Shown here piece by piece: positions 1 through 64,000 of a stretch of 64,000 bases of DNA. The stretch covers positions 10,155 through 74,154 of the forward strand of contig JAFDFZ010000016.1 of assembly GCA_019309565.1 (NCBI GenBank), in the 5' to 3' direction. The notes under the pieces were generated by a model. It made no database searches. It worked only from the letters and a program-made list of their open reading frames with translations, and was not told the DNA's origin. The first letter of the stretch is position 1, and each line of letters opens with the position of its first letter. This DNA is from Deltaproteobacteria bacterium. GTDB taxonomy: Bacteria > Desulfobacterota > Desulfobacteria > Desulfobacterales > SURF-15. The translations under genes were made by a program, and so were the position numbers.

Positions 1-83
1 GGTTTATCTGAGAAATGTTCATCCCCCCACAAAAAATGGTCTTTTTTTCCGGATTCTCTTGGTAACCAGTCTAAATTTGACAT
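1..83 (-). CDS. partial CDS, N-terminus only (runs off left edge); hypothetical protein
   Basis: ATG at 83-81 with AAGGAGG (reverse complement of 91-97) 7 nt upstream. The frame is open to base 1 (MSNLDWLPRESGKKDHFLWGDEHFSDK...). It is absent from the ORF track because it has no stop in the window. Too short to assign a function. Confidence 0.3.
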   Translation of the reverse strand, partial: MSNLDWLPRESGKKDHFLWGDEHFSDK

Positions 84-460
84 ATGGTTCCCTCCTTATA
101 GAAGTAATATACGACAAGATAACTATCTGTTGAGCCTTAACCCAATGCTGATTAACCGAATAATCGCATTTCAAGGCGTGTGATGCTTTTGAACATTGTG
201 CCCATGGCTTAGAGTTAACCGAAAAAAGTGGTGCAAAACAAAACATGGAAAAAAGCTAATAGTAAGCTACATTACAGCTACATAAAACTTTGTCAAGAAA
301 AAAATATAACTATTCAACATGCTTAACAATTTACGACTGATGGCCGTTGCTTTGAGATTCAGTGGACTTTTACAGTTTATTTTTGTATATAAATTTTTGG
401 TTCTATAACCCAATAAAGGCATTTGAGTAACGATCAATTCCAAATATTTGGTGTTTTACA

Positions 461-1561
461 ATGAAACAGGAACTTACAGATCAGGAGCTTAACACGTATG
501 CAAGACAAATTGTTCTTGCAGACATCGGCTACGACGGGCAGCTTAAATTAAGAAATGCAAAAGTATGCCTTATTGGACTTGGAGGATTGGGCTCCCAGAT
601 AGCTCCCAGGATGGTGGGGATGGGTGTGGGGCAGTTGAGGATGGTAGACAGGGACATTGTCTCACGCTCAGACTTACACCGCCAGTACCTGTACGACGTG
701 GATTCGCTGGGAAGGCCGAAAGTAGAAGTTGCTTATGAGAAGTTAAGCCGGCTAAATCCGGATGTGGAACTGGTGGTCTGTCCGGAATCTCTGAATTCAA
801 CGAATGCAGATGAGATCATCGGCGGTGTGGACGTTGTACTGGACGGTCTGGATAGCCCGGAGGCGCGGTATGTAGTTAACAGAACATGCAACAGGCTGAA
901 AATTCCCTATGTATTCGCAGCAGCCATTGAGGCTTATGGAAATGTGTCCACGCTGGTGCCGGGAAAGTCCATGTGTCTTGAGTGCTTCATGCCCGGGCTT
1001 AAAGACGAGGACTTGCCGAAATGCGGTGTCGTTGGAGTTCATCCGGCGATTCTGGGAATAGTCACAGGGGTGCAGACCTCCGAGGCGGTCCGAATTCTCA
1101 TGGGGCAGAGCCCGAAACTGATTGACAAGATCCTATACATAGATCTCAGGGAGATGGCTTTCGATGTTGTAGAATTGACCGCAGATGAAAATTGCTCTGT
1201 GTGCGGTGCAAAATCAACAGAGATGATCGAGACGGTATCCGGCAGGTTTTTTGAAGAGACCTGTGCAAGGGACGGCCAGAGAAACTTCATTATATCTCCG
1301 AGAAAAAGAATCGAGATCAATCTTCAAAAACTGGGTTCTGTACTTGCAAAAAAAGGATTTAAAATAAAAACTTCCGGCCGTTTCGGGATCACCTTTGAAA
1401 CCTCTAAAGAGATGACGATTTGCATACTCAAAAGCGCAACCATGATCGCGCAGGCATCTCCCAAACTTGAGGATATACAAAAGCCGGACATTCTTGGAAT
1501 TTACACGTCCCTTCTTGTTGAAGAGCTGGGTTTACCGTCTGCCATATTACCCGAAACCTAA
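461..1561 (+). CDS. ThiF/MoeB/HesA-family E1-like adenylyltransferase with an unassigned ~120-aa C-terminal extension
   Basis: Rossmann nucleotide loop LIGLGGLGSQIA, RQ/DxD region (VDRDIVSRSDLHRQ), and two CxxC pairs (CLEC ... CSVC) as in the MoeB/ThiF zinc site. The residues after about 245 match nothing I recognise. Confidence 0.85.
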   Translation: MKQELTDQELNTYARQIVLADIGYDGQLKLRNAKVCLIGLGGLGSQIAPRMVGMGVGQLRMVDRDIVSRSDLHRQYLYDVDSLGRPKVEVAYEKLSRLNPDVELVVCPESLNSTNADEIIGGVDVVLDGLDSPEARYVVNRTCNRLKIPYVFAAAIEAYGNVSTLVPGKSMCLECFMPGLKDEDLPKCGVVGVHPAILGIVTGVQTSEAVRILMGQSPKLIDKILYIDLREMAFDVVELTADENCSVCGAKSTEMIETVSGRFFEETCARDGQRNFIISPRKRIEINLQKLGSVLAKKGFKIKTSGRFGITFETSKEMTICILKSATMIAQASPKLEDIQKPDILGIYTSLLVEELGLPSAILPET

Positions 1562-1683
1562 TAGGTTTTCGTTTTTCACTCCCTTTTCCGGAGTACTTTC
1601 ATGGGCGGCGTTTTATCATCTGGATTATTCCCAAGATCGTCATTTACATGGCCGGGTGCAGCAGATTCGGGGCATTGAGATGC

Positions 1684-2139
1684 TTATTTCAGGCTGGCTT
1701 TCTGTTTATTGTATTCCTTTAAAAATTCTTTTGTTTGTAAAACAAAATTTTCAATATCAGAAAGATTGTTCTTTATGATGGTAAACAGTTCTCTGTCGGT
1801 TACCTCGTGATAAAGGTGCACCATACGATTTCGATAACCTGCCATCAGCCTCAGTCTTTCCGATAACTCAGGCGTGAGAACACCGATCTTGCCAAGTTCG
1901 GCTGCAATTTCTTTGTATTCTACAATACCCTTTCCTGCGCGCTTAGCGATAATGTGTCTTGCAATATCGAATATGGCCTCAAGGGAGCGTCTTAGATAGC
2001 TTTCGGCAATCGCAGGATTATCCTCGGCAAGGAATACATCCTCATCATAGCCGGACAGCTTTTTCAACTTTACCAAAGATTTGGTTATAAACCCGAGTCT
2101 ATCTTCTATCAGCTTTATATTCAAATTCGAAATAACCAT
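1684..2139 (-). CDS. hepT: HEPN-domain toxin HepT (DUF86 family)
   Basis: R-x4-H HEPN motif in GYRNRMVHLYHE. The gene lies immediately downstream of the MNT gene and overlaps it. I moved the start to ATG 2139 (GAGG 9 nt upstream); the ORF-track start 2169 has no Shine-Dalgarno sequence. Confidence 0.8.
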   Translation of the reverse strand: MVISNLNIKLIEDRLGFITKSLVKLKKLSGYDEDVFLAEDNPAIAESYLRRSLEAIFDIARHIIAKRAGKGIVEYKEIAAELGKIGVLTPELSERLRLMAGYRNRMVHLYHEVTDRELFTIIKNNLSDIENFVLQTKEFLKEYNKQKASLK

Positions 2140-2557
2140 TTTCGATCGCCTCGAAGAAATCTTTTTCATTCAGTTTAAATATTTCCAGCTCATCAGATGC
2201 AAACATCATTACCTTTTCTTCATAAGCTGCTCTGAAGGTCTCATCAAACGAATAAACCTTGATTCCCCTGACGGCCTCTAATTGAATAAGGTGGTCGGCT
2301 TCATGCAGAAATAAGAGATCCGCCTTATATGGCGACACTAAAGCCTGCAGGTCAACGCTCAGTCTGGCATATGTGTCAAGACTGTTTTCTGGAACCGATT
2401 TAAACAAAACAGCAAAGTCGATATCAGATTCACTATCCTCAAGCACAACACGTTTCCTCTGTAAAAGCGCAAGTCCCTGTTGCTGTTTGGATCCAAAAAG
2501 ATAACAGATAGCGATATCATAATTTTTGCAAATTTCGGCAATCCTCAATTCACTCAC
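2099..2557 (-). CDS. mntA: minimal nucleotidyltransferase antitoxin MntA
   Basis: Nucleotidyltransferase G-S ... D-x-D motif (LFGSKQQQG ... SDIDFAVLF). GTG start at 2557. Paired with the HEPN gene. Confidence 0.8.
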   Translation of the reverse strand: MSELRIAEICKNYDIAICYLFGSKQQQGLALLQRKRVVLEDSESDIDFAVLFKSVPENSLDTYARLSVDLQALVSPYKADLLFLHEADHLIQLEAVRGIKVYSFDETFRAAYEEKVMMFASDELEIFKLNEKDFFEAIENGYFEFEYKADRR

Positions 2558-2711
2558 CTTTTCGTGAAATCCTTGTGTAAGGGAATAGATTAATTACGGT
2601 GGATCGGAACGACTTGTGTAATCGGTTTCTTTCCTCCGGAATTATGTGACACATTTTAAATATATTTTTAGCTCATTACATCACCTGAGTCAACGCCGGC
2701 CCTGTCATCCC

Positions 2712-2738
2712 AAATATTTCGATATTTCTAAAAATATA
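2712..2738 (+). promoter_or_regulatory. AT-rich triple half-site (AAATAT-N4-ATATTT-N4-AAATAT), putative ArsR operator next to a TTGACA/TATGTT promoter
   Basis: Half-sites lie at 2712-2717, 2722-2727 and 2732-2737, spaced 10 bp apart. TTGACA is at 2740-2745 and TATGTT at 2763-2768 (17-bp spacer). The 17-mer 2722-2738 recurs at 3122-3138 with 15/17 identity. Confidence 0.4.
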
Positions 2739-2774
2739 GTTGACATGTGTTGATTTACGATCTATGTTTGCTTC

Positions 2775-3074
2775 ATGAATCAAGAAGTTGCAGCAAAAAG
2801 GCTGAGCGAGCTGGGCAACGCCACACGGCTTGCCATTTTTCGATACCTTGTAAAGGTGGGCCCTGAAGGGGTGCCGGTGGGACAGATTCAAAAGGCGCTT
2901 GAAATACCGGCTTCGACTTTATCGCACCATATTTCAAGATTGGTTTCCGTTGGACTCATTAAACAGCAGCGCGCAAGCAGAACGCTTTATTGTACGACCC
3001 AGTACGATTCACTGCGGGAGTTGATCGATTTTCTTCAATCTGAATGCTGTGCCGGTGTGCCTGAATGTAAATGA
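2775..3074 (+). CDS. arsR: ArsR/SmtB-family metalloregulator with C-terminal CC-X5-C site
   Basis: Winged helix-turn-helix (LGNATRLAIFRYL ... STLSHHISRLVSVGLI). C91-C92-x5-C98 (SECCAGVPECK) has the same spacing as the C-terminal As(III) site described for Acidithiobacillus ferrooxidans ArsR. The canonical ELCVCDL site is absent. Confidence 0.8.
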   Translation: MNQEVAAKRLSELGNATRLAIFRYLVKVGPEGVPVGQIQKALEIPASTLSHHISRLVSVGLIKQQRASRTLYCTTQYDSLRELIDFLQSECCAGVPECK

Positions 3075-3121
3075 ACCATCACTCGGAGTCGGAAAGCGAT
3101 ATTTTTTTTAAAAATGTTTCT

Positions 3122-3138
3122 ATAATTCTAAAAATATG
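3122..3138 (+). promoter_or_regulatory. second copy of the putative ArsR operator motif
   Basis: ATAATTCTAAAAATATG here versus ATATTTCTAAAAATATA at 2722-2738. It lies directly upstream of the permease gene. Confidence 0.35.
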
Positions 3139-3176
3139 GATATATGTCTGATCGATTTTCAGGAGGAACAGAAACC

Positions 3177-4406
3177 ATGGACGATACCATATGGACAGAA
3201 AAGAAAAACAAGCACACCCCTGCCGCCACAGGATGCTGTGGATCGGCACAGGGGCTTCAAATTATGGAGAGCCTGCCAGTTAAGAAATCGTCTGCAAAGC
3301 CTTGCTGTGAGACCACTTCCGGTAATACAGCCGCAATGGGTGAAAACAGCACTGATGAAGCTGTATCATCTTCCATCCTGCAAAAACCCATAGCGCCCTG
3401 GTTGTGGGGGTTCGCCGGGCTTGCGGGGATAACGATCCTGGTATTCAGTGCGGGCATTCTGCCCGGTTTAAAGCCCGAAGTCTTTTGGCGCCACGTCCTG
3501 TTAAACCTTTTATTCGTTGGCAAAGCGGTTTGGTCGATCCTGCCTTTCTTTCTACTGAGTGTGGGCATATCCGCATGGGTCACCGTTTCTGGTTTCTCGG
3601 ACCGGATCAAAGCGATATTCAATAAAAGACAGAAAATCGCCATTGCAGGCGCTGCCGCTGTCGGGGCAACCATTCCCATCTGTTCCTGTGGTGTAATACC
3701 CCTGATAGCCGCATTGCTGGCAAGCGGGGTGCCTCTTGGGCCGGTAATGGCCTTCTGGATCAGCTCTCCTTTGATGAGCCCCTCGATGTTTGTTCTTACA
3801 GCAGGGGTGCTGGGGATGGATTACGCAGTTGCACGGTTGATAGCCGCTATTTTCATCGGTGCAGGAGCCGGTTACCTTATATACTGGCTTTCATCCCGGG
3901 GATTGCTCAACGATCAGCTTCATGGATTGGCTCTTTCAAGGACAACGTGTTGCGGTTCAGAAGGAGAAGGCAGTGCGGTGGAAAAGCCGGGTGGTAAGTT
4001 TTGGAAAAGTTTCTGGCCTGAGGCCTGGAATATCTCCCTTTTCCTTGGCAAATGGCTTCTTATTGCCTTTATTCTTGAATCTTTAATCGTAAATTATGTG
4101 GATCCAGCTTGGATTTCTTCCGTGCTCGGTAAGGATCAACTTTTTGCAATACCCCTTGCCACGGCCATCGGCATTCCTGTTTACACCTCCGGGGTGGCTG
4201 CGATTCCCATCGTCGAAGGGCTTTTAAAAAACGGCATGGGCACAGGTGCCGCGCTGGCATTTTTGATTGCGGGCCCGGTAACAACGATTCCTGCCATGAC
4301 CGCGGTATTTGCCCTTGTCAGGCGGCAGACCTTTGCTATCTACCTCGGCTCAGGAATTGCCGGCTCCTTGATCGCAGGATATATTTATCAGATGATTACC
4401 GGGTAA
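3177..4406 (+). CDS. DUF318/YraQ (ArsP-like) permease with Cys-pair-rich N-terminal extension
   Basis: Multi-TM protein with IPICSCGVIPL and SSPLMSP motifs typical of this permease family. Vicinal Cys pairs occur at GCCGS, KPCCET and TTCCGS. I prefer start 3177 (AGGAGG at 3161-3166); the ORF-track start is 3144. Confidence 0.8.
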   Translation: MDDTIWTEKKNKHTPAATGCCGSAQGLQIMESLPVKKSSAKPCCETTSGNTAAMGENSTDEAVSSSILQKPIAPWLWGFAGLAGITILVFSAGILPGLKPEVFWRHVLLNLLFVGKAVWSILPFFLLSVGISAWVTVSGFSDRIKAIFNKRQKIAIAGAAAVGATIPICSCGVIPLIAALLASGVPLGPVMAFWISSPLMSPSMFVLTAGVLGMDYAVARLIAAIFIGAGAGYLIYWLSSRGLLNDQLHGLALSRTTCCGSEGEGSAVEKPGGKFWKSFWPEAWNISLFLGKWLLIAFILESLIVNYVDPAWISSVLGKDQLFAIPLATAIGIPVYTSGVAAIPIVEGLLKNGMGTGAALAFLIAGPVTTIPAMTAVFALVRRQTFAIYLGSGIAGSLIAGYIYQMITG

Positions 4407-4787
4407 TGTGGCTGGGTTCGATGTTTCGTATGGACGGGCGCCTGAAAGCTTCCATGTAATTCCTTTACCCTAAAAAATTTTATTCGACTCAAGCTTCATT
4501 GACCCTGTTACGGTAAAAACCTGATCAATCCATCAAAGATTCAATTTTATGTCAAGCACATTGTAGCCCCATCTTTCCGAAGTCTAATCAATTGCCTAGC
4601 CGTAAACGGTGATTATATCAAGTATTAAAAGCTTGATATCCTTTAGATTTTCAATTTTCAAAGCAAGCATATTTACTGGAATGCTGTGCGTTCCGGTGTT
4701 TGACTATGCTATTAATAAGGTTTAAAGATAGATGGCAGTGGTCAGCTCCCTGGAGCAGAAACTGAATATTTTTAGAAAGGAGACAAT

Positions 4788-5423
4788 GTGATTGATCTTG
4801 AGGAACTTAAAAAAACGATTGTTCGGGGCGACAGCGATGCCGCTTTCAGGCTGACAGCCACAGCTCTTAAAGACAATATCCCTGCTTTCGAAATTCTGGA
4901 CAGGGCTCTGATTCCCGGCTTGAAGCAGGTTGGGGATTTGTTCGAATCCGGGGAATATTTTTTACCGGAACTTATCGTATCAGGCGATGCCGTATCAAAG
5001 GCACTGGAGCTGATCGAACCGATCCCGGGAAAAGAGCACGCCGCCTTTAAAGGAAAATACGCCATTGGGACCGTTAAAGGAGATATTCACGATCTCGGGA
5101 AAAACATTGTCATCATGATGTTAAGAGGCAATGGATGGGAGGTAACGGATCTGGGGGTGGATGTGTCTGCAGAGGAGTTTTGTTCAGCGGTTAGAACCGG
5201 GGAGTACCGGATCCTTGGCCTATCATCGCTTCTTACGATGACCATGCCGAATGTGGCAAAAACGATCGAAGCGCTCAAAGAAGCGGGTTTAAGAGATAAA
5301 GTTAAGGTCATGGTCGGCGGAGCACCAACCAGTGCTGAGTGGGCGCAGAAGATCGGAGCAGATGCGCACGCGAAAGACGCTCCCAGTGCTGCCAGAGTGG
5401 CTGCTGCCCTTATCGGAAAATGA
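4788..5423 (+). CDS. corrinoid (cobalamin-binding) methyltransferase partner protein, MtaC/MtbC-like
   Basis: B12-binding D-x-H-x2-G motif (GDIHDLGKN) in a C-terminal Rossmann-like domain, with an N-terminal helical cap. AGGAG lies upstream of the GTG/ATG start. Confidence 0.85.
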   Translation: MIDLEELKKTIVRGDSDAAFRLTATALKDNIPAFEILDRALIPGLKQVGDLFESGEYFLPELIVSGDAVSKALELIEPIPGKEHAAFKGKYAIGTVKGDIHDLGKNIVIMMLRGNGWEVTDLGVDVSAEEFCSAVRTGEYRILGLSSLLTMTMPNVAKTIEALKEAGLRDKVKVMVGGAPTSAEWAQKIGADAHAKDAPSAARVAAALIGK

Positions 5424-5443
5424 TTAAAGAAGGAGAAACAAGA

Positions 5444-6496
5444 ATGAACAAACTCAGTGGTCTTGAGCGTATATTGACGGCGCTTGAGCTTAAGGAACCC
5501 GATGTGGTCCCCCATTTTGAAAGGGTCGCACAAAAGGTGCGAAAGGCCATACTGCCGGGAGCAACTGAAGAAGAATTCATTGAACACATGGATTTGGACG
5601 GAATACGGTTTGTCGACCGCATCCATTCCTGGAGCTATGAGATGGTGGATGAAAACAAACGAATCAAGCGGGACCAATGGGGTGGGTTGGTACGGTATAC
5701 CACGGAAGACAACCCCGTTCCCACGGAGCCGGCGATAAAATCGGAAAAAGATCTGGATAACTATAAGGCCCCTGATCCTGATCTGCCCTGGCGATACGAA
5801 CGTCTGCGGCAACTGGTGGAAAGGTTTAAAGGAAAACGGGCCATCGTTGTAGGGGTAACCGACATATTCGCGCTTGGTCGGGAGAATTTTCTGGGAGACG
5901 TGGGCTATTTTCGGGCCATGGTGAAAAATCCGGATCTCATCGACAAGGCCAATGAGATCCTGCTGAACTACCAGATGCGATACATGAAAAATTGCGCGGA
6001 AGCAGGCGCCGATGTATTCTGGATCAACGGAGACTGGGCCATGACCGAAAAACCCATGGTATCCCGGCAGTTTACGGAAAGATTTCTCGCCCCCCCGCTT
6101 AAGAGGCTTGTTGAATATTCGCACAGTTTGGGTATTCCCTGTGTAAAACACACAGACGGAAACATCTGGCCCATCTACGATGTCATTCTCGATACAGGCA
6201 TTGACGGCTTGCACCCCATCGACCCCATGGCCGGAATGGATATTGGAGAGGCAAAAGAAAAATTCGGCCACCGGGTATGTCTGTGCGGAAACGTGAGCTG
6301 TGCCTTCAGCCTGGTTTCAGGCACAGTTGAAGAAGTAGAGCAGGAGACAAAAGAAGTGATAAGAAAAGCTGGAAAAGGCGGTGGGCTGATATGCATGTCC
6401 AGCAATTCCATCCACTCGGGGGTCAATCCGGAAAACTATGTGGCGATGGTAAGAGCCATCAGAAAATATGGGCGTTATCCGCTTTCTTTTGACTGA
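5444..6496 (+). CDS. URO-D-fold methylcobamide methyltransferase (MtaA/MtbA/CmuA-like)
   Basis: Family-level resemblance judged by eye (length about 350 aa, HTDGN ... GIDGLHPIDP ... CLCGN segments). The gene is tightly coupled to the corrinoid-protein gene. Start is at 5444 (AAGGAG at 5429-5434); the ORF-track start 5339 lies inside the upstream gene. Confidence 0.7.
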   Translation: MNKLSGLERILTALELKEPDVVPHFERVAQKVRKAILPGATEEEFIEHMDLDGIRFVDRIHSWSYEMVDENKRIKRDQWGGLVRYTTEDNPVPTEPAIKSEKDLDNYKAPDPDLPWRYERLRQLVERFKGKRAIVVGVTDIFALGRENFLGDVGYFRAMVKNPDLIDKANEILLNYQMRYMKNCAEAGADVFWINGDWAMTEKPMVSRQFTERFLAPPLKRLVEYSHSLGIPCVKHTDGNIWPIYDVILDTGIDGLHPIDPMAGMDIGEAKEKFGHRVCLCGNVSCAFSLVSGTVEEVEQETKEVIRKAGKGGGLICMSSNSIHSGVNPENYVAMVRAIRKYGRYPLSFD

Positions 6497-6513
6497 TCTC
6501 CTCTCTCAGTTGA

Positions 6514-7932
6514 TCATACTTCTTTTTTAGCATCTACCATGGGAAAGGAGACATCTATAACCGGCACCTCACCGCCGGCATCTTTCTCAAGAAGATCCCA
6601 CATTCGCTTGATGATATCCTCGTTTCCCCTGGCAATGTTGTTTGCGCACTGCGGGTCGTCTTTAATATCGAACAGTTCAATCAGGGTCTTGTCGGTTTTG
6701 GATATCATGCAATATTTTTCATCTCTTACCCACACAAAGTCCTTGAAGATGCTGGTCACGTAATCTCTGATCTTTTCTTTCTCTCCTGTAACAAGCGACC
6801 AGATGTTCTCTCCCTCGCACCATTGCGGTATGTCGATTCCCACCAGACTGCAGACCGTCGGCAAAATGTCGTGATTCTGAACAAATGCATTCACCTCGCT
6901 GCCTGCACCGATGCCCTCTGGATGATGAATGAACAAAACAAGATCAAGCAGGCAGGGAAGCATCCCCTGGGGTATCTTACCGGTATAATTTTTGTCCCCA
7001 AGCTGATGACCATGGTCTGATACAACGATAATGACCGAGTTTTTATCAAGCCCCAGCAGTTTTACCTTGTTCATAAAGTACCCGAACCATGTGTCCACCA
7101 TGGTAACCTCAGCGGCATAACAGGCTTTCATGTATTTAAGTTCATCTTCTGTGAGATAACCAAGAGCTTCATTTGTATAGATGGGCATGATCACTTCCTT
7201 GCCTTTATATCCTGGATAATAAAGATCCCTGTAATATCCCGGTGGATCCCAGGGTTCATGCGGATCGAACGAGTCGATGTACATGTGAATCTTCTCTTTG
7301 CGGTAGTTTGCTTCCAGCCATTTTGTGGCCGTTCTGAAGACCTGAGGTGCAAAATAGTCTTCCTCGCTTTCCCTGAAGGCGGTGTTCATCACGTTTCGTT
7401 CGATCTCCCAGACCTTCGGGTGATTCATATCGGTGCGATCTGAAAAAAACCTGGACAGATCCGGTTTTTGTGCAGCAAGCAGATCGGTGCGCCACATATC
7501 CCACTCCTGTCCTCTTATCCAGTTCCAGGAATGATACCCGCGGTGGAAGTTCATTCCCGGGTAGAACTGATGCAGGCAGTCGGTTACCATGAAGGTTTCG
7601 TAACCATGTTCGTTGAACAGCTCGGCCATTGTGGTATCTTCATGGGCTATGGGTGCCCAGCCGGGCAATGTTAGGTCTCGAGTCAAACCGTATCGCTCGA
7701 TATAAGGATACGAGGCACGGTGAGGTTTCCAGCGCTTGAATGGAAACACCCGTTTTCCTGTAAGCGTGGCGTTTCTGAATTGAAGGGTCGGTACCGATTC
7801 CGGATACGCCATATTAAAACGCACGCTTTCCCTGGCAAACTGATCCAGGTTGGGTGTTTTAATCCAGTTGTTTCCATAAGCTCCGACATGGTCCTTTCTT
7901 AGCGAATCTAAAATCACCAGGATAAAATTCAT
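6514..7932 (-). CDS. sulfatase-like alkaline-phosphatase-superfamily hydrolase, Thr at the formylglycine position
   Basis: ILDSLRKDH metal-site start, SDHGHQLG motif, and the signature stretch PTLQFRNATLTGKR, which aligns to C/S-x-P-x-R-x4-TG with T in place of C/S. Start is at 7932 (AAGGAGAG upstream); the ORF-track start is 8079. Confidence 0.85.
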   Translation of the reverse strand: MNFILVILDSLRKDHVGAYGNNWIKTPNLDQFARESVRFNMAYPESVPTLQFRNATLTGKRVFPFKRWKPHRASYPYIERYGLTRDLTLPGWAPIAHEDTTMAELFNEHGYETFMVTDCLHQFYPGMNFHRGYHSWNWIRGQEWDMWRTDLLAAQKPDLSRFFSDRTDMNHPKVWEIERNVMNTAFRESEEDYFAPQVFRTATKWLEANYRKEKIHMYIDSFDPHEPWDPPGYYRDLYYPGYKGKEVIMPIYTNEALGYLTEDELKYMKACYAAEVTMVDTWFGYFMNKVKLLGLDKNSVIIVVSDHGHQLGDKNYTGKIPQGMLPCLLDLVLFIHHPEGIGAGSEVNAFVQNHDILPTVCSLVGIDIPQWCEGENIWSLVTGEKEKIRDYVTSIFKDFVWVRDEKYCMISKTDKTLIELFDIKDDPQCANNIARGNEDIIKRMWDLLEKDAGGEVPVIDVSFPMVDAKKEV

Positions 7933-8155
7933 TATTCTCTCCTTTGTTTCAATATCTCTTTTATATAAGTCATAATTGCAATCTGTCCTCTGAAGCTCTT
8001 TAAATAGATCGATTTCAAAATAGAAGTCAAATACATTTGAGCCTGAACACCAATTAACTGGGGCTTGCAATTTTGGCAAGAACCCATTAACGTGCGGTGA
8101 ACTTGGGACTTAAAACCAAGACCCCAATTTTATTAGATAGAAGGAGGCTTAAAGT

Positions 8156-9526
8156 ATGAATCTGATAATGGTGATGATCGATTCATTGCGAGCGGATCAC
8201 GTGGGTGTCAATGGCAACCAGTGGATACGAACACCAAACCTGGATCGATTTGCAAACGAGGGGGTATTGTTCAAGAGGGCTTATCCAGAGTCGATTCCGA
8301 CCCTGCAGGTCAGACGCGCGCTTTTTACCGGCCGGCGGTGTTATCCCTTTTCGGACTGGGAATATGATCCGAAGTTACCCAATCCTGGGTGGGTTCCCAT
8401 TCCCAAGGATCAGAAAGTACTGGCTGAGATCCTCCTCGAAAACGGGTACCAGACCGCGCTTGTTACCGATGTATTTCATACCTTCCGCCCTCATATGAAT
8501 TTTCATCGAGGTTTCGAGGAGTGGCACTGGATTCGGGGTCAGGAGTGCGATAGGTATCACACGGGCAGAACGCTTACCAACCTGGACTGGAAGCGGCATG
8601 TAACGCCGAAGATGAACCTTCAGGCCCGCAAGGTCAAGGAGCTGCAGATGTATCTTAGAAATGTATCCTTCCGGCAGAGCGAAGAAGATTACTTCTGCGC
8701 ACAGGTGTTTAGGCGCGCCACCCGGTGGCTTGAGGAAAACTACAACACGGAAAAGTTCTTTCTTTACATTGACAGCTTCGATCCTCACGAGCCCTGGGAT
8801 CCACCCCAGTATTACAGGGATATGTACGATCCGGGTTATGATGGAATAGAGGTGTTAAACCCCGACTATGTGGAAGACTACACAACCTACCTTACAGATA
8901 AGGAGCTTAAACACATGCGTGCCCTGTATGCCGGGGAAGTCACCATGGTCGATACCTGGCTTGGATATTTCCTGCAGAAAGTCCATCAGCTCGGGCTTCA
9001 TGAAAATTCACTTATCATCGTGCTTTCAGATCACGGACACCAGCTTGGAGAAAACGGATACGTGGGAAAGCACATGTCCGGACTATACCCCTGTCTGATG
9101 GATCTGTTCGTGGCCATCCAACATCCGGATGGCATCGGCAAAGGAAAACAGATCGAAACCCTGGTTTACAACCATGACCTGTATCCCACCATTTTTGAAA
9201 GCCTTGGGCTTGATATTCCCGGCTGGGCTGAAGGACAAAGCCTGCTGCCATTAATCTCGGGCGAAAAGAAGAAGATCAGAGACTATGTGACATCCATGTT
9301 CAAAAGTTACTGTTGGATTCGGGACGATCAGTATACGTTTTTTTGCAGGTCGAATAAGACAGATTTCAGGCTATATGACAATATCGAGGATCCTGAGCAG
9401 AAACACAATATTGCATCGGATCATCCGGACATATGCGAGAAGATGTGGAGCCTGATACTAAAGGATGGTGGAGGCTCTGTACCTTACTGGGAAATGGGTC
9501 CCATCTCAAAAGACATTCCACCATAG
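8156..9526 (+). CDS. sulfatase-like alkaline-phosphatase-superfamily hydrolase, Thr at the formylglycine position
   Basis: A paralogue of 6514-7932 with MIDSLRADH, PTLQVRRALFTGRR and SDHGHQLG. A strong GAAGGAGG Shine-Dalgarno sequence precedes the start. Confidence 0.88.
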   Translation: MNLIMVMIDSLRADHVGVNGNQWIRTPNLDRFANEGVLFKRAYPESIPTLQVRRALFTGRRCYPFSDWEYDPKLPNPGWVPIPKDQKVLAEILLENGYQTALVTDVFHTFRPHMNFHRGFEEWHWIRGQECDRYHTGRTLTNLDWKRHVTPKMNLQARKVKELQMYLRNVSFRQSEEDYFCAQVFRRATRWLEENYNTEKFFLYIDSFDPHEPWDPPQYYRDMYDPGYDGIEVLNPDYVEDYTTYLTDKELKHMRALYAGEVTMVDTWLGYFLQKVHQLGLHENSLIIVLSDHGHQLGENGYVGKHMSGLYPCLMDLFVAIQHPDGIGKGKQIETLVYNHDLYPTIFESLGLDIPGWAEGQSLLPLISGEKKKIRDYVTSMFKSYCWIRDDQYTFFCRSNKTDFRLYDNIEDPEQKHNIASDHPDICEKMWSLILKDGGGSVPYWEMGPISKDIPP

Positions 9527-9552
9527 AGAAAATGCGATTCCGGCACTATGAT

Positions 9553-10395
9553 TTACTTGCTGATGCCCCCGATGGTTAGACCGGCGGCAAGTTGTTTTTG
9601 AATAAACAAAACGATAAAAAATACGGGAATCGTAACCAGGGTTGCAGCGGCCATCATCTGGCCCATGCTGCCCGCTTCGGGATCGGCATATTTAAATACC
9701 GAAATCGGAGCGGTGTTCACATCAAATCCCCCAAGCACAAGCGCCATCTGGAAGTTGTTCCAGGAAAAGATGAAACATAGAATAGCCGTTGCCACGATTC
9801 CAGGAGTGCTAAGCGGGATGATCACCCGAAAAAACGCCATAGTACGCGAACAGCCGTCAATCCATGCGGCTTCTTCCAGTTCTTTGGGGATATCCTCGAT
9901 GAAGCCCATCATGATCCATACCCCGAAGGGGATGGTTATCACCAGGTGAGAGATAATCAGGCCGGTATAGGTATTTAGCAGCCCTACTTTCTTGTAAACG
10001 ATCCATATGGGCACCAGCATGGTGATGTAGGGGATCATTCGGGTTACCAGAATGGCGTTGGCAAGCTTCTGTAAATTGAAGCGGGCTACCGTATATGCGG
10101 TCAGGATGCCGCAGGACAGCCCGATAAAGGTGGCGAAGGAAGAGATGATAACGCTGTTTATGATGTTCGGTACGATATCACTCTGGGTGATCACATCGGT
10201 GAAGTTCATGAAAATGGGTTTGAAAATCCATACACCGGGTTCAAAGAACAGGTAGTCGGGTTTCAGCGAACTCCAGAACATGTAGAAGAAAACAAAGAAG
10301 AAGGGCCCCACCATGGCGATCATCACCAGTTGAGTGAAAATCTTCTCCAGTAGCCTGTAAGCCCGCCTGGGCAGAAGCTGTTTTAGTAGGACCAT
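9553..10395 (-). CDS. ABC transporter permease (carbohydrate-uptake type, MalG-like)
   Basis: Six TM segments and an EAA loop (EEAAWIDGCSRTMAFFRVIIPLSTPG). It overlaps the upstream permease gene by 13 nt. Confidence 0.9.
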   Translation of the reverse strand: MVLLKQLLPRRAYRLLEKIFTQLVMIAMVGPFFFVFFYMFWSSLKPDYLFFEPGVWIFKPIFMNFTDVITQSDIVPNIINSVIISSFATFIGLSCGILTAYTVARFNLQKLANAILVTRMIPYITMLVPIWIVYKKVGLLNTYTGLIISHLVITIPFGVWIMMGFIEDIPKELEEAAWIDGCSRTMAFFRVIIPLSTPGIVATAILCFIFSWNNFQMALVLGGFDVNTAPISVFKYADPEAGSMGQMMAAATLVTIPVFFIVLFIQKQLAAGLTIGGISK

Positions 10396-11327
10396 TCTCG
10401 CCTCCTCAAACTTACCAGGATTAATTGAATAATCAGGATAAAACAGAAGAAAAGCACCCCTTTTGCAGAGGACAACCCCATATAGCCGTACTCGAAAGCG
10501 TTGAAGTAGATGTTGATGTTCATGGTTTCGCTGGCGTAATGGGGTCCTCCGTCGGTAATGGCCAGGATGATATCAAACTGCTTTAAAGCGAAGATCGAGC
10601 GCAGAACGGTTGCAACGATGATATGGGTCCGCATAAGAGGCAGCGTGATGTTGACAAAAATTTGCCACCTGGAAGCCCCGTCGATACGAGCCGCCTCAAA
10701 AGGGTCCGTTGGCAGCGATTGCAGCCCGGCCAGCAGGATCAGGGTCATAAAAGGGGTATGCTGCCAGATACCGACAAGTATCAGGGAAGGCATCACCCAT
10801 TCACGGCTTGTGATCCATTCGATTGCGGGAAGTCCCAGGCTGTTCAGAATGTAATTCAACAAACCATAGGTGGTGTTAAATAGTATCGCCCATACCAGGC
10901 TGATTGCCACGGACATTGAGATCATGGGCATCATCCAGACAGACCGGTAAAAGGTTTTTCCGGCAAACTGGCGATTGAACAGCAAAGCCGAGGCCATGCC
11001 CAGAGTCAACTGGCCAAGCACTGTACAGACGGCAAAATAAAAGGTGTTGAAAATGCCGTTCAGCCATCGTTCCTCTGTCCAGACACTGATGTAATTCGCC
11101 AGTCCGACGAATTCCGCCTTTTGCTTGGTGATCAACTGCCAGTCGGTCAAACTGGTCCACAGCACCAGAAACACCGGAAAGGCGATCAACCCTAAAAGAA
11201 ACGCAGCGGTCGGAATATTGAAAACCACCGCCATATTGCGGTCTACCCAGGCAAGAACACGGTCCTTTAATGAGGCGATGCTTCCGGTTATGTCCACCAT
11301 AGGGGCTGCGAGTTTTTCGGTCTGCAT
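10383..11327 (-). CDS. ABC transporter permease (carbohydrate-uptake type, MalF-like)
   Basis: EAA loop FEAARIDGASRWQIFVNITLPLM. The start is uncertain: ATG 11327 has AAGAGG 8 nt upstream, and the alternatives are ATG 11360 and GTG 11405 (the ORF-track start). Confidence 0.85.
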   Translation of the reverse strand: MQTEKLAAPMVDITGSIASLKDRVLAWVDRNMAVVFNIPTAAFLLGLIAFPVFLVLWTSLTDWQLITKQKAEFVGLANYISVWTEERWLNGIFNTFYFAVCTVLGQLTLGMASALLFNRQFAGKTFYRSVWMMPMISMSVAISLVWAILFNTTYGLLNYILNSLGLPAIEWITSREWVMPSLILVGIWQHTPFMTLILLAGLQSLPTDPFEAARIDGASRWQIFVNITLPLMRTHIIVATVLRSIFALKQFDIILAITDGGPHYASETMNINIYFNAFEYGYMGLSSAKGVLFFCFILIIQLILVSLRRREWSY

Positions 11328-11429
11328 TGTAGGTGCCTCTTTAAACGGAACAGTTACCATCTGCTCCTCGCGGGCAGACCGATATGATTTTCGGCCCACC
11401 CGCACAGGAAACAGGAAGTAGTTTTAATG

Positions 11430-12872
11430 TTACTTTCCAAGATTTTCCAGACCTTCTACCTTGATGGGAACAAGCTGTTCGGACTCAGGCATCTTCTTGT
11501 AATCTTCGGGTGTGGCCCCACGGAAGTCGATGCCCTTTTCTGTTTTTTCGATCAGTTCGTTCATGATCTTGGCCTGCTTATCCGCTTCTGCCTGGATGGC
11601 CGCTCTGGAACCGTCCCGTATCGCAACTTCCATAACCGCTGCTGCGGCATCCCGCATCTGACCGATGGCAACAGACTGGGGTTTGGCAATGGCGATGCCG
11701 TATTCGGCGGCGATTTTAGCCGATGCTCCCCAGCCGGGGGTAGGTGCTTTGTAAGAGGGATCTTCCCATACAGATCGACGGCACATCGGCACCGCAGCGT
11801 TCTGGCCCATCTGCATGATATGCTTTTGAGTCATCCACATAATATACATGTAAGCGATTTCTTTCTTTCTTGAATATTTCGGGATTGCCAGTGAGGTTGT
11901 GGGCAGGTTGGGATAGCTTCCTGCCTGGCCGCGGGGCACGAGAATGGTTGTGGTCTTGCCCACGACCCGAGATCTTTTGGGATCTTCGCTGAGCGCCATC
12001 CAGAAATTCAACTCGGACAACATAGCTGTTTTCCCGGCGGCAAATAAAGCTGCATTGGCCGGTGGTCTGTTGTTCAGGGCTGCCGGAGGAGCGTACTTGC
12101 GAATCATCCGCCCGTAAAAAACATAGGCATCGATTGATTCCTTGGAATTGATGTTTGATACTTTCTTGCCGTTTTCTTTTTTAAACCAGCTCCCCCCGTG
12201 GTTCCAGAGATAGGTAGCGAAGCTTGCGGTAATCAAGCGTTCCCTGCCACGGGAAAGAAAGCCATAGATTTCCGGTTTGCCATCTCCGTTTTCGTCTATG
12301 GTCAGTTTTCTCGCTGCCTCCTCAAGTTCTTCCATGGTGGTTGGCACCTTTACATTGTACTTCTTGAACAGATCCTTTCGAATGTGCAGCAGTTGAGCCT
12401 GTGCGGACCATACAATGTTGTTGATCGGCTGACCGCCGATGACTTTGGCCGTGTTCAGTCACCCGCCCAGCCAGTCTTGTGGATATCCGTGATTTGCAGG
12501 GGTTTGATTGGGATCTGCCAGATACGGCTCCAGGTTTTCCAGGTGGCCGGCAGCGGTCAGTTTTCCTCCCCGGTTATCCATTTGAAGCATGATAAGATCA
12601 AGGTTTTCATCCTTGCCTGCGAGCATGATGTCCTGTTTTTTGCGCATCTGTCCTGCCTGCAACACTTCCATTTTGATGGTCACACCCGTTTCTTTCTTGA
12701 ACCTCTTGGCCATCGGGCGGAACCAGGCATCGATGTATGCTGCTGTAAAAAAGATGGCATTTATGGATTCACCCTCGAATCTGCGCCAGTTCACCTTGGC
12801 GCTCACATCCACAGGAAATGCAAACACCAGGGCAAGCAGTAAAACAAGCCCAATAACCGTTACTTTCCGCAT
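11430..12872 (-). CDS. family-1 extracellular solute-binding protein interrupted by a single in-frame TGA (12461-12459); pseudogene versus selenocysteine recoding is unresolved
   Basis: ORF-track fragments 12459-12890 and 11430-12347 are in the same frame and are separated by only one TGA. Signal peptide MRKVTVIGLVLLLALVFAFPVDVSA. Start is at 12872 (AAGGAGG 7 nt upstream). The read-through product is 480 codons, a normal length for this family. Confidence 0.6.
12424..12440 (-). other. hairpin 18 nt downstream of the in-frame TGA (AUCGGC-GGUCA-GCCGAU), SECIS-like
   Basis: Perfect 6-bp stem with a 5-nt loop starting GG. It has the same offset and shape as the hairpins after the hdrA and mvhD UGA codons. 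Confidence 0.3.
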
Positions 12873-13200
12873 GGTCTTACCTCCTTTCAAGTTCTATAAT
12901 TTATCAGGATTTTTTCTCGGACCTCTCCATATTAACCCGAGCTGTCACTAAATGAAAAGATAGCCGCAGCAGATCATTTCTGCTGTAAGATTAGTGGTAA
13001 GAAAACAACTCCATCCTCCAAGGCATTGATTTTTCCCAAAATAGGGTATGAACTTTAACGACAACTTCTAAACTAGAGAAAACTTTTCTCAGGTTGCCCG
13101 CTGGGATACTACACATTCCAGGATTTGTTGAATCAGTTCGTTCAACTCAAAAGTCCCGGAGAAAAACTTTTTATGGTTTGGATGAGTCGATCAAATTCTG

Positions 13201-13230
13201 GCCTCTAAGAAGACAGAACTTCTTAGAGGC
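13201..13230. repeat. perfect 12-bp inverted repeat (GCCTCTAAGAAG-N6-CTTCTTAGAGGC)
   Basis: Read directly from the sequence. It lies in the 708-bp divergent intergenic region between the binding-protein gene and the phosphodiesterase gene, and no U-tract follows it. Confidence 0.6.
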
Positions 13231-13580
13231 TTAATAGCGGTACCTTAAAGTGGCCTTTAATCATAACATCCTCAAACATGTGAAGGTTATTGGACAAGAT
13301 AATGTTAGGGCTTGTTTGCGCATTCGTGATTTATCTATTAATCGATGGAGTTAATCAAGTCAAGCCGTTTTTAGCTGATCTTTTCTCCACCAAGCTCTAT
13401 TTGTCTGGTAAAACAGAGTTCAACTGAAAAATACCCGACCGGAAGGCTGCTATTCGCTTAAGTGAGACCTGAAACAGCGCAAGAAGTTTGCTGATCCGGT
13501 TGACAAAACTATAAATGATGCTAAAGGTCAATTTTTACCGCCAAGAGAATGCAAATTTATCTTGTCAAGGAGGAGCAGGA

Positions 13581-15497
13581 ATGAAAAGCCAGGCGCAGAA
13601 AGCGATTGTTATCGGAATCGATGGTGCGAGCATGGAGTTGATTTTAAATCAGGTTCAGTGGGGGAACATGCCTAATGTCAAAAGACTTCTGGCCCATGGT
13701 GTTTATCGCCCCATGCTTGGTACCTATCCTACGCTTACCCCACCCGGCTGGACAGCACTTTACACGGGGGCATGGCATGGAACCCACGAAGTGATGGATT
13801 TCAATATTCGCGCAAGAGGCAAACCTCTTGATGAAACCATATGGGGAATCGATACCAGGCTTTCGAAAGCCGAATATCTGTGGAACACAGCAGAACGAGC
13901 CGGGAAAAAGCCGATCCTTGTCAAGGTGGAGATGTCATGGCCACCTACCATAATCAATGGTGTTCAGGTGGAAGGAACGGGGCCCGGAGTTTCCAACCAT
14001 CATCAGATCTGCGGTTATCACCTGTTTGTTGCCGGCAACTGGACAGCTCGGCCCATCGGTGGGGCTCGCGATTCCGAAGCCGTTGATCCAAGCGCACTTC
14101 AAGAGGGCACACCTTATGATCCCGTATCTCTAAACCCGGTGGATACAACCCTGTGGCGCAACCTGCCGGATTCCCACAAACCGATTCTCGAAGCCGAATT
14201 GACCATCAGGCCGCTTGCCAGGGGCCGTGACATCATGCTGCGAGGCAAGAGTGGTATTCCAAAAACCCTGTACGCTCTCATTTATGCCCCGGGTGCTGAA
14301 GGCTATCGAAACGTACGAATTTGTCGAACCCAAGACGGCAGAGACATGGTGGCTGAACTTTCTGCAGGGCAGTGGAGTCGGTGGTGGCTGGAATCCTTTG
14401 AAATCGACGGCACTGCGGTTGAAGGCAACGTTCGGATGAAGCTGATTACGTTAAGCGAAAACGCCGATCGGCTCGAGCTGTTTATGCCCCAGATATGGCC
14501 TGTCAAGGGATATACTTACCCGGAGACCATCGCAGATGAACTTAACGAACATGTCGGTCCCTTTTTGCAAAATCCCGGCAGGGATGCACTGGGATTAATT
14601 GATGATGAAACCTTTTTTGAATTGCTGGAATACCACCACCAGCACCTGGCGCAGGTGGCCCATTACCTTGCCTCCAGCAGGCCATGGGACATACTGTTCG
14701 TGGAGACACATGCCTCTGATTACTGCGATCATTTTTTTATAGGGCAATCGGATCCCATCAGTGGCGCTGATCCGGAAACCATTAAACGCTGTCGAAACGG
14801 CCTCGACAAAACATATGCCTCCATAGACCGCTGGATCGGGCGTATTCTTGAACTTGCAGACGAGGATACCGTTGTGGTCATTGCGTCCGATCACGGCGGC
14901 ACCCCGAGCCAGTTTCGGCAGATGGATGTAAACAAGGTTCTTGAAGCCACTGGATTTCTTTACCGGAAAAACGGCAATATCGACTGGTCAAAAACACGGG
15001 CAGCTCGGGTGGGTACCATTCATATTTTCATCAATCTAAAAGGCCGAGAACCCACAGGCATTGTGGATCCTGAAGACTATGAAAAGACCCAAAGGGAGAT
15101 CATCGACGCGTTGATGACCTATAGAGATCCCGAAACCGGCAGGAGGCCTTTTAAACTGGCCCTTACCCGGGAAGACGCCGAAGTAATAAACCTGTGGGGA
15201 GAGCTGGTCGGAGATGTGGTATATGCTTTCGATCCGGGCTTTGATGGCGCCCATGGACGACATCTGCCGGTGGGCAGATTTGGTCTAAGCGGCCAGCACT
15301 CGGTTTTCATCATGTCAGGGCCCGGGGTGCGGAAAGAGACCGCTTTGCAAAGACAGGTGCGTGTCATAGATGTGGCTCCAACGCTATGTTATCTTCTGGG
15401 ATGGCCCATGCCCAGAGACGTTGAAGGTGGGATCATCTACGAAGCCCTGGAGGATCCCGACTGGCACCTTACCGCATTGAAAAGCTCACGGAGTTGA
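13581..15497 (+). CDS. alkaline-phosphatase-superfamily type I phosphodiesterase / nucleotide pyrophosphatase-family protein
   Basis: IGIDGASMEL metal-site start, Thr-nucleophile stretch YPTLTPPGWTALYTG, and an ASDHGG motif. Start is at 13581 (AAGGAGG at 13567-13573); the ORF-track start is 13515. Confidence 0.8.
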   Translation: MKSQAQKAIVIGIDGASMELILNQVQWGNMPNVKRLLAHGVYRPMLGTYPTLTPPGWTALYTGAWHGTHEVMDFNIRARGKPLDETIWGIDTRLSKAEYLWNTAERAGKKPILVKVEMSWPPTIINGVQVEGTGPGVSNHHQICGYHLFVAGNWTARPIGGARDSEAVDPSALQEGTPYDPVSLNPVDTTLWRNLPDSHKPILEAELTIRPLARGRDIMLRGKSGIPKTLYALIYAPGAEGYRNVRICRTQDGRDMVAELSAGQWSRWWLESFEIDGTAVEGNVRMKLITLSENADRLELFMPQIWPVKGYTYPETIADELNEHVGPFLQNPGRDALGLIDDETFFELLEYHHQHLAQVAHYLASSRPWDILFVETHASDYCDHFFIGQSDPISGADPETIKRCRNGLDKTYASIDRWIGRILELADEDTVVVIASDHGGTPSQFRQMDVNKVLEATGFLYRKNGNIDWSKTRAARVGTIHIFINLKGREPTGIVDPEDYEKTQREIIDALMTYRDPETGRRPFKLALTREDAEVINLWGELVGDVVYAFDPGFDGAHGRHLPVGRFGLSGQHSVFIMSGPGVRKETALQRQVRVIDVAPTLCYLLGWPMPRDVEGGIIYEALEDPDWHLTALKSSRS

Positions 15498-15796
15498 CGG
15501 GCTCGTTTTAGGCTCACTTTTATGCGCGAGTTTTGTGCGCGCAAAAATCCGATTATCCGGCGAAATTAGACGAGTTTTATGGTTCACCGAGAATTGCTGG
15601 TTTAACACACGGTATTTGTGAATTTTAACCCTGAACGCGGAACGATGAACCGCTCAATCCAGGATAACGTATTTTATGCCGGTGATATTAAAATGATTCA
15701 CCGGCAGAGCCACAGAGAATGCAGAGAACGCTGTCATTTTTTGTTTGTCAACGCCAAGAGATCTTCGGCTTCTTGGCCCCTTGGTTAAGTCCCAGG

Positions 15797-18037
15797 TCAG
15801 CAACCGTCCTGTGACCCTGTATAATCTAAAAACACCGGGCTGGTCCAGGCCATTTCCATATCTACCTGTTTTATACGCATCCAGTAAGGATTAATCCCAG
15901 GGTTTGGGGAAGGATCTTTATAGGTAAATTCGGCAGTTGTCCCGGCGTCGTTATTCGGAGCAAGCGAGATGAGCAGTTTTCTGTTTAAAAAGCCGATTTC
16001 GATCTCTTTGGGTACCGATGATAATTCGTTAAGATTGAAGCCGAAAGTCAGTCGTTCTGCAGGATAAAAAGACATCTTCATGGGAGGTTGATTGCCAAAT
16101 CCTCCATATTGTGTTGAACGGATAAGCGAGGTGTTTATGGACACCGTAAATTCGGCTTGAACGTCGGTGTCCACCGTCAGAATCATGCCGCTTGAATAAC
16201 CACAGCAGACTGCATACCAGTTCAGCCCGGTATCAGTCCTATGAAAGATTCTGGAACGTGGGCTGTCGAATCGCAACACTTCCACATCTGTGATTTTGGC
16301 CCCCGAAACCGACACAGAGCCCTGCCAGATGACACCGGTGTAACTGGCTTTCGCACTTGCTCCTTGCCAGAGCAGGCGGATGCGGTTGGCAGCGTATGAC
16401 ATCGAAATCGGATGGCGATAGATTTTCTGAAGCCCCCGAAAAAGCTCGATGCTCTCAAGTGGAGCTGTTCCTGAAACCATGGCCGAAATCTTCGGAGCAG
16501 ACCTGCTGATATACTCTTCTCCCATGAAGTGTCCGTCTGCTGTAAGGCTTGCTATAATCCTCTTGCCCGTGGTGGCATAGCATCGGCGGGCTTTTAGCGC
16601 TTCAAGAATCGATTCAAGCGTAAGTTCTTCTGCGTAAAGACCCGTATATCCTCCCTTTGAATAGCGGCGTTCAAGATATCCCGGAAACTCGCCCCCCGGC
16701 CTGCCGGTGTAACCGTCGCTGCCGCCTACAAATCCCACTTTATAGCCGCGCTTTAAAGCCTCTTTAAGAAACCATTCAAAGGTGCCGTGGGTTGAGATGA
16801 CTTCAATGGCCGGTTCAAGGCTGGGGTCATGATGATTCAGATCTGCTGGATAACCCCCTACATGGGGTGTGATCACCACGTCTTTATAACGATAGGCACT
16901 GTAAACATCGGTAATATGCGGCAGATCGGTATCCAGGTCGCTTTTATCCTTAAGATCACTGTGACTTGAACGGCGGATGGGCTGGTTGTGCCGCCTGAAG
17001 TAGACATTGTGATGGCCGCCTTTTTCTGTTGTGCCGGACCATTCAAAACCTGGTAATGGAACAAACCGACCCGGTTCATAAAACTCTATCTCTGCTGCTT
17101 GTTGTAAATCCCAATCCCTTGTACTCAGGGAATGATCGTTTCGCTGATATCCGGTGAAATCAATGGCCGAGACATTGCGAGCATATTTGAAGAAGTCGGG
17201 TATTTTTGCGGCCATTTCTACCTGGCCCCCGTGAGGGTCGCCCCAGTAAAGCCTGTATTTCGAAGCCCTGTCCGTACAAAAGATTGGATTGCTCTCTGAG
17301 AAAAATCCTTCAACAGGATCTTCGGCCTTTACCGTGAACAGCCCGGGATTTAAGCACTTACAGCCTTCAAGCACATAGACCCCTGCATCTTCAGGTTTGA
17401 ATCGAATCTCGTAATCCGGCAGCTCGACTCCTTCGCCCTGGATTTTCACTTTTCCCGAATAAGATTGAGAGGGATTTCCCCACTTATCTTCAGCCCTGAT
17501 AACAGTACGAAACGGCCTATTCGGCTCCACCACAGACGGTACCACAACCACTATTCTATTAGCCCTGTCACCCACGATTCGTACAAATGGAGAATCTTTC
17601 AAGGTAACGTAACTGCCATCTCCGTTTGTATCCACCGATACCCAGAAATAACGTTTTTCTTCGACAAAGGTCTGAGCACGTGTTCCAGGACCTCCGTTGC
17701 ATCTGTCTCCGTAAGTCAAAACGATCTTATCACCGGGCTTAAGTGGCTGACCCACTACCGTGAGAAGCAGGGTTTTTACATTTTTTACCATCAATGAAAT
17801 ACACGCAGACACAGGAGACTGTAAGGTCATATAATCAGCCCCCGTGGGGTCGTCAAACTGGGGCAGCTCCCAGTCGGTATCTGAATCTGTATAGATACGG
17901 ATATGCCCCCCTGTTAAAATGCCAGCAGATCCGGTGATATAAATCAATCGAAAGGTGGTATGGCTGCCTGCAACAATATCTTGGACAGGCTCGATCCTGG
18001 CAGAGCCGTAAAGTTCCGCATTTTTTTGATTATCCAT
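15797..18037 (-). CDS. large cytoplasmic hypothetical protein; possible PHP/DUF3604-like metallo-phosphoesterase core (tentative)
   Basis: 746 aa with no signal peptide. The segments YWGDPHGG, GFEWSG...GGHHNVYF and GFVGGSDGYTGRPG resemble metal-binding strands of PHP/DUF3604-type proteins, but the match is by eye only. Start is at 18037 (AGGAGG upstream). Confidence 0.75.
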   Translation of the reverse strand: MDNQKNAELYGSARIEPVQDIVAGSHTTFRLIYITGSAGILTGGHIRIYTDSDTDWELPQFDDPTGADYMTLQSPVSACISLMVKNVKTLLLTVVGQPLKPGDKIVLTYGDRCNGGPGTRAQTFVEEKRYFWVSVDTNGDGSYVTLKDSPFVRIVGDRANRIVVVVPSVVEPNRPFRTVIRAEDKWGNPSQSYSGKVKIQGEGVELPDYEIRFKPEDAGVYVLEGCKCLNPGLFTVKAEDPVEGFFSESNPIFCTDRASKYRLYWGDPHGGQVEMAAKIPDFFKYARNVSAIDFTGYQRNDHSLSTRDWDLQQAAEIEFYEPGRFVPLPGFEWSGTTEKGGHHNVYFRRHNQPIRRSSHSDLKDKSDLDTDLPHITDVYSAYRYKDVVITPHVGGYPADLNHHDPSLEPAIEVISTHGTFEWFLKEALKRGYKVGFVGGSDGYTGRPGGEFPGYLERRYSKGGYTGLYAEELTLESILEALKARRCYATTGKRIIASLTADGHFMGEEYISRSAPKISAMVSGTAPLESIELFRGLQKIYRHPISMSYAANRIRLLWQGASAKASYTGVIWQGSVSVSGAKITDVEVLRFDSPRSRIFHRTDTGLNWYAVCCGYSSGMILTVDTDVQAEFTVSINTSLIRSTQYGGFGNQPPMKMSFYPAERLTFGFNLNELSSVPKEIEIGFLNRKLLISLAPNNDAGTTAEFTYKDPSPNPGINPYWMRIKQVDMEMAWTSPVFLDYTGSQDGC

Positions 18038-18077
18038 AACGCCGTTCCTCCTGTTGAACAAAAACAGATAGAGTACT

Positions 18078-18128
18078 GCCTGCAGCTTCTTGATGCAAAG
18101 TGGAAGTTCCACTTGCAGAGCTGCAGGC
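18078..18128. repeat. 51-bp nested imperfect palindrome in the promoter region of the 15797-18037 gene
   Basis: The outer arms are perfect 10-mers, GCCTGCAGCT (18078-18087) and AGCTGCAGGC (18119-18128). The inner arms are AAGTGGAA (18098-18105) and TTCCACTT (18107-18114). Confidence 0.6.
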
Positions 18129-18378
18129 CTATAAATAGTTAAATGCCCAAATTAGCTTTACAAATATACCAACTGTTTTCATATGACAACAGGCATCCTT
18201 TTTCATGAGTTTAACGTGCTTAAAAACGATTACTGCAGCAGATTAAGATATGTCGTGCACCGAGCAGTTGTTTTAACCGATATTTAAAAGGTATGGCAAA
18301 CCTGCAAATGCTTTGCTATAACCATTTCAAATCGTATTTAACCCTGAAGCGGGAATATAGAGATAAGTCACAGCTTTG

Positions 18379-18566
18379 TAATTAGTGTCCATCCATAAAT
18401 GGTCTTTTTCCCGTTGGGCGGCGTTCTCCGCGGGTTTCCGGCTGCGACGTACGATTTGTACGCCTCGCCGCAAACCCTTGTGTGGCCTTGCCCAACGAAA
18501 AAAATCCTCATTTATGAATTGGACACCCAATAGTGCTTCCTACGATTTGTGGATGGGCACTAATTA
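18379..18566 (+). repeat. MITE-like element, copy A (188 bp) with 22-bp imperfect terminal inverted repeats
   Basis: TAATTAGTGTCCATCCATAAAT (18379-18400) matches the reverse complement of ATTTGTGGATGGGCACTAATTA (18545-18566) at 20/22 positions. The interior is collinear with the diverged, inverted copy at 22691-22927. Confidence 0.6.
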
Positions 18567-18608
18567 GAACACTCATGTCGATCCGAGAAGAAGATAAGGC
18601 AGGAGACG

Positions 18609-19997
18609 ATGAACATCATCATGATCATGTGTGACAGTTTAAGACAGGACCATCTAGGATGTTACGGAAACGACTGGATCGAGACGCCCAACATCGACAA
18701 GCTGGCAGGCGACTGCGTTGTTTTTGAAAATGCGTATCCCGAGGGACTTCCCACGCTGCCGGTGCGGACGGCTCTTTTTACGGGAAACTACACCCTGACC
18801 AATCGTTTCTGGCAGGAGCTCACCCCCCAGGATGTAACCATGGCCGAAATTCTCGATGAGCTCGATTACAAATCCGCCATGATTACCGATACGTTTCATT
18901 TGTTTAAGCCGAATATGAATTATCATCGAGGCTTTCACAATTTCCGCTGGATTCGCGGCCAATCGATCGACGCCTATGAAGTCAGACCCCACGGAAAGGA
19001 TCTAACAAAATACATAAGCCCCAAAATGGAAGGAGCATGGACTATTCGAATCCTGGATCAATATTTGAGAAACATCGCCGGACGTGATCCAGATGATGAA
19101 GAACAATATTTTGCAGCGCTTGTTCGCAGGGAAAGTGTTCAATGGCTCAAATACGCCCATGATTCCTGCCAGCCCTTTTTCCTCTATGTCGATTTTTTCG
19201 ACCCGCATGAACCCTGGGATCCACCCCCAGCATTCGCCAGCAAATACGTTGATCCCGACTATAGGGGGCCCAGGATCATCAATCCCAAGATCGGGCCATG
19301 TGACTGGATGACCGAAGCGGAACTGAAAAACTGCCGTGCCCTGTACGCGGCAGAAGTGTCCTTTCTGGACAAGCAAATCGGGATACTACTCGATCATATC
19401 GAGTCACTGGGGCTTTTGGATGACTCTGTTCTTATTTTACTGGCCGACCACGGAATTCCTCTGGGCGAGCACGGAAGCATATTGAAAGGGGTTGACCAAC
19501 TGTACGGCGAGATCTTGAGAATCCCATTCATGATCCGATTTCCCGGAAAAGAACATGCAGGAAAACGGATCAAGGCAATCGTTGAAGTGGTAGATGTTCT
19601 TCCCACCCTGCTGCATGTGATCGGTTGTGGAAACGAAGCCGAATATATGCATGGAAAGAATCTTTTGCCCTTGATTACGGGGCAGTGTGAAAAAATCCAT
19701 GATTATGCGATTTGCGGTTTTTTTTCCACCGACCAGCGATGTATCAGAAACGAAACATGGAGTTATATCCGGCGGGCCGCCGAGGGAAAAACAGATGAGC
19801 TATATAACTTGATAGAGGATCCAAAAGAGAAGACAAACCTCATCGATCAATATCCGGATACGGCAAAAGAAATGTATGAGGCCCTTCCGAAGATATTCAA
19901 CATTCGATTGCAAAAAGAACACCACTACCAGATGAAATGGGATGTGCCCGGGCTGGTAGAAGGGCGATTCCCACCACTGAGGTTATGGAAAAAATAA
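18609..19997 (+). CDS. sulfatase-like alkaline-phosphatase-superfamily hydrolase, Thr at the formylglycine position
   Basis: The third paralogue, with MCDSLRQDH, PTLPVRTALFTG (T-x-P-x-R-x4-TG) and an ADHG motif. Confidence 0.88.
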   Translation: MNIIMIMCDSLRQDHLGCYGNDWIETPNIDKLAGDCVVFENAYPEGLPTLPVRTALFTGNYTLTNRFWQELTPQDVTMAEILDELDYKSAMITDTFHLFKPNMNYHRGFHNFRWIRGQSIDAYEVRPHGKDLTKYISPKMEGAWTIRILDQYLRNIAGRDPDDEEQYFAALVRRESVQWLKYAHDSCQPFFLYVDFFDPHEPWDPPPAFASKYVDPDYRGPRIINPKIGPCDWMTEAELKNCRALYAAEVSFLDKQIGILLDHIESLGLLDDSVLILLADHGIPLGEHGSILKGVDQLYGEILRIPFMIRFPGKEHAGKRIKAIVEVVDVLPTLLHVIGCGNEAEYMHGKNLLPLITGQCEKIHDYAICGFFSTDQRCIRNETWSYIRRAAEGKTDELYNLIEDPKEKTNLIDQYPDTAKEMYEALPKIFNIRLQKEHHYQMKWDVPGLVEGRFPPLRLWKK

Positions 19998-20018
19998 GAG
20001 CCGAGGAGGCAATAAGAG

Positions 20019-20855
20019 ATGGAACATGTAAAAGACAATGTGTATGCAGAATTGATCTCACCGGGATGCAACGTGGGCATCATCACAACGGAGAAGGGAA
20101 CGGTTATCGTCGACACCCCCCTGCTTTTAAGCCAGGCAAAAGCCATACGCGATGAGCTGGCATCTCAAAACCAAAAACCTGTTCGATTCATTATCATCTC
20201 CCACCCCCATGGTGATCACATTATCGGCACCGATCTTTTCGAACAGGATGTATTGATCATCGGCAACCGGAAGGCATATGAAAAAATGGGAAAACACGAT
20301 CCATCCTGGGTGCGGGAATGGGTAAAATCATGGAACTGGGAAAATCAGGATGAAATCGAAGAGATGGCAGCAGCCCACATATCGGTGCCCGAAATCATAT
20401 TCGCCAGCGAGTTGACCATGGAGCTGGCGGGGGTTGAAATACAGATCCTGCCGCTTCCGGGCCACATGGCCGAGGTTGTCGGTGTGTTCGTCCCCAAAGC
20501 AGGGGTTCTCATTACGGGTGATGCCCTGTTCAATGAGCACCATCCATATATGGGGGAGGCCAATGTTGCTTTGTGGCTTGAAAGCCTTGAAAAGATGCGT
20601 GCTCTTAAGCCTGCGCGCATCATTCCGGGCCATGGTCCTGTATGCGGGCTTGAAGCTGTCGACAGGCAGCAGCGTTACATGGAAAAGATCATTGCTATCC
20701 GCGAGAGCTGGAATCCAGAGGAGGGTGAAAAGACCATCAATGCCCATGCGCTTTCCGAGATCATATCCTATTATCCGCTGCACGGCCGTCCTGAAGAGAT
20801 GATGAGAGCCCGTATTGTAGAGAGTATCCGCGTGGCAGGGCAGCCGCGGTTTTAA
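20019..20855 (+). CDS. MBL-fold metallo-hydrolase
   Basis: H-x-H-x-D-H motif (ISHPHGDHIIG), and GAGGAGG lies upstream of the ATG. Confidence 0.88.
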   Translation: MEHVKDNVYAELISPGCNVGIITTEKGTVIVDTPLLLSQAKAIRDELASQNQKPVRFIIISHPHGDHIIGTDLFEQDVLIIGNRKAYEKMGKHDPSWVREWVKSWNWENQDEIEEMAAAHISVPEIIFASELTMELAGVEIQILPLPGHMAEVVGVFVPKAGVLITGDALFNEHHPYMGEANVALWLESLEKMRALKPARIIPGHGPVCGLEAVDRQQRYMEKIIAIRESWNPEEGEKTINAHALSEIISYYPLHGRPEEMMRARIVESIRVAGQPRF

Positions 20856-21010
20856 AGTAGCGAGGGCATTTATCACAGCCTGTCAAAGCGATGCGGAGAT
20901 CCCGCTTATCGCGGTGGGGCTGCAAGCTTTTCAATCCATTGCTCCCCGGATCATAGGCAGCTTAATGCCAAAAGTCAGTGTTGCCAAACAGGTCTTTTAA
21001 ACAGATTGGT

Positions 21011-22063
21011 CTATTCCATTCCCAGAATCGGTTTCAGGATCTCGATCTCTGCCTTGTCTTCCGGCATGAGATGCAGGTAAAGCCCGCGGGGATCCAGAGA
21101 ATCCATCAGAAGGCGCAGCTCATCGGCCGTGGCCGAGCCGTGGATCAGCAGCGGCCGATCCGCATCCTGAACCATCTTAAAATAAGGAATCATGTCCTTT
21201 ACAGGGATGTTGAACGATTCGATGTTGATCTCAAAGCAACGAAGCTCTTCGATCTCAAGAAAGGCATCCAGAAGAAACATTGATGTGGAGTGCAGATGGA
21301 TAAAGTTGCACTCAAACTGTTCGGCGATCATCCTGTCCACAGGCTGTACAAGTTTTCGATAAAGATCCGGTGAGAAGACAGCGGTGGCGTCTTCCTGCAT
21401 CCTGATGATGGGCCCAGGTGCCCAGAGCTGATACTGGGCGTCAAAATATCCGCCATGGTAAAGGGGGATGCGTTTCCAGGCCTCCGCAAAGATATGTCCC
21501 ATATGTGCCAGAAGTTCAGCGGATCTTTCAGGTTCATCCATCAGATCAACAAGACTTTCGCTGTGCCCCCGCAAAAGGGCATGGAGGTCTGTGGGGCCAA
21601 GCTCAGCCCCATGGCTTACGGGATAGCGTCCGTTCGAGCGCTCGATAAGAGCATCCATAAATTCCTTGTATTTCTCAAACCAGGGGCTATCGTGATCCAG
21701 TTTTTTGCGCAGCGCCTCTTCCCACGAAAGTTTCTGCTCTTCTCCCAGCACGTTGTCGGGCAAGACGCGTATTTTACAGCCCAATATGGCAGGTAGAAAG
21801 CAGGGAAACGCCACCTGGATCGGACACGCTCCCCTTAGCATGTCGTCATGGACCTCCTCTCCTTCCCTTAACAGTTGCTCGTAGTCATCCAGCCATTCTT
21901 CCGGTTTAAGCATCTGCGGTGTAATATACTGATTTACCTTCCATGATTTGCATGCGGTAAATGAAAACCCCACAAGGGACCGCTTAACCTCATCCCTGTT
22001 CCAGAGTGCCTGGTGCCGTTTGAATTTTACCGGATCATTGCCGAACTCATATTTTGTTGTCAT
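21011..22063 (-). CDS. hypothetical protein; weak resemblance to URO-D/MtaA-type TIM-barrel proteins
   Basis: 350 aa. Start is at 22063 (GGAAAAGGAGG upstream); the ORF-track start 22246 runs into the inverted-repeat region. Only the FIHLHSTSMFLLDAFLEIEEL segment recalls the xHxCG strand of URO-D-fold enzymes. Confidence 0.7.
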   Translation of the reverse strand: MTTKYEFGNDPVKFKRHQALWNRDEVKRSLVGFSFTACKSWKVNQYITPQMLKPEEWLDDYEQLLREGEEVHDDMLRGACPIQVAFPCFLPAILGCKIRVLPDNVLGEEQKLSWEEALRKKLDHDSPWFEKYKEFMDALIERSNGRYPVSHGAELGPTDLHALLRGHSESLVDLMDEPERSAELLAHMGHIFAEAWKRIPLYHGGYFDAQYQLWAPGPIIRMQEDATAVFSPDLYRKLVQPVDRMIAEQFECNFIHLHSTSMFLLDAFLEIEELRCFEINIESFNIPVKDMIPYFKMVQDADRPLLIHGSATADELRLLMDSLDPRGLYLHLMPEDKAEIEILKPILGME

Positions 22064-22225
22064 GCTAAGAGCCTCCTTTTCCTTGTAACAGAGCAATCGA
22101 ATACTTACTACACTTGCATAGGATTTCAAACAGTTCAAAGAATCGAGGTATGGGTCATGTCGTTTCCTGTTAAGAAAACCGTAACATTTTATCCCTTTAA
22201 AAACTACGGTTATGGATTGTACGGT

Positions 22226-22337
22226 CCCGTCACCGGTGAAATTCACTTTTGGGACCGGGAAACTGTCTGAGAAAATTAGGGTGAGCCCTTATTTTCGAGT
22301 TTTTCCCGCTGAAAAAGTGAATTTCACCGGTGACGGG
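22226..22337. repeat. perfect 25-bp inverted repeat with 62-bp spacer
   Basis: CCCGTCACCGGTGAAATTCACTTTT (22226-22250) is the exact reverse complement of 22313-22337. Confidence 0.85.
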
Positions 22338-22690
22338 GCATTTTTTCAAACACCTAAATTGATACAAAAAATTCAAGGCTGCTCAAATAGTTGATCTTGT
22401 TAACTGAAAAGCCATTGAAACCGCCTATAATTATTACGGTATTGAGCCCCAAAACATCTCTGAGCGCATCGGCATCATTTTGGTTTCTCTCTTTTTTTAC
22501 GTTATCTACACACTGTGGTACGGATTTTCCATCCTCGATTTGTTTGAAGGGTGGAGATTGAGGGTAGGGCATTAGGGCTCTATGTCGTTGATGATTCGAC
22601 TTTTTAAAGACCTGCTCAGAAATCGAAAAGGCAGGGCTGCTGCCGAGGTAAAACCACCAGGACTCGTTATTCAACAACAGGGTGAATTCT

Positions 22691-22927
22691 TAGATAGTGT
22701 CCATACCAAAATCCTATTGAGCACCGGGATGTATCCAATTCATATATGAGGATTTTTTCCCTTGGACAAGTTGAAGGCATCCTTTTTCAAATCAGAGGTG
22801 AAATCCCGTCTCAAGACGGGAGCCGCATAAGGGTTTGCGGCGAGGCTGACCCATCGTACCTCGTAGCCGGAACCCCGCTTAAGGACACCGTGCAACAGAA
22901 AAGGAGCATTTACGGATGACCGCCAGA
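22691..22927 (-). repeat. MITE-like element, copy B (diverged, inverted, with a ~50-bp insertion)
   Basis: Blocks shared with copy A, in the same order on the opposite strand, are CCTCGCCGCAAACCCTT (17 nt exact), AAAAAATCCTCAT (13), TATGAATTGGA (11), TTCCGGCT and GTACGAT. The end at 22691 (TAGATAGTGTCCATACC) resembles the copy-A terminal repeat. Confidence 0.5.
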
Positions 22928-23011
22928 CAAGGCCACTGAATAGAATCTGTCGTTTAAAACAGTTTGACTGTCGCACATGATCAAATTCATTTCCTCGGGA
23001 AACCATCGTTT

Positions 23012-23037
23012 TTTACATTCTGTAAAATAACTCGACA
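23012..23037 (+). promoter_or_regulatory. upstream activator-like dyad motif, copy 1 (TTTACATTCTGTAAAATAACTCGACA)
   Basis: One of four near-identical 26-mers. It lies 122 bp upstream of the sigma-54 element at 23134. Confidence 0.65.
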
Positions 23038-23133
23038 CTTTAGACGCTGTTGATACGCAGACTCAAATGAGAGAGCCGCAAAAAATGTTTGAAATATCGT
23101 AGTGTAACCTCATTTTGGTTTAAATGGCATCTT

Positions 23134-23148
23134 TGGCACGCGCTTTGC
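23134..23148 (+). promoter_or_regulatory. sigma-54 (-24/-12) promoter TGGCAC-N5-TTGC
   Basis: TGGCACGCGCTTTGC is an exact match to the TGGCAC-N5-TTGC consensus, and it lies 182 nt upstream of the CBS/ACT gene. Confidence 0.7.
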
Positions 23149-23329
23149 GCTTTTTAAATATTAATATCAACCAGTGTATAGATCAAACGATCCACAATAA
23201 ACGATATCACACTTCTGTTGAGTATACGAAGGTCAGAGCAGCGTTATTGATTCTTTTCTGGAGGTTTGAAATGTCATCCAAATTACTTAAGCCGAAGCAC
23301 AACAATGAAAACAAAAAGGAGAAGCTACC

Positions 23330-24007
23330 ATGTTAGTCAAAGATTGGATGAGTCGACCTGTCATAACGGTCGATGAAAATGACTCCATACAGGGTGCCAT
23401 GGGTTTATTAAAGAAACACAATATTCGAATGCTGCCCGTCTTCAAAAGTGGAAAATTAACCGGTATCATTACAGATCGCGATTTAAAGCGGGCGTCTGCT
23501 TCCGATGCCAGCACGCTTGAAATTCATGAACTATTGTACTTACTTACCAAAATAAAGGTGCGGGAAATTATGACAAAAAACCCAATCACTGTTCCTCTGG
23601 ATTTTACTGTGGAAGAAACCGCCGAAGTATTATTGCAACACAAAATTAACGGCGTACCTGTAATGGACAAGGAGGGGAAACTTGTGGGGGTCATCACCCA
23701 AACCGATCTTTTCAGAGTGATCATCTCTTTGACCGGAGTCGGGAAAAGAGGCATACAGTTCGGTTTCAAACTGGAAGACCGACCTGGTTCCATTAAAGAT
23801 GTTGCTGATGTGATTCGCGCATACGGGGGTAAGATGGTCAGCATTCTCACCTCATACGATGGTGCACCGAAAGGATACCGCTGGGCGTATATCCGTATAT
23901 ACGACATCGATCGTTCCAAATTGGAAAATCTCAAACAAGATCTGAAAACACAAGGGCCATTACTTTATATGGTCGATCATCGTGAAAATAGAAGAGAAAT
24001 CTACTAA
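23330..24007 (+). CDS. CBS-pair plus ACT-like domain protein (AcuB-like)
   Basis: Two CBS repeats (VITVDENDSI...GIITDRDL; ITVPLDFTVEE...GVITQTDL) and a C-terminal ~80-aa ACT-like segment. AAGGAG lies 8 nt upstream of the start. Confidence 0.85.
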   Translation: MLVKDWMSRPVITVDENDSIQGAMGLLKKHNIRMLPVFKSGKLTGIITDRDLKRASASDASTLEIHELLYLLTKIKVREIMTKNPITVPLDFTVEETAEVLLQHKINGVPVMDKEGKLVGVITQTDLFRVIISLTGVGKRGIQFGFKLEDRPGSIKDVADVIRAYGGKMVSILTSYDGAPKGYRWAYIRIYDIDRSKLENLKQDLKTQGPLLYMVDHRENRREIY

Positions 24008-24608
24008 TTCAGATATCGAACCGTCTCCTGAAGGAAGCAGCCCGGATCTGTATTCCTATGCACCGTTTTCTGGTTCGGTGGAAACATCTAAATCCATTCG
24101 CTTTCCACAGCAGATCGTTACCGATGAAGGCATCGAGATTTCCATCCGTCCTGTCCGTCCGGATGATGTTGCCTTATTGAAGTCACTTTTTGAATCGCTC
24201 TCCCCGGAAAGCATCTATTTCCGTTTTTTTGCGCCGATAAAGGATTTTCCGGATCATATGCTGGAAAGCTTTGCACGGATCAATGAGGATTGTGAAATTG
24301 CATTAACCGCCCTCGATCGGTCCGGGAAGATGCTCGGCATTTGCTGTATTGCTATCATGGAAGACGGGATCCGGGGAGAATTTGCGGTTCTCATAGGCGA
24401 CCCCTGGCACGGCAAAGGAATCGGCGCCGAATTGCTGAAACATTGCCTATCTCTTGCCAAAGATCGTCGGGTTGAGGTGGTATGGGGCAGAGTTTTACCG
24501 GGAAATACAAAGATGTTGGCCCTGGGAAGAAAATTGGGATTTACGTTGAAACAAGTCCCGGATGATAATGAGTATGAACTGCTTATCGATCTTCGGAAAA
24601 AAAATTAA
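23982..24608 (+). CDS. GNAT-family N-acetyltransferase (Pat C-terminal-domain-like)
   Basis: IRPVRPDDVALLKSLFESLSPESIYFRFF and the acetyl-CoA loop HGKGIGAELL. GTG start overlapping the upstream gene. Confidence 0.8.
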   Translation: MKIEEKSTNSDIEPSPEGSSPDLYSYAPFSGSVETSKSIRFPQQIVTDEGIEISIRPVRPDDVALLKSLFESLSPESIYFRFFAPIKDFPDHMLESFARINEDCEIALTALDRSGKMLGICCIAIMEDGIRGEFAVLIGDPWHGKGIGAELLKHCLSLAKDRRVEVVWGRVLPGNTKMLALGRKLGFTLKQVPDDNEYELLIDLRKKN

Positions 24609-24642
24609 GCAGTTTTTAATTTCGAAAATGCTTCCTAGTCCC

Positions 24643-25488
24643 TCAATACTCTTTCGGCATATGATTGAGTTGATCCAGGGTAAATACCGGACCATCCTTG
24701 CATACGAATTCCTTCCCGATATTGCATCGGCCGCATATCCCGATGCCGCATTTCATTCGCATTTCAAGAGACATGATAATGTGATCGGGGGCATACCTCA
24801 GTTTATCCATGACGGGCTGTGTGAATTTTATCATGATCGGAGGACCGCAAATAATGGCGTAGGTATCGATGCCTCCCGGTGGCGCCTTCTGTTCGGTGAT
24901 GGCGGGCACGAATCCGATATGGTATTTCCAGTCCGGATCATTGGTACCATCCACGGTAATGTGCACGTTGATATCCTCCCGCTTTTCCCAGGCAGCCAGC
25001 TCCTCCCTGTACAGGAGCATCCCAGGCGTCCTGGCGCCGTAAATTACGTGAATGTCCTTGAACTTCGACCGATTGGCCGCATCAAGCATGTACACGATTG
25101 AAGAACGTAGCGTTGTGAAGGCAAAGCCGCCCCCGATGATCACGACATTCTTTCCCTCCAGGACATCCCATGGGTATGAATTGCCTAATGGGCCGCGGAT
25201 GCCCATAATATCGCCCACCTTCATGGAATGCAGATATGAAGAGACCAGCCCCACCTTGTTTACGGTAAATTTTACAAAACCTTTTTCGGTCGGCGACGAT
25301 GCAATGCCGATGGGAATTTCACCTTTCCCCGTTACGGAAAGCTCCGCAAATTGTCCGGCTTTATATGTGAACTTTTCTTCCTCCTCAGGATTTAAAAAGA
25401 CTAACTTGAATGTCTTGAGGTTCTTATCTTCCGTTTCGGTTATGATTTCATCGATTCGAACCGGATAAGGCAAATACGGATTTTGCAC
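24643..25488 (-). CDS. flxA: FAD/NAD(P)-binding oxidoreductase with C-terminal [2Fe-2S] (FlxA / AsrB / PyrK-like)
   Basis: Ferredoxin-reductase-type FAD and NAD folds (GQFAEL, VIIGGGFAFTTL) and a CGIGICGRCNIG cluster motif. It is the last gene of the hdr-flx string. GTG start with AAGGAG 6 nt upstream. Confidence 0.8.
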   Translation of the reverse strand: MQNPYLPYPVRIDEIITETEDKNLKTFKLVFLNPEEEEKFTYKAGQFAELSVTGKGEIPIGIASSPTEKGFVKFTVNKVGLVSSYLHSMKVGDIMGIRGPLGNSYPWDVLEGKNVVIIGGGFAFTTLRSSIVYMLDAANRSKFKDIHVIYGARTPGMLLYREELAAWEKREDINVHITVDGTNDPDWKYHIGFVPAITEQKAPPGGIDTYAIICGPPIMIKFTQPVMDKLRYAPDHIIMSLEMRMKCGIGICGRCNIGKEFVCKDGPVFTLDQLNHMPKEY

Positions 25489-25507
25489 GAGAGACTCCTT
25501 TATTATT

Positions 25508-26572
25508 TCACTTTACCGGGCAGGCTTCGGGATCATAGCTGTTCATCAATTCACAAATCCTTCGGATATCAATGTTGACAGGACATAAGCGAATACACCG
25601 GCCGCAACCGACACATTGAATTCCGTTTTTATACTTGTCCGGATAATACTTCAGCTTATGCATGAACCGCTGTCGAACCCGCTGATGTTTTTCCTCTCTT
25701 GGGTTGTGTCCGGACCCATGCAGCGTAAACAGCGGATACATGCAGCTGTCCCAGTTGCGCATGCGCACCCCCGAATCCCCATAAACTTCGTCCTGTATGT
25801 CGAAGCACCAGCATGTGGGACAAACATACGAGCACGTTCCGCAATTTATGCAAGAAAAAGAGATCTTTTCCCAAAACCGCGCATAAAAAAGCGCCGTAAT
25901 TGAAACATCCTTTAATTTATCGGTGCAAATCGTGGCGGTTGTCTTGGCTTCTGCTTTTTTCTTTAAGGCTTGAATCCGTTTCATTGCAGAATCGGCATCC
26001 GCTTCGGTTCCCCAGCCTGCAACGTGGATAAGTTTTTCGCCTCTGGCGGTAACGACTTTTGCAAAAAAATGACCGCCGTCATCAACAAGGAGAAGATCCA
26101 GTCCCTCTTCATGAAAAGGTCCGCATCCGGCACTCGTACAGAAACAAGTGCTGCAAGGTGTGTTGCAAGCAAGCCCTACCCATGTGGTTGCTTCGTAAGG
26201 TTTAATCCAATAAGGGTCCTTGTAATCAAGCGTATCGAAGTTCTTTTTGACCAGCAAAAAAGCCTTTGCATCACAGGGTCGGATACCGATGACAGCCCGG
26301 GGGGAATACGCTTTATCGATGGCCTTCATGAGGTGGTGATCGTCCCGGGTCTCATCCAGTGTATATTCGAACATGGCCTCAGACTGAGGATAGACCAGCG
26401 ATTTCGGTGAAAGGCGAGTATTTGAAAAACTAAAATCTGGTAACTCGCCTTTTTCGAGTGCTTTAAAGCTAAAAAAGGTGTTTTCCTTTTTCGGACCGAA
26501 TAATCGGTAGGATTCAGCGACATTCCCAAGACCATCGGCCCATTTTTCCTTATCGATCTTTATGATTTTCAT
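25508..26572 (-). CDS. flxB: iron-sulfur protein FlxB-like (AsrA-like, 2x[4Fe-4S])
   Basis: CINCGTCSYVCPTCWC and CVGCGRCIRLCP motifs. Its position between the flxC-like and flxA-like genes supports the call. Confidence 0.7.
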   Translation of the reverse strand: MKIIKIDKEKWADGLGNVAESYRLFGPKKENTFFSFKALEKGELPDFSFSNTRLSPKSLVYPQSEAMFEYTLDETRDDHHLMKAIDKAYSPRAVIGIRPCDAKAFLLVKKNFDTLDYKDPYWIKPYEATTWVGLACNTPCSTCFCTSAGCGPFHEEGLDLLLVDDGGHFFAKVVTARGEKLIHVAGWGTEADADSAMKRIQALKKKAEAKTTATICTDKLKDVSITALFYARFWEKISFSCINCGTCSYVCPTCWCFDIQDEVYGDSGVRMRNWDSCMYPLFTLHGSGHNPREEKHQRVRQRFMHKLKYYPDKYKNGIQCVGCGRCIRLCPVNIDIRRICELMNSYDPEACPVK

Positions 26573-26605
26573 AGCAGGTTGCCCTTATCGAAATTGCACC
26601 GGGTG

Positions 26606-27553
26606 TTATTTAATAAAATCGTCCGGATCATCCGGTTTGTAATTATCAAGCAGCGGACGTATTTCAAGCGATAGGCCTGCCTCCCAGTCAAACAACTCCA
26701 GACAATCCTTTTCCAGTTTTTTCGTAAACGCTCTTAACTTAATGCCCATGGGGCAGGAACGCTCGCAGGCCCCGCAGTCGGTGCACCGGCCGGCACAGTG
26801 ATAAGCCCTTAGCAAATGGAATGTCCGGATGTCGATTGGGTCAATACTTTTGCCGACCCACTGAGGTCGGGATTCATCCACGAAGCATGTAGGACAGTAG
26901 CAAAGAGGGCATGAATTTCTGCAAGCATAACACCGGATACATGGGGAAAGCAGATCGTCGAAATATTTCCATTTTTCTTCAGACGTCATGGCTTCGATTT
27001 GGCGAACCGTTTCATATCTGTCACCATCCGGTTGCTCTTCTACCGGATCCGAAACGAGTTCATCATAAAGCACCGGATTGCGATGAACACAAGTGGCACA
27101 ATTATCCTGAAGAACTTCTTTTTTTTCTATGGTCTTGTCAAATCCTGCACCCGTTACAATGACGATATCGGCTTCTTCCGAAACTTGGGTTATTTCGCCT
27201 TCAAACATCGCGGCAATGGCGCGTTTGTCAATCATCCCCTTGCACGGTACACCGATAATAAAGAGCTGCTCCCGCTTAATCTTGTTTTCGATGACGTGAT
27301 TAACAATATTTCGTGAGTCACACCCTTTGGCGACAATACCTATTTTTTCCTTTCTGTCGGTCAGATAATTCGCAAGATTGATCCCGCAGTTGCTGTCCCA
27401 CACAAATTGATCCACCTCTTGTGGCGTTTTTGCATAAAACGGCTCATTCATCATCGGTATGGTTCCTTTCCGGAAACCGATGACCATCTCGACCGTTTCT
27501 TCCTCTATCAGCCGTTTTGATATTTCCCTGATCCTGTCTATATATGCCAACAT
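26606..27553 (-). CDS. flxC: iron-sulfur protein FlxC-like (FrhB-N-like plus 2x[4Fe-4S])
   Basis: CIRCYACRNSCPLCYC and CTDCGACERSCP motifs. Its ATG overlaps the stop region of the MvhD gene (TAACATG). Confidence 0.7.
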   Translation of the reverse strand: MLAYIDRIREISKRLIEEETVEMVIGFRKGTIPMMNEPFYAKTPQEVDQFVWDSNCGINLANYLTDRKEKIGIVAKGCDSRNIVNHVIENKIKREQLFIIGVPCKGMIDKRAIAAMFEGEITQVSEEADIVIVTGAGFDKTIEKKEVLQDNCATCVHRNPVLYDELVSDPVEEQPDGDRYETVRQIEAMTSEEKWKYFDDLLSPCIRCYACRNSCPLCYCPTCFVDESRPQWVGKSIDPIDIRTFHLLRAYHCAGRCTDCGACERSCPMGIKLRAFTKKLEKDCLELFDWEAGLSLEIRPLLDNYKPDDPDDFIK

Positions 27554-27554
27554 G

Positions 27555-27986
27555 TTACGCTACCTTAGCCCGGGTCTTTACAAAGTAATGATCCGGTCCC
27601 AAGGCCTTAACCGCCTCGGTCACCTCCCTGGCCACGTCGATGAATTTGGTGGATTCAGCAGAGGAGATCCATGAAAAATGGAGGCGGCCAGGTTCAATTC
27701 CCATATATCCCATGATGTTCCTCAAGAGTGCAAACTTTCGGCGGGAGTAGTAATTACCTTCCAGGTAATGGCATTCGCCGGGATGTCAGCCGGAGACCCA
27801 TACGCCGTCGGCCCCCTCCCTCAATGCGGCCAAGATAAACTTGGCACCCATCCGTCCGGTGCAGGGTATGCGGATGACCCGTATGTTCGGCGGATATTGC
27901 ATCCTACCGACACCGGCAAGATCAGCGGCGCCGTAACTGCACCAGTTGCACAAGAAAGCCATTATTTTAGGTTCCCAATCAGACAT
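27555..27986 (-). CDS. flxD: MvhD/FlxD-type [2Fe-2S] protein containing selenocysteine (UGA at 27788-27786)
   Basis: The ORF track stops at ...GADGVWVSG. Reading through the TGA gives [22 protein letters not shown]...SWISSAES..., the conserved continuation of MvhD where homologues have GCHPGxCHY. The full product is 143 aa. AAGGAGG precedes the start. Confidence 0.85.
27753..27769 (-). other. SECIS-like hairpin AUUACC-UGGAA-GGUAAU, 16 nt after the mvhD UGA
   Basis: Perfect 6-bp stem with a G-containing 5-nt loop, read from the sequence. Confidence 0.5.
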
Positions 27987-28048
27987 TGTAAATACCTCCT
28001 TTATAACAACCCTCTCCTTTGAATAAATACGGAAAAAGCATACGCGCT

Positions 28049-31000
28049 TTACATTGCTGCTCTATTTAATGCAAAAATCTGTGAAAAAATCTGATCATTA
28101 TCAAAGCCCTTCAGATGGATGGCACCGGATCGGCAGGATGCGCAGCACAATCCGCATCCTTTACATAAGGCGGGCTGGATTTCCGCCTTGCCGCTTTTTT
28201 CATTAAATCGTGGGGCGGAATACGGACAGATCGACACGCAGACGCCACAGCTGCTGCAGCGGTTTTGATCCACAGCGGCTACCGTCCCGCTGACCGACAG
28301 CTGCCTTGCCGACAGGACGGTAACGGCCCTTGCCGCTGCGGCCTGAGCCTGTGTAATGGATTCGTCTATGGGTTTCGGGGCATGAGCGATCCCGCAAACG
28401 AACACACCGTCCGTTGCAAAATCAACGGGCCGGAGCTTTACATGGGCTTCTACAAAAAAGCCGTCATCATTCTGAGGCACTTTATAAAACCGGGCCAAGG
28501 GATTGTCTTTTTCCGAGACAATGGCGGAAGCCAGAACCAAAAGATCCGGCCGGATTTCCATCTGTTTTTTCAGCACGGTGTCGGTGAAGGTCAGCCGTAA
28601 GTCGGTTTGATCAACGGTTGCATCGAGGGCTTTGTCAGAGTCGTAACGGATAAAAGCGATTCCGCTGGAGCGCGCCTGCCGGTAAAGATCCTCTCGCAAT
28701 CCATATGGTCGCATGTCCCGGTACAAAATATAAACGTTCATATTGGGGTTGCTCTCCTTTAACGTAATCGCGCTTTTAATGGATTGGGGGCAGCAGACCT
28801 TTGAGCAGTATGGCCGCTCCGGTATACGCGAACCCACACATTGAACAAAGGCAACGGTATTGAGCTTTTTTAGGGAGGAATCGTTTTCAATAAATCGCTT
28901 CTGCAACTCCAGCCCGGTAACCACCCTGCAATCTTTGCCGTAGAGATACTGATCCGGCTTGAGTTCCGTGGCTCCGCAGGCAAAAATCGTTACCCCGTGT
29001 TCCAAGACGATGCTTTCCTCGTTGCTTTCCACCGTGGTTTTGAAGCTCCCGATAAAACCGTCTACCTGTGTGATCCGGGAGTTTAAAAATACCTCTATCC
29101 TCTCGTCGGACTCAACCGATTGAATCAGCTCGGTCAGGTGCTGCTGGATGCTTTCCCCCCGCCACGTTTCATGGAGATATTGTGCCTGTCCCCCCAGGCG
29201 GCATGACTTTTCAATAACATAAGTCCGGTAGCCCTGGTCAGCCAGGTTTTTGGCAGCGGTCATACCCGCAATGCCGCCGCCAATGACAAGGGCTGCCTGA
29301 TTGATTTCCATGGTCGGCTCGGTCAGGGGCTCAAAGAGCCTCGCCTTGGCTACAGCCATTTTGACCAGATCTTTGGCCTTTTCCGTGGCTTTTTCAGGAT
29401 CGTCTTTATGAACCCAGGAACATTGGTTTCGAATATTGGCCATCTCGAAAAGATATTTGTTGATGCCGGCGTTGATGAGCGTCTCTTGAAAAAGCGGCTC
29501 ATGGGTTCTCGGTGTGCATGCCGCCACAATCACCCGGTTCAGCCTGTGCTGCTGGATGACCTCAGTCATTTTATCCTGGGTATCCTGAGAGCAACTGAAC
29601 ATATTCTCCTGGGCATAGACAACTCCGGGCAATTTTTGCGCAAACTCAACCACACCGGGCACATCAACAGTTCCCGCGATATTGGTGCCGCAACGGCATA
29701 CAAAAACACCGATTCTGGGGGGTTCGCCCCTAAGATCAATCTCCTCAGGAACATGCTTTGTCTTTGTCAGGCTCCACCGGGATGCTGAGAGTTTACTTCC
29801 CGCCACTCCCGCGGCAGCACTGGAATCGATTACCGAAGACGGAATATCCTTCGGCGCCTGGAATGCGCCGCAAACATATATGCCCGGTTTGGAACTCTGG
29901 ACCGGTTTAAAGCTGTTTGTTCTAGCGAAACCGTAAGGGTCCATTTCGACGCCCAATTTCCGGGCCAGCTGCACCCCCTCACGGGTCACTCCCAGACCCA
30001 CGGACAGCACCACCATATCAAATTCTTCTTCGACTCTCTTTCCAGCTTGATCGACGTAGTGGATCAGATGCCGTCCTGAATCGTTCATCGGAGAAATGTG
30101 GGTGATTCTGGACTTGATAAACCGCACGCCCAGTTCATCTTTGGCGCGGTTGTAATATCTTTCAAAGTCTTTACCAAAGGTGCGGATATCAATATAAAAA
30201 ATTGCAGTGTCTAGTTGCCCTTTGCGATGTTCCTTAGCCAGCATGGCTTCCTTGATGGCGTAGGTGCAGCATACGGAAGAGCAGTATCCTCTGGCGCCTA
30301 TATGCTCGTCTCTGGACCCGATGCATTGAAGCCAGGCAATCTTTTCAGGCTCTTTTCGGTCCGAAGGCCGGACCAGATGCCCGCCATAGGGCCCGGATGC
30401 AGAAAGAATTCTTTCAAATTCCAGGCTTGTTATAATATTGGGTTGCCTTTTGTAACCATAGGTGTCATGGACCGCCGGATCAAAGGTCTCACTGCCTTGG
30501 GTGAGAATGATCGCACCCACATTCAGGGTGAGTTCCTTTTTCTCATCATCAAATCTAATCGCCCCGCTGGGACAGAGTTTTTCACATGCTCTGCACCGGC
30601 CCTTGGCGAAATAGATACAATTTCTGCGATCAATGGCGTATTTTAACGGAACCGCCTGAGCATACTTGACATAGATGGCTTTACGCTGGTTCAAACCGCC
30701 TTCATATTCATTGGGTACTTTTTTGGGGCACTTTTCAGCACACAGACCGCAAGCGATGCATTTGTCCATATCCACGTAGCGCGGATGCTGCGTCACATTG
30801 ACCTGAAAGTTACCTGCTTCGCCGGAAATGGTGTTTACTTCCGAAAACGTCAACAATTCGATGTTGATGTGCCGGCCGACCTCGACCAGTTTGGGTGAGA
30901 TAATTCACATGGCACAGTCATTGGTCGGGAAGGTTTTATCCAGTTGCGACATCATACCACCGATGGAGCTGGATTTTTCGACGAGATAAACATAATACCC

Positions 31001-31084
31001 GGAATTCGCCAGGTCCAATGCCGCCTGCATTCCGGTGATTCCACCGCCAATCACCATCACCGAGCCTATTTGATCTTTTTGCAT
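28049..31084 (-). CDS. hdrA: heterodisulfide reductase subunit A, tandem-domain form, containing selenocysteine (UGA at 30907-30905)
   Basis: Upstream of the ORF-track fragment the same frame reads [80 protein letters not shown]. This is the conserved HdrA N-terminus, with Sec where homologues have the second Cys of the CxxC. A second FAD fold is [21 protein letters not shown]. There is a C-terminal 2x[4Fe-4S] domain. Total length 1011 aa. Confidence 0.88.
30872..30889 (-). other. SECIS-like hairpin CUGGUC-GAGGUC-GGCCGG, 15 nt after the hdrA UGA
   Basis: 6-bp stem (two G-U pairs) with a loop containing GGUC, read from the sequence. Confidence 0.45.
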
Positions 31085-31087
31085 GTT

Positions 31088-31966
31088 TTACTCCTGAGCC
31101 AAGAATGAGGTGATGCCGCTGATATCGAGCCGATTCATTCCGATTCCCAGCGTCCCCACGTCGACGCCCATGCAGAGCCCCAGCAGTTGCGGGTAGAGAA
31201 TACAGGCAAGACGCTGTCTATCTCCATTACCGGAGATCATCATTTCCTGCACCGTATCAAATTGCATGTAACAGTACGGACAGGCTGCGCATAGATAGTG
31301 GGCGCCTGATTTGATCCCGTCTGAAATCTTTTTCCGGGTCAATTTCATCGCAAGATCATCGTTGATACCCGTCAAGGGCGCGCCGCAGCACTCCAGCTTG
31401 CGCGGCCAGTCGACACTCTTGGCCCCCGTGACCTTTATCAGTGTATCAAACATCCTGGGAGCGACGGGATCGTCAAACTGGGTTACACTGCTTGGCCGCA
31501 GGGCATGGCATCCATAATGGGTTGCAATATGAAGCCCCTTGCATGATCTGGCAATCCTGGCCTTTAATGTCTCAATGCCCACGTCATGATAAAGCACGGA
31601 AAGTAGATGCTTCACCTGGACATTGCCTTCATATTTTAGCCCCTTCTCAGCAAGCAGTTCATTGATTTCTGCCAGAATATTTTCATCCCCCTTTAAGAGA
31701 TGTTGCGCTTCCTTCAGAGTTCCGAAACAACATTTGCACAGGACCAGTATGTCAAGGCCTGCCGCTTCGGCCAGGGCCAGGTTACCGGCAGAAGAAAGTG
31801 CAAATGCTTTCCTGTCAATGTTTCGCATGGGGTATCCGCAGCAGTTAAATTCCCGGATATCAACCAGCTGCACATCCAGCTTTTTTAATACCGCTCTTGC
31901 CGCGCCGTCATATTGATTGACCCTGGCGGGTATATTACAGCCTAAAAATATTGCATATTTCATCAT
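31088..31966 (-). CDS. hdrB: heterodisulfide reductase subunit B-like (two CCG domains)
   Basis: CCG motifs FNCCGYP and LECCGAP, with the Cys patterns of the non-cubane cluster. It ends 3 nt before the hdrA start. Confidence 0.88.
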   Translation of the reverse strand: MMKYAIFLGCNIPARVNQYDGAARAVLKKLDVQLVDIREFNCCGYPMRNIDRKAFALSSAGNLALAEAAGLDILVLCKCCFGTLKEAQHLLKGDENILAEINELLAEKGLKYEGNVQVKHLLSVLYHDVGIETLKARIARSCKGLHIATHYGCHALRPSSVTQFDDPVAPRMFDTLIKVTGAKSVDWPRKLECCGAPLTGINDDLAMKLTRKKISDGIKSGAHYLCAACPYCYMQFDTVQEMMISGNGDRQRLACILYPQLLGLCMGVDVGTLGIGMNRLDISGITSFLAQE

Positions 31967-32022
31967 GGTAGGCCCACCTCAATTTTATAATACAGTTACA
32001 TCTACTCCCCTTTTTCCAAGCC

Positions 32023-33777
32023 TTAACAGGTCGATACCCTGTCGTGTTTCATTTTTTTGACCGCCAGGATTTTTAACTGAAAGAAAAGGTCTGTGATATT
32101 CACCTTCTGGGGGCAGTGTTCCTGGCATTGATAGCAGGTAACGCAATCCCAAAGCATCCTCGGCCCGGAGGCCATCTCAACCAGGCCCATACCGAGACAG
32201 CACATAATTTGATGCGGCAGCAACCCCAACGTCTCTTCCGGATTGTCGTAGCTGTCTACAACAGGGCATACATTCGTGCAGCTCTGGCAACCGAAACAAT
32301 AGGCGTATGTGTGGGCATTTGGAAGATCAGTCCACGGATCAGCGCTACGGTCTGTAAGAAAGATGGGTTCTTGCTGTTTTAGGGTCGTTTCAAACGCCCT
32401 GGATACAGCCTGATGAGCCGCTTCAAGAGGCTTTATATAGTTGTCCGCAGGTAGGTTTCTTCTATTCAAACCCCTGAAAAAGGAATACGGAGAAAGAACC
32501 AGCGGTTCCGGATATCCTTTCTGAACAAGGTCCTCTCTTACATCGAACCACAGCTGCTTTAGATTGATCCCTGCCGGACAGGTCACCGTGCAGCGGTCAC
32601 AATTTGTACAAAGGTAAATACCTTCCCGGATGGCTTTCAGCTCATCCCGGCCAACTTCTTTTCCGGCGGCCAGAGTCTTAAGGAAGGTCATCTTTTCAGA
32701 AGGCAGAATGTATGGGTTCCCAATGGCATCAAATGCCGTAGCCGACGAACACCGCAAATTGCAAGTACTGCAGTGTGTGCATGCGTCCAGCTCCAGCGCT
32801 TGTAAGGTTGCAATATTTGCGGGGTCTGATTTTTCTTTTTCCATGGCCGCATTGGCCAGAAGGCTGATGGGAATTGCAATGATGTGAAACATCTTACTGA
32901 AAGGAAGATAAGCCAGGCCTATAAAACAGCCCAGAATATGGACATACCACAGGAAATCAGTACCTCCGGCCCGATCCAGCGGCAATGCGATCGGTTTCAG
33001 GGCCCTTGAAACGCTGTACCCTGCAAAGGCCCATTTTGATGAAGAGTGGCAATCGATACAATTTGCTTCGTGGATTTCAAGGCCCGCTGCCAATACCTCC
33101 TTACCAAAAGGTCCTTTCACGTTCGGGGAAACTAAGCCAAACTCTTTGACCCATACACTTTCAAGCGACTCGATTTCTTCTTCATCATCCAGGCCGGCGT
33201 AATCCTCGACCATTCTCATAAACACCGTGTGTGACGTAATTTTTACCCCTTCAAGCAACAGACCTGAAATCATAATCACAGCCAGGATAATGATCGCGTA
33301 GTAATCCATCGCATTGGTTTTAAGCCGCGGCATCTTCAGAATGAACCGGCGATAGACGGCAATGAACAGACCGACAATGACCATGGTGCCAAAAAAATCT
33401 CTCAAAAAGAAAAACGGGTTAATCGTTGAATAATAGTCAGTGAACAGGGATGCGGTGATCATTTTGTCAAGGGCATGCATCAACAGCAGCAGAATGAAAC
33501 CGCCATATATCAGCATGTGCATCAACCAGCGGAGAAAATCCTCTTTTAAAATTCTTATCTGCAGCACCACATCCAGCATCAAAACCTTTACCAAGATCAG
33601 AATTTTAGAACTGAAAACAACTCCTACTATCCCTCTGGCGGCCGATGAGACCCTTTCCGAAATTTTGATATTTCTGGCTGAAAAACCGATTTTCCGTGAA
33701 AACCAGGTAGAAACCCTATAAATGAGGCCAAGAAAAAAGATAGCAAGAGAGGTATAAAGAAAAACAGAAAATGGCAT
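32023..33777 (-). CDS. membrane-anchored fusion: NarI/DsrM/HdrE-like cytochrome b domain plus HdrC-like 4x Cys-cluster domain
   Basis: The N-terminal 5-6 TM helices carry His pairs (WLMHMLIYGG ... LLLMHAL). The C-terminal half carries CTHCSTCNLRC, CTNCDRCTVTCP, CFGCQSCTNVCP and CVTCYQCQEHCP. I prefer start 33777 (GGAG 8 nt upstream); the ORF-track start is 33795. Confidence 0.8.
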   Translation of the reverse strand: MPFSVFLYTSLAIFFLGLIYRVSTWFSRKIGFSARNIKISERVSSAARGIVGVVFSSKILILVKVLMLDVVLQIRILKEDFLRWLMHMLIYGGFILLLLMHALDKMITASLFTDYYSTINPFFFLRDFFGTMVIVGLFIAVYRRFILKMPRLKTNAMDYYAIIILAVIMISGLLLEGVKITSHTVFMRMVEDYAGLDDEEEIESLESVWVKEFGLVSPNVKGPFGKEVLAAGLEIHEANCIDCHSSSKWAFAGYSVSRALKPIALPLDRAGGTDFLWYVHILGCFIGLAYLPFSKMFHIIAIPISLLANAAMEKEKSDPANIATLQALELDACTHCSTCNLRCSSATAFDAIGNPYILPSEKMTFLKTLAAGKEVGRDELKAIREGIYLCTNCDRCTVTCPAGINLKQLWFDVREDLVQKGYPEPLVLSPYSFFRGLNRRNLPADNYIKPLEAAHQAVSRAFETTLKQQEPIFLTDRSADPWTDLPNAHTYAYCFGCQSCTNVCPVVDSYDNPEETLGLLPHQIMCCLGMGLVEMASGPRMLWDCVTCYQCQEHCPQKVNITDLFFQLKILAVKKMKHDRVSTC

Positions 33778-33841
33778 GTAACACACTCCATCCATTTATT
33801 GGTTTAATTTTTAAAACATTGAATTAGATTCACGCTACAGG

Positions 33842-35734
33842 TTAACTTACAGGAAATTGAACAACGAAAAGAGAGCCCAGCCCCTCTTCACTTTCAACGA
33901 TGATCCGACCACCGTGCCGCGCGACGATCTCCTTGACGATTGGAAGCCCTAAGCCGGTCCCGTGTTCCACAACGCTTTTGGCGTTTTCGGCTCTGAAAAA
34001 TTCATCGAAAAGCCGCGGCCTGGCATCTTTCGGGATTCCGATACCCGTGTCGCTCACCTGAATTTGCACGGTCTTCTTGGGGCCTTTTGAAAATTCAACC
34101 CGAACGGTTCCAGCCGCCGGGGTGTAGTTAATGGCGTTTGAAACAAGATTCTCAAGCGCCTGTTCAATCATATCCGCATCCCCCTGAATGGTCGGCAAAT
34201 CGTTGGAAACAACTACATCGAATTTGAGACCTTTTTGAAGGGCTTCATCCTGAAATGTCCGCTGAATCCGTCCCGCAACCACTTTCAGATCGACCGTATT
34301 GAACGCTCGTTTGCGTTTTTCATCTCTGTTCTGGGCCAGCATCAGCAATTCGTTGATCATAGAAATCATGGTTCGGGCGCGGCGATGCACCCGGCGCAAA
34401 TACTCACTCTGGGCGTCCGTGAGTTCCCCCTGGTACCCGCCCCGGACGACATCCAAGATGCTGACGATGGCTGCCAGGGGTGACCGCAGATTATGAGCCA
34501 CCCGCATCATGAACCAGGACCGTTCATTCATCAGTTTTTCAATGGCCTCATAGGATCGAGCGTTTTCGATGGCAACGGCAACCAGCCCCGCCGCCTGGCG
34601 AAAGAAATCGACCTCTTCTTGAGAGAAGCGTTCCTGATATTTACAATAGGCTCCTAAAATCCCAATCACCTTATCTTCCACGGTCAACGGGACGAACAGG
34701 ACCGACTGCACATTGGCAGCTGCCAGATCTTCGCCGAATTGAAACATCTCCCTTTGCGTTACGCGTCCGGTTACAAAGGATTTTCCCTCAACAACCTGCC
34801 GATTCAAGGGACTCTTTGCCACTTCGACCACCCTGCTTTTGAAAACATCTGCCACCAGCCCCTCGGCGGCGACATAGTGAAGAAATTTTCCGTCTTCGCT
34901 GAGCAGCTTTACCGAGATGCCAAGCACACCCATGACGTGACACAGCTCCGAGGTCACGATTTTCAATACTTGATCTAATTTTTTGACCGATCCGATGGCC
35001 TGGTTCATCACATACAAAGCATTCAACCTGTCATTCAGCCGCCGGAAAGCCTCCGAGAGCTCCACCAGATTCGAAATTCTCTTCCGGACCATGCCCATGA
35101 TAGAGGAGGTGCAAAAGGCCGTGATGTACACCGACGCCGTGAAAAATCCTAAAATCGCCATCATGTGCGCAGGCAATTCGAATAAATTAACGGTTTTGCT
35201 CTGGAAGATGATAGGGTGCGGTGAAATCCAGCCCAAATATTCAGCAAAGGCAATCCCGATCATGCCCGCCGCGACCAAGGAAGCAAATCCATAGCTTGAT
35301 CGAGGCGGAAGAAGAATCGAAGCAAAAATGATGTGAAAAATGAAGAAAAAAATGAGCGGACTGGTGACGCCGCCGGTGAAGTGTATCAGCAGAAACATGG
35401 CGATGTAATCCAGGCCGAACTGCCATCGGGTCAGATTCCGAACATAATCCCGCTGTCCGATAACCTTGTAGGCCTGGTTGCGCCCGACCAGATAAAACAA
35501 AATATTATAGGCCAAAATGGATGCCGCCATGATAAACAAAATACCTATGGGAAGTTTTTCAAACCCGAGCAGAACGGCGACTACGGCTCCCACCACAATG
35601 CCGGGTGGAACAAACCAGCGAAGCCGGATAAACCATTGGGTGCGTTCCCTGAGTTCCCTGAAGATGACCCGCTTTTGGTCTTCGATCTCCCGGGGGTATC
35701 CCCGGTCTTTATTTTCTGATAGGTCTTGACTCAT
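33842..35734 (-). CDS. membrane sensor histidine kinase (multi-TM, GAF, HisKA, HATPase_c)
   Basis: H-box VAHNLRSPL, N box LVSNAINYT, and G boxes DTGIGI / GTGLGL. A GAF-like region sits between the TM block and the H-box. Confidence 0.88.
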   Translation of the reverse strand: MSQDLSENKDRGYPREIEDQKRVIFRELRERTQWFIRLRWFVPPGIVVGAVVAVLLGFEKLPIGILFIMAASILAYNILFYLVGRNQAYKVIGQRDYVRNLTRWQFGLDYIAMFLLIHFTGGVTSPLIFFFIFHIIFASILLPPRSSYGFASLVAAGMIGIAFAEYLGWISPHPIIFQSKTVNLFELPAHMMAILGFFTASVYITAFCTSSIMGMVRKRISNLVELSEAFRRLNDRLNALYVMNQAIGSVKKLDQVLKIVTSELCHVMGVLGISVKLLSEDGKFLHYVAAEGLVADVFKSRVVEVAKSPLNRQVVEGKSFVTGRVTQREMFQFGEDLAAANVQSVLFVPLTVEDKVIGILGAYCKYQERFSQEEVDFFRQAAGLVAVAIENARSYEAIEKLMNERSWFMMRVAHNLRSPLAAIVSILDVVRGGYQGELTDAQSEYLRRVHRRARTMISMINELLMLAQNRDEKRKRAFNTVDLKVVAGRIQRTFQDEALQKGLKFDVVVSNDLPTIQGDADMIEQALENLVSNAINYTPAAGTVRVEFSKGPKKTVQIQVSDTGIGIPKDARPRLFDEFFRAENAKSVVEHGTGLGLPIVKEIVARHGGRIIVESEEGLGSLFVVQFPVS

Positions 35735-35878
35735 ATGAAGGCTCCGGCGGCCTGAAACCGATTTGCCGTCCCATCCCGATCGGGATTAGAGGGGTAAATG
35801 CGGTTCGCTGTTTGAAGATAAGCGGCTTTGTCTCGCCATGGCTCCCGGCATGCGGAAACGACGCCTTTTACAGCTGCA

Positions 35879-36292
35879 TCATGAATCTTTTTTCTGCCCA
35901 AGGATGTCCTCAATAGCGGAGAGGAGTTTTTCCGGATCGATGGGTTTTTCAAAAAACATGGTGACCGGCCAATCCTCGCCCAAAATATGCTGGAACTTCT
36001 CCGGCCCTTCTTCGGCCATCTTTTTAGGAAACGAGGTCAAAATCAGGATAGGAATCTTTTTATATTCCGGGTTACGTTGAAGCTTGTAGGCAAGATCGAA
36101 TCCTTCCGTGTCCGTGGACATCATTACATCCAGGATGATTACATCCGGGACTTTTTTCTCTATCTCCGCGTATCCTTCCTTTCCGTTATAAGCGGCCCTT
36201 ACCTGGTACGCTTTGCTTTCGAGGACGATACGCATCGTGTCCACCAAATCCCTGTCATCCTCAATAATAAGGATGTCTGCTGGGTTTCCCAT
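35879..36292 (-). CDS. single-domain response regulator (REC only)
   Basis: IIEDD acidic pocket, phospho-acceptor in IILDVMM, and a conserved K in FEKP. AGGAG lies 6 nt upstream of the start. Confidence 0.88.
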   Translation of the reverse strand: MGNPADILIIEDDRDLVDTMRIVLESKAYQVRAAYNGKEGYAEIEKKVPDVIILDVMMSTDTEGFDLAYKLQRNPEYKKIPILILTSFPKKMAEEGPEKFQHILGEDWPVTMFFEKPIDPEKLLSAIEDILGQKKDS

Positions 36293-36803
36293 GGTTTACT
36301 CCTGTATCCTTATATGTTTTTATTGATTTTCTCGTTGTGGATCTTTTTTCAATAAATTGCAAAATCTCCCAACTGACTTTTTCGGCCCTCCTTTCAGCCC
36401 ATGGACTCAGTTTGTCTCCAAAACCAAAATCATCTCCCTGAATGGAAACCAACCACGCCGGAATCGATCGGTGGTAGAGAGCCTGGATAAGACCCAGGAG
36501 ATAGGACGGCTGGACATGATGGGTCAGATATGGCCGGTTTCGCGTTTCCGGAGAAACCCTGTGCCAGGTCCGTCCGCCGTCCAGGTTTTCTACTGTTGCA
36601 TCGACAAACAGGAGCAGATCGGCTTTGCACAATTGTTCAACCTGATCCACCGCAAGCTGATGCAATGCCAAGAGGCGAACCTCCTTTTTGTGCTCTAGAA
36701 TACCCTTAAGCCTGTTCACAACAAAGGGTCCGATGCCATCGTCCCGCCGCTGCGGGTTGCCGTAACCGATTATCCAACATCTGTGAGAACAAGGTGTTGC
36801 CAC
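36261..36803 (-). CDS. [NiFe] hydrogenase maturation endopeptidase (HyaD/HoxW/FrhD family)
   Basis: The GYGNPQRRDDGIG motif. The gene lies directly after the large-subunit gene. Confidence 0.85.
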   Translation of the reverse strand: MATPCSHRCWIIGYGNPQRRDDGIGPFVVNRLKGILEHKKEVRLLALHQLAVDQVEQLCKADLLLFVDATVENLDGGRTWHRVSPETRNRPYLTHHVQPSYLLGLIQALYHRSIPAWLVSIQGDDFGFGDKLSPWAERRAEKVSWEILQFIEKRSTTRKSIKTYKDTGVNHGKPSRHPYY

Positions 36804-36806
36804 GGC

Positions 36807-38237
36807 TCAGTTCCTTTGCACTTCATGGAGAAGCTTCCCCTCATGGTTGTAGATCTGAATTTTGAGCGCCATCTGGCCCAGCGCATGGGTTGAGCATGAC
36901 AGGCAGGGATCGTAGCAACGGATGGCGCATTCCACACGGTTTAAGATCCCTTCCTTCACCTCCCCATTGTGGATATACTCCTTTGCCACAAGCTCAACGG
37001 ATCGATTCATGGCGATATTGTTGTGGCCGGTGGCCACGATGAGGTTGACCTTTTGGATCGCTCCATACTTGTCCACCCGATAGTGATGGATCAGGGTTCC
37101 CCTGGGCGCCTCTATGACGCCTACCCCTTCTGTATTTGACGGGCCGGCGGTAATCCGGATCTCGGTCCCGCAGATCCGATCATCCTTCAGGATCGCCTCG
37201 GCCCTTTCCATACAATTGAGGAGCTCGATGAGCCGGGCATAGTGATACAGCAGGCTGCATCCCCTGAGTCCGTTTTCTGCCATTTTCCGATATTCCCTGA
37301 ATTCTTTGTATGCATTCAGGGTGCTCATATGGTCGGCAGCATTGAGCCGACCCAGCGGTCCCACACGATACCCCCCTTCGGGATACCCCTTTGGCTTGTA
37401 AAAGGGGAATTTGAGGTAGGACCAGGGTTCCACATGCTCTCCGATGAACGACAGGTACTCGTTGGGGGCAAACTCCGCCAGCACCGTTTTCTTATGGTCT
37501 GTGATTCGGAGCCTGCCCTCATACATGTTCGGACTGCCGTTTTCATCCATCAATCCCGCGTAATTGGATTCAAAATTGGCAAACCGTTTGACCTCATCCA
37601 GGTTTTTCTCCACCCAGTCTTTGATGATATCTATGGCCGTTTCACAGGTGCCGTATGCGTCATCAAAACCGCTCAAAAGGGTTTCACGTTTTTCGGGGAT
37701 AAGGGGATTGGTCACCCCGCCGGGGATGGCAAATGCCGGATGGATCTTTTTGCCCCCAAGGGCCTCGATGATCTCTTGTCCGAATTTTCTTAGCTTTATG
37801 CCCTTCAGGGCAATTTCCGGAAATTTTTCTACAACACCCACCACATTCCGCTTGGCAGGGTCCGAATCCCAGCCCAAAAGCAGGTCAGGGCTTGCCAGGT
37901 GAAAAAAATGAAGGGCATGGGACTGAATGAACTGGCCCATATGTTCGAGTTCTCTCAGAAGTTTTGCCGTCTCCGGGATTTCCACGCCGAGGATTACATC
38001 GCAGGCCTTGGCGGACGCCAGCTGATGACTCACCGGACAGATGCCGCAAATCCTCTGGGTAATGATCGGCATCTCTTCAAAGGGTCTTCCCTCGCAGAAG
38101 CGTTCAAATCCCCTGACCTGGGTCACATGAAAGCAGGCATCCTGAACCTCGCCGGCCGTATCCAGATGGATGGTGACCTTCCCATGCCCCTCCAGGCGAC
38201 TGATGGGATTAATCGTAATTTTTCGTGAATGATTCAT
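36807..38237 (-). CDS. group-3 [NiFe] hydrogenase large subunit (Cys type, not NiFeSe)
   Basis: N-terminal RICGICPVSH and C-terminal DPCLSCSTH nickel-ligand motifs; 476 aa. Confidence 0.92.
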   Translation of the reverse strand: MNHSRKITINPISRLEGHGKVTIHLDTAGEVQDACFHVTQVRGFERFCEGRPFEEMPIITQRICGICPVSHQLASAKACDVILGVEIPETAKLLRELEHMGQFIQSHALHFFHLASPDLLLGWDSDPAKRNVVGVVEKFPEIALKGIKLRKFGQEIIEALGGKKIHPAFAIPGGVTNPLIPEKRETLLSGFDDAYGTCETAIDIIKDWVEKNLDEVKRFANFESNYAGLMDENGSPNMYEGRLRITDHKKTVLAEFAPNEYLSFIGEHVEPWSYLKFPFYKPKGYPEGGYRVGPLGRLNAADHMSTLNAYKEFREYRKMAENGLRGCSLLYHYARLIELLNCMERAEAILKDDRICGTEIRITAGPSNTEGVGVIEAPRGTLIHHYRVDKYGAIQKVNLIVATGHNNIAMNRSVELVAKEYIHNGEVKEGILNRVECAIRCYDPCLSCSTHALGQMALKIQIYNHEGKLLHEVQRN

Positions 38238-38249
38238 CTTTTCATCTCC

Positions 38250-38792
38250 TCAGTCAAAGTGGATCAACTCGGTTGGCAGCACAGGCAGCCTCCCCTGTAG
38301 GATTTCCGTCAGGCTGTAAGCAATGGCTTCGGGTGAAGGGGGGCATCCCGGCACAAACACATCCACGGAGACCACCTCGTTCACCGGCCGAACCTTGTCC
38401 AGGAGTGCGGGCAGCTCCGGGTGTACGGGCAGCACACCGCTGACCGTGCTTTCGGTTTCGATATAGGCACGTCTGAGAACCTCCTCTCTGGGGATCCAGT
38501 TCCGCAGAGTATTGATTCCTCCGAATACCGCGCAATCTCCCCATGCCACCAGGATCCCGGACCGCTCTCTGAGGTGACGCGCTATTTCCAACGCTTCCTG
38601 ATTTCCGATGCCGCCCTCGATGATGCCCACGTCCACTTCCGGGAATTCATAATCTTTAAAATCGGTAATGGGCGTCACCGTCAAATCGATCTTGCTCAGG
38701 ATATCGAGCAGTTTCTCATCAAGATCCAGAAATGACATATGGCAGCCCGAGCATCCCTCGAGCCACACGGTTGCAACCTTCGGCTTTCCCAT
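38250..38792 (-). CDS. group-3 [NiFe] hydrogenase small subunit (short, HoxY-like, proximal cluster only)
   Basis: NuoB-like fold with VWLEGCSGCHMSF, GDCAVFGG and VPGCPPSPEAI motifs. Start is at 38792 (GGAGG 7 nt upstream). Confidence 0.9.
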   Translation of the reverse strand: MGKPKVATVWLEGCSGCHMSFLDLDEKLLDILSKIDLTVTPITDFKDYEFPEVDVGIIEGGIGNQEALEIARHLRERSGILVAWGDCAVFGGINTLRNWIPREEVLRRAYIETESTVSGVLPVHPELPALLDKVRPVNEVVSVDVFVPGCPPSPEAIAYSLTEILQGRLPVLPTELIHFD

Positions 38793-38836
38793 TGGATGAC
38801 CTCCATTTGTTAACAGATCCAAGAGTTCTTATTCTA

Positions 38837-40861
38837 TCAACGCTCACTTCTGATTTCGCGTTCGGCCCTTTCGGATAATTCCTCCCGGCTCTTGTAATCC
38901 GGATGAAAACCGATACGTTGGGCCAGGCTCCAAAATGTCTGCCATGAGTCTCTTACACCTTCCGGCGGCCGCAGGACGCTTTTCTTATAGGCGGTTTCAC
39001 AGCCTTCCAGGGAGGTAAAGGTCCCCTCTTCTTCCATCCATAGGGGCTTGGGTATGAGAACATGAGCCTTGTCGGCCAGGTTCTCAGGAAAGCAGGGGCT
39101 GATGACAGCGAGAAAATCAACCGGATGAAGTTCCTCCAGGGCAGGCACATGGTAACCGTCCGCTTCACTGAGAAGAATCAGCCCGGCTTTCCATCTGTCT
39201 CGGTTGGGAGGTTCCTTTGTGGATGAAATCCCCAGCTTCCATGCACCGGCACTGTTGCCGAAGGGCTTCAGGATAATCAACCGCAACGCGTTATCCGGTA
39301 AAAGCCCCTTCAGATGCGCCAAACGGACCACGTCGCATAATGCCGAGGGCGTCTCTAGGCCGGTAAGGGTCGGTCCTGCAATGAAGAGAGGATTCACCGA
39401 ATCGGACAAGGCCTCTGCGACCTCATGGAAAGCCTTTACGGCATCATTTTCAAGACCCGCCTTCTCCAAGATCCCCGGGGCATCGTCCTTGTTCATCACT
39501 TTGGTCCTGAGCGCCTGAATCAGCAGGGGCAGATCTCTGTTTTCCACCGGGAAGTAATAAGGGGTATACGGAGAAATGTGATCTGTCCGGCCGAAGACGA
39601 CCACGTTCATGCCGCTTTCCAGAATCCCCTTCCGAAGAAGCGATGAGATCACCGGCTGGCTGTGATAGGGGCTTGCTCCGAATAGAATGACAAGGTCGGC
39701 TTCCGGAATCCTCTGCCAGGAGTCCTCTCTGAAACGTCCCTTTGAATCTTTCCGCGTCCCGTGCACGGCTCTGAAATGGACCCCATCGAGGGTATCCATA
39801 TGGCCTGCGGACCATCCTCGGATCATGAGGTCCCTGAAAAAGATCAGTTCCTCATTGGCCGCGGCGCTGGATGCCAGCCCGAAGATGGCCTCTATGCCAT
39901 TGTTATTCCGTATGGTGTTGAGCTTTCCGGCGACAAGGTCAAGCGCCGCTTCCCAGCGCTCTTCCCTCCAGGTCCCATCTTGATTGCGGACCATGGGCCG
40001 AAGAAGGCGTTTCCCGTTGCTTTTAAGCACCTCGAACCGCCCTCTCCAGCAGAGCTGACCTCGATCCGGACGGCCGTTTTCACTCATCATCTTGCCCTCA
40101 ATCTTGATCAAATTGTTGTCCTTGGTAAAAGAGACTGTCGGGCACAAGAGCCCGCACTGGGGACAGATGGATTCGATCTTCTGATAATCCTTCGGATGGC
40201 CCTTGACCGCATAGTGGCTGCGGTAGCGGTTAACCATGGCTCCGGTGGGGCAGACCTGCACACATATGCCGCAGCTATAGCAGGTGGACTCCTTTCTGCT
40301 CTCGTTCAGATCCATGCTGATGAGGCTTTCCGGCCCCCGATTCATGAAGTGGAGCACCGAGGCCCCTGCGATCTCCTTGCAGGCGCGAACACACCGACCG
40401 CAGAGAATGCACCGGTTGTGGTCGATGGCCATATATTCACTGGTGACATCGGTGGGGAACTGATTGAAGGAAAAGGAGACCGTCAGATGATCCATTTGTA
40501 ACTCGTAGGCCAGATTCTGAAGTTCACAGTCCCCGCTCTGGGGGCAAAACATGCAGTTGTGGTTCCTTTCTGCAAAGATATATTCCAGAATGGTTCTGCG
40601 GCATTCAATAATATAATCATTGGAGGTCACCACCTCCATGCCGTTTCGGACAGGCGTGACGCAGCTGGCCACCAGCTTGGGGGATCCATCCACTTCAACG
40701 ACGCACATCCGGCAGCCCCCATAGTTTGAAAGGGCTTTGTGATGACATAGGGTTGGAATATGGATATCGTTTATCTGGGCCGCTTCAAGGATGGTTGCCC
40801 CTTCATCAACGAGAACCTCTTTTCCATCAATTGTAAATTGAATCTTTGGCTTCTGTTCCAT
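38837..40861 (-). CDS. NuoG/HoxU-like iron-sulfur subunit with a degenerate molybdopterin-oxidoreductase domain
   Basis: [2Fe-2S] motif (CHHK...GGCRMCVVEV...SC), the His-ligated cluster HNCMFCPQSGDCELQ, CILCGRCVRAC and CYSCGICVQVCP, then CPQCGLLCP. The stretch aligned to the FdhA active site reads MDTLDGVHFRAVHG, so there is no Cys or Sec ligand. Confidence 0.8.
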   Translation of the reverse strand: MEQKPKIQFTIDGKEVLVDEGATILEAAQINDIHIPTLCHHKALSNYGGCRMCVVEVDGSPKLVASCVTPVRNGMEVVTSNDYIIECRRTILEYIFAERNHNCMFCPQSGDCELQNLAYELQMDHLTVSFSFNQFPTDVTSEYMAIDHNRCILCGRCVRACKEIAGASVLHFMNRGPESLISMDLNESRKESTCYSCGICVQVCPTGAMVNRYRSHYAVKGHPKDYQKIESICPQCGLLCPTVSFTKDNNLIKIEGKMMSENGRPDRGQLCWRGRFEVLKSNGKRLLRPMVRNQDGTWREERWEAALDLVAGKLNTIRNNNGIEAIFGLASSAAANEELIFFRDLMIRGWSAGHMDTLDGVHFRAVHGTRKDSKGRFREDSWQRIPEADLVILFGASPYHSQPVISSLLRKGILESGMNVVVFGRTDHISPYTPYYFPVENRDLPLLIQALRTKVMNKDDAPGILEKAGLENDAVKAFHEVAEALSDSVNPLFIAGPTLTGLETPSALCDVVRLAHLKGLLPDNALRLIILKPFGNSAGAWKLGISSTKEPPNRDRWKAGLILLSEADGYHVPALEELHPVDFLAVISPCFPENLADKAHVLIPKPLWMEEEGTFTSLEGCETAYKKSVLRPPEGVRDSWQTFWSLAQRIGFHPDYKSREELSERAEREIRSER

Positions 40862-40949
40862 CGGAGTTCCCCTTAACATTGTTTGATTCTATTGAAACCC
40901 ATATCATTCATGTCAAAAATGCAACCCTTGAGTATTCACCAATAGCCCC

Positions 40950-43625
40950 TTATTGGCCGGAAGAAGCTACCTTTTCCGCTTTGACCGCACACACTTTGAG
41001 CTCGGGGATCTTGGCAACCGGGTCAAGAGCAGGATTGGTGAGAATATTTGTGGGGCTTTCGGCAAAATGGAAGCTCATGCAGAAAACCCCTCGCGGGGAG
41101 ATCGGCGTTACCTTCGCTCGTACCGTTACCGCTCCGCGGCGAGAGGTCACCTTTACCTTCTCGCCGTCTGCTACCCCTAATGTCTTGGCATCCTCAGGGT
41201 TTATCTCAAGCAGCTCCTCCCCGTGAAGCACATCGAGCCCTGCCACCTTCCGTGTCATCGTCCCGGTATGATACTGATATAGACCCCGTTCCGTGGTAAG
41301 CATAAAAGGGTATTCGTCGTCTGGCAACTCTGTCGGTGGTCTATATGCCAGGGGCGCAAATCTGCCTTTGCCCCGTAAAAAACCTTCTACATGAAGGATG
41401 GGGGTTCCGGGATGATCTTCAGAAGTACATGGCCACTGCAACCCTCCCTTTTCCAGACGAGGATAGGTGATACCGCCATAGCTTGGCGTAAGCCCGGCAA
41501 TCTCCTCCATAATCTCGGAGGGGTGATCGAAATCAAAGCCTTTGCCTCCCATCCTCCGGCCTAGTTGGGAGGTAAGCCACCAGTCAGGTTGAGAGTTGCC
41601 GATAGGCTCAATGACCTTGCGCATCCTCTGAACCCTCCGCTCAGTATTGGTAACGGTGCCATCCTTCTCGGCAAATGTCGCCGCCGGAAGAACCACATGG
41701 GCGATCCGGGCCGTTTCGGATAGGAAAATATCCTGAACCACGAAAAATTCCAGACGCCTGAGGGCTTCTTCAACGTGCTTGGCATCCGGATCGCTGAGTA
41801 CAGGATTTTCACCAACAAGGTAGATAGCCTTGATCTTTCCCTCGTATGCAGCCTCAAAGATCTCTGTGAGTGTCAGGCCGGGGGATGGGTTCAGACCGAC
41901 GCCCCAGGCCTTCTCGAATTTCTTTCTTACTTTCGGGTCGTCTACTCGCTGGTAGCCTGTATACATATTGGGCAACGCCCCCATGTCGCAGGCGCCCTGA
42001 ACATTATTTTGGCCCCTCAACGGATTAACACCCGTCGATGGCTTGCCGATGTTACCGGTAAGCATTGCCAGATTGGCAATCGCCAATACGTTATCCGTAC
42101 CGTGGGTATGCTGTGTAATTCCCATGGCATACAGAATAGCCGCAGGCTTTTTTGTTGCGTATAACCGGGCCGCTTCGACGATTAGGTCACGGGGTACTGT
42201 CGTTTTCTCCTCCACAAAATCCAGATCAAAGGACTCAAGGGATTGCCTGAAGGCATCAAAATTCTCGCAGCGTTCCGCGATGAAAGTGGGATCATGAAGA
42301 TTTTCTTCAAAGATCACGCGCATCATGCCCATGAGTAAAGCCACATCACTGCCGGGACGATGTCTCAGCCGCACATGGGCGATACGACAAAGGTCGATCT
42401 CACGCGGATTGGCTACAATAAGCTTTGCCCCGTCTTCAGCCGCCTTCCTTACTTTGATTCCAATCACGGGATGCGTTTCGGTTGTATTGGTTCCAATCGC
42501 CAAGATACTGGCAGCTCCGCTAATCTCTCCAATGGAGTTTGTCATAGCACCACTGCCGAAGCTTGCGGCGAGCCCCGCAACGGTAGAAGCATGGCAGAGT
42601 CGAGCGCAATGATCGACATTATGGGTGCCTAATACCACACGCGCAAATTTCTGGATAAGGTAATTCTCCTCATTGGTACATTTGGCGGAGGAAATGACTG
42701 CGACTTCCTCTCCTTTATACTTAGAAAGCTTAGTGGCAATCAGATCCAGTGCCTCGTCCCAGCTTGCTTCTGAAAACGAGCCATTCTTGCTGATCAGAGG
42801 TGAGGTCAGTCGATCGGAGTGGTTAATGAATTCAACACCAAATTGTCCTTTGACGCATAGGCTACCCTTATTTACGGGATTATCCGGGTCTCCAAACACC
42901 CCCACAACGCTGTTTCCCCGAGCGGCAAGGTATATCCCGCAGCCCACACCACAATAAGGGCATATCGTCTTTACTTCCTTATCCGGCCAGGTAAAGTTTT
43001 TTACCGTGAGCGCGCCCGTGGGGCACTTCGCCACACATTGCCCGCAAGATTCGCAAACAGACTGGAACATCGGCTTGTCATCGGCAGTGATGATCTTGGA
43101 GGATGCGCCGTTATTGGATAACATCAGCGCGCCAAGTCCCTGAATTTCATTGCAGACCCTTACGCACTTGCCGCAGAGAATGCACTTGCCGGAATTACGG
43201 ATAAAAAAAGGATTGCTGGAATCGATGAGAGGAGGTCTATTCAACGGTTTGAACCGCTGCCTGTCAACCCCCAGGTAGGCTGCAATCTTTTGCAACTCAC
43301 AGCGCTGATTTTTGGCACACAGCAGACAGTTCTCCGGGTGATCAGACAGCAACAATTCAACCGTGCGACGTCGGACTTCATTGACACGAGGGGTATCGGT
43401 ATGGACAACCATCCCCTCGGCCACAGGCGTCATGCAGGAGACCGGCAGATCCGCTTGACCATCGATTTCCACGATACACAGACGGCATGCGCCGTAAGGT
43501 TCCAGGTCGGGATCAGCGCAGAGGTTTGGGATGTAAATACCTGAATCCCGTGCAGCCTCCAGGACGGTCGCATCTTCCCTTGCTTCAATCTCAATACCAT
43601 CTACAAACAACCTGACATTTCCCAT
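40950..43625 (-). CDS. fdhA: formate dehydrogenase alpha subunit (Mo/W-bis-PGD, Cys ligand) with N-terminal NuoG-type Fe-S module
   Basis: 2Fe-2S and 4Fe-4S motifs, the molybdopterin-domain cluster CPYCGVGC, the active-site stretch HCARLCHASTVAGL, and a C-terminal MGD-binding barrel; 891 aa. GGAGG precedes the start. Confidence 0.88.
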   Translation of the reverse strand: MGNVRLFVDGIEIEAREDATVLEAARDSGIYIPNLCADPDLEPYGACRLCIVEIDGQADLPVSCMTPVAEGMVVHTDTPRVNEVRRRTVELLLSDHPENCLLCAKNQRCELQKIAAYLGVDRQRFKPLNRPPLIDSSNPFFIRNSGKCILCGKCVRVCNEIQGLGALMLSNNGASSKIITADDKPMFQSVCESCGQCVAKCPTGALTVKNFTWPDKEVKTICPYCGVGCGIYLAARGNSVVGVFGDPDNPVNKGSLCVKGQFGVEFINHSDRLTSPLISKNGSFSEASWDEALDLIATKLSKYKGEEVAVISSAKCTNEENYLIQKFARVVLGTHNVDHCARLCHASTVAGLAASFGSGAMTNSIGEISGAASILAIGTNTTETHPVIGIKVRKAAEDGAKLIVANPREIDLCRIAHVRLRHRPGSDVALLMGMMRVIFEENLHDPTFIAERCENFDAFRQSLESFDLDFVEEKTTVPRDLIVEAARLYATKKPAAILYAMGITQHTHGTDNVLAIANLAMLTGNIGKPSTGVNPLRGQNNVQGACDMGALPNMYTGYQRVDDPKVRKKFEKAWGVGLNPSPGLTLTEIFEAAYEGKIKAIYLVGENPVLSDPDAKHVEEALRRLEFFVVQDIFLSETARIAHVVLPAATFAEKDGTVTNTERRVQRMRKVIEPIGNSQPDWWLTSQLGRRMGGKGFDFDHPSEIMEEIAGLTPSYGGITYPRLEKGGLQWPCTSEDHPGTPILHVEGFLRGKGRFAPLAYRPPTELPDDEYPFMLTTERGLYQYHTGTMTRKVAGLDVLHGEELLEINPEDAKTLGVADGEKVKVTSRRGAVTVRAKVTPISPRGVFCMSFHFAESPTNILTNPALDPVAKIPELKVCAVKAEKVASSGQ

Positions 43626-43640
43626 ATTTTACCTCCACGT

Positions 43641-45851
43641 TTAAACCACTTCATTGGCCTGAAGCGGGCAAATGGCGTGATAAGACACCACCTCGCTGCA
43701 AATACCGTACGGACATGCTTTCCCAAGAATATGGGCCTCAAATTGATCGCGCAAATTCTCAAGAGTAAACAGGACGATATCCGGAGCGGTTTTGCCAACA
43801 GGGCATTCGGAGGCCACCTTCATCGTATCCACAAGCTCAAAGAGCAACTCCAGCTCTTCCATCCCGCTCTTGCCTGTAGCAATGTCATTTAGAATGCTTA
43901 ACATCTGGGCGGAGCCCAGCCTGCATGTGGTGCATTTTGTGCAGGACTTGTTTTGGGTTGGAACCATCATGGAGAAACGTGCCAGATCAACGGCACAACC
44001 TGAATCATGTATCCGGGTAACAAGCCGTTCGGGAACAAGCTCGGGAAGAAATGCCCTTAACCCCTCATAGCCGCCGGCATCATAGCCGGCAAGCATTTCA
44101 AGGCAGGGCAGGCATTTGTCCTCCAACGCATGATAGGCAACAAGCGCCCTGCAAACGCTTGAAAAACAGCGCTTTTTGTGGATATGGGCCTCGTATTCGT
44201 TCCGGAAATAGCGAAGGGTGGAAAGTACGGGATTCGGTGCTGTTTGACCCAAGCCACAAAGTGCCGTATTCTGTATGATCTTGGCCCATTTTTCTAAGGT
44301 CTTAATGTCGTCTTCCTTGCTGTTTCCCGCGCAGATTCTAGTGAGAATTTCCAACATCTTGTCGGTCCCGACCCGGCAGGGAGTGCATTTGCCGCACGAT
44401 TCTTCCCTGCAAAATTCCATGAAAAAACGGGCTACATCCACCATGCATTTATCTTCGTCCATGACGATCATGCCGCCCGAGCCCACAATTGCCCCCAGCT
44501 GGGTGATGGATTCATAATCGACCGGAGTATCTTGATGTTGGGCGGGTATGCACCCACCGGAAGGACCCCCAAGCTGAACCGCCTTAAACTTCTTGCCGTT
44601 TATGATGCCGCCGCCGATATCATGGATTATGGTGCCCAACGGCATCCCCATGGGCACTTCTACGAGCCCTATGTTATTCACATCTCCGGTTAAGGCAAAG
44701 ACCTTCGTCCCTTTACTCCGTTGAGTCCCGATACTCGCATACCAGCTTCCTCCATTCAGGATAATCTGAGGAATGCTTGACAGGGTCTCTACGTTATTCA
44801 GCACCGTAGGCTTTTTCCATAGACCCTGAACTGCCGGAAACGGCGGCCTGGGCCGAGGCATTCCCCGCTTCCCTTCGATGGAGGTTATGAGCGCTGTCTC
44901 TTCCCCGCATACAAACGCCCCGGCGCCCCGGTAAATTTCAAGATCAAAGTCAAAACCGGACCCGAGAATATCCTTTCCAAGGAGGCCGTATTGTCGCGCC
45001 TTATCAATGGCGATCTGAAGTCGTTTCACGGCAAGAGGATATTCCGCACGGCAATAGACGTATCCCCGGTGGGCGTTTATGGCTTTAGCTGCAATGATCA
45101 TCCCCTCTATCACAGCATGGGGGTTGGCTTCCAAAACGCTCCGGTCCATGAAAGCCCCGGGGTCGCCTTCGTCTGCGTTGCAGAGCACGTATTTAACATT
45201 GCCTCTGGATTTGGCGCAAAAGTCCCATTTTAAACCTGTGGGGAAGCCGGCCCCCCCGCGTCCCCTAAGCCCGGATTCTTTTACTTCTGCGATAATCATC
45301 TCCGGTTCCATTTCCATGAGCGCCTTGCAGGCCGCTTGATACCCCCCGGTTCCGATGTATTCATCAATCCGCTCTGCAGCGATCAAGCCCCTGTTTTTCA
45401 GCACCCGGGATTCCTGCAATGCAAAAAAGGGAATGTCCTTTCTAAACGGAATTGCTTTTCCGGTTTCCGGATCCCGATACATCAATCTCTCTACGGGATA
45501 TCCTTTCATGACGTGTCGGTCGATGATCTCCTCGGCATCACCCGGGTGCAGATATTGATAAAAGATGCCGCCCGGATAGACAACCATGAGAGGGCCCTGG
45601 GCGCAGAAACCATGACATCCTGTCTCGATCACATGCACCTTGTCCCGGATCCCTTTCTTTTTGATCTCGTCCTCCAGTTCGTTTTTTATTTGAATGCCTT
45701 TGGACGCATGACAGGCGGTCCCCCCGCAGATCAAAAGATGACACGGGTAGCTGAGCTCTCCAATGGGAAGCTCATCCCTGAATCGGATCTCCAGGAACCC
45801 GGCCATTCTGACGTATATTTCATGCAACGTTTCCGGACTTAATCGATCCAT
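43641..45851 (-). CDS. NuoF/HoxF-like NAD(P)H-binding flavoprotein with extra N-terminal [2Fe-2S] domain and duplicated C-terminal cluster module
   Basis: GLRGRGGAGFPTGLKW FMN/NADH motif, the N3-type CGKCTPCR ... LCGLG, and a second copy CTKCTTCR ... ECPVG. Start is at 45851 (AAGGA 7 nt upstream); the ORF-track TTG start is 45872. Confidence 0.88.
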   Translation of the reverse strand: MDRLSPETLHEIYVRMAGFLEIRFRDELPIGELSYPCHLLICGGTACHASKGIQIKNELEDEIKKKGIRDKVHVIETGCHGFCAQGPLMVVYPGGIFYQYLHPGDAEEIIDRHVMKGYPVERLMYRDPETGKAIPFRKDIPFFALQESRVLKNRGLIAAERIDEYIGTGGYQAACKALMEMEPEMIIAEVKESGLRGRGGAGFPTGLKWDFCAKSRGNVKYVLCNADEGDPGAFMDRSVLEANPHAVIEGMIIAAKAINAHRGYVYCRAEYPLAVKRLQIAIDKARQYGLLGKDILGSGFDFDLEIYRGAGAFVCGEETALITSIEGKRGMPRPRPPFPAVQGLWKKPTVLNNVETLSSIPQIILNGGSWYASIGTQRSKGTKVFALTGDVNNIGLVEVPMGMPLGTIIHDIGGGIINGKKFKAVQLGGPSGGCIPAQHQDTPVDYESITQLGAIVGSGGMIVMDEDKCMVDVARFFMEFCREESCGKCTPCRVGTDKMLEILTRICAGNSKEDDIKTLEKWAKIIQNTALCGLGQTAPNPVLSTLRYFRNEYEAHIHKKRCFSSVCRALVAYHALEDKCLPCLEMLAGYDAGGYEGLRAFLPELVPERLVTRIHDSGCAVDLARFSMMVPTQNKSCTKCTTCRLGSAQMLSILNDIATGKSGMEELELLFELVDTMKVASECPVGKTAPDIVLFTLENLRDQFEAHILGKACPYGICSEVVSYHAICPLQANEVV

Positions 45852-45935
45852 GTGAATATCCTTTCTATTCAATCAATGACATGTGGGTACAAAAGGCAGC
45901 ACATGCATACCCTCCGGGACAAACACGGCTTGTTG

Positions 45936-46442
45936 TTATTCATAACTTTCCAAAATTTCCTCTACTCCCGATGGTTTTACCATTGGAAAGTTGTCCTCAT
46001 CGATGACCATCGTCGGCGCCAATCCACATGCTCCGAGGCACCTGACTGTTTCCATAGAAAACCGCCTGTCGGGCGTTGTCTCCCCCGGGTTGATTTTTAA
46101 AATCTGCCTCAGTTTATCCAGGACCTTCTTGCCTCCCCTCACATAGCAGGCCGTTCCCAAGCAACATCTAACGGTATGCCTGCCCCTGGGAATCATAGTG
46201 AAAAATGAATAGAACGTGACGACGCCATACACCTCGCTGAAAGGAATGTTGAGGCCCAGCGCGACCCTGCGCTGGATTGTTTTGGGAAGGTATCCAATCG
46301 TTTCCTGAATCTCTTCCAGGACAGGGATCAGGGATCCCGGGTCTGACTTGTGCCTTGCTATGATGGCATCCACAAGCGAAACATCTTCCGGGCTTAATTC
46401 CTGCGCTACCTGTTGTTTTTCCTCAGAGATTTTCGCTAGCAT
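45936..46442 (-). CDS. NuoE/HoxE-like thioredoxin-fold [2Fe-2S] subunit
   Basis: CLGTACYVRGG ... CLGACGLAP motifs. AGGAGG lies 8 nt upstream of the start. Confidence 0.9.
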   Translation of the reverse strand: MLAKISEEKQQVAQELSPEDVSLVDAIIARHKSDPGSLIPVLEEIQETIGYLPKTIQRRVALGLNIPFSEVYGVVTFYSFFTMIPRGRHTVRCCLGTACYVRGGKKVLDKLRQILKINPGETTPDRRFSMETVRCLGACGLAPTMVIDEDNFPMVKPSGVEEILESYE

Positions 46443-46702
46443 GTGAGGCTCCTCCTAATTTTTTTTGATAATTTGACATTTTTTGAGAAGAATTCGCTTT
46501 TTTTAGGGAGTCAAAAACCGTGCCGACAGCTCAAAATTTTCCCATCTGTTTTTATACCCAAAACAACAGCTGTTTTTATATTCAACTAACATACTGAAAT
46601 TACATCTATAATTTTTACTGCTAACGGCGAAGCACCTACGTCGATAATAACTCATGGCGGCTGTGTAACTTTCAGATGAATACATTGTCGTAAAAAAGGG
46701 AC

Positions 46703-46726
46703 ACCCCGGCCTTAAAATTTGCCGGG
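46703..46726. other. GC-rich hairpin CCCCGGC-N10-GCCGGGG flanked by an A-run (46691-46696) and a T-run (46732-46737)
   Basis: Read from the sequence. It looks like a bidirectional terminator, but no convergent genes flank it. Confidence 0.35.
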
Positions 46727-46752
46727 GATTCCGTTTTTTGATTTGTTCCGGC

Positions 46753-46778
46753 TTTACATCTTGTAAAAAAACCTGACA
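46753..46778 (+). promoter_or_regulatory. upstream activator-like dyad motif, copy 2 (TTTACATCTTGTAAAAAAACCTGACA)
   Basis: It lies 121 bp upstream of the sigma-54 element at 46874. Confidence 0.65.
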
Positions 46779-46873
46779 TTAGAAGCGATTTGCCCGGTCA
46801 AAGCAATCCTTATCCAAAACGCTTTTTGTTTTGGTTACGGATGCTTAGAATCAAATCCACCCCTCGTATATCC

Positions 46874-46888
46874 TGGCACAGACCTTGC
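46874..46888 (+). promoter_or_regulatory. sigma-54 (-24/-12) promoter TGGCAC-N5-TTGC upstream of hypA
   Basis: TGGCACAGACCTTGC is an exact consensus match, and it lies 69 nt upstream of the hypA ATG. Confidence 0.7.
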
Positions 46889-46956
46889 GGTCGCCAGTGA
46901 TAGGCCGTGTTCAAGTAGAGGGTTGGAAGGTATACTGTGTAAACGTGTTGGCCGCT

Positions 46957-47298
46957 ATGCATGAACTTTCCCTTGCGCAAAACATTATTGAAATTATTAC
47001 GGGAGAACTGTTGGAAAACGGCCTGACAAAGGTCGATACCATTACGCTAAAAATAGGGGAAATGGCGCAGGTACTGCCGGATTCGCTCCGCTTCGGCTTT
47101 GAGTGTCTGATCCGGGAAACTCCTCTTGAGGGGGTGAAACTGATCATCGAGATCGTTCCGGCGAAAGGTCGCTGCATGAGTTGCGGAAAAAATTTTATCA
47201 TTGAAAACCGGGAATTTATCTGCCCGGAGTGTGGAAAAGCCGGTATCGAAGTTCTCACCGGAAAAGAACTTGAAATCGTGGAATTGGAAGGCACCTAA
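46957..47298 (+). CDS. hypA: hydrogenase nickel-incorporation protein HypA
   Basis: MHELSLAQNIIE N-terminus and the zinc site CMSCG ... CPECG; 113 aa. The ORF-track start 46885 extends over the promoter. Confidence 0.92.
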   Translation: MHELSLAQNIIEIITGELLENGLTKVDTITLKIGEMAQVLPDSLRFGFECLIRETPLEGVKLIIEIVPAKGRCMSCGKNFIIENREFICPECGKAGIEVLTGKELEIVELEGT

Positions 47299-47317
47299 CA
47301 CGATAGGAGGCAGGCAA

Positions 47318-47986
47318 ATGAAGTTGATACTGGCCAGGGACGTTCTTGCGGCAAATGATAAAATTGCCGAACAGAACCACGCCCTGCTTTCGAGCAAAGC
47401 GGTAACCGCCATCAACGTGATGAGCTCGCCGGGTGCGGGCAAAACCACTCTGATTGCGGAAACCATTCGATCCTTGAAACAGGATCTGAATATTGCCGTC
47501 ATCGAAGGAGACATTCAGTCCACATACGATGCCGAGCAGATATCCGCAACAGGCGCTCAGGTGGTTCAGATCAATACCGGCGGTGCGTGCCACCTGGATG
47601 CCGGTATGATCAATGAATCATTGGGTCATATCGATCTGGATGCGGTGGATCTGCTGATCATTGAAAATGTCGGAAACCTTGTCTGCCCGGCTGGGTTTAA
47701 TCTCGGAGAAGGCTACAAGGTCATGCTGTTGAGTGTAACGGAGGGAGACGACAAACCGGTGAAGTACCCGATGATGTTTCACGAATCGAGCGCGCTGCTG
47801 ATCAACAAAATTGACCTCCTTCCCTATATTGAGTGCAGTGTCGAGAAAATCAGGACCGAAGCGCTGAAAATCAAACCGGATTTAGGCATCTTTGAAGTAT
47901 CCGCAAAAACCGGGAAGGGCCTGGACGACTGGTATCGATGGCTCAAGAAAATGGTGAGGCGCAATGGTACGCAGGATGAAAATTAG
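47318..47986 (+). CDS. hypB: hydrogenase nickel-incorporation GTPase HypB
   Basis: P-loop SSPGAGKTTLI and the NKIDL G4 motif. Start is at 47318 (AGGAGG at 47305-47310). Confidence 0.92.
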   Translation: MKLILARDVLAANDKIAEQNHALLSSKAVTAINVMSSPGAGKTTLIAETIRSLKQDLNIAVIEGDIQSTYDAEQISATGAQVVQINTGGACHLDAGMINESLGHIDLDAVDLLIIENVGNLVCPAGFNLGEGYKVMLLSVTEGDDKPVKYPMMFHESSALLINKIDLLPYIECSVEKIRTEALKIKPDLGIFEVSAKTGKGLDDWYRWLKKMVRRNGTQDEN

Positions 47987-50285
47987 CATTCAGGGAACCG
48001 TTCAGGGAATCGGTTTTAGGCCTTTTGTTTTTAATCTTGCCAGGAGAAATCACCTTAACGGATACGTGACCAACACCAGCGAAGGGGTCGAGATCGAAGT
48101 TGAGGGAGAATCGGATGGTATTGAACTTTTCTTAAATGCCATTGAACAAAGCCCGCCGCCGCTGGCCCATATTACCGATATTATCCGAACACCGATTCCC
48201 CTGATTCAGGAAGAAAAATTCGTCATCAGGCAAAGCAGGGCCCATGAGCAGAAAATCGCTCTGATTCCCCCGGATGTGAGCATCTGCAAAGAGTGCCTCC
48301 GTGAGCTCCGGGATCCGGCTGACCGACGCTACCGCTACCCGTTTATCAACTGTGTAAACTGCGGTCCACGCTTTACCATCATCGAAGATATCCCTTATGA
48401 CCGGCCCAACACCTCCATGCAAGCATTCTTGATGTGTGCCGACTGTCTGGCGGAATACTATGATCCCGACGATCGTCGATTCCATGCACAACCTAACGCA
48501 TGCCCGGTTTGCGGACCGCAGGTGAGTCTTTACGACAATCGAGGAACCCGCCTGCTTACCGATGAACCGATTGTCGATGCTATTGAATTGCTAAAGCGCG
48601 GCGCCATTCTTGCCGTAAAGGGGCTGGGCGGATTTCACCTGGCAGTGGATGCAGAAAATGACGCTGCGGTTAAAAGCCTTCGCCACCGAAAACACAGAGA
48701 AGACAAACCGTTTGCACTCATGTCCCTTGATGTGGACCGAATCCGACGCTATGCCCACGTCGATCGCGGTGAAGCGTCCCTGCTGATGTCCCCGGTAAGG
48801 CCTATTATCCTGTTGGACAAAAAAGAGCCGAATTCGATTTCAGCGGCGGTATCCCCGGGGCTTCGCACCTTTGGCGTAATGCTGCCTTACACACCGCTGC
48901 ACTACCTTTTGCTGGAAAGCGATCTTTTGGCCCTGGTGATGACCAGCGGCAACAGGAGTAAAGAGCCGCTCGTTGTCAGCAACGCATATGCATTCAAACG
49001 GCTCGGCACCATTGCGGATTACATCCTGTTGCATAACCGTGACATCCGTGTGCGGGCCGACGATTCCATCGTTCGACGCATTGGCGGTCAAACCCGCCTG
49101 ATACGCCGTTCCAGGGGCTATGTTCCCACCCCGATTTTCCTAACCCGATCTTTCCCGCAAATACTGGCCTGCGGTGCTGAAACGGCCAATACGATCTGCC
49201 TGACCAAAGGCAAGAACGCCTTTGTCAGCCAGCATATCGGGGATCTGGAGAACCTTGAAAGTCTTATCTTCTTTGAAAAAACCATTGAACATTTCAAGCG
49301 GCTTTTCGACATATGGCCGGAGGTGGTTACCTACGATCTTCACCCCGACTACCTGAGCAGCCGATATGCAAGGCAGCTTAAAAGCGTTCGTTTGATCGGG
49401 GTTCAGCACCATCATGCACACATCGCAAGCTGCATGACGGAGAACGGAATCGAAGGGCCGGTCATCGGTTTGGCCTTTGACGGTACGGGCTACGGCACGG
49501 ACGGTCGAATCTGGGGTGGAGAAGTGCTTCTCACCCGCCCGGATAGATTTCGGCGTCTGGCCCATCTTGAATACGTTCCCATGCCGGGCGGCGCTGCGGC
49601 CGTTAAAGAGCCCTGGCGAATGGCGGTAAGTTATCTATTGCATGCCTACGGAGACGACCTGTGGAAACTTAATCTTCCCATCTTTACCGCCATCGATAAA
49701 AACAAGATCCGCACGGTCCTGGATATGATAAAAAGGGGGGTTAATTGCCCGCAAACCTCAAGCCTCGGGCGGCTGTTTGACGGGGTCTCGACCATCCTGG
49801 GCATCCGGTATCGTTCATCTTATGAGGGGCAGGCAGCGGTCGAGCTCGAAATGGCAATGGATGCGGTTGCAAAGGGGCCCTTTGCGCATTCATTTGTCAA
49901 AGAAAACGGGCTCTATCGCATTCCCGTAAAACCTATCATTCGTGGAGTGGCCGATGATTTTATGAGTGGACAGGGCGCCGGTAACATCAGCTATCGCTTT
50001 CATATGACGCTGATTCATCTTTTTTCGGATTTGTGCGAAACGCTCCGGCAGGAAACCGGTATCAACCAAGTGGTGCTAAGCGGCGGGGTCTTCCAGAACG
50101 CCGTCATGCTCGAGGGACTGGAAAACTCTCTAAACAATCGCGGTTTTCGTGTTTTCTCACACACCAAAGTTCCCTGCAACGACGGCGGGATCTCGCTCGG
50201 GCAGGCGGCTGTGGCCGAAGCCAGTTTCACATTACGGAAGGATTCACATGTGTCTTGCAGTTCCCATGAAAATCTTAAAAATTAA
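47964..50285 (+). CDS. hypF: carbamoyltransferase HypF
   Basis: Acylphosphatase domain (GTVQGIGFRPFV), paired zinc fingers (CKEC...CVNCGPRF; CADC...CPVCGP), and YrdC-like and Kae1-like domains; 773 aa. Confidence 0.93.
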   Translation: MVRRMKISIQGTVQGIGFRPFVFNLARRNHLNGYVTNTSEGVEIEVEGESDGIELFLNAIEQSPPPLAHITDIIRTPIPLIQEEKFVIRQSRAHEQKIALIPPDVSICKECLRELRDPADRRYRYPFINCVNCGPRFTIIEDIPYDRPNTSMQAFLMCADCLAEYYDPDDRRFHAQPNACPVCGPQVSLYDNRGTRLLTDEPIVDAIELLKRGAILAVKGLGGFHLAVDAENDAAVKSLRHRKHREDKPFALMSLDVDRIRRYAHVDRGEASLLMSPVRPIILLDKKEPNSISAAVSPGLRTFGVMLPYTPLHYLLLESDLLALVMTSGNRSKEPLVVSNAYAFKRLGTIADYILLHNRDIRVRADDSIVRRIGGQTRLIRRSRGYVPTPIFLTRSFPQILACGAETANTICLTKGKNAFVSQHIGDLENLESLIFFEKTIEHFKRLFDIWPEVVTYDLHPDYLSSRYARQLKSVRLIGVQHHHAHIASCMTENGIEGPVIGLAFDGTGYGTDGRIWGGEVLLTRPDRFRRLAHLEYVPMPGGAAAVKEPWRMAVSYLLHAYGDDLWKLNLPIFTAIDKNKIRTVLDMIKRGVNCPQTSSLGRLFDGVSTILGIRYRSSYEGQAAVELEMAMDAVAKGPFAHSFVKENGLYRIPVKPIIRGVADDFMSGQGAGNISYRFHMTLIHLFSDLCETLRQETGINQVVLSGGVFQNAVMLEGLENSLNNRGFRVFSHTKVPCNDGGISLGQAAVAEASFTLRKDSHVSCSSHENLKN

Positions 50286-50496
50286 GGATAATCAGGCACA
50301 GGTCGAAATCGGCGGAACTCGCCGGGAGGCCCGTCTGGATATCGTTGATCGCCCGCCCAGGGTGGGGGATTATGTGATCGTTCATGCAGGCTATGCGATC
50401 CATGTCATCGATGAACGAGAAGCAAAAGAGACTCTCGATTATTTTGAAGAGATGCTGTCCAAAAATGCTGAAACATCTGAGCGAATATCAGAATAA
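50248..50496 (+). CDS. hypC: hydrogenase assembly chaperone HypC
   Basis: MCLAVPMKI N-terminus with the essential Cys2; 82 aa. Confidence 0.9.
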   Translation: MCLAVPMKILKIKDNQAQVEIGGTRREARLDIVDRPPRVGDYVIVHAGYAIHVIDEREAKETLDYFEEMLSKNAETSERISE

Positions 50497-51550
50497 AAAT
50501 GTATGCCAAACCCTCGTAAAAAGGATTGAGGCCATCGTTCAAAAGCCGATTCGCATAATGGAAGTCTGCGGCACCCACACTATGTCGATTTCAAGGAACG
50601 GTATTCGCGGCCTGATGCCGGAGAGCGTCGCCCTGCTCTCAGGACCCGGCTGTCCGGTCTGTGTGACCTCACAGGTTGAAATCGATCGGTTTATTTGCCT
50701 TGCGAAACAAAAAGAGGTGACCATTACGACCTTCGGGGATCTGATGCGGGTACCGGGTTCGGAATCGTCACTGATTCAGGAACGGGCGTCGGGTGCGGAT
50801 ATTCGAATCATCTATTCCACCCTCGATGCCCTGGAAATTGCCCGCAATCACCCAAATCGGGAGATCGTGTTCCTGGGTGTCGGCTTCGAGACCACCGCGT
50901 CAACCGTTGCAGCCGTGGTTCTGGAGGCAACCAAGCAGGGTGTTTGGAATTTTTCCGTCATCTCTGCACACAAGCTCATCCCCCCTGCCCTCAAGGCGTT
51001 GATGGAAAACAATGCCGTGCGGATCGACGGATTTATTTGCCCGGGCCACGTGTCGGTAATCATAGGCGCTAAGGCTTATGTGCCGCTTGCGGAAACCTAC
51101 CGGGTTCCCTGCGTGGTGGCCGGGTTTGAACCGGCGGACATCCTGCAAGCCATCTATATGCTGGCAAAACAGATTGAATCTCAAACGGCAACCGTGGAGA
51201 TTGCATACCAACGCGGGGTATCCTTTGAAGGAAATGCCAGGGCCCGACAGGTAATTCATCGGGTATTTGAACCATGTGATGCACAATGGCGGGGGTTGGG
51301 GTGTATTGCTGAAAGCGGCCTGAAGTTCCGAGCGGAATACGGCCGGTTCGATAGCGAAAAAAAATTCGGCCTGCCTGTGGGTTCGGCATCGGAGCCGCGG
51401 GGGTGTTCCTGCGGCGATATTCTGATGGGGATCAAGTCGCCTACGCAGTGCGCACTGTATGCTAGGACTTGTACGCCGGCGCATCCCGTAGGGCCCTGCA
51501 TGGTATCCACGGAAGGAACCTGTGCGGCATATTACAAATACAGTATTTAG
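50465..51550 (+). CDS. hypD: hydrogenase maturation factor HypD
   Basis: CGTHT, GPGCPVCV, GFETT and PGHVS motifs. It overlaps hypC by 32 nt. Confidence 0.92.
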   Translation: MLKHLSEYQNKNVCQTLVKRIEAIVQKPIRIMEVCGTHTMSISRNGIRGLMPESVALLSGPGCPVCVTSQVEIDRFICLAKQKEVTITTFGDLMRVPGSESSLIQERASGADIRIIYSTLDALEIARNHPNREIVFLGVGFETTASTVAAVVLEATKQGVWNFSVISAHKLIPPALKALMENNAVRIDGFICPGHVSVIIGAKAYVPLAETYRVPCVVAGFEPADILQAIYMLAKQIESQTATVEIAYQRGVSFEGNARARQVIHRVFEPCDAQWRGLGCIAESGLKFRAEYGRFDSEKKFGLPVGSASEPRGCSCGDILMGIKSPTQCALYARTCTPAHPVGPCMVSTEGTCAAYYKYSI

Positions 51551-51593
51551 AACAGAGTAAACCACTAAATACCAAAATACTAAACACTCATTA

Positions 51594-52610
51594 TTGAAAA
51601 TGAATGCAAACAAAATACTTCTGGACCATGGCAGCGGTGGCCGGGCATCCCATGAACTGGTAAGAGAGATTATCTACCCGTATTTTGAAAATGCCATTCT
51701 GGCGCAAATGGATGACAGCGCTGTTTTCTCCATTGCCGATGAAAGGTTCGCCTTTTCGACCGATTCCTACGTGGTGGACCCCATCTTTTTCCCGGAAGGC
51801 AGCATCGGCAATCTGGCCGTAAACGGCACCGTAAACGATCTGGCCATGTGCGGAGCAAAACCGCTCTTTATCAGTGTCGGTTTTATCATTGAAGAGGGGT
51901 TTCCGCTGGAAGATCTTCAAAAAATACTGCGACACATGCAGCAGGCTGCACAGGAAGCAGATGTTAAAATCGTCACAGGCGATACCAAAGTGGTCTACAG
52001 CAAAGCGGCCGATAAAATATTCATCAACACATCCGGAATCGGAAGAATCCCGGACAGGGTAAATCTTTCAGGGGAAAATGCGGTGCCGGGGGATCGAATC
52101 ATCCTCAGTGGTACGGTGGCCGATCACGGAATCACCATTCTTACGCAAAGAGAAGGGCTCTGCATGGATTTTCCTTTAAAAAGCGATACCGCCCCGCTCA
52201 ATCACATGGTACAGAAAATTATCGAATCAAGCCGTCATGTCCACAGCCTGCGGGATCCCACCCGAGGCGGTGTTGCCACGTCTCTGAATGAAATCGCCGC
52301 TCAAGCCGGAGTCGGCATCATGATCGATGAAACGGCCATTCCGGTCCGGAGTGAAACCAGGGCGGCCTGTGAACTGCTTGGTCTGGACCCGCTGTACATA
52401 GCCAACGAAGGCAAACTTATCGCCTGTGTGGCTGCAGCGGATACAGAAGCCGTTCTGGCGGCGATCCGCACAAGTCCGTACGGTCAGGACGCACAAATAA
52501 TAGGTGAGGTAACGGCAGTGCATCGTGGAAAGGTATTCATGGAAACAGCTATCGGCGGGGCGCGCATCCTCGATATGCTCGCCGGCGAACAACTGCCCAG
52601 AATCTGTTGA
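51594..52610 (+). CDS. hypE: hydrogenase maturation factor HypE
   Basis: PurM-like fold, and a C-terminus ending in PRIC (the carbamoyl/cyano-carrying Cys). Confidence 0.92.
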   Translation: MKMNANKILLDHGSGGRASHELVREIIYPYFENAILAQMDDSAVFSIADERFAFSTDSYVVDPIFFPEGSIGNLAVNGTVNDLAMCGAKPLFISVGFIIEEGFPLEDLQKILRHMQQAAQEADVKIVTGDTKVVYSKAADKIFINTSGIGRIPDRVNLSGENAVPGDRIILSGTVADHGITILTQREGLCMDFPLKSDTAPLNHMVQKIIESSRHVHSLRDPTRGGVATSLNEIAAQAGVGIMIDETAIPVRSETRAACELLGLDPLYIANEGKLIACVAAADTEAVLAAIRTSPYGQDAQIIGEVTAVHRGKVFMETAIGGARILDMLAGEQLPRIC

Positions 52611-52653
52611 GTCGAAAAGGGGAGTGTGAGAAAAAAAGCTGAAGCCTTTATTC

Positions 52654-52679
52654 TTTACATGCTGTAAAAAAACTCGACA
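52654..52679 (+). promoter_or_regulatory. upstream activator-like dyad motif, copy 3 (TTTACATGCTGTAAAAAAACTCGACA)
   Basis: It lies 120 bp upstream of the sigma-54 element at 52774. Confidence 0.65.
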
Positions 52680-52773
52680 TCCGGTTTGTTCAGCCGGTCA
52701 GGTCCTGTTTTTGGCATTAAAATAATTTGACATCATTCCGGATAGTTCTACATTCATAGGTTTCTTTTCTCTG

Positions 52774-52788
52774 TGGCATGGACATTGC
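52774..52788 (+). promoter_or_regulatory. sigma-54 (-24/-12) promoter TGGCAT-N5-TTGC
   Basis: TGGCATGGACATTGC lies 36 nt upstream of ATG 52824. Confidence 0.65.
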
Positions 52789-52823
52789 TCTCCAGTAAAG
52801 AATATTACTGTAAGGGAAGAAAA

Positions 52824-53237
52824 ATGAGAGAGGGATTTACCATTCTTATCGCCGACCGGAATCCACACGTTCGTGAATTATTGAAGCGCGAAATGATAGC
52901 GGAAGGTTATAAAGTGCGGTTGGCTGAAAATGGACGGGACGTGCTGAAATGGTCTTACGATTCTAGCCCTCTCGATCTTTTGATTTTGGATCCGGATTTG
53001 CCGGACATCGATGAATCCGCTTTATTTGCACGGCTGGCCGATCGGATACCCGCTTTGCCGATGGTCATTCATACCTTTTTTTCAGATTTCGATGTTCCAT
53101 CGAGTACTTCAGGAACAGTCGCTTATGTGGAAAAAGGAGGAAGCAGCATCGAAAACCTGAAACAGGTTGTCACCAAGTTCCTGAACAAAGCCGATTTAGC
53201 AATATTTCAAAGAAAACAGAACCGGGTCAAGATCTAA
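52824..53237 (+). CDS. single-domain response regulator (REC only)
   Basis: ILIADRN ... LLILDPDLPD ... VIHTF ... VEKGG receiver pattern. Start is at 52824 (AAGGGAAG upstream); the ORF-track GTG 52773 overlaps the promoter. Confidence 0.8.
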   Translation: MREGFTILIADRNPHVRELLKREMIAEGYKVRLAENGRDVLKWSYDSSPLDLLILDPDLPDIDESALFARLADRIPALPMVIHTFFSDFDVPSSTSGTVAYVEKGGSSIENLKQVVTKFLNKADLAIFQRKQNRVKI

Positions 53238-53333
53238 ACTCAGGATAAGCTTGAAAACTAGTGGATTATGAATCATGATGCCGGGTTCAAACGTACCATA
53301 AAAATCGATTGTTGGGTGCAACGGGCAGTTTGT

Positions 53334-53894
53334 TTAATCATTACGGGCACAGGCTTTTATTAAATGGAAAATCGCGGCAAATACATCGGTCAACCGTAAT
53401 ATGCCCACGATATGTTGCTTACGGGTGATCAGAAGTGATTGATATTGCCCCAGGACCAGCTGGTGAATGGCTTCATTCAGGGTGGTATCTTCATCCACAT
53501 GCTCACCCTCTGTGGGTTTATGCATGAAGTCTTTAACCTTCAGGGTGGCGGCTTTTTTGCAGATATCGCTCATGGCCCCGCTCCAGAGATCGTAATGGTC
53601 CATCAAGGATTTCATAAATTCCCTGGTCAGGCCGGAATGTGCCATGCCTTCCCGGCCCAGTACCCGTTCATATTTCGGCTCCAGCGCTTTGAGCACATCC
53701 AGCTGGCTTATCTTGCCGATAACTTGCTTGTTCTTATTCAGAACCAGTAATGCGCGGTGGCGATACCGGGTGTGGTCGAATGCTGCCTGAGCCTTTTCCA
53801 GGGCCATGACCGCTTCATATAAGGTGGCATCCTCAGGGACAGCGGCGTATTCCGATAGTGGAACCATCAAGTCTTTTACCATGGGATATTTCAC
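53334..53894 (-). CDS. CBS-domain pair protein
   Basis: Two CBS repeats (MVPLSEYAAVPEDATL ... GKISQLDVL; MHKPTEGEHVDEDTTL ... GILRLTDVF). Confidence 0.85.
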   Translation of the reverse strand: MKYPMVKDLMVPLSEYAAVPEDATLYEAVMALEKAQAAFDHTRYRHRALLVLNKNKQVIGKISQLDVLKALEPKYERVLGREGMAHSGLTREFMKSLMDHYDLWSGAMSDICKKAATLKVKDFMHKPTEGEHVDEDTTLNEAIHQLVLGQYQSLLITRKQHIVGILRLTDVFAAIFHLIKACARND

Positions 53895-54141
53895 TGTAAA
53901 ACTCTCCTCTCCTAGATGTACTTTATCTGGTTATATCCGGCCTTTGCCGTCTATGTTGAAGCAAACAGCATGCCACTTCAAATCGTTACGCTAAGAGGGG
54001 AAAACATACTGAATATAAAAATATTTTTTGTAAGCAACACCATTTTGGGAAAAAGATTACATGGGTGTTGTGTCGGTTTTTTTACAGCTTATAAAATTAT
54101 AATTTAGAATGCGTTATTAATATTAATTTTACGGCATCGCT

Positions 54142-54167
54142 TTTACAACTTGTAAAAAAACTCGACA
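54142..54167 (+). promoter_or_regulatory. upstream activator-like dyad motif, copy 4 (TTTACAACTTGTAAAAAAACTCGACA)
   Basis: It lies 120 bp upstream of the sigma-54 element at 54262. Confidence 0.65.
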
Positions 54168-54261
54168 AACTCCGGTTTTTTCAAAGATCCGATATTTCAC
54201 CTTTCTTTAAAATATATCCTAATTTCAAATAGTTACCTCTTTGTTAAGATGGGTTAAACCC

Positions 54262-54276
54262 TGGCATCCGGCTTGC
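54262..54276 (+). promoter_or_regulatory. sigma-54 (-24/-12) promoter TGGCAT-N5-TTGC
   Basis: TGGCATCCGGCTTGC lies 149 nt upstream of the kinase ATG 54425. Confidence 0.65.
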
Positions 54277-54424
54277 TGCAGTTTTTAACGCGCAGAAGGC
54301 ATTATCTGAATGATCTTCCCGGATGATGGCAATCGAAGTCGATGGGAGTTTTTGTGTAAAGGGTAAGGAATTAGCCTCGGAAGGAAAGGGATAAAGAGGG
54401 GACAGGGCCAATTAAGATGGATGT

Positions 54425-56179
54425 ATGAAAATGGCATTTGATATCGGGGGCATTAAAAGAACAACCAACGAAGTAGCCACACAAGAGAAAGGCAATGCAA
54501 AGACCGAGTCGTATTTCAGAAAGCTCCGATTGCGCCTCAAGTTAGGGCTGCTGGCGGCCTTTCTGATGCCGCTTGCTGCGCTATCTGCATATTTTCATTT
54601 TCAACTCGACGCGACTTTGAAAGAAAGCGGAAGACTACATCTGTCCGCCCTGGCTGAGAGCCAGAAAAACACCATCGATCTTTTTCTCCAGGAAAGGGTG
54701 GTCAACATCTTCCGCCTTTTTCACAGCGCTGAATTCAGCCTTTCCCCATCTGAAACGGATATGGATCGCTGCCTGCGAAACCTGAGACAGACAAGCGATG
54801 CCTTTATAGACGTGGGCTTTTTTGACCAAGAAGGCGTACAGATCGGTTATGCCGGCCCCTTTCCCTATCTCCATGGCAAGGATTACAGCCGGGAGGATTG
54901 GTTTAAAACCATTATGACGCTGAACCGAAATTACTATATCAGCGACATTTACCTGGGATTTCGAAACAAGCCTCACTTCACCATAGCGATCAAGCAGATG
55001 ATCGGCACAAAGCTCTATGTGATGCGAGCCACTCTAGACCCCGATAAGTTTTACATGTTTCTTCGCAATATCAGCAGAGGAAAGGGGGTTGACTCAGCTC
55101 TGATCAACAAGAAGGGGTATTACCAGGTGGTTGATCCGGACATGGGTAAACTGTTGGGGAAAAGCAAGTACTTACCATCAGGAAACGAACCTTCCGGGGT
55201 CGAAGAAATCACAAGAAATCATGACTCCATCCTGGTCGCATACGCCTGGCTCAAGGAAGCACCCTGGGTTCTGGTGGTCAGCCAGCCCTTCAGCTTAGCT
55301 TACGCGAAAATGTACCGGACACGGAAAATCATGATTGCGAGTACTATTCTGATCGTGGCGGCAATAGGGTTCGGGATCTGGATCGTAACCGACCGATTGG
55401 TTAAACGCGCCCAGGCAACTGTGGAATCAAGGGAGGAGTTACAGTCGCAATTGCTGCATGTCTCGAAGCTTGCATTGGTCGGTGAGCTGGCCGCAGGGAT
55501 TGCCCACGAAATAAACAATCCCCTGGCAATCATCGGTGCCACCATCGGGGTTATCAGGGACCTGTTTGACCCTCAATTCAATTTACCCTGGACTCCGAAA
55601 ACGATCGAACAGGAACTTACCATCATCGATTCAGCGGTGAACCGAGCCAGAAGCATCACTCAGCAGTTGCTGAATTTCTCGCGGAAAACCCCCCAACGGC
55701 TCATTTCGGGAAATGTCAACAAGATACTTGACGACGTGGTGTCAGGACTAATGGAAAAGGAGCTTGAGGTGGCCGATATCCGGCTGATCCGCGATTATGA
55801 CCCTGAGCTGCCGGAAATCCTTCTTGATCCTGACCAAATTGGCCAAGTTTTTTTCAACATTATCAAGAATGCGGCGGATGCCATTGAAAAATCGGGAACC
55901 ATCACCCTTTCCACCCGGCGGGATAACAAAACTGTCCGAGTAACCGTAACCGATACCGGTTCAGGTATGACCTCGGATCAGATGAAAAAAATATTCCTGC
56001 CCTTTTACACCAGCAAGGAAGTCGGAAAGGGAACCGGGCTTGGGCTCAGCGTCAGCTTGAGCATCGTTGAATCACTAGGAGGGAATATCGAGGTACAGAG
56101 CATGCCTGGCGCCGGAAGCTCGTTCACGGTGGTGTTGCCTGTCAGCAAATCGGAGGAAGCAAAAAATGGATCCAGTTGA
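54425..56179 (+). CDS. sensor histidine kinase (periplasmic Cache-like domain between two TM helices, HisKA, HATPase_c)
   Basis: H-box [13 protein letters not shown] box NIIKNAADA, and G boxes DTGSGM / GTGLGL. The extracytoplasmic segment carries the YYISDIYLGFRNKPHFTIAIK Cache-like signature. Confidence 0.88.
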   Translation: MKMAFDIGGIKRTTNEVATQEKGNAKTESYFRKLRLRLKLGLLAAFLMPLAALSAYFHFQLDATLKESGRLHLSALAESQKNTIDLFLQERVVNIFRLFHSAEFSLSPSETDMDRCLRNLRQTSDAFIDVGFFDQEGVQIGYAGPFPYLHGKDYSREDWFKTIMTLNRNYYISDIYLGFRNKPHFTIAIKQMIGTKLYVMRATLDPDKFYMFLRNISRGKGVDSALINKKGYYQVVDPDMGKLLGKSKYLPSGNEPSGVEEITRNHDSILVAYAWLKEAPWVLVVSQPFSLAYAKMYRTRKIMIASTILIVAAIGFGIWIVTDRLVKRAQATVESREELQSQLLHVSKLALVGELAAGIAHEINNPLAIIGATIGVIRDLFDPQFNLPWTPKTIEQELTIIDSAVNRARSITQQLLNFSRKTPQRLISGNVNKILDDVVSGLMEKELEVADIRLIRDYDPELPEILLDPDQIGQVFFNIIKNAADAIEKSGTITLSTRRDNKTVRVTVTDTGSGMTSDQMKKIFLPFYTSKEVGKGTGLGLSVSLSIVESLGGNIEVQSMPGAGSSFTVVLPVSKSEEAKNGSS

Positions 56180-58232
56180 GTCGAAGATGAGTGAAAAACC
56201 GGAAACAAAAGTCTTGTTGGTGGATGATGAAGACCAATTCCGCAAATCTTTGGCCCAGCAGCTTTCGGTAAGGGGATTTAAGGTGGAGGGGCTGAACAAT
56301 GGAAAAGACGCCATAAAATTTGTACGGCATGAAAATCCCGAGGTGGTGGTTCTGGACCAAAAAATGCCGGGTATGGACGGGATACAGACATTAAAAGAAA
56401 TAAAAAAAATAAGACCGGAGATCCAGGTGATTATGCTCACGGGCCACGGCAACACCGAAACGGCCAGAGTCACCGGCAAGTATGACGTGTTCTACTATCT
56501 GGAAAAACCGTGCAGTATCGATGAACTCATAGGCGTGATCGACGCGGCAAAGAAGGAGCGGGTTTACGCCCTGGCCCGGCATGAAATACCGGATGTAAAA
56601 AGAAGAGATCTGAAGCTGTGGCTTGTGGGCGCGCACAACTTTCGGCCCGGCCTGATTGCCCTGGGCATTATTCTTTTTACGGCGATTGCGGCCATGCCCA
56701 CTCCGAAAGGCCTCCTTGCGCTCGTCAGCCAGGAAAAATCCGGAACCCTTGGTGAAAAAATATCAGGATACTCCAACTACCGAAAAGTTGCACCCGGCCA
56801 GAATATTTCAGACTACTACACCTTCAAAACCGGATTGCATCAAAAGGTTAAAAAGCCGGATGGAACTGTTTCGAAAGTCCCTTTACGTCCGGAGCAGGTC
56901 GCTTTTCGGGCAAAGGTGATGATCGGCGTTTTACTCATCGCTGCGCTGTTCTGGGCGACCGGGGCTGTCCCTATCGGCATTACCGCGCTTTTAGTGGGTG
57001 TGATCATGTATTTCTTCGGAATCCTGCCGCCGAATCTGGTGGCTAAGGCCTATGCCAAGGACTCGGTGATTTTTATTTTCGGCGTGCTGGCAATGGCCGT
57101 TGCTATCGGTAATACCGGTCTTGACCGCCGAATCGGTCTTGTACTTTTAGGCACGAGCACCTCTCTTTCACGGTTCGCGTTTATCTTTGGACCGCTTCTG
57201 GCCATAACTGCCTCTTTTCTCTCCGAACATGCCCTGGTGGCGTTCCTGGCGCCGATATTGATTCTGGTTTATGGGGCTGCGATCCGGAGGGCAAACATTA
57301 CAAAAGATAAAAGCCTTGCGGTCATGATGCTTCTTATTCTTTCCTATTGCGGTAATGCCGGAGGACCGGGCTCTCCGGCAGCAGGCGGTCGCAATGCAGT
57401 TATGCTTGGTATTCTATCCGACTACGGCATGTCTGTCTCCTTTAGCCAATGGCTTAAAATGGGATTACCCTTCGTACCGGTAATGGCGCTTGTCACTGCT
57501 GCGTATTTTTTTCTGGCGTTTAAGAGAAAAATCAAGGTTAAGAATCTTGACATTGCTGAAGAGGTGAAGCGAGAAGCGGAAAAGATCGGCAAAATGACCT
57601 TTGATGAGTACAAGGCCGCCGCCGTGCTGGTGCTTCTGGTGGTGTTATGGGCCACCGCATCCGATCGGTTCGGAATGGGCGGTCCGGTACTGCTGTGTAT
57701 CGTCCTGTCAAACATCCTGGGCATTATCCGCTGGCGGGACATCAACAGCATCAACTGGGATGTTGTGGCCCTCTATGGTGCGGCCAGCGCCATGGGGTAT
57801 GGGCTTGCGATTACGGGGGCCGCGCTTTGGCTGGCCGACAGCTTCGTAGGTCTTCTTCCCGATTCATTGACCCGCGGCACCGGGCTTTTGATTTCCTGCA
57901 GTTTTATTACCGGTATTCTCACCAACTTCATGAGCGACGGGGCCACCGTGGCTGCTGTTGGGCCCATCACGGTGCCCATGGCCACGCTGTCCGGAACATC
58001 GCCGATCATGGTAGGGCTGGCGACATCCTTTGCGTCTTCTTTCGCTCATGTGTTGATCATCGGAACGCCTAACAATGCCATTGCCTACAGCATGGGGAAA
58101 GATCCGGAGACCGGAGAGCAGTTGTTGACCATGAAAGATTTTTTTGTCCACGGGTCCGTGGTCTTTGTATTGAGTCTTGGTGTGCTGTGGGTTTGGGTGT
58201 TTTGGGGGTATTGGAAATGTATAAGCATTTAA
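56166..58232 (+). CDS. fusion protein: N-terminal receiver (REC) domain plus SLC13/DASS-family anion:cation symporter
   Basis: REC: LLVDDEDQF ... VVVLDQKMPGMDG ... IMLTGHG ... LEKPC. The permease half has more than 10 TM helices and the SLC13 signature region SSFAHVLIIGTPNNAIAY. The gene overlaps the kinase gene by 14 nt. Confidence 0.85.
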   Translation: MDPVESKMSEKPETKVLLVDDEDQFRKSLAQQLSVRGFKVEGLNNGKDAIKFVRHENPEVVVLDQKMPGMDGIQTLKEIKKIRPEIQVIMLTGHGNTETARVTGKYDVFYYLEKPCSIDELIGVIDAAKKERVYALARHEIPDVKRRDLKLWLVGAHNFRPGLIALGIILFTAIAAMPTPKGLLALVSQEKSGTLGEKISGYSNYRKVAPGQNISDYYTFKTGLHQKVKKPDGTVSKVPLRPEQVAFRAKVMIGVLLIAALFWATGAVPIGITALLVGVIMYFFGILPPNLVAKAYAKDSVIFIFGVLAMAVAIGNTGLDRRIGLVLLGTSTSLSRFAFIFGPLLAITASFLSEHALVAFLAPILILVYGAAIRRANITKDKSLAVMMLLILSYCGNAGGPGSPAAGGRNAVMLGILSDYGMSVSFSQWLKMGLPFVPVMALVTAAYFFLAFKRKIKVKNLDIAEEVKREAEKIGKMTFDEYKAAAVLVLLVVLWATASDRFGMGGPVLLCIVLSNILGIIRWRDINSINWDVVALYGAASAMGYGLAITGAALWLADSFVGLLPDSLTRGTGLLISCSFITGILTNFMSDGATVAAVGPITVPMATLSGTSPIMVGLATSFASSFAHVLIIGTPNNAIAYSMGKDPETGEQLLTMKDFFVHGSVVFVLSLGVLWVWVFWGYWKCISI

Positions 58233-58259
58233 AGTTAATTTTGAATGAAGGAGAAAACC

Positions 58260-58748
58260 ATGTCGAAGGAAAAAATCAATCTTTTACTCGTGGACGACGA
58301 AGAACAGTTTCTGAGATCGACCACCAAAAGACTGGAAGTAAGGAACTTTAATGTCATTGCCGTTGACAGAGGCGATAAGGCCATCGAGGCTGCGAGGAAA
58401 CATCCCATTGACATCGCCTTGGTCGATTTGAAAATGCCTGGCATGGACGGAGAAGGGACCCTTAAAGCCTTGAAAGCGGAGCACAAGTGGATGGAAGTGG
58501 TGATTCTAACCGGGCACGGGTCAATCGATTCGGCAGTCGAGTGCACCAAGGGCGGGGCATATTCATACCTGCAAAAGCCTTGTGAGTTTGACCGCCTCCT
58601 TGAGACGCTTACCGAAGCGTATAAAAAAAAGGTCATGAACAAAATGAAAATACGCGAGGAAAAAATGGATGAATTGCTCAAAATGAGTGCCTCTGGCTCT
58701 ACGCTGGCTCTTCTGGAAAAGATAAAAGAAATGGATAAGGAAATATGA
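58260..58748 (+). CDS. single-domain response regulator (REC plus short C-terminal helix)
   Basis: LLLVDDEEQF ... ALVDLKMPGMDG ... VILTGHG ... LQKPC. Start is at 58260 (AAGGAG 7 nt upstream). Confidence 0.88.
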   Translation: MSKEKINLLLVDDEEQFLRSTTKRLEVRNFNVIAVDRGDKAIEAARKHPIDIALVDLKMPGMDGEGTLKALKAEHKWMEVVILTGHGSIDSAVECTKGGAYSYLQKPCEFDRLLETLTEAYKKKVMNKMKIREEKMDELLKMSASGSTLALLEKIKEMDKEI

Positions 58749-58759
58749 AGGAATAAGGT

Positions 58760-60457
58760 TTGAAAAACGATCGTTTCAGAAAAACCCGGCACATGATTCT
58801 GATTCGGGGGCTGAGTGCACCTTTCATCACCCTCATGCTGGTGTGTGGAATACTGGTGTACTATTTTGCCGCTTATTCACGCGAACAGGTGGAGACGAAA
58901 CTGGTACGGATCGCATCGGACCACAGCCAATTGATAGATCAATTTCTCGAGGAGAGAGCGCTGGATCTGCAATTTGCAGCTTCGTTTTGCAGTATCAAGG
59001 AAATATCCAAACAGGAGCGGCTGAGGTTACTCTTCCGCAACCTCATATCAAGATCTCGGGCGTTTTTCGATCTCGGAGTGTTCGATGAAAATGGAAACCA
59101 CCTGGCTTATGTCGGGCCTTATGACCTTGCCGGGAAGAATTATGCGGATACCGTATGGTTCAAGGCTGTTGAGCACACAGGACGTTATATTTCCGATGTA
59201 TTTTTGGGTTATCGCAACATCCCGCACTTCATCATAGCAATCCGTCGGGATGAAGGTGACCGGACCTGGTATTTGAGGGCCACCATGGATACGCTTTTCT
59301 TCAATGACCTTGTGGAGAATATCCGTGTGGGAAAATCCGGCGAAGCTTACCTTGTCAACCGGAAGGGCATATTACAAACCAAGCGCCGTTCAGGCGGCAG
59401 CTTAATGGAGCCGGATGTGGATTACGGTTTTTATCAGATCGACAATGATCGGAGTGTCTCATTTTTCACGGGCAAGCATTCGAATCGGCGGTATCTTTAT
59501 GCTGTGAGTTGTCTGAAACAGACCGGATGGATCCTGGTAATGAAACAGGAAGTGAGCGATGCCTTTGCTCCCTTAACCCGCGCGGTCCTGGTTGCGGTCA
59601 TCTTAATAGTGATTGGAGGTGCAGTGGCTGTTACAATGGCCTATATCCTGGCCTCGGGCCTGGCAAACCGGCTTACCCTTGCGGACATTGAGAAGCGACA
59701 GATGAAAACCCAATTGGTCATGGCCGGAAAGTTTGCAGAGATCGGAGAGATGAGCACGGCACTGGCCCATGAAATCAATAATCCACTCCAGGTGATGAAG
59801 GCGGAGCATATGTTGATCCAAGAACTCATCTCGGACGTTGAAAAGAGCACTCCGTCTCCTGATCCGGAGCCCATACGTATGATCAAAGACTCCGTGGAAC
59901 AAATCGATATTCAAATTGAGCGATGCAAGCGCATCACCCAGGGACTGTTGAATTTTGCACGCAAAACCGATGCCGTGATGAAACCTGTGAAGATGCAGGA
60001 ATTCCTGCCTGAAATGGTAAGGATGGTAGAACAAAAGGCACTTGTGGAAAATGTTCGCATCATCCAGAAACTCGATCCCGACATGACCGCGATCATAAGC
60101 GAACCAAACCAACTACAACAGGTTTTTCTAAACCTCCTGAACAACGCCATCTATGCGCTCAAAGGCAGGGATTCCGCAGAAATTCGGATCAATGTCTTTC
60201 GTGAAGACGCCTTCATAAACGTATCGATAGCCGACAACGGATGCGGGATTCCTCCGGAGAATATGGAAAAAATTTTCCTTCCTTTTTTCACCACCAAACC
60301 ACCTGGGCAAGGGACAGGTCTTGGGCTCAGCACGGTTTATGGAATCGTAAAGGGGTTGGGTGGGGATATTACAGTAACCAGTGAATTAAATACAGGATCC
60401 GTGTTTAACGTGCGCCTGCCGTTGAAACCGGCCGAGAAGGAAGAGAACAAGCACTGA
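58760..60457 (+). CDS. sensor histidine kinase, paralogue of 54425-56179
   Basis: Same architecture as the first kinase, including the Cache-like [21 protein letters not shown]-box [13 protein letters not shown] boxes DNGCGI / GTGLGL. TTG start. Confidence 0.85.
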
Positions 60458-60483
60458 CGTTTTTATTAAAGAGAGAGGATAAA

Positions 60484-60930
60484 ATGGCGACCATAAAATT
60501 ATTACTGGTGGATGACGAGGAGAGGTTTCTAAATACGACCAAGATCCTTCTGGAAAAGAGAGGGGTTGTAACTTTTACCGCCACCAACGGCGCTGATGCC
60601 CTGAAAGTTATGGACGAACATCGCATTGACGTCGTCGTTCTGGATGTGAAGATGCCGGGCATCGATGGAGTGGAAGTGCTTCGCAAGTCCAAGCAAAAAC
60701 ACCCGCTGGTGGAGGTTATTATGCTCACCGGCCATGCTTCGGTGGAATCGGCTGTCGAAGGATTAAAACTGGGAGCCTTCGATTACGTTAAAAAACCCTG
60801 CGACATTTCCGATCTGATCGCAAAGGTAAACGAGGCGTATGACAGAAAACATGCCATGGAAGAAAAAATTCGCAAAGCACAAATAGACAAAATCATCCGG
60901 CATCCCATGGCGGTATTTGAGAAAGAATAA
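60484..60930 (+). CDS. single-domain response regulator (REC only)
   Basis: LLLVDDEERF ... VVVLDVKMPGIDG ... IMLTGHA ... VKKPC. Confidence 0.88.
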   Translation: MATIKLLLVDDEERFLNTTKILLEKRGVVTFTATNGADALKVMDEHRIDVVVLDVKMPGIDGVEVLRKSKQKHPLVEVIMLTGHASVESAVEGLKLGAFDYVKKPCDISDLIAKVNEAYDRKHAMEEKIRKAQIDKIIRHPMAVFEKE

Positions 60931-61009
60931 GCAATTTTCGGTTTGCTCCGGTATTAGGAAAGGCGGCTTTGAAGCGGACATTTTTTCGCGGAGAAAAGGA
61001 GAGTAGAAA

Positions 61010-62863
61010 ATGACCGAGGAAACAACGCGAAAGGCGACCGGTTACGATAAGTATGTAGATTGGAAACTGTTTAGTATCCCTGTGGCGCTCTTTTTTCTTA
61101 TTCTGATTCTACCCACCCCATATGGTATGAAGGATGTCGGCACCGAATATCAGGTGGGACCCAAAGCAGTGGTGAATCACATCACCCGGGCGCTCTTTAA
61201 CCAGGAGAGCCCCGATGTTGCGCAGTGGCAGCTTCTCACCGCCAAAATAATGGAGCAAAATATGCGGATGGGGGCGCTAAGCAAAGAAAGCTTTTTAGCA
61301 CGAAATTTAAAGTGGTGTAAAAAATACAAAATCCAGGCGGATGCCAAAAATCTTAAAACAGCACGCCGGTATATTACAGAAAATGTTGCCGATGAAGCCT
61401 TTGCCGACATTATGATGAAATCCCTTGAGCTTCGACGGGATAGACTCAAATACGAAAATTTGTCCGAAAGGGAAAAAAAGGCGGCGGACAAGGGCGCATG
61501 GCACATTAAAGTGGCCATTGCCATGGTGGTGTTTGTGGTCTTCTGTTTTCTGACGGAATGTATCCCGTTGCCGGGTGTGGCGTTTTGTGTGGGATTGATC
61601 CTGGTTTTTACCGGTGTAGTCACGCGAAGCGAAGTGGCCATGTTGTACTGGAGCGACGCCTGTTGGTTTATCATGGGCAGTCTCATGTTTGCAGCAGCCT
61701 TTGTGAAAACCGGTGTGGACAAAAGAGTTTGCCTGATCCTTTTCAGGAAACTGGCGGTTCCAAATGTGCGGTGGATTACCATGATCCTTTTCGTCATCAT
61801 TTCGCCCTGTGCGTCGTTTATTTCGGACCACGCCCTGGCTGCCATGTTTCTTCCCATAGGCATGCTTCTTTACCAGAACAGTTTAACCCGCGAGGTGCCC
61901 GAGGATCCCGAACTGGCCAAGATACTCATGATCACCATCGCCATGGCATGCAACATCGGCGGTTTCGGGGCTCCGTCGGGCGGTGCACGAAACGTGATCA
62001 TGATTACCTACCTGAGTGACATGTTCGGCTTTGATATCGGTTATTTTCAATGGGTCAGCTATGCCATACCCTTTGTTCTGATAATGATCCCCATTACCTG
62101 GCTTGTCACCAACTGGCGGTTTAAACCGATAGTGACATCCTTGACACCGGCCTTGGACCAATTAAGATATGAAATCAGCAGGATGGGCGGCTGGAATCGG
62201 AAGCAGATTATCGCCCTGGCGATTTTCCTGGTCATGCTGTGGGGTTGGTTCACGGAAAAGATCTTTTACAATCTCGGTATTTATCCGGTGCGCCTCGGCA
62301 TCGGTGTGATCGCCCTGGCCGGAGCGGTGGCTTATCTTCTGGCCGGTGTGGTGAACTGGCGGGATTACCAGGAAAAAGTGGATTGGGGCGTGGTCTGGCT
62401 CTACGCCGGTGCCATCATCTTCGGCCGAACCCTTGACAAGACAGGAGCGGCCTATTGGCTGGCCCGAACCTGCATCGACGCCCTGACTCCTCTGGGGATG
62501 GATTCCGGAATACCGTTGATGTTGGTAAATAACGGCCTGACCGCCTCCCTGACCAATTTGATGGCGGATGGTCCGGCAGCAGCGGCTGTGGGGCCCATTT
62601 CCCTGAATATGGCCGGTCTGGTTCACCCCGGAACCACGTTTCTTCCTTTCATGGCTATGGGCACCGCGGCTGCATCTTCCTTTGCCTATTGCCTGATCAT
62701 CGGGACCCCGCCCAATGCCATCGTCTATGCCAGCGGGTATCTCGAACCCAGGGACTTCCTCAGAATCGGGGTGATCATGTGGGTGATCGCCAATATTGTT
62801 TTGATTCTTCTAACCATGATATATTGGATAAATAGGGGGTTCGGGGATCTGCCGGGATTCTGA
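61010..62863 (+). CDS. SLC13/DASS-family anion:cation symporter (no REC domain), paralogue of the permease half of 56166-58232
   Basis: SLC13 signature SSFAYCLIIGTPPNAIVYASG. A ~140-aa soluble insert follows TM1, as in the fused paralogue. AAGGAG lies upstream of the start. Confidence 0.88.
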   Translation: MTEETTRKATGYDKYVDWKLFSIPVALFFLILILPTPYGMKDVGTEYQVGPKAVVNHITRALFNQESPDVAQWQLLTAKIMEQNMRMGALSKESFLARNLKWCKKYKIQADAKNLKTARRYITENVADEAFADIMMKSLELRRDRLKYENLSEREKKAADKGAWHIKVAIAMVVFVVFCFLTECIPLPGVAFCVGLILVFTGVVTRSEVAMLYWSDACWFIMGSLMFAAAFVKTGVDKRVCLILFRKLAVPNVRWITMILFVIISPCASFISDHALAAMFLPIGMLLYQNSLTREVPEDPELAKILMITIAMACNIGGFGAPSGGARNVIMITYLSDMFGFDIGYFQWVSYAIPFVLIMIPITWLVTNWRFKPIVTSLTPALDQLRYEISRMGGWNRKQIIALAIFLVMLWGWFTEKIFYNLGIYPVRLGIGVIALAGAVAYLLAGVVNWRDYQEKVDWGVVWLYAGAIIFGRTLDKTGAAYWLARTCIDALTPLGMDSGIPLMLVNNGLTASLTNLMADGPAAAAVGPISLNMAGLVHPGTTFLPFMAMGTAAASSFAYCLIIGTPPNAIVYASGYLEPRDFLRIGVIMWVIANIVLILLTMIYWINRGFGDLPGF

Positions 62864-62904
62864 TCCGGTACCTCATAGCCGGGATAAAAATGGAGGTAGC
62901 GGTT

Positions 62905-63057
62905 ATGGAACCAAAAAAAGGCGAACAAAGAATAAAGCGACCGGTTTATCAAAACGGTAAAATCTATTTTAACCGGGCAACCGAGCGGAAGTTTTTCTTT
63001 GCACTGACAATCATCATGCTGCTGGCCGTTGTCCTGACAAAGGCCGGGCTGTTTTAG
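62905..63057 (+). CDS. small single-TM protein (50 aa), not in ORF track
   Basis: ATG at 62905 with GGAGG at 62892-62896. Product: MEPKKGEQRIKRPVYQNGKIYFNRATERKFFFALTIIMLLAVVLTKAGLF. It starts 41 nt after the DASS permease stop. Confidence 0.4.
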   Translation: MEPKKGEQRIKRPVYQNGKIYFNRATERKFFFALTIIMLLAVVLTKAGLF

Positions 63058-63141
63058 GAAAGGGTAATACGAATAGAACCAAAAAAATTCACCATCGGAT
63101 TCTATTATCACACTTTAAGCAGCCTGCTCCGGCATCCCCGG

Positions 63142-63591
63142 GTGTTTTTCAGCCACCTGCCCTCTGACATGGGAATTTTGCCACCGCTTGGGTTTCTCTG
63201 CCTGTCCGGACTGATATTTTCTGCCGCCAGGCTGACCCTCACCATGCCGGCAAGCCCCCTGGTGTGGGGAGTCATTTGGCTGATCAATGCGGTTGGAATG
63301 GCACTGGTCGCAGCGGCTGTCGGGTACATGACGATGGTGATGATTTTAGGCAGGCAGATAACGTTCCAACGATTTTTCAGCGTCTACGCCCTGTCGGCCG
63401 GACTTACTCTGCTTGTCTCTTGGCCCCCGTTTTTTTTCTGGGTCACCGAATCCTGGAAATGGTGGCTCATCGGGGTGGGGTTGACAAGCGGGTTTGGCGT
63501 CAGACCGGCACAGGCAGCGTTGATCATCGGCACATCCATTGTTGTTATCGTGCTGTTTTTCCAGTCTCTATTAGCGGTTATTTCTTGTTGA
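63142..63591 (+). CDS. hypothetical integral membrane protein (about 4 TM)
   Basis: Hydrophobic segments run throughout. The start is uncertain (GTG 63142 or ATG 63169), and there is no clear Shine-Dalgarno sequence. Confidence 0.5.
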   Translation: MFFSHLPSDMGILPPLGFLCLSGLIFSAARLTLTMPASPLVWGVIWLINAVGMALVAAAVGYMTMVMILGRQITFQRFFSVYALSAGLTLLVSWPPFFFWVTESWKWWLIGVGLTSGFGVRPAQAALIIGTSIVVIVLFFQSLLAVISC

Positions 63592-63646
63592 AGGGGATAG
63601 TTCAATATTATTTAAAATGGTCAATTTAATATTGGAGGCATCCGTA

Positions 63647-64000
63647 ATGAGCGACAAAATAAGAGTATTAATGGTCGATGACGAGGCGCAGTTTCGGGCC
63701 ACCACCAGAAAAATCCTGAACAGAAAAGGATTTGACACTCGCCTGGCAGCCAGCGGCGAAGAGGCCCTGGAAAAGCTCCATGAAAACCCGGATGTGGTGA
63801 TTCTTGATATAAAAATGCCCGGTATGGACGGCCACCAGGTCTTGAGGGAGATCAAAATCCGCTATCCGGATCTGCCGGTCATCATGCTTACCGGGCACGG
63901 GGCGCTGCCGTCTGCTATGGAGGCTCTGGATCAGGGGGCTTTTGATTACCTGTCAAAGCCGTGTGACGTAAACCTGCTTGCCGCCAGGATAAAAGATGCG
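63647..64000 (+). CDS. response regulator, N-terminal REC domain only visible (runs off right edge; may continue into an output domain)
   Basis: ATG at 63647 (GGAGG at 63634-63638). MSDKIRVLMVDDEAQF ... VVILDIKMPGMDG ... IMLTGHG ... LSKPC; the frame stays open to base 64000. Confidence 0.85.
   Translation, partial: MSDKIRVLMVDDEAQFRATTRKILNRKGFDTRLAASGEEALEKLHENPDVVILDIKMPGMDGHQVLREIKIRYPDLPVIMLTGHGALPSAMEALDQGAFDYLSKPCDVNLLAARIKDA

Follow-up and report, generated by a model that had tools for sequence, protein, structure and literature searches.

In Desulfovibrionales, Kazakov et al. (2015; PMC4641369, Additional file 4) assigned the predicted site TGTAAAAAAAGCTGACA to two enhancer-binding proteins, DVU0110 and DVUA0057. 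The published motif is only a 17-mer, derived from five sites with one or two targets per genome, and the function guessed for the regulon is exopolysaccharide or biofilm formation together with transport (PMC4641369). In vitro, DVU0110 binds the region upstream of DVU0132 (TSUP), as seen by both EMSA and DAP-chip (Rajeev et al. 2011, PMC3333781). In D. vulgaris, the positions published for the site (-442) and the promoter (-232) put them about 212 nt apart; the geometry described below is thus not universal.

The second related system is the cluster of DASS-type sulfate transporters, two-component systems and CBS proteins in Desulfobacteraceae (PMC11887813, Sci Adv 2025), for which cache kinases, together with their response regulators and CBS proteins, have been proposed to exert the control. 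That study makes no mention of sigma-54 promoters, of a 26-nt enhancer or of a DVU0110-type activator.

Five predicted enhancer-promoter pairs in one window

The window, i.e., the whole stretch of 64,000 nucleotides that was analysed, contains five copies of a 26-nt element, four on the plus strand and one on the minus strand, each followed by a sigma-54 element. All were located by pattern search:

23012..23037, plus strand: enhancer site 1, TTTACATTCTGTAAAATAACTCGACA, exact pattern match; promoter 122 nt downstream
23134..23148, plus strand: sigma-54 -24/-12 element TGGCACGCGCTTTGC
46753..46778, plus strand: enhancer site 2; promoter 121 nt downstream
46874..46888, plus strand: sigma-54 -24/-12 element TGGCACAGACCTTGC
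52654..52679, plus strand: enhancer site 3; promoter 120 nt downstream
52774..52788, plus strand: sigma-54 -24/-12 element TGGCATGGACATTGC
54142..54167, plus strand: enhancer site 4; promoter 120 nt downstream
54262..54276, plus strand: sigma-54 -24/-12 element TGGCATCCGGCTTGC
54071..54095, minus strand: enhancer site 5, TTTATAAGCTGTAAAAAAAC-CGACA; promoter on the minus strand 120 nt downstream
53961..53975, minus strand: sigma-54 -24/-12 element TGGCATGCTGTTTGC, preceding the CBS-pair gene 53334-53894

The original prediction had described the four plus-strand sites, and their coordinates, promoters and distances are all correct. The total of four is not, as it missed the fifth pair; this site (read from 54095 to 54071) differs from the others by one substitution and by being a base shorter. 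The divergent promoters at 53975 (minus) and 54262 (plus) are served by two separate copies of the motif in opposite orientations.

In 100 dinucleotide shuffles of the window the 26-mer was never found, even with three mismatches allowed. The exact TGGCAY-N5-TTGC element occurs five times against 0.45 expected, a number reached in none of the 100 shuffles, and all five are paired with the motif 120-122 nt upstream. The spacers between motif and promoter are 50-65% identical to each other, while the means for shuffled sequence are 53-56%, i.e., there is no excess likeness. The sites are therefore not a duplicated segment, in agreement with what had been concluded from the window.

The geometry is conserved across genera

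When 185,579 species genomes were searched for the 26-mer pattern, 74 independent loci were recovered. About 68 belong to Desulfobacterota (Desulfobacter, Desulfospira, Desulfosarcina, Desulfatitalea, Syntrophobacteraceae, Desulfomonile, Syntrophales and Desulfovibrio). A sigma-54 element, defined as [TC]GG[CT]A[CT]-N5-TTG at 108-131 nt downstream of the 26-mer, is present in 52 of the 74 loci, against 0.24 expected in total, and the commonest distances are 120-122 nt. It is absent from all six loci of clearly unrelated phyla. The same geometry is found in 10 of 12 evaluable metagenome loci. The promoter is downstream in the forward orientation at 81 of 109 sites and in the reverse orientation at only 5.

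These data bear directly on whether the motif is merely a dispersed repeat (REP- or MITE-like), or recurs by chance, with no regulatory role. The motif is A/T-rich, partly palindromic and present in several copies, as such a repeat would be. However, it is absent from the shuffles, its flanks and spacers are unrelated, and it keeps a fixed position and orientation with respect to sigma-54 promoters across many genera and ahead of different genes. A dispersed repeat is effectively refuted by the unrelated spacers, the fixed position and the fixed orientation. The suggestion of an enhancer with its own regulon, positionally linked to sigma-54 promoters, is supported by this geometry, but the motif cannot be called uncharacterised, as its 17-nt core is essentially the TGTAAAAAAAGCTGACA site of Kazakov et al. 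2015.

A composite element with three half-sites

Judged from its sequence, the 26-nt element combines three ACA/TGT half-sites: the palindrome TTTACA-N3-TGTAAA on the distal side, an A-tract, and a proximal arm, (C/T)(T/C)GACA, that makes up a TGT-N11-ACA dyad with the central TGT. The 17-nt core reads TGTAAAAAAAC(C/T)(T/C)GACA. The palindrome is the most invariant part among the genome loci. A looser search, which asked for no more than a correctly spaced TGT-N11-ACA and sigma-54 element, turned up 19 further sites; 18 of them carried the exact TTTACA-N3 extension, which shows that the composite element is real.

The TGT-N11-ACA core, the A-tract and the (C)TGACA arm are shared with the DVU0110/DVUA0057 regulon. 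In D. magneticus, the site is 110 nt (from TGT) upstream of the sigma-54 element, and a distal TTGACA-N3 extension is present. Unlike the published motif, the element described here is a 26-nt oriented composite with a fixed distance and an IHF-like site. Matches to the IHF-like WATCAANNNNTTR at no fewer than 8 of 9 positions occur in 22 of 68 spacers (10.4 expected), 21 of them at +80 to +84. In the window, TTTCAAATAGTTA (54223-54235) matches 8 of 9 consensus positions and starts 81 nt past the first base of site 4; only one of the five window spacers has a good match.

The composite could also represent two operators, where the activator reads only the TGT-N11-ACA 17-mer while TTTACA-N3-TGTAAA is the site of a second dimeric regulator, either a co-activator or an anti-activator. 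The invariance of the palindrome, which overlaps the 17-mer by one half-site, fits this, as do the strict orientation, which suits binding by two different proteins, and the published motif of the orthologs, which is the 17-mer only. However, the sites are not accompanied by any second DNA-binding regulator: the neighbouring REC proteins have no output domains. Further, the distal half-site in D. magneticus changes along with the others (TTGACA-N3-TGTCAA...CTGACA), as would be expected of one protein reading all three. We consider two operators unlikely.

Predicted target genes

The units downstream of the five promoters, assigned by Pfam, are:

23330..24608, plus strand: unit 1, AcuB-like CBS-pair and ACT gene (23330-24007) and GNAT acetyltransferase (23982-24608)
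46957..52610, plus strand: unit 2, hypA, hypB, hypF, hypC, hypD and hypE ([NiFe]-hydrogenase maturation)
52824..53237, plus strand: unit 3, single-domain response-regulator receiver (REC, 137 aa)
54425..64000, plus strand: unit 4, dCache kinase (54425), REC-DASS fusion (56166), REC (58245), dCache kinase (58760), REC (60484), DASS transporter (61010), 149-aa protein (63142) and REC-CBS (63647, continuing past the window end)
53334..53894, minus strand: unit 5, CBS-pair protein (186 aa)

The downstream genes first assigned to the four plus-strand promoters (CBS-ACT with GNAT, hypABFCDE, the orphan REC, and the kinase followed by the REC-DASS fusion) were all recovered. Unit 4 is syntenic with the DASS cluster of Desulfosarcina variabilis (L031), and the DASS proteins are 79% identical. 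From 52.6 to 64 kb, gene content and order are the same: kinase, REC, DASS, small protein, REC/CBS. Ds. variabilis also has the motif and a sigma-54 element directly ahead of a second DASS gene.

At the other motif loci, the most frequent target family is the single-domain REC protein (a 52-member cluster), which is also found in the metagenome loci. Kinases homologous to the dCache kinase at 54425 occur 22 times among the targets, CBS-ACT proteins 8 times (after the motif in seven foreign loci) and TSUP permeases 8 times; related loci (L012, L019, L040 and others) share the TSUP target with the DVU0110 regulon. GNAT follows the motif in one foreign locus (L030), and further families include Usp and cNMP-binding proteins. 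The hyp genes follow the motif in no foreign locus and thus seem to be a lineage-specific target. Compared with that of DVU0110, the regulon here is larger and has other content, i.e., the DASS/two-component/CBS cluster, AcuB-GNAT and hyp.

The candidate activator

There is no AAA+ activator in the window, as originally noted; tblastn matches are to REC domains only. The truncated gene at 63647 had been named as the only candidate, to be checked for AAA+ and HTH domains. A longer contig of the same organism shows that this gene encodes a 301-aa REC and CBS-pair protein, and it was rejected. Beyond the window end, at a distance of about 1.3 to 4.2 kb (L001:11424-14326, or about 65.3-68.2 kb if the window numbering is continued), lie a histidine kinase and a REC-AAA+(GAFTGA)-HTH_8 protein, whose gene (L001:12890-14326) is about 2.8 kb past the end. 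This NtrC-class protein, with its kinase, is most likely the activator acting at the 26-mer.

Full-length orthologs of this protein (60-74% identity) are found in 10 of the 74 loci of 8 kb. In six (L004, L010, L019, L044, L048 and L055) the motif follows the end of the gene within a few tens of bases, and in four (L003, L037, L040 and L058) it is a few kb away. A sigma-54 activator of any other kind is present in only one motif locus. The partner kinase is conserved with the activator and found in two further loci. In the organism studied here, no motif copy lies beside the activator gene, and rpoN is not visible in the available sequence.

The candidate is orthologous to Desulfovibrio DVU0110 and D. 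magneticus DMR_16180. A full-length comparison with D. magneticus P0230, whose gene is flanked by both DMR_16180 sites of Kazakov et al. (one at -528 relative to the TSUP gene, the other at -203 relative to the MCP gene), gives 61% identity, and the HTH domains are near-identical. The best match of its HTH is the DNA-binding domain inferred to be that of DVU0110, an assignment that assumes a one-row rotation of the labels in a published supplementary table.

Could a different sigma-54 activator with overlapping specificity, e.g., a PEP-CTERM regulator of the PrsR/DVUA0057 type, bind these sites instead? Kazakov et al. give one common motif for DVU0110 and DVUA0057, not separable there, so the paralog could bind the same sites; the DVU0132 region is bound by both proteins, and DVUA0057 sites are also TGT-N11-ACA. 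However, the motif-linked activator is below the PrsR cut-off (431 vs 502.6 bits) and only 36% identical to DVUA0057, there are no exosortase/PEP-CTERM genes among the targets at motif loci, and 10 of the 12 activator genes within these loci belong to the DVU0110-type group. Binding by such a paralog in place of the DVU0110 ortholog is quite improbable.

Comparison with NtrC and NifA

The NtrC/GlnG enhancers at glnAp2 read TGCACC-N5-GGTGCA, i.e., TGC-N11-GCA. NtrC and the candidate share the activator class (REC-AAA+-Fis HTH) and the 17-bp dyad geometry, as well as a site about 100-140 bp upstream with activation by DNA looping, which is predicted here. However, the candidate is below the NtrC equivalog cut-off (493 vs 558.6 bits), the half-sites differ, and each promoter has one composite site instead of tandem dyads. 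In place of NtrB, the candidate's partner is a membrane sensor kinase carrying a 4HB_MCP-type domain, and nitrogen-assimilation genes are absent among the targets.

The likeness to NifA sites (TGT-N10-ACA) that had been drawn is a loose one. TGT/ACA half-sites upstream of sigma-54 promoters, often with IHF between, are common to both, but the spacer here is N11, the input domain is REC instead of GAF and there are no nif genes.

Proposed mechanism

We suggest, with a probability of roughly 0.8, that the 26-nt element serves a set of sigma-54 promoters as their enhancer (upstream activator sequence), bound by an activator of the DVU0110/DMR_16180 type that would switch on five units together. 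The phosphorylation-activated NtrC-class protein (REC, AAA+ with GAFTGA, Fis-type HTH), co-encoded with a membrane sensor kinase just beyond the window end, would bind the element and oligomerise at about -146 to -121 from the predicted transcription start. An A/T-rich IHF-like bend, centred near -58, may then carry it to the closed complex of the sigma-54 holoenzyme, and promoter opening would be driven by ATP hydrolysis. One signal could in this way reach the orphan REC, the CBS protein, the dCache-kinase/REC/DASS cluster with its putative sulfate transporter, the AcuB-like CBS-ACT protein with GNAT, and hypABFCDE together.

As DASS and TSUP transporters and CBS and Usp proteins are among the targets, our guess is that the signal is the supply of sulfate or sulfur oxyanions, or energy status. 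This guess leans on annotation and on the speculative model in PMC11887813.

For the core of the enhancer, a prediction existed already (Kazakov et al. 2015, PMC4641369). What is new is the composite 26-mer, its fixed geometry and the target set in Desulfobacterales, i.e., the DASS sulfate-transporter/two-component/CBS cluster, AcuB-GNAT and hyp.

Enhancer and promoter pairs in the window

The original prediction described four copies of a 26-nt element, TTTACA-N3-TGTAAA overlapping TGT-N11-ACA, each about 120 nt upstream of a sigma-54 promoter. All four copies sit where they were reported, and none is found in 100 dinucleotide-preserving shuffles with up to three mismatches allowed. The four TGGCAY-N5-TTGC promoter elements and their distances of 122, 121, 120 and 120 nt were reproduced as well. 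A fifth pair had been overlooked. It is located on the minus strand, where TTTATAAGCTGTAAAAAAAC-CGACA (54095->54071) has a single distal-arm substitution and one base fewer than the others, and it lies 120 nt upstream of the promoter TGGCATGCTGTTTGC (53975->53961). The five sites and the genes downstream of them, whose earlier functional calls hold, are:

Site 1, 23012, plus strand: gene with CBS and ACT domains, followed by a GNAT acetyltransferase
Site 2, 46753, plus strand: hypABFCDE
Site 3, 52654, plus strand: orphan REC protein
Site 4, 54142, plus strand: kinase/REC-DASS cluster
Site 5, 54071-54095, minus strand: CBS-pair gene 53334-53894

The window has five exact TGGCAY-N5-TTGC matches, where 0.45 would be expected, and each is paired with the motif at 120-122 nt, inside the roughly 80-150 bp typical of an activator site. 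These promoters have the GG at -24 and the GC at -12 of TGGCAC-N5-TTGC. The divergent promoters at 53975 (minus) and 54262 (plus) do not share an enhancer; each has a separate, oppositely oriented copy of the 26-mer. As originally proposed, duplication of a single segment does not account for the sites, since the sequences between motif and promoter are no more similar to each other than shuffled sequence.

Two other features were seen close to the sites. The leader between the predicted start downstream of site 1 and the CBS-ACT gene (23149-23329) is unusually long, about 170 nt, and a short ORF begins within it near 23272, where Rfam has no match. The Rfam scan returned no match anywhere in the window, which leaves the long 5' leaders without a known riboswitch or sRNA. 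Just upstream of site 2, at 46700-46745 (plus), there is a G+C-rich hairpin (CCCCGGCC...GCCGGGG) followed by a T run. No plus-strand gene terminates there, and the NuoE-like gene beside it (45936-46442) runs on the minus strand.

The element is an oriented composite

The pattern used for scanning fixes 20 of the 26 positions, therefore the composite was tested independently with a search whose sole requirement was a TGT-N11-ACA dyad at 106-118 nt upstream of a sigma-54 element. It found 19 further sites, and the exact TTTACA-N3 extension is present in 18 of them, showing that the 26-nt element is a real composite. It consists of a distal palindrome, TTTACA-N3-TGTAAA, an A-tract and a proximal (C/T)(T/C)GACA, and contains three ACA/TGT half-sites at positions 4-6, 10-12 and 24-26. 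The likening to NifA sites (TGT-N10-ACA) fails and a NifA upstream activating sequence is rejected, as the spacer is N11 at all sites except the 1-nt-shorter site 5 and there are no nif genes.

The distance from the motif start to TGGCA, measured at 72 sites, is most often 120-122 nt, within a range of 112-130. The orientation is also strict: the promoter is downstream of the forward motif at 81 of 109 sites, and of the reverse motif at only 5. Only one feature is conserved between enhancer and promoter, namely an A/T tract (+69 to +75) with an IHF-like site after it. The IHF-like sequence WATCAANNNNTTR is matched at 8 or more of 9 positions in 22/68 spacers, while 10.4 would be expected, and 21 of these matches are located at +80 to +84. 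In the window a good match exists only at site 4 (TTTCAAATAGTTA), the other spacers being merely A/T-rich at this place. A bend between enhancer and promoter, by IHF or otherwise, is common at such promoters and not obligatory.

Conservation of the element in other genomes

The exact 26-mer pattern was searched against one genome per species in GTDB. The output is 74 loci, about 68 of them from Desulfobacterota, including Desulfobacter, Desulfospira, Desulfosarcina variabilis, Desulfatitalea, Syntrophobacteraceae, Desulfomonile, Syntrophales and one Desulfovibrio. In 40/74 loci a GG-N10-GC element, otherwise matching TGGCAC-N5-TTGC with at most two mismatches, is found 117-125 nt downstream, where 0.002 per locus would be expected. 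Desulfobacter and Desulfospira have a -12 variant (TGGCATATATCTTGA), and when this variant is allowed a promoter is present at 108-131 nt in 52/74 loci, compared to 0.24 expected in total. It is absent in 6/6 loci from clearly unrelated phyla. The reading as an enhancer and a regulon is right, and this conserved site-promoter geometry supports it. We regard the finding as real and robust; binding, transcription starts and the signal are predicted from sequence.

In nine Desulfobacter and Desulfospira loci (L011, L017, L025, L047, L053, L059, L063, L067 and L073), TGGCATATATCTTGATA replaces the canonical element, with GA in place of the -12 GC. Its position relative to the enhancer is unchanged, about 116 nt after the motif start.

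A metagenome scan with a single motif variant ('ACTCGACA') gave 13 loci, none from the samples of the window itself, and 10 of the 12 evaluable loci have a promoter at 100-121 nt. An element that recurs this often could be a dispersed repeat, but this reading is rejected because the spacers are unrelated, being no more alike than shuffled sequence.

A candidate activator next to the window

The observation that the window encodes no AAA+ activator stands, as tblastn detects REC domains only. Window ORFs of 456-476 aa were considered and rejected; they are sulfatases and the hydrogenase large subunit. The truncated gene at 63647 had been named as the only candidate. On L001, a longer contig of the same organism, it turns out to be a 301-aa REC-CBS protein. 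About 0.8 kb past its end, L001 encodes a 489-aa membrane histidine kinase, followed by a protein of 478 aa (L001:12890-14326, beyond the window) with REC, Sigma54_activat and HTH_8 domains and the motifs GESGTGK and GAFTGA.

Of the 74 motif loci, 10 encode a full-length ortholog of this activator (60-74% identity). In six (L004, L010, L019, L044, L048 and L055) only a few tens of bases separate the end of the gene from the motif that follows, and in four (L003, L037, L040 and L058) it is a few kb away. Another sigma-54 activator is present in only one motif locus, and such other activators are about 40% identical to that of the window organism. Genomes of this kind carry tens of sigma-54 activators and an 8-kb locus is a tiny part of a genome, so that linkage by chance is very unlikely and the protein at L001:12890-14326 is a strong candidate for binding the motif. 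The partner kinase is conserved alongside the activator and marks two further loci; both are conserved at 60-85% identity from Desulfovibrio to Desulfobacter.

Between the REC-CBS gene and the kinase-activator pair, L001:10650-11424 (about window 64553-65327) is a stretch of about 770 nt without a called gene or a 26-mer copy. In Ds. variabilis (L031), the equivalent place after the REC-CBS gene holds a motif and a DASS gene.

Homologs of the activator carry the JGI name 'NR(I)', which would make it an NtrC. This is an over-annotation: the activator scores 493.4 bits, below the 558.6 cut-off of the NtrC equivalog model TIGR01818 (NCBIfam). Similarly, a PrsR of the DVUA0057 type, a plasmid-borne D. 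vulgaris enhancer-binding protein, is rejected at 431.5 bits against a cut-off of 502.6 for TIGR02915 (NCBIfam), where DVUA0057 itself reaches 585 bits, and no exosortase or PEP-CTERM genes are among the targets in the motif loci.

Relationship to the DVU0110 regulon

The system is not of a new kind, and in this respect the earlier term 'uncharacterised' goes too far. The 17-nt core has already been described as the predicted site of the D. vulgaris enhancer-binding protein DVU0110 and its orthologs (Kazakov et al. 2015, PMC4641369, Additional file 4). The listed sites are TGTAAAAAAAGCTGACA in D. vulgaris, D. piger and D. magneticus, CGTAAAAAAAGCTGACA in D. vulgaris Miyazaki and TGTCAAATAAGCTGACA as a second site in D. 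magneticus; the authors describe the motif as common to DVU0110 and DVUA0057. EMSA and DAP-chip showed binding of DVU0110 to the upstream region of DVU0132, which encodes a TSUP permease (Rajeev et al. 2011, PMC3333781). The literature searched has no mention of DVU0110 beyond these two papers. The window cores, TGTAAAAAAAC(TC|CT)GACA and TGTAAAATAACTCGACA, differ from TGTAAAAAAAGCTGACA at 2-4 positions, all in the spacer beside the GACA arm except an A->T at position 8 of site 1.

A homolog in D. magneticus RS-1 (P0230) is 61% identical to the activator over its full length. On the RS-1 chromosome both published sites flank the P0230 gene at exactly the published offsets, -528 (TSUP gene) and -203 (MCP gene), which identifies it as DMR_16180, the DVU0110 ortholog. 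An RS-1 site is also preceded by TTGACA-N3 and lies 110 nt (from TGT) upstream of TGGCACGGCGTTTGC. Thus, the composite and its spacing reach the Desulfovibrionales, while only the 17-mer part was published.

For DVU0110 itself the comparison is less direct. Kazakov et al. tabulate DNA-binding domains in their Additional file 2, and the labels there appear to be shifted. The entry named DVU0110 is encoded on pDV1 (NC_005863; loci L077-L080) by the PrsR-type gene DVUA0057, the one labelled DVUA0057 is that of DVUA0024, and the one labelled DVU1949 is that of DVUA0143. A one-row rotation of the response-regulator block would explain the mismatches of DVU0110 and DVUA0057, and with it the paralogs DVU0539 and DVU0946 come out alike, which is what one expects of them. 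Under the corrected labels, the DVU0110 DNA-binding domain, a relabelled stretch of 42 aa through which alone DVU0110 is compared here, would be the best match to the activator of the window organism. Searching the plasmids with the activator (tblastn) gave generic matches only, at about 41% identity; DVUA0057 was taken from pDV1.

What is new is the oriented 26-nt composite, its fixed geometry with an IHF-like site and its breadth across the phylum, as well as the candidate activator next to the window and the connection with AcuB-GNAT, hyp and the DASS sulfate-transporter cluster.

Target genes and possible function

Across genomes, the motif precedes genes for single-domain REC proteins, kinases homologous to the window dCache kinase at 54425, AcuB-like CBS-ACT proteins with or without GNAT, TSUP permeases, Usp proteins, cNMP-binding and cytidylate-kinase-like proteins and a multihaem cytochrome. 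The TSUP permease operon (DVU0132-0133 type) is a target in 8 related loci and in D. magneticus; the window has no TSUP gene. The hyp operon is a target only in the window organism among the loci compared, a distribution that suggests recruitment within its lineage. The DVU0110 regulon, so far a two-operon curiosity with the provisional label 'biofilm/transport', now appears broad and well supplied with signalling genes.

The sigma-54-driven hyp operon has a divergent neighbour, a minus-strand cluster (36807-46442) with genes for NuoE-like and NuoF-like proteins, two formate-dehydrogenase-like molybdopterin/Fe-S subunits and the large subunit of a [NiFe]-hydrogenase; no motif copy or sigma-54 element faces it. 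Several sulfatase/phosphodiesterase-family genes (8156, 13515 and 18609, within 8156-19997) lie upstream of the regulon region and have no link to the motif.

Downstream of site 4 the gene order is dCache kinase, REC-DASS fusion, REC, dCache kinase, REC, DASS, a 149-aa protein and REC-CBS. The window from 52.6 to 64 kb is syntenic with a cluster in Ds. variabilis (L031, CP159846), the DASS proteins being 79% identical. By Pfam it contains DASS transporters, cache kinases, REC and CBS proteins, and sulfate transport is only putative. In Ds. variabilis, a motif and promoter stand immediately before a second DASS gene. The CP159846 genome has a conserved 30.5-kb cluster of DASS-type sulfate transporters, CBS-domain proteins and many two-component systems whose sensor kinases carry cache domains, and this cluster has been speculated to sense sulfate and energy state (PMC11887813). 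The model proposed there includes no sigma-54, promoter type or DNA-binding regulator, and not this enhancer.

The REC-DASS gene (56166-58232), which clusters with two dCache kinases and three single-domain REC proteins, suggests direct control of a transporter by phosphorylation.

Because DASS and TSUP families are candidate carriers of sulfate or sulfur oxyanions in sulfate reducers (PMC5840216), the signal to which the regulon responds may be the supply of sulfate or sulfur oxyanions, or else energy status, a proposal of low confidence.

The DASS/TCS/CBS cluster gains a concrete and testable wiring from this analysis, with defined sigma-54 promoters, a 26-nt enhancer and a named candidate activator and kinase. 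The invariant site, fixed spacing and strict orientation also make it a clean natural case for sigma-54 enhancer geometry. How sulfate-reducing bacteria regulate their sulfate uptake and energy metabolism is poorly understood. We tentatively suggest, at a probability of roughly 0.3, that the element is the cis-regulatory signature of a regulon spanning the Desulfobacterota that fills the transcriptional layer of models for sulfate uptake and the hydrogen switch. If true, this regulon would supply a layer missing from current sulfate-reducer models, covering both the adjustment of sulfate uptake and the switch between sulfate respiration and hydrogen metabolism.

Follow-up and report, generated by a model that had tools for sequence, protein, structure and literature searches.

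Organization of the cluster

The window is the whole 64,000-nucleotide stretch of DNA analysed, and its numbering is used throughout. An ORF check found all genes of the region under study where the original prediction had placed them, among the following signalling (receiver, REC) and transport genes:

52824-53237, + strand: REC0, stand-alone, partly degenerate receiver (Pfam Response_reg, 43 bits)
53334-53894, - strand: CBS-pair protein, 186 aa, divergent from the operon (Pfam CBS in two stretches, 3e-14)
54425-56179, + strand: HK1, sensor histidine kinase (Pfam dCache_1, HisKA, HATPase_c)
56166-58232, + strand: REC-DASS fusion gene, 688 aa (Pfam Response_reg and Na_sulph_symp)
58245-58748, + strand: REC2, REC-only, 167 aa with a helical tail of ~40 aa (Pfam)
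58760-60457, + strand: HK2, paralogous dCache histidine kinase (Pfam)
60484-60930, + strand: REC3, REC-only, 148 aa (Pfam, 3e-31)
61010-62863, + strand: DASS2, unfused DASS permease, 617 aa (Pfam Na_sulph_symp, aa 169-607; TIGR00785)
62905-63057, + strand: small protein of 50 aa with one hydrophobic helix (translation)
63169-63591, + strand: Yip1-like polytopic membrane protein, 140 aa (Pfam Yip1, 0.0016, below the gathering score)
63647-64000, + strand: 5′ end of a REC-CBS gene that runs past the window end (Pfam REC, 4e-33)

REC0 likely starts at the ATG at 52824, within an ORF spanning 52773-53237; for HK2, the gene caller of a sister contig (98.3% identical) favours a start at 58793. The genes of the operon overlap or are separated by short gaps, the HK1 stop codon and the start of the fusion gene overlapping by 14 nt, and shuffled sequence contains terminator-like sites at least as often as the operon does. 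A gene of 50-54 aa stands at the position of the small protein in three related loci, and the Desulfobacula toluolica gene at the position of the Yip1-like protein is also called Yip1. The REC-CBS protein is 301 aa long in the sister contig, and at full length it carries both REC and CBS.

The REC-DASS fusion is genuine

The 688-aa ORF had been described as a complete receiver joined to an SLC13/DASS permease. A Pfam scan confirmed both domains (Response_reg, aa 16-125, 4e-27; Na_sulph_symp, aa 242-686, 2e-35), and the motifs quoted for the two modules (VVLDQKMPGMDG, LTGHG, KPC, SSFAHVLIIGTPNNAIAY and SSFAYCLIIGTPPNAIVY) are all present. That a sequencing or assembly artefact joined a receiver gene to a permease gene is extremely improbable, and a search for evidence in its favour gave none. 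The junction (56550-56650) reads in a continuous frame, with neither stop codon nor frame change; the sole error-prone site, an A8 run around 56403, keeps the frame, and the residues it encodes agree with the family consensus KEIKKIRPE. JGI contigs from two samples encode an identical 688-aa protein, which NCBI records as well, the best 120 homologues are all REC-DASS proteins of ~688 aa, and the complete isolate genome of D. toluolica Tol2 carries the same fusion in the same cluster. Five candidate natural split copies from other loci consist of several overlapping fragments and were read as frameshift errors.

Architecture of the fusion protein

The fusion gene can be divided into five parts:

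56208-56555, + strand: receiver domain, aa 15-130 (Pfam, 4e-27; residues; Foldseek)
56556-56645, + strand: conserved linker, aa 131-160 (residue conservation)
56646-56705, + strand: DASS TM1, aa 161-180 (helix at aa 161-176, pLDDT ~90)
56706-56888, + strand: small alpha/beta insert of ~60 aa in the TM1-TM2 loop, aa 181-241 (pLDDT 82-91, defined secondary structure)
56889-58229, + strand: DASS/SLC13 core, aa 242-688 (Pfam; VcINDY, 1e-24; Foldseek)

As predicted, the receiver carries the full set of phospho-acceptor site residues: D20, D21, D64, T92 and K114 are present and are invariant in 71 homologues. Its helix alpha5 is long (aa 118-139), and the domain resembles the receivers of NtrC1 (Foldseek target-normalised TM-score 0.80-0.88) and DctD. 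In the linker, E140, I141, P142, G155, R160 and P161 are invariant; the frequency of the major residue is 0.76, against 0.82 in the REC and 0.61 in the loop insert, and G155, R160 and P161 are kept even in fusions at 29-33% identity. Structure prediction, proposed earlier as a way to see where the receiver docks, matched both the REC and the DASS folds, but pLDDT falls below 50 at aa 140-158 of the linker and the model does not give the docking site.

TM1 ends in an MPTP motif (LPTP in DASS2), and full-length VcINDY has 40 residues before the aligned block, room for its own TM1. DASS proteins have an N-in, C-out topology. Since the TM6-7 loop is rich in Lys/Arg, the alignment with VcINDY is as expected and TM1 is assigned, the fused receiver is on the cytoplasmic side; the loop insert would then be periplasmic, given that topology and a cytoplasmic REC.

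The permease core matches VcINDY at 1e-24, and the fusion model reaches Foldseek target-normalised TM-scores of ~0.8 with NaCT and VcINDY. The hairpin tips read S353-E354-H355 and S590-D591-G592, as against S-N-T in the characterised sulfate and dicarboxylate carriers compared; these tips and the unwound TM5/TM10 segments are invariant in the 71 homologues. Because the tips are acidic (SEH, SDG) where the solved carriers have SNT, the substrate and coupling ion cannot be read from the sequence. An inorganic anion is the probable substrate; the sulfate-reducer literature proposes sulfate, which the sequence does not settle.

Conserved gene order and exchange of the N-terminal module

A database survey for the architecture and its synteny, as the original prediction had suggested, found both conserved: the order kinase, REC-DASS, REC recurs in ~90% of 44 related loci from several phyla. 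The gene immediately upstream of the fusion encodes a dCache kinase in 33 of the 38 testable loci, and in 5 more a single gene separates the two; module 2 follows the fusion in 10 of 29. The REC2 class has a within-class identity of 66%. CBS genes adjoin these DASS genes in many loci.

Every REC-DASS representative found falls within the fusion's own DASS clade, where the N-terminal module is a REC, a Usp or none. A Usp domain takes the place of the REC in a related DASS, and in one fused lineage the receiver survives as a pseudo-receiver, with NC instead of DD and a Glu at the acceptor position. The occurrence of a Usp or a degenerate REC at this place argues for a regulatory module that may act on the permease. 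Against a coupling of the two, the phylogenies of receiver and permease disagree: the nearest relatives of the fused REC (50%) are free RECs that precede a third DASS type of ~526 aa, yet this type stands furthest from the permease of the fusion.

Direct post-translational control of the permease would be the most economical reading of these features, because the linker between REC and TM1 is conserved, a Usp can replace the receiver and the pseudo-receiver is retained. Signal flow could also be reversed, the permease being a co-sensor and the tethered receiver a phosphate sink or competitor, with transport not gated. The fused REC would then take phosphoryl groups from HK1, possibly to an extent that varies with transport, and so set the amount reaching REC2 and the other receivers. 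Co-sensing by transporter and kinase is well established in DctA/DcuS and PstSCAB-PhoU/PhoR, and in the SLC5-domain kinases CbrA and CrbS a transporter domain is fused to a kinase. The ratio of five receivers to two kinases, the REC-only gene found directly downstream of the fusion in 39 of 42 testable loci, and the folded TM1-TM2 insert of both permeases, which would lie in the periplasm beside the dCache domains of the kinases, all fit this alternative. We nevertheless consider it unlikely. A sink needs an acceptor Asp, and would have no reason to keep the domain in the lineage with a Glu at the acceptor position and no acidic pocket; Usp is not a phosphotransfer module; strong conservation of the linker fits mechanical coupling to the permease; and REC2 likewise has no known output.

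Two kinases and their receivers

HK1 has two TM helices, a periplasmic dCache_1 domain, HisKA and HATPase_c. The paralogy claimed for the neighbouring module, where receiver and permease are separate genes, is real but old: identity is 33% between HK1 and HK2, 33% between the permease cores and 43% between the fused REC and REC3.

The observation that none of the five receivers at 52.8-64 kb has a DNA-binding domain inside the window is literally true, but the fifth is the REC-CBS protein truncated by the window edge. The count itself holds, with the reservation that REC0 has lost the second Asp of its acidic pocket (A-D-R) and has K-G in place of K-P. The classes of the fused REC, REC2, REC3 and REC-CBS each keep their catalytic residues without variation. 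A set of five receivers for two kinases would equally be expected from a phosphate sink or from branched signalling. In other genomes the HK1 orthologue carries an intact REC at its N-terminus, of a class that resembles REC3, not REC0.

At the positions known from other two-component systems to set the specificity between kinase and receiver, REC3 and REC-CBS agree (F, T, K, then L or I), so HK2, whose first DHp helix differs from that of HK1, could phosphorylate both. These positions suggest two insulated groups, in which HK1 would serve the fused REC and REC2, and HK2 would serve REC3 and REC-CBS.

Candidate regulators of DASS2

DASS2 scores 218.8 bits with TIGR00785, above the cutoff, and is 79% identical to a D. 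variabilis "sodium/sulfate symporter". Its TM1 (aa 18-33) is followed by a helical insert of ~115 aa (aa 38-150) in the TM1-TM2 loop, with AlphaFold pLDDT 84-94 over most of it.

The fused arrangement in one module and the split one in the next had been taken to mean that REC3 acts directly on DASS2. The comparison is suggestive, but no REC is fused to any of the best 120 DASS2 homologues, so it is adjacency that carries the extension of gating to module 2; moreover, the fused REC resembles the REC3 class (38%) no more than it does the REC-CBS class (42%). REC-CBS adjoins DASS2-type permeases in nearly all inspected loci, and lies directly upstream in two, which makes it as good a candidate regulator as REC3. 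It is thus possible, if doubtful, that REC-CBS, alone or with stand-alone CBS and Usp proteins, and not REC3, is the direct regulator of DASS2, REC3 being a phosphorelay partner or sink. CBS pairs are gating modules in transporters such as MgtE and OpuA. The specificity pattern common to REC3 and REC-CBS agrees with this possibility, as do the CBS gene directly upstream of the fusion permease's closest unfused relatives (two loci) and the CBS gene between kinase and fusion in Ignavibacteria and Zixibacteria. An interaction between CBS protein and DASS permease has been proposed (PMC11887813). On the other hand, the immediate upstream neighbour of the DASS2-type permease is a REC-only gene in 9 of 11 loci, the module 1 fusion shows that a bare receiver can be a permease-attached module, and REC3 and REC-CBS could act jointly.

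Sigma-54 promoter elements and a proposed transcriptional layer

The upstream regions of the cluster contain the following elements:

52654-52680, + strand: upstream activator-type element of the REC0 promoter, CTTTACATGCTGTAAAAAAACTCGACA, a TGT-N11-ACA dyad (aligns with the two other copies)
52774-52789, + strand: sigma-54 -24/-12 element before REC0, TGGCATGGACATTGCT (exact consensus match)
53960-53975, - strand: sigma-54 -24/-12 element before the CBS gene, TGGCATGCTGTTTGCT (exact match)
54076-54100, - strand: upstream activator-type element of the CBS promoter (inverted copy of 54141-54167)
54141-54167, + strand: upstream activator-type element of the operon promoter, TTTTACAACTTGTAAAAAAACTCGACA (repeats and alignment; also in D. 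toluolica and other loci)
54224-54236, + strand: IHF-like box between activator element and promoter, TTCAAATAGTTAC (direct repeat)
54262-54277, + strand: sigma-54 -24/-12 element heading the operon, TGGCATCCGGCTTGCT (exact match)

This cluster holds every exact sigma-54 match of the 64-kb window, three against 0.21 expected, and none of 100 shuffles reached three. Each has the same TGT-N11-ACA element ~105 nt upstream, and the match before the CBS gene is 66 nt upstream of its start codon. The box at 54224-54236, a putative IHF site by its likeness to the consensus, has a second copy at 53977-53989, and similar boxes (TTTCA.ATAGTTA) occur in related loci. Related TGT-N11-ACA elements precede the operon in other genera. 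In 10 of the 45 loci with a testable upstream region, an exact sigma-54 match stands no more than 600 nt ahead of the HK1 orthologue; across loci, 15 of 33 matches fall within 400 nt upstream of dCache kinase genes. The three promoters would drive REC0, the CBS gene and a long operon comprising HK1, REC-DASS, REC2, HK2, REC3, DASS2, the 50-aa gene, the Yip1-like gene and REC-CBS.

In the sister contig, past the stretch that matches the window, a 4HB_MCP kinase and an NtrC-type sigma-54 activator are encoded ~0.8 kb beyond the REC-CBS gene, so the missing DNA-binding regulator is a window-edge effect. An NtrC-type two-component pair is also found nearby in ~10 related loci. The activator of the cluster is likely this NtrC-type response regulator, paired with the 4HB_MCP kinase. 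The proposal that transport is gated by phosphorylation rather than by transcription is contradicted by the three promoters, their common activator site and this activator.

Control could conversely be purely transcriptional, the output-less receivers acting only on the kinases or on the NtrC-type activator, with no effect of the fused REC on its permease. The promoters with their common site and the recurrent NtrC-type pair speak for this, the cluster is read as transcriptionally controlled in PMC11887813, and sulfate-dependent expression of related DASS genes is attributed to Tarpgaard 2017 in PMC5840216. Transcription alone is still a very improbable account: the fusion is kept at constant length, with invariant active site and linker, in several phyla and down to 31% identity, which is hard to explain if the receiver leaves the attached permease unaffected.

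A widespread family with two proposed levels of control

The novelty implied for a receiver-gated DASS was overstated. D. toluolica K0NN26 (UniProt) has been named "Response regulator modulated sodium/sulfate symporter" since genome annotation, and PMC11887813 describes this type of cluster and reports abundant DASS proteins in D. variabilis. Membrane proteomics detected TOL2_19410 and TOL2_19470, and related D. autotrophicum DASS genes are induced below 100 uM sulfate (PMC5840216); from gene position and its 691-aa length, we infer that TOL2_19410 is the D. toluolica REC-DASS protein. The REC-DASS family is widespread and already annotated but functionally uncharacterised, and we found in the literature no functional test of the receiver's effect on REC-DASS transport.

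We favour, with a probability of about 0.55, a reading in which 52.65-64.0 kb and beyond form one conserved signalling-and-transport cluster with two levels of control, sigma-54 transcription and post-translational control by receivers. Gating of transport by receivers is plausible from sequence features. The two dCache kinases, sensing in the periplasm, would phosphorylate receivers lacking a DNA-binding output. The module 1 receiver is joined by the conserved linker to TM1, at its cytoplasmic N-terminus, in a DASS permease that is presumably a dimer of the elevator type. Phosphorylation of D64 would shift either the seating of receiver and linker on the cytoplasmic face of the permease or the pairing of receivers in the dimer, and so switch transport on or off within seconds. 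In module 2, equivalent control of DASS2 would be exerted in trans by REC3, REC-CBS or both.

The REC-DASS gene and its cluster

The original prediction described two adjacent modules at this locus, each with a kinase, a receiver and an SLC13-type permease, and all the genes it named were confirmed by ORF listing and domain scans. Module 1 consists of HK1, the receiver-permease fusion (REC-DASS) and REC2; module 2 consists of HK2, REC3 and the unfused permease DASS2.

Genes of the cluster (positions in the window)
52824-53237: REC0, partly degenerate stand-alone receiver, upstream of HK1
53334-53894, minus strand: divergent CBS-pair gene, upstream of HK1
54425-56179: HK1, membrane kinase with periplasmic dCache_1, HisKA and HATPase_c (domain scan)
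56166-58232: REC-DASS fusion, 688 aa
58245-58748: REC2, REC-only gene following the fusion
58760-60457: HK2, second dCache kinase
60484-60930: REC3, second REC-only gene
61010-62863: DASS2, unfused permease, 617 aa
62905-63057: 50-aa one-helix protein, downstream of DASS2
63169-63591: Yip1-like polytopic membrane protein, downstream of the 50-aa gene
63647 to beyond the window end: start of REC-CBS (a receiver with CBS), cut by the window end, downstream of the Yip1-like gene

As predicted, receiver and permease are joined in one ORF: Pfam Response_reg and Na_sulph_symp both match the 688-aa protein. The HK1 stop codon and the start of the fusion gene overlap by 14 nt. A stop or frameshift between 56550 and 56650 had been named as a possible source of error; neither is present across the junction DNA. 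The identical protein is found on JGI contigs from two samples as well as in the NCBI record. A database survey for this architecture gave, as the best 120 homologues (69-91% identity), proteins of about 688 aa that all carry the fusion layout and the same three Pfam families. Desulfobacula toluolica Tol2, an isolate with a complete genome, encodes an orthologue with the same REC and DASS domains (CCK80087.1, UniProt K0NN26; 691 aa, 71% identical). The open junction, the identical contigs, the homologues and the Tol2 genome together rule out an assembly or frameshift artefact. In a representative library clustered at 50%, full-length REC plus DASS proteins occur in at least five separate representatives (61, 47, 43, 39 and 31% identity), which implies that the fusion is old.

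In the REC-DASS family (K0NN26 type), homologues at 61-91% identity match the fusion in length and Pfam content. The window protein fits the family layout of about 690 aa, in which REC stands at the N terminus and is followed by a conserved linker (G...RPG), TM1, the loop insert and the DASS core. Scanning species-representative genomes yielded 79 loci assigned to Desulfobacterota, Planctomycetota, Acidobacteriota, Ignavibacteriales, Zixibacteria, Methylomirabilota and Myxococcota (MAG labels, some possibly wrong). The window copy is one more member of a large family that has been annotated, whose cluster has been described and whose function is uncharacterised. Fusions from three Planctomycetota-labelled MAGs (L003, L012, L019) are 72-74% identical to the window copy, as close as those of Desulfobacterales, which suggests either cross-phylum horizontal transfer of the module or mis-binned contigs.

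Gene order in other genomes

Neighbours were counted for 44 full-length fusions, using testable loci only as denominators. A dCache kinase lies directly upstream of the fusion in 33/38 loci, and five more have one intervening gene, which is a CBS gene in the Ignavibacteria and Zixibacteria loci. Directly downstream, a REC-only gene of about 162 aa is present in 39/42 loci. The window copy has both of these conserved neighbours. The whole of module 2 follows the fusion less often (10/29 loci). The Tol2 cluster keeps the order of the window up to REC-CBS, and D. toluolica and Desulfosarcina variabilis share the same module 2, including REC-CBS. The 50-aa protein and the Yip1-like membrane protein between DASS2 and REC-CBS are conserved in the window and in both species.

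HK1 varies at its N terminus. In Tol2 its orthologue carries an extra N-terminal receiver, whereas the window HK1 has none and the degenerate REC0 stands as a separate gene further upstream. The same hybrid form (REC, dCache, HisKA, HATPase) was observed at L008 (7902-9947), at L080 (7911-9956) and at about 14 other loci.

Directly upstream of the cluster (47201-52610) we observed hydrogenase-maturation genes, including a HypB-like GTPase (CobW/HypB/UreG Pfam match). The ORFs after it resemble, we presume, HypF, HypC (starting MCLAVP), HypD and HypE. A redox block occupies 28049-45872 on the minus strand. It includes a NiFe-hydrogenase large-subunit-like ORF, two molybdopterin oxidoreductase/formate-dehydrogenase-like proteins that contain NuoG-type Fe-S domains, a flavoprotein resembling NuoF, and Hdr-like CCG and Fe-S proteins. 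The block also holds a GAF histidine kinase (33842-35734) whose 6-TM domain is PilS-like.

Receiver, linker and topology of the fusion protein

The fused receiver matches Response_reg at aa 16-125 (Pfam, 94.9 bits, 4e-27). Across 71 aligned family members, and likewise across a set of 45, D20, D21, D64, T92 and K114 are invariant; position 111 is Tyr or Phe. Catalytic residues are likewise invariant in the REC2, REC3 and REC-CBS classes of the related loci; REC0 fails the same test, its second Asp being replaced by Arg. The fused receiver most closely resembles the receivers of NtrC1 and DctD, and its alpha5 helix is long; Foldseek gave a target-normalised TM-score of 0.80-0.88 to the NtrC1 receiver 1zy2. 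In the AlphaFold model of the fusion (mean pLDDT 80.9, pTM 0.69) the receiver is confident and its strands alternate with helices.

The linker (aa 140-158) is modelled with low confidence (pLDDT <50). It is as conserved as the folded domains, with a major-residue frequency of 0.76 compared to 0.82 for REC and 0.61 for the insert, and G155, R160 and P161 are kept in fusions at only 29-33% identity.

The established topology of DASS carriers is N-in, C-out. Helix 242-265 was considered as TM1 and rejected: it would put the receiver in the periplasm or invert the carrier. Full-length VcINDY has 40 residues before the aligned block and an xPTP motif is common to the fusion and DASS2; both point to helix 161-176, confident in the model, as TM1. 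Residues 181-241 (56706-56888), predicted as a small alpha/beta domain (pLDDT 82-91) with no Pfam match, then become an insert in the TM1-TM2 loop, and the topology paradox disappears. With N-in, C-out topology, the receiver would be cytoplasmic and the insert periplasmic. The Lys/Arg-rich TM6-7 loop agrees with a cytoplasmic receiver. DASS2 has in the same loop a larger all-helical insert (aa 38-150, 61121-61459), also predicted with confidence and without Pfam match. Both inserts, presumably periplasmic, might contact the dCache domains of the kinases.

Permease core and substrate

Na_sulph_symp matches aa 242-686 of the fusion with 122.9 bits (2e-35) and DASS2 with 161 bits (Pfam cutoff 27). 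For the subfamily model TIGR00785 (NCBIfam, cutoff 198.6), DASS2 scores above the cutoff (218.8) and the fusion below it (173.1). The AlphaFold model is predicted to adopt the DASS/SLC13 (TC 2.A.47) fold, with 11 TM helices and two re-entrant hairpins in an inverted repeat. In Foldseek searches with this model, its core matched NaCT and VcINDY with target-normalised TM-scores of 0.79-0.81 (E about 1e-16) and NaS1 likewise (about 0.8). VcINDY and the human carriers NaS1 (SLC13A1), NaDC1, NaDC3 and NaCT share the fold of the fusion core, and the SLC13 signature near TM10 is kept. Characterised DASS carriers are dimeric elevator transporters with the N terminus inside the cell. They are about 22% identical to the fusion, carry no receiver and lack the folded domain in the TM1-TM2 loop.

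In characterised members, S-N-T motifs at the hairpin tips coordinate substrate and Na+. S-N-T occupies both tips in VcINDY and the first tip in NaS1 and NaDC3, the only tip aligned for these two. At both tips of the fusion and of DASS2 it is absent, with acidic residues in its place: the fusion has S353-E354-H355 and S590-D591-G592, and DASS2 has S-D-H (aa 272-274) and A-D-G (aa 519-521). Judged from these residues, the substrate or the coupling ion may not be the same as in known DASS members; because S-N-T is replaced, the substrate cannot be read from the binding-site motifs. We also observed an invariant Arg in the unwound TM5 segment (GGRN).

Sulfate has been proposed as substrate in the literature on the basis of expression and proteome evidence (PMC5840216, PMC11887813). 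Marietou 2018 (PMC5840216) placed TOL2_19410 in DASS group Cii, with lengths up to 691 aa, and reported its detection in the membrane proteome as well as induction of D. autotrophicum group Cii genes below 100 uM sulfate. From position and length, we infer that TOL2_19410 is the REC-DASS protein K0NN26. In D. variabilis the DASS proteins are abundant and constitutive (PMC11887813). The main text of neither paper mentions a receiver domain. In our 79-locus scan, the REC-DASS family is present also in lineages not known as sulfate reducers. Since the substrate-site motifs are unlike those of every characterised DASS carrier compared, the label 'sulfate symporter' rests on indirect evidence.

Fused and free receivers

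The neighbouring module is paralogous, with receiver and permease in separate genes, as originally described: kinases and permease cores are each 33% identical between modules, and the fused REC is 43% identical to REC3 and 38% to REC2. The two modules are old paralogues. Receiver classes defined by position are coherent: members of one class are 58-70% identical, and for most pairs of classes the identity is 35-46%.

The permease clade of the fusion is monophyletic, and all fused representatives at 50% clustering fall in it. Its nearest unfused relatives (L074, L075, P0251, P0254) have no receiver, and a CBS gene lies upstream of them wherever context is visible. Two variants of the representative library bear on the role of the N-terminal domain. 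P0252 is a Usp-DASS protein of 692 aa with a universal-stress-protein domain (Usp) in the place of the receiver and a permease 49% identical to that of the fusion (phmmer). P0248 carries a fused pseudo-receiver in which DD is changed to NC and the acceptor Asp to Glu; domain, linker RP motif and permease are retained. The attached receiver might be a pure phosphate sink, with no effect on transport, and it is against this role that the Usp swap and the pseudo-receiver argue; both variants indicate that the N-terminal module probably acts on its own permease and is exchangeable.

From the fused copy it had been argued that the free REC3 also acts directly on DASS2; the argument is suggestive. 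DASS2-type permeases are immediately preceded by a REC-only gene in 9/11 loci; set against this, no receiver-fused DASS2-type permease was found among the best 120 DASS2 homologues, and receiver and permease trees are incongruent. Tree congruence was tried as a test of co-evolution and gave no support either way. In the other 2 loci the preceding gene is REC-CBS, and REC-CBS is an equally good candidate partner of DASS2. The extension of receiver control to REC3 and DASS2 is weaker than the case for the fusion.

Kinase-receiver pairing

Five alpha1 positions reportedly govern partner choice in other two-component systems, according to work of the Laub laboratory. The third of these sites is Ala or Ser in the fused REC and in REC2, and the fifth is polar. 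In REC3, in REC-CBS and in the receiver at the N terminus of hybrid HK1 forms, the third is Thr and the fifth Leu or Ile. The first DHp helix also differs between HK1 and HK2. This pattern suggests that HK1 may pair with the fused REC and REC2, and HK2 with REC3 and REC-CBS. Besides these class-specific residues, the adjacency of the genes and the 14-nt overlap with HK1 point to HK1 as the putative cognate kinase of the fused receiver. The REC3-like pattern of the hybrid-HK1 receiver also hints that HK2 could feed HK1.

Sigma-54 promoters of the cluster

The original prediction held that transport is gated by phosphorylation rather than by transcription. The promoter regions contradict the second half of this statement. 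Using exact matches to the sigma-54 consensus TGGCAY-N5-TTGCW, we found only three elements in the 64-kb window, all of them intergenic and in the cluster, where 0.21 would be expected; 0/100 shuffles reached three.

Sigma-54 elements of the cluster (spans cover promoter plus upstream element)
52774 (span 52654-52789): upstream of REC0
53960, minus strand (span 53960-54100): upstream of the CBS gene
54262 (span 54141-54277): upstream of HK1

All three promoters have in common an element about 105 nt further upstream, TTTAYA-N4-TGTAAAAAAAC..GACA (a TGT-N11-ACA dyad), and two of the three have an IHF-like box, TTCAAAT.GTTAC. This dyad and box recur ahead of the operon in D. toluolica as well as in several loci from metagenomes. 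In 54 related loci scanned, sigma-54 elements occur at about 12 times the chance rate derived from window shuffles, 15/33 of them a short way ahead of dCache kinase genes. Within the operon, neighbouring genes overlap or stand 11-79 nt apart, and a search for intrinsic terminators inside it gave terminator-like sites at the level of shuffled background.

No sigma-54 activator was found among the scanned ORFs of the window; the activator gene was found outside it, in L081 and other loci. L081, a sister contig with 98.3% identity across 10.1 kb, runs past the window end and carries at 11424-14326 a 4HB_MCP kinase and an NtrC-type activator (REC, Sigma54_activat (AAA+), HTH_8). This pair follows REC-CBS by about 0.8 kb, at a position about 1.3-4.2 kb beyond the window end. 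It also adjoins the cluster in L001, and about ten loci encode similarly sized proteins. The two proteins are likely the transcriptional regulators of the cluster. Two other candidates were rejected: the 476-aa ORF at 36807-38237, considered as a DNA-binding regulator, encodes a subunit of a NiFe-hydrogenase, and the GAF/PilS-like kinase at 33842-35734 is unrelated.

Given the promoter elements, the shared dyad and the activator gene nearby in L081, the cluster is very probably a sigma-54 regulon, and the layout kept in other genera would mark it as one activator-dependent regulon. The initial statement should therefore read that phosphorylation acts in addition to transcription, not instead of it.

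Comparison with known systems

UniProt names the Tol2 protein "Response regulator modulated sodium/sulfate symporter", by annotation only; our literature searches found no functional study of K0NN26. A cluster of the same kind has been described in D. variabilis/Desulfobacteraceae (PMC11887813, Sci Adv 2025), with DASS permeases, cache-domain kinases, response regulators, CBS and Usp proteins and a response regulator with CBS. The window cluster shares DASS permeases, cache-domain kinases, response regulators, CBS proteins and REC-CBS with it; no Usp gene was found within the examined part of the window. The D. variabilis symporter is 79% identical to DASS2 and module 2 is syntenic. No REC-DASS fusion was found within 22 kb of the D. 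variabilis sequence or in the main text of that paper. Its authors described the regulators as transcription factors of the WalR type that control expression (PMC11887813), whereas the receivers beside the window permeases lack a DNA-binding domain and the promoters belong to the sigma-54 type.

The closest functional analogy would be Pho90, in which an SPX domain is fused to a DASS-fold transporter; it is an analogy and not membership. Yeast Pho90, Pho87 and Pho91 carry the N-terminal cytoplasmic SPX on a phosphate transporter of this fold, as REC is carried on the fusion, and the SPX domain regulates transport post-translationally. In Foldseek, Pho90 structures 8r33-8r35 match only the membrane part of the fusion. 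Pho90-type proteins are eukaryotic, are about 18% identical to the fusion and sense inositol pyrophosphates through SPX; in the fusion, Pfam found no SPX domain and the N-terminal domain is a phospho-accepting receiver.

The single-domain response regulators of CheY-FliM, DivK and CpdR are cases where receiver output passes through protein-protein contact and not DNA binding, and AmtB-GlnK is a case where a signalling protein plugs a transporter from the cytoplasmic side. None of these has a DASS target, and GlnK belongs to the PII proteins and is no receiver; the module 1 receiver is, in contrast, covalently attached. In the SLC5/STAC kinases CbrA and CrbS, a secondary-transporter domain is joined to a two-component protein, as in the fusion. 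There the transporter sits on the kinase as input, whereas in the window it sits on the receiver, in the position of an output domain. Literature searches for receiver-transporter fusions returned only SLC5-domain kinases, and no characterised receiver-gated transporter was found.

Proposed control of the permease by its receiver

The original observation is confirmed and its interpretation partly supported. Control of the fused permease by its receiver is, at a probability we put at roughly 0.55, the best explanation for these observations. The wider reading, which we hold at a little under even odds, is that REC-DASS may be the first response regulator with a secondary transporter as output. 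A dCache kinase sensing the periplasm would then phosphorylate the receiver, which is tethered to TM1 of an anion carrier of the elevator type, and within seconds transport would be opened or locked. Free REC or REC-CBS proteins of the paralogous module would act in the same way in trans.

Response regulators almost always act on DNA, enzymes or protein partners. If the reading is correct, a receiver gating a secondary transporter would be a new output class and a simple model for a signalling domain acting on an elevator mechanism. The family is practical to test: it is large, spans several phyla, is present in cultivated strains such as D. toluolica Tol2 and offers unfused, Usp-fused and pseudo-receiver forms as natural control variants. 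For annotators, the correction is that the cluster is sigma-54 regulated and, most likely, post-translationally regulated as well. Dissimilatory sulfate reduction begins with sulfate uptake, a step that affects its rate; how this uptake is regulated is poorly understood, and reviews still infer sulfate transporters from genomics and expression data. If the reading is correct, sulfate reducers and other anaerobes would gain, in addition to sigma-54-dependent expression, a post-translational valve that acts fast on anion uptake.
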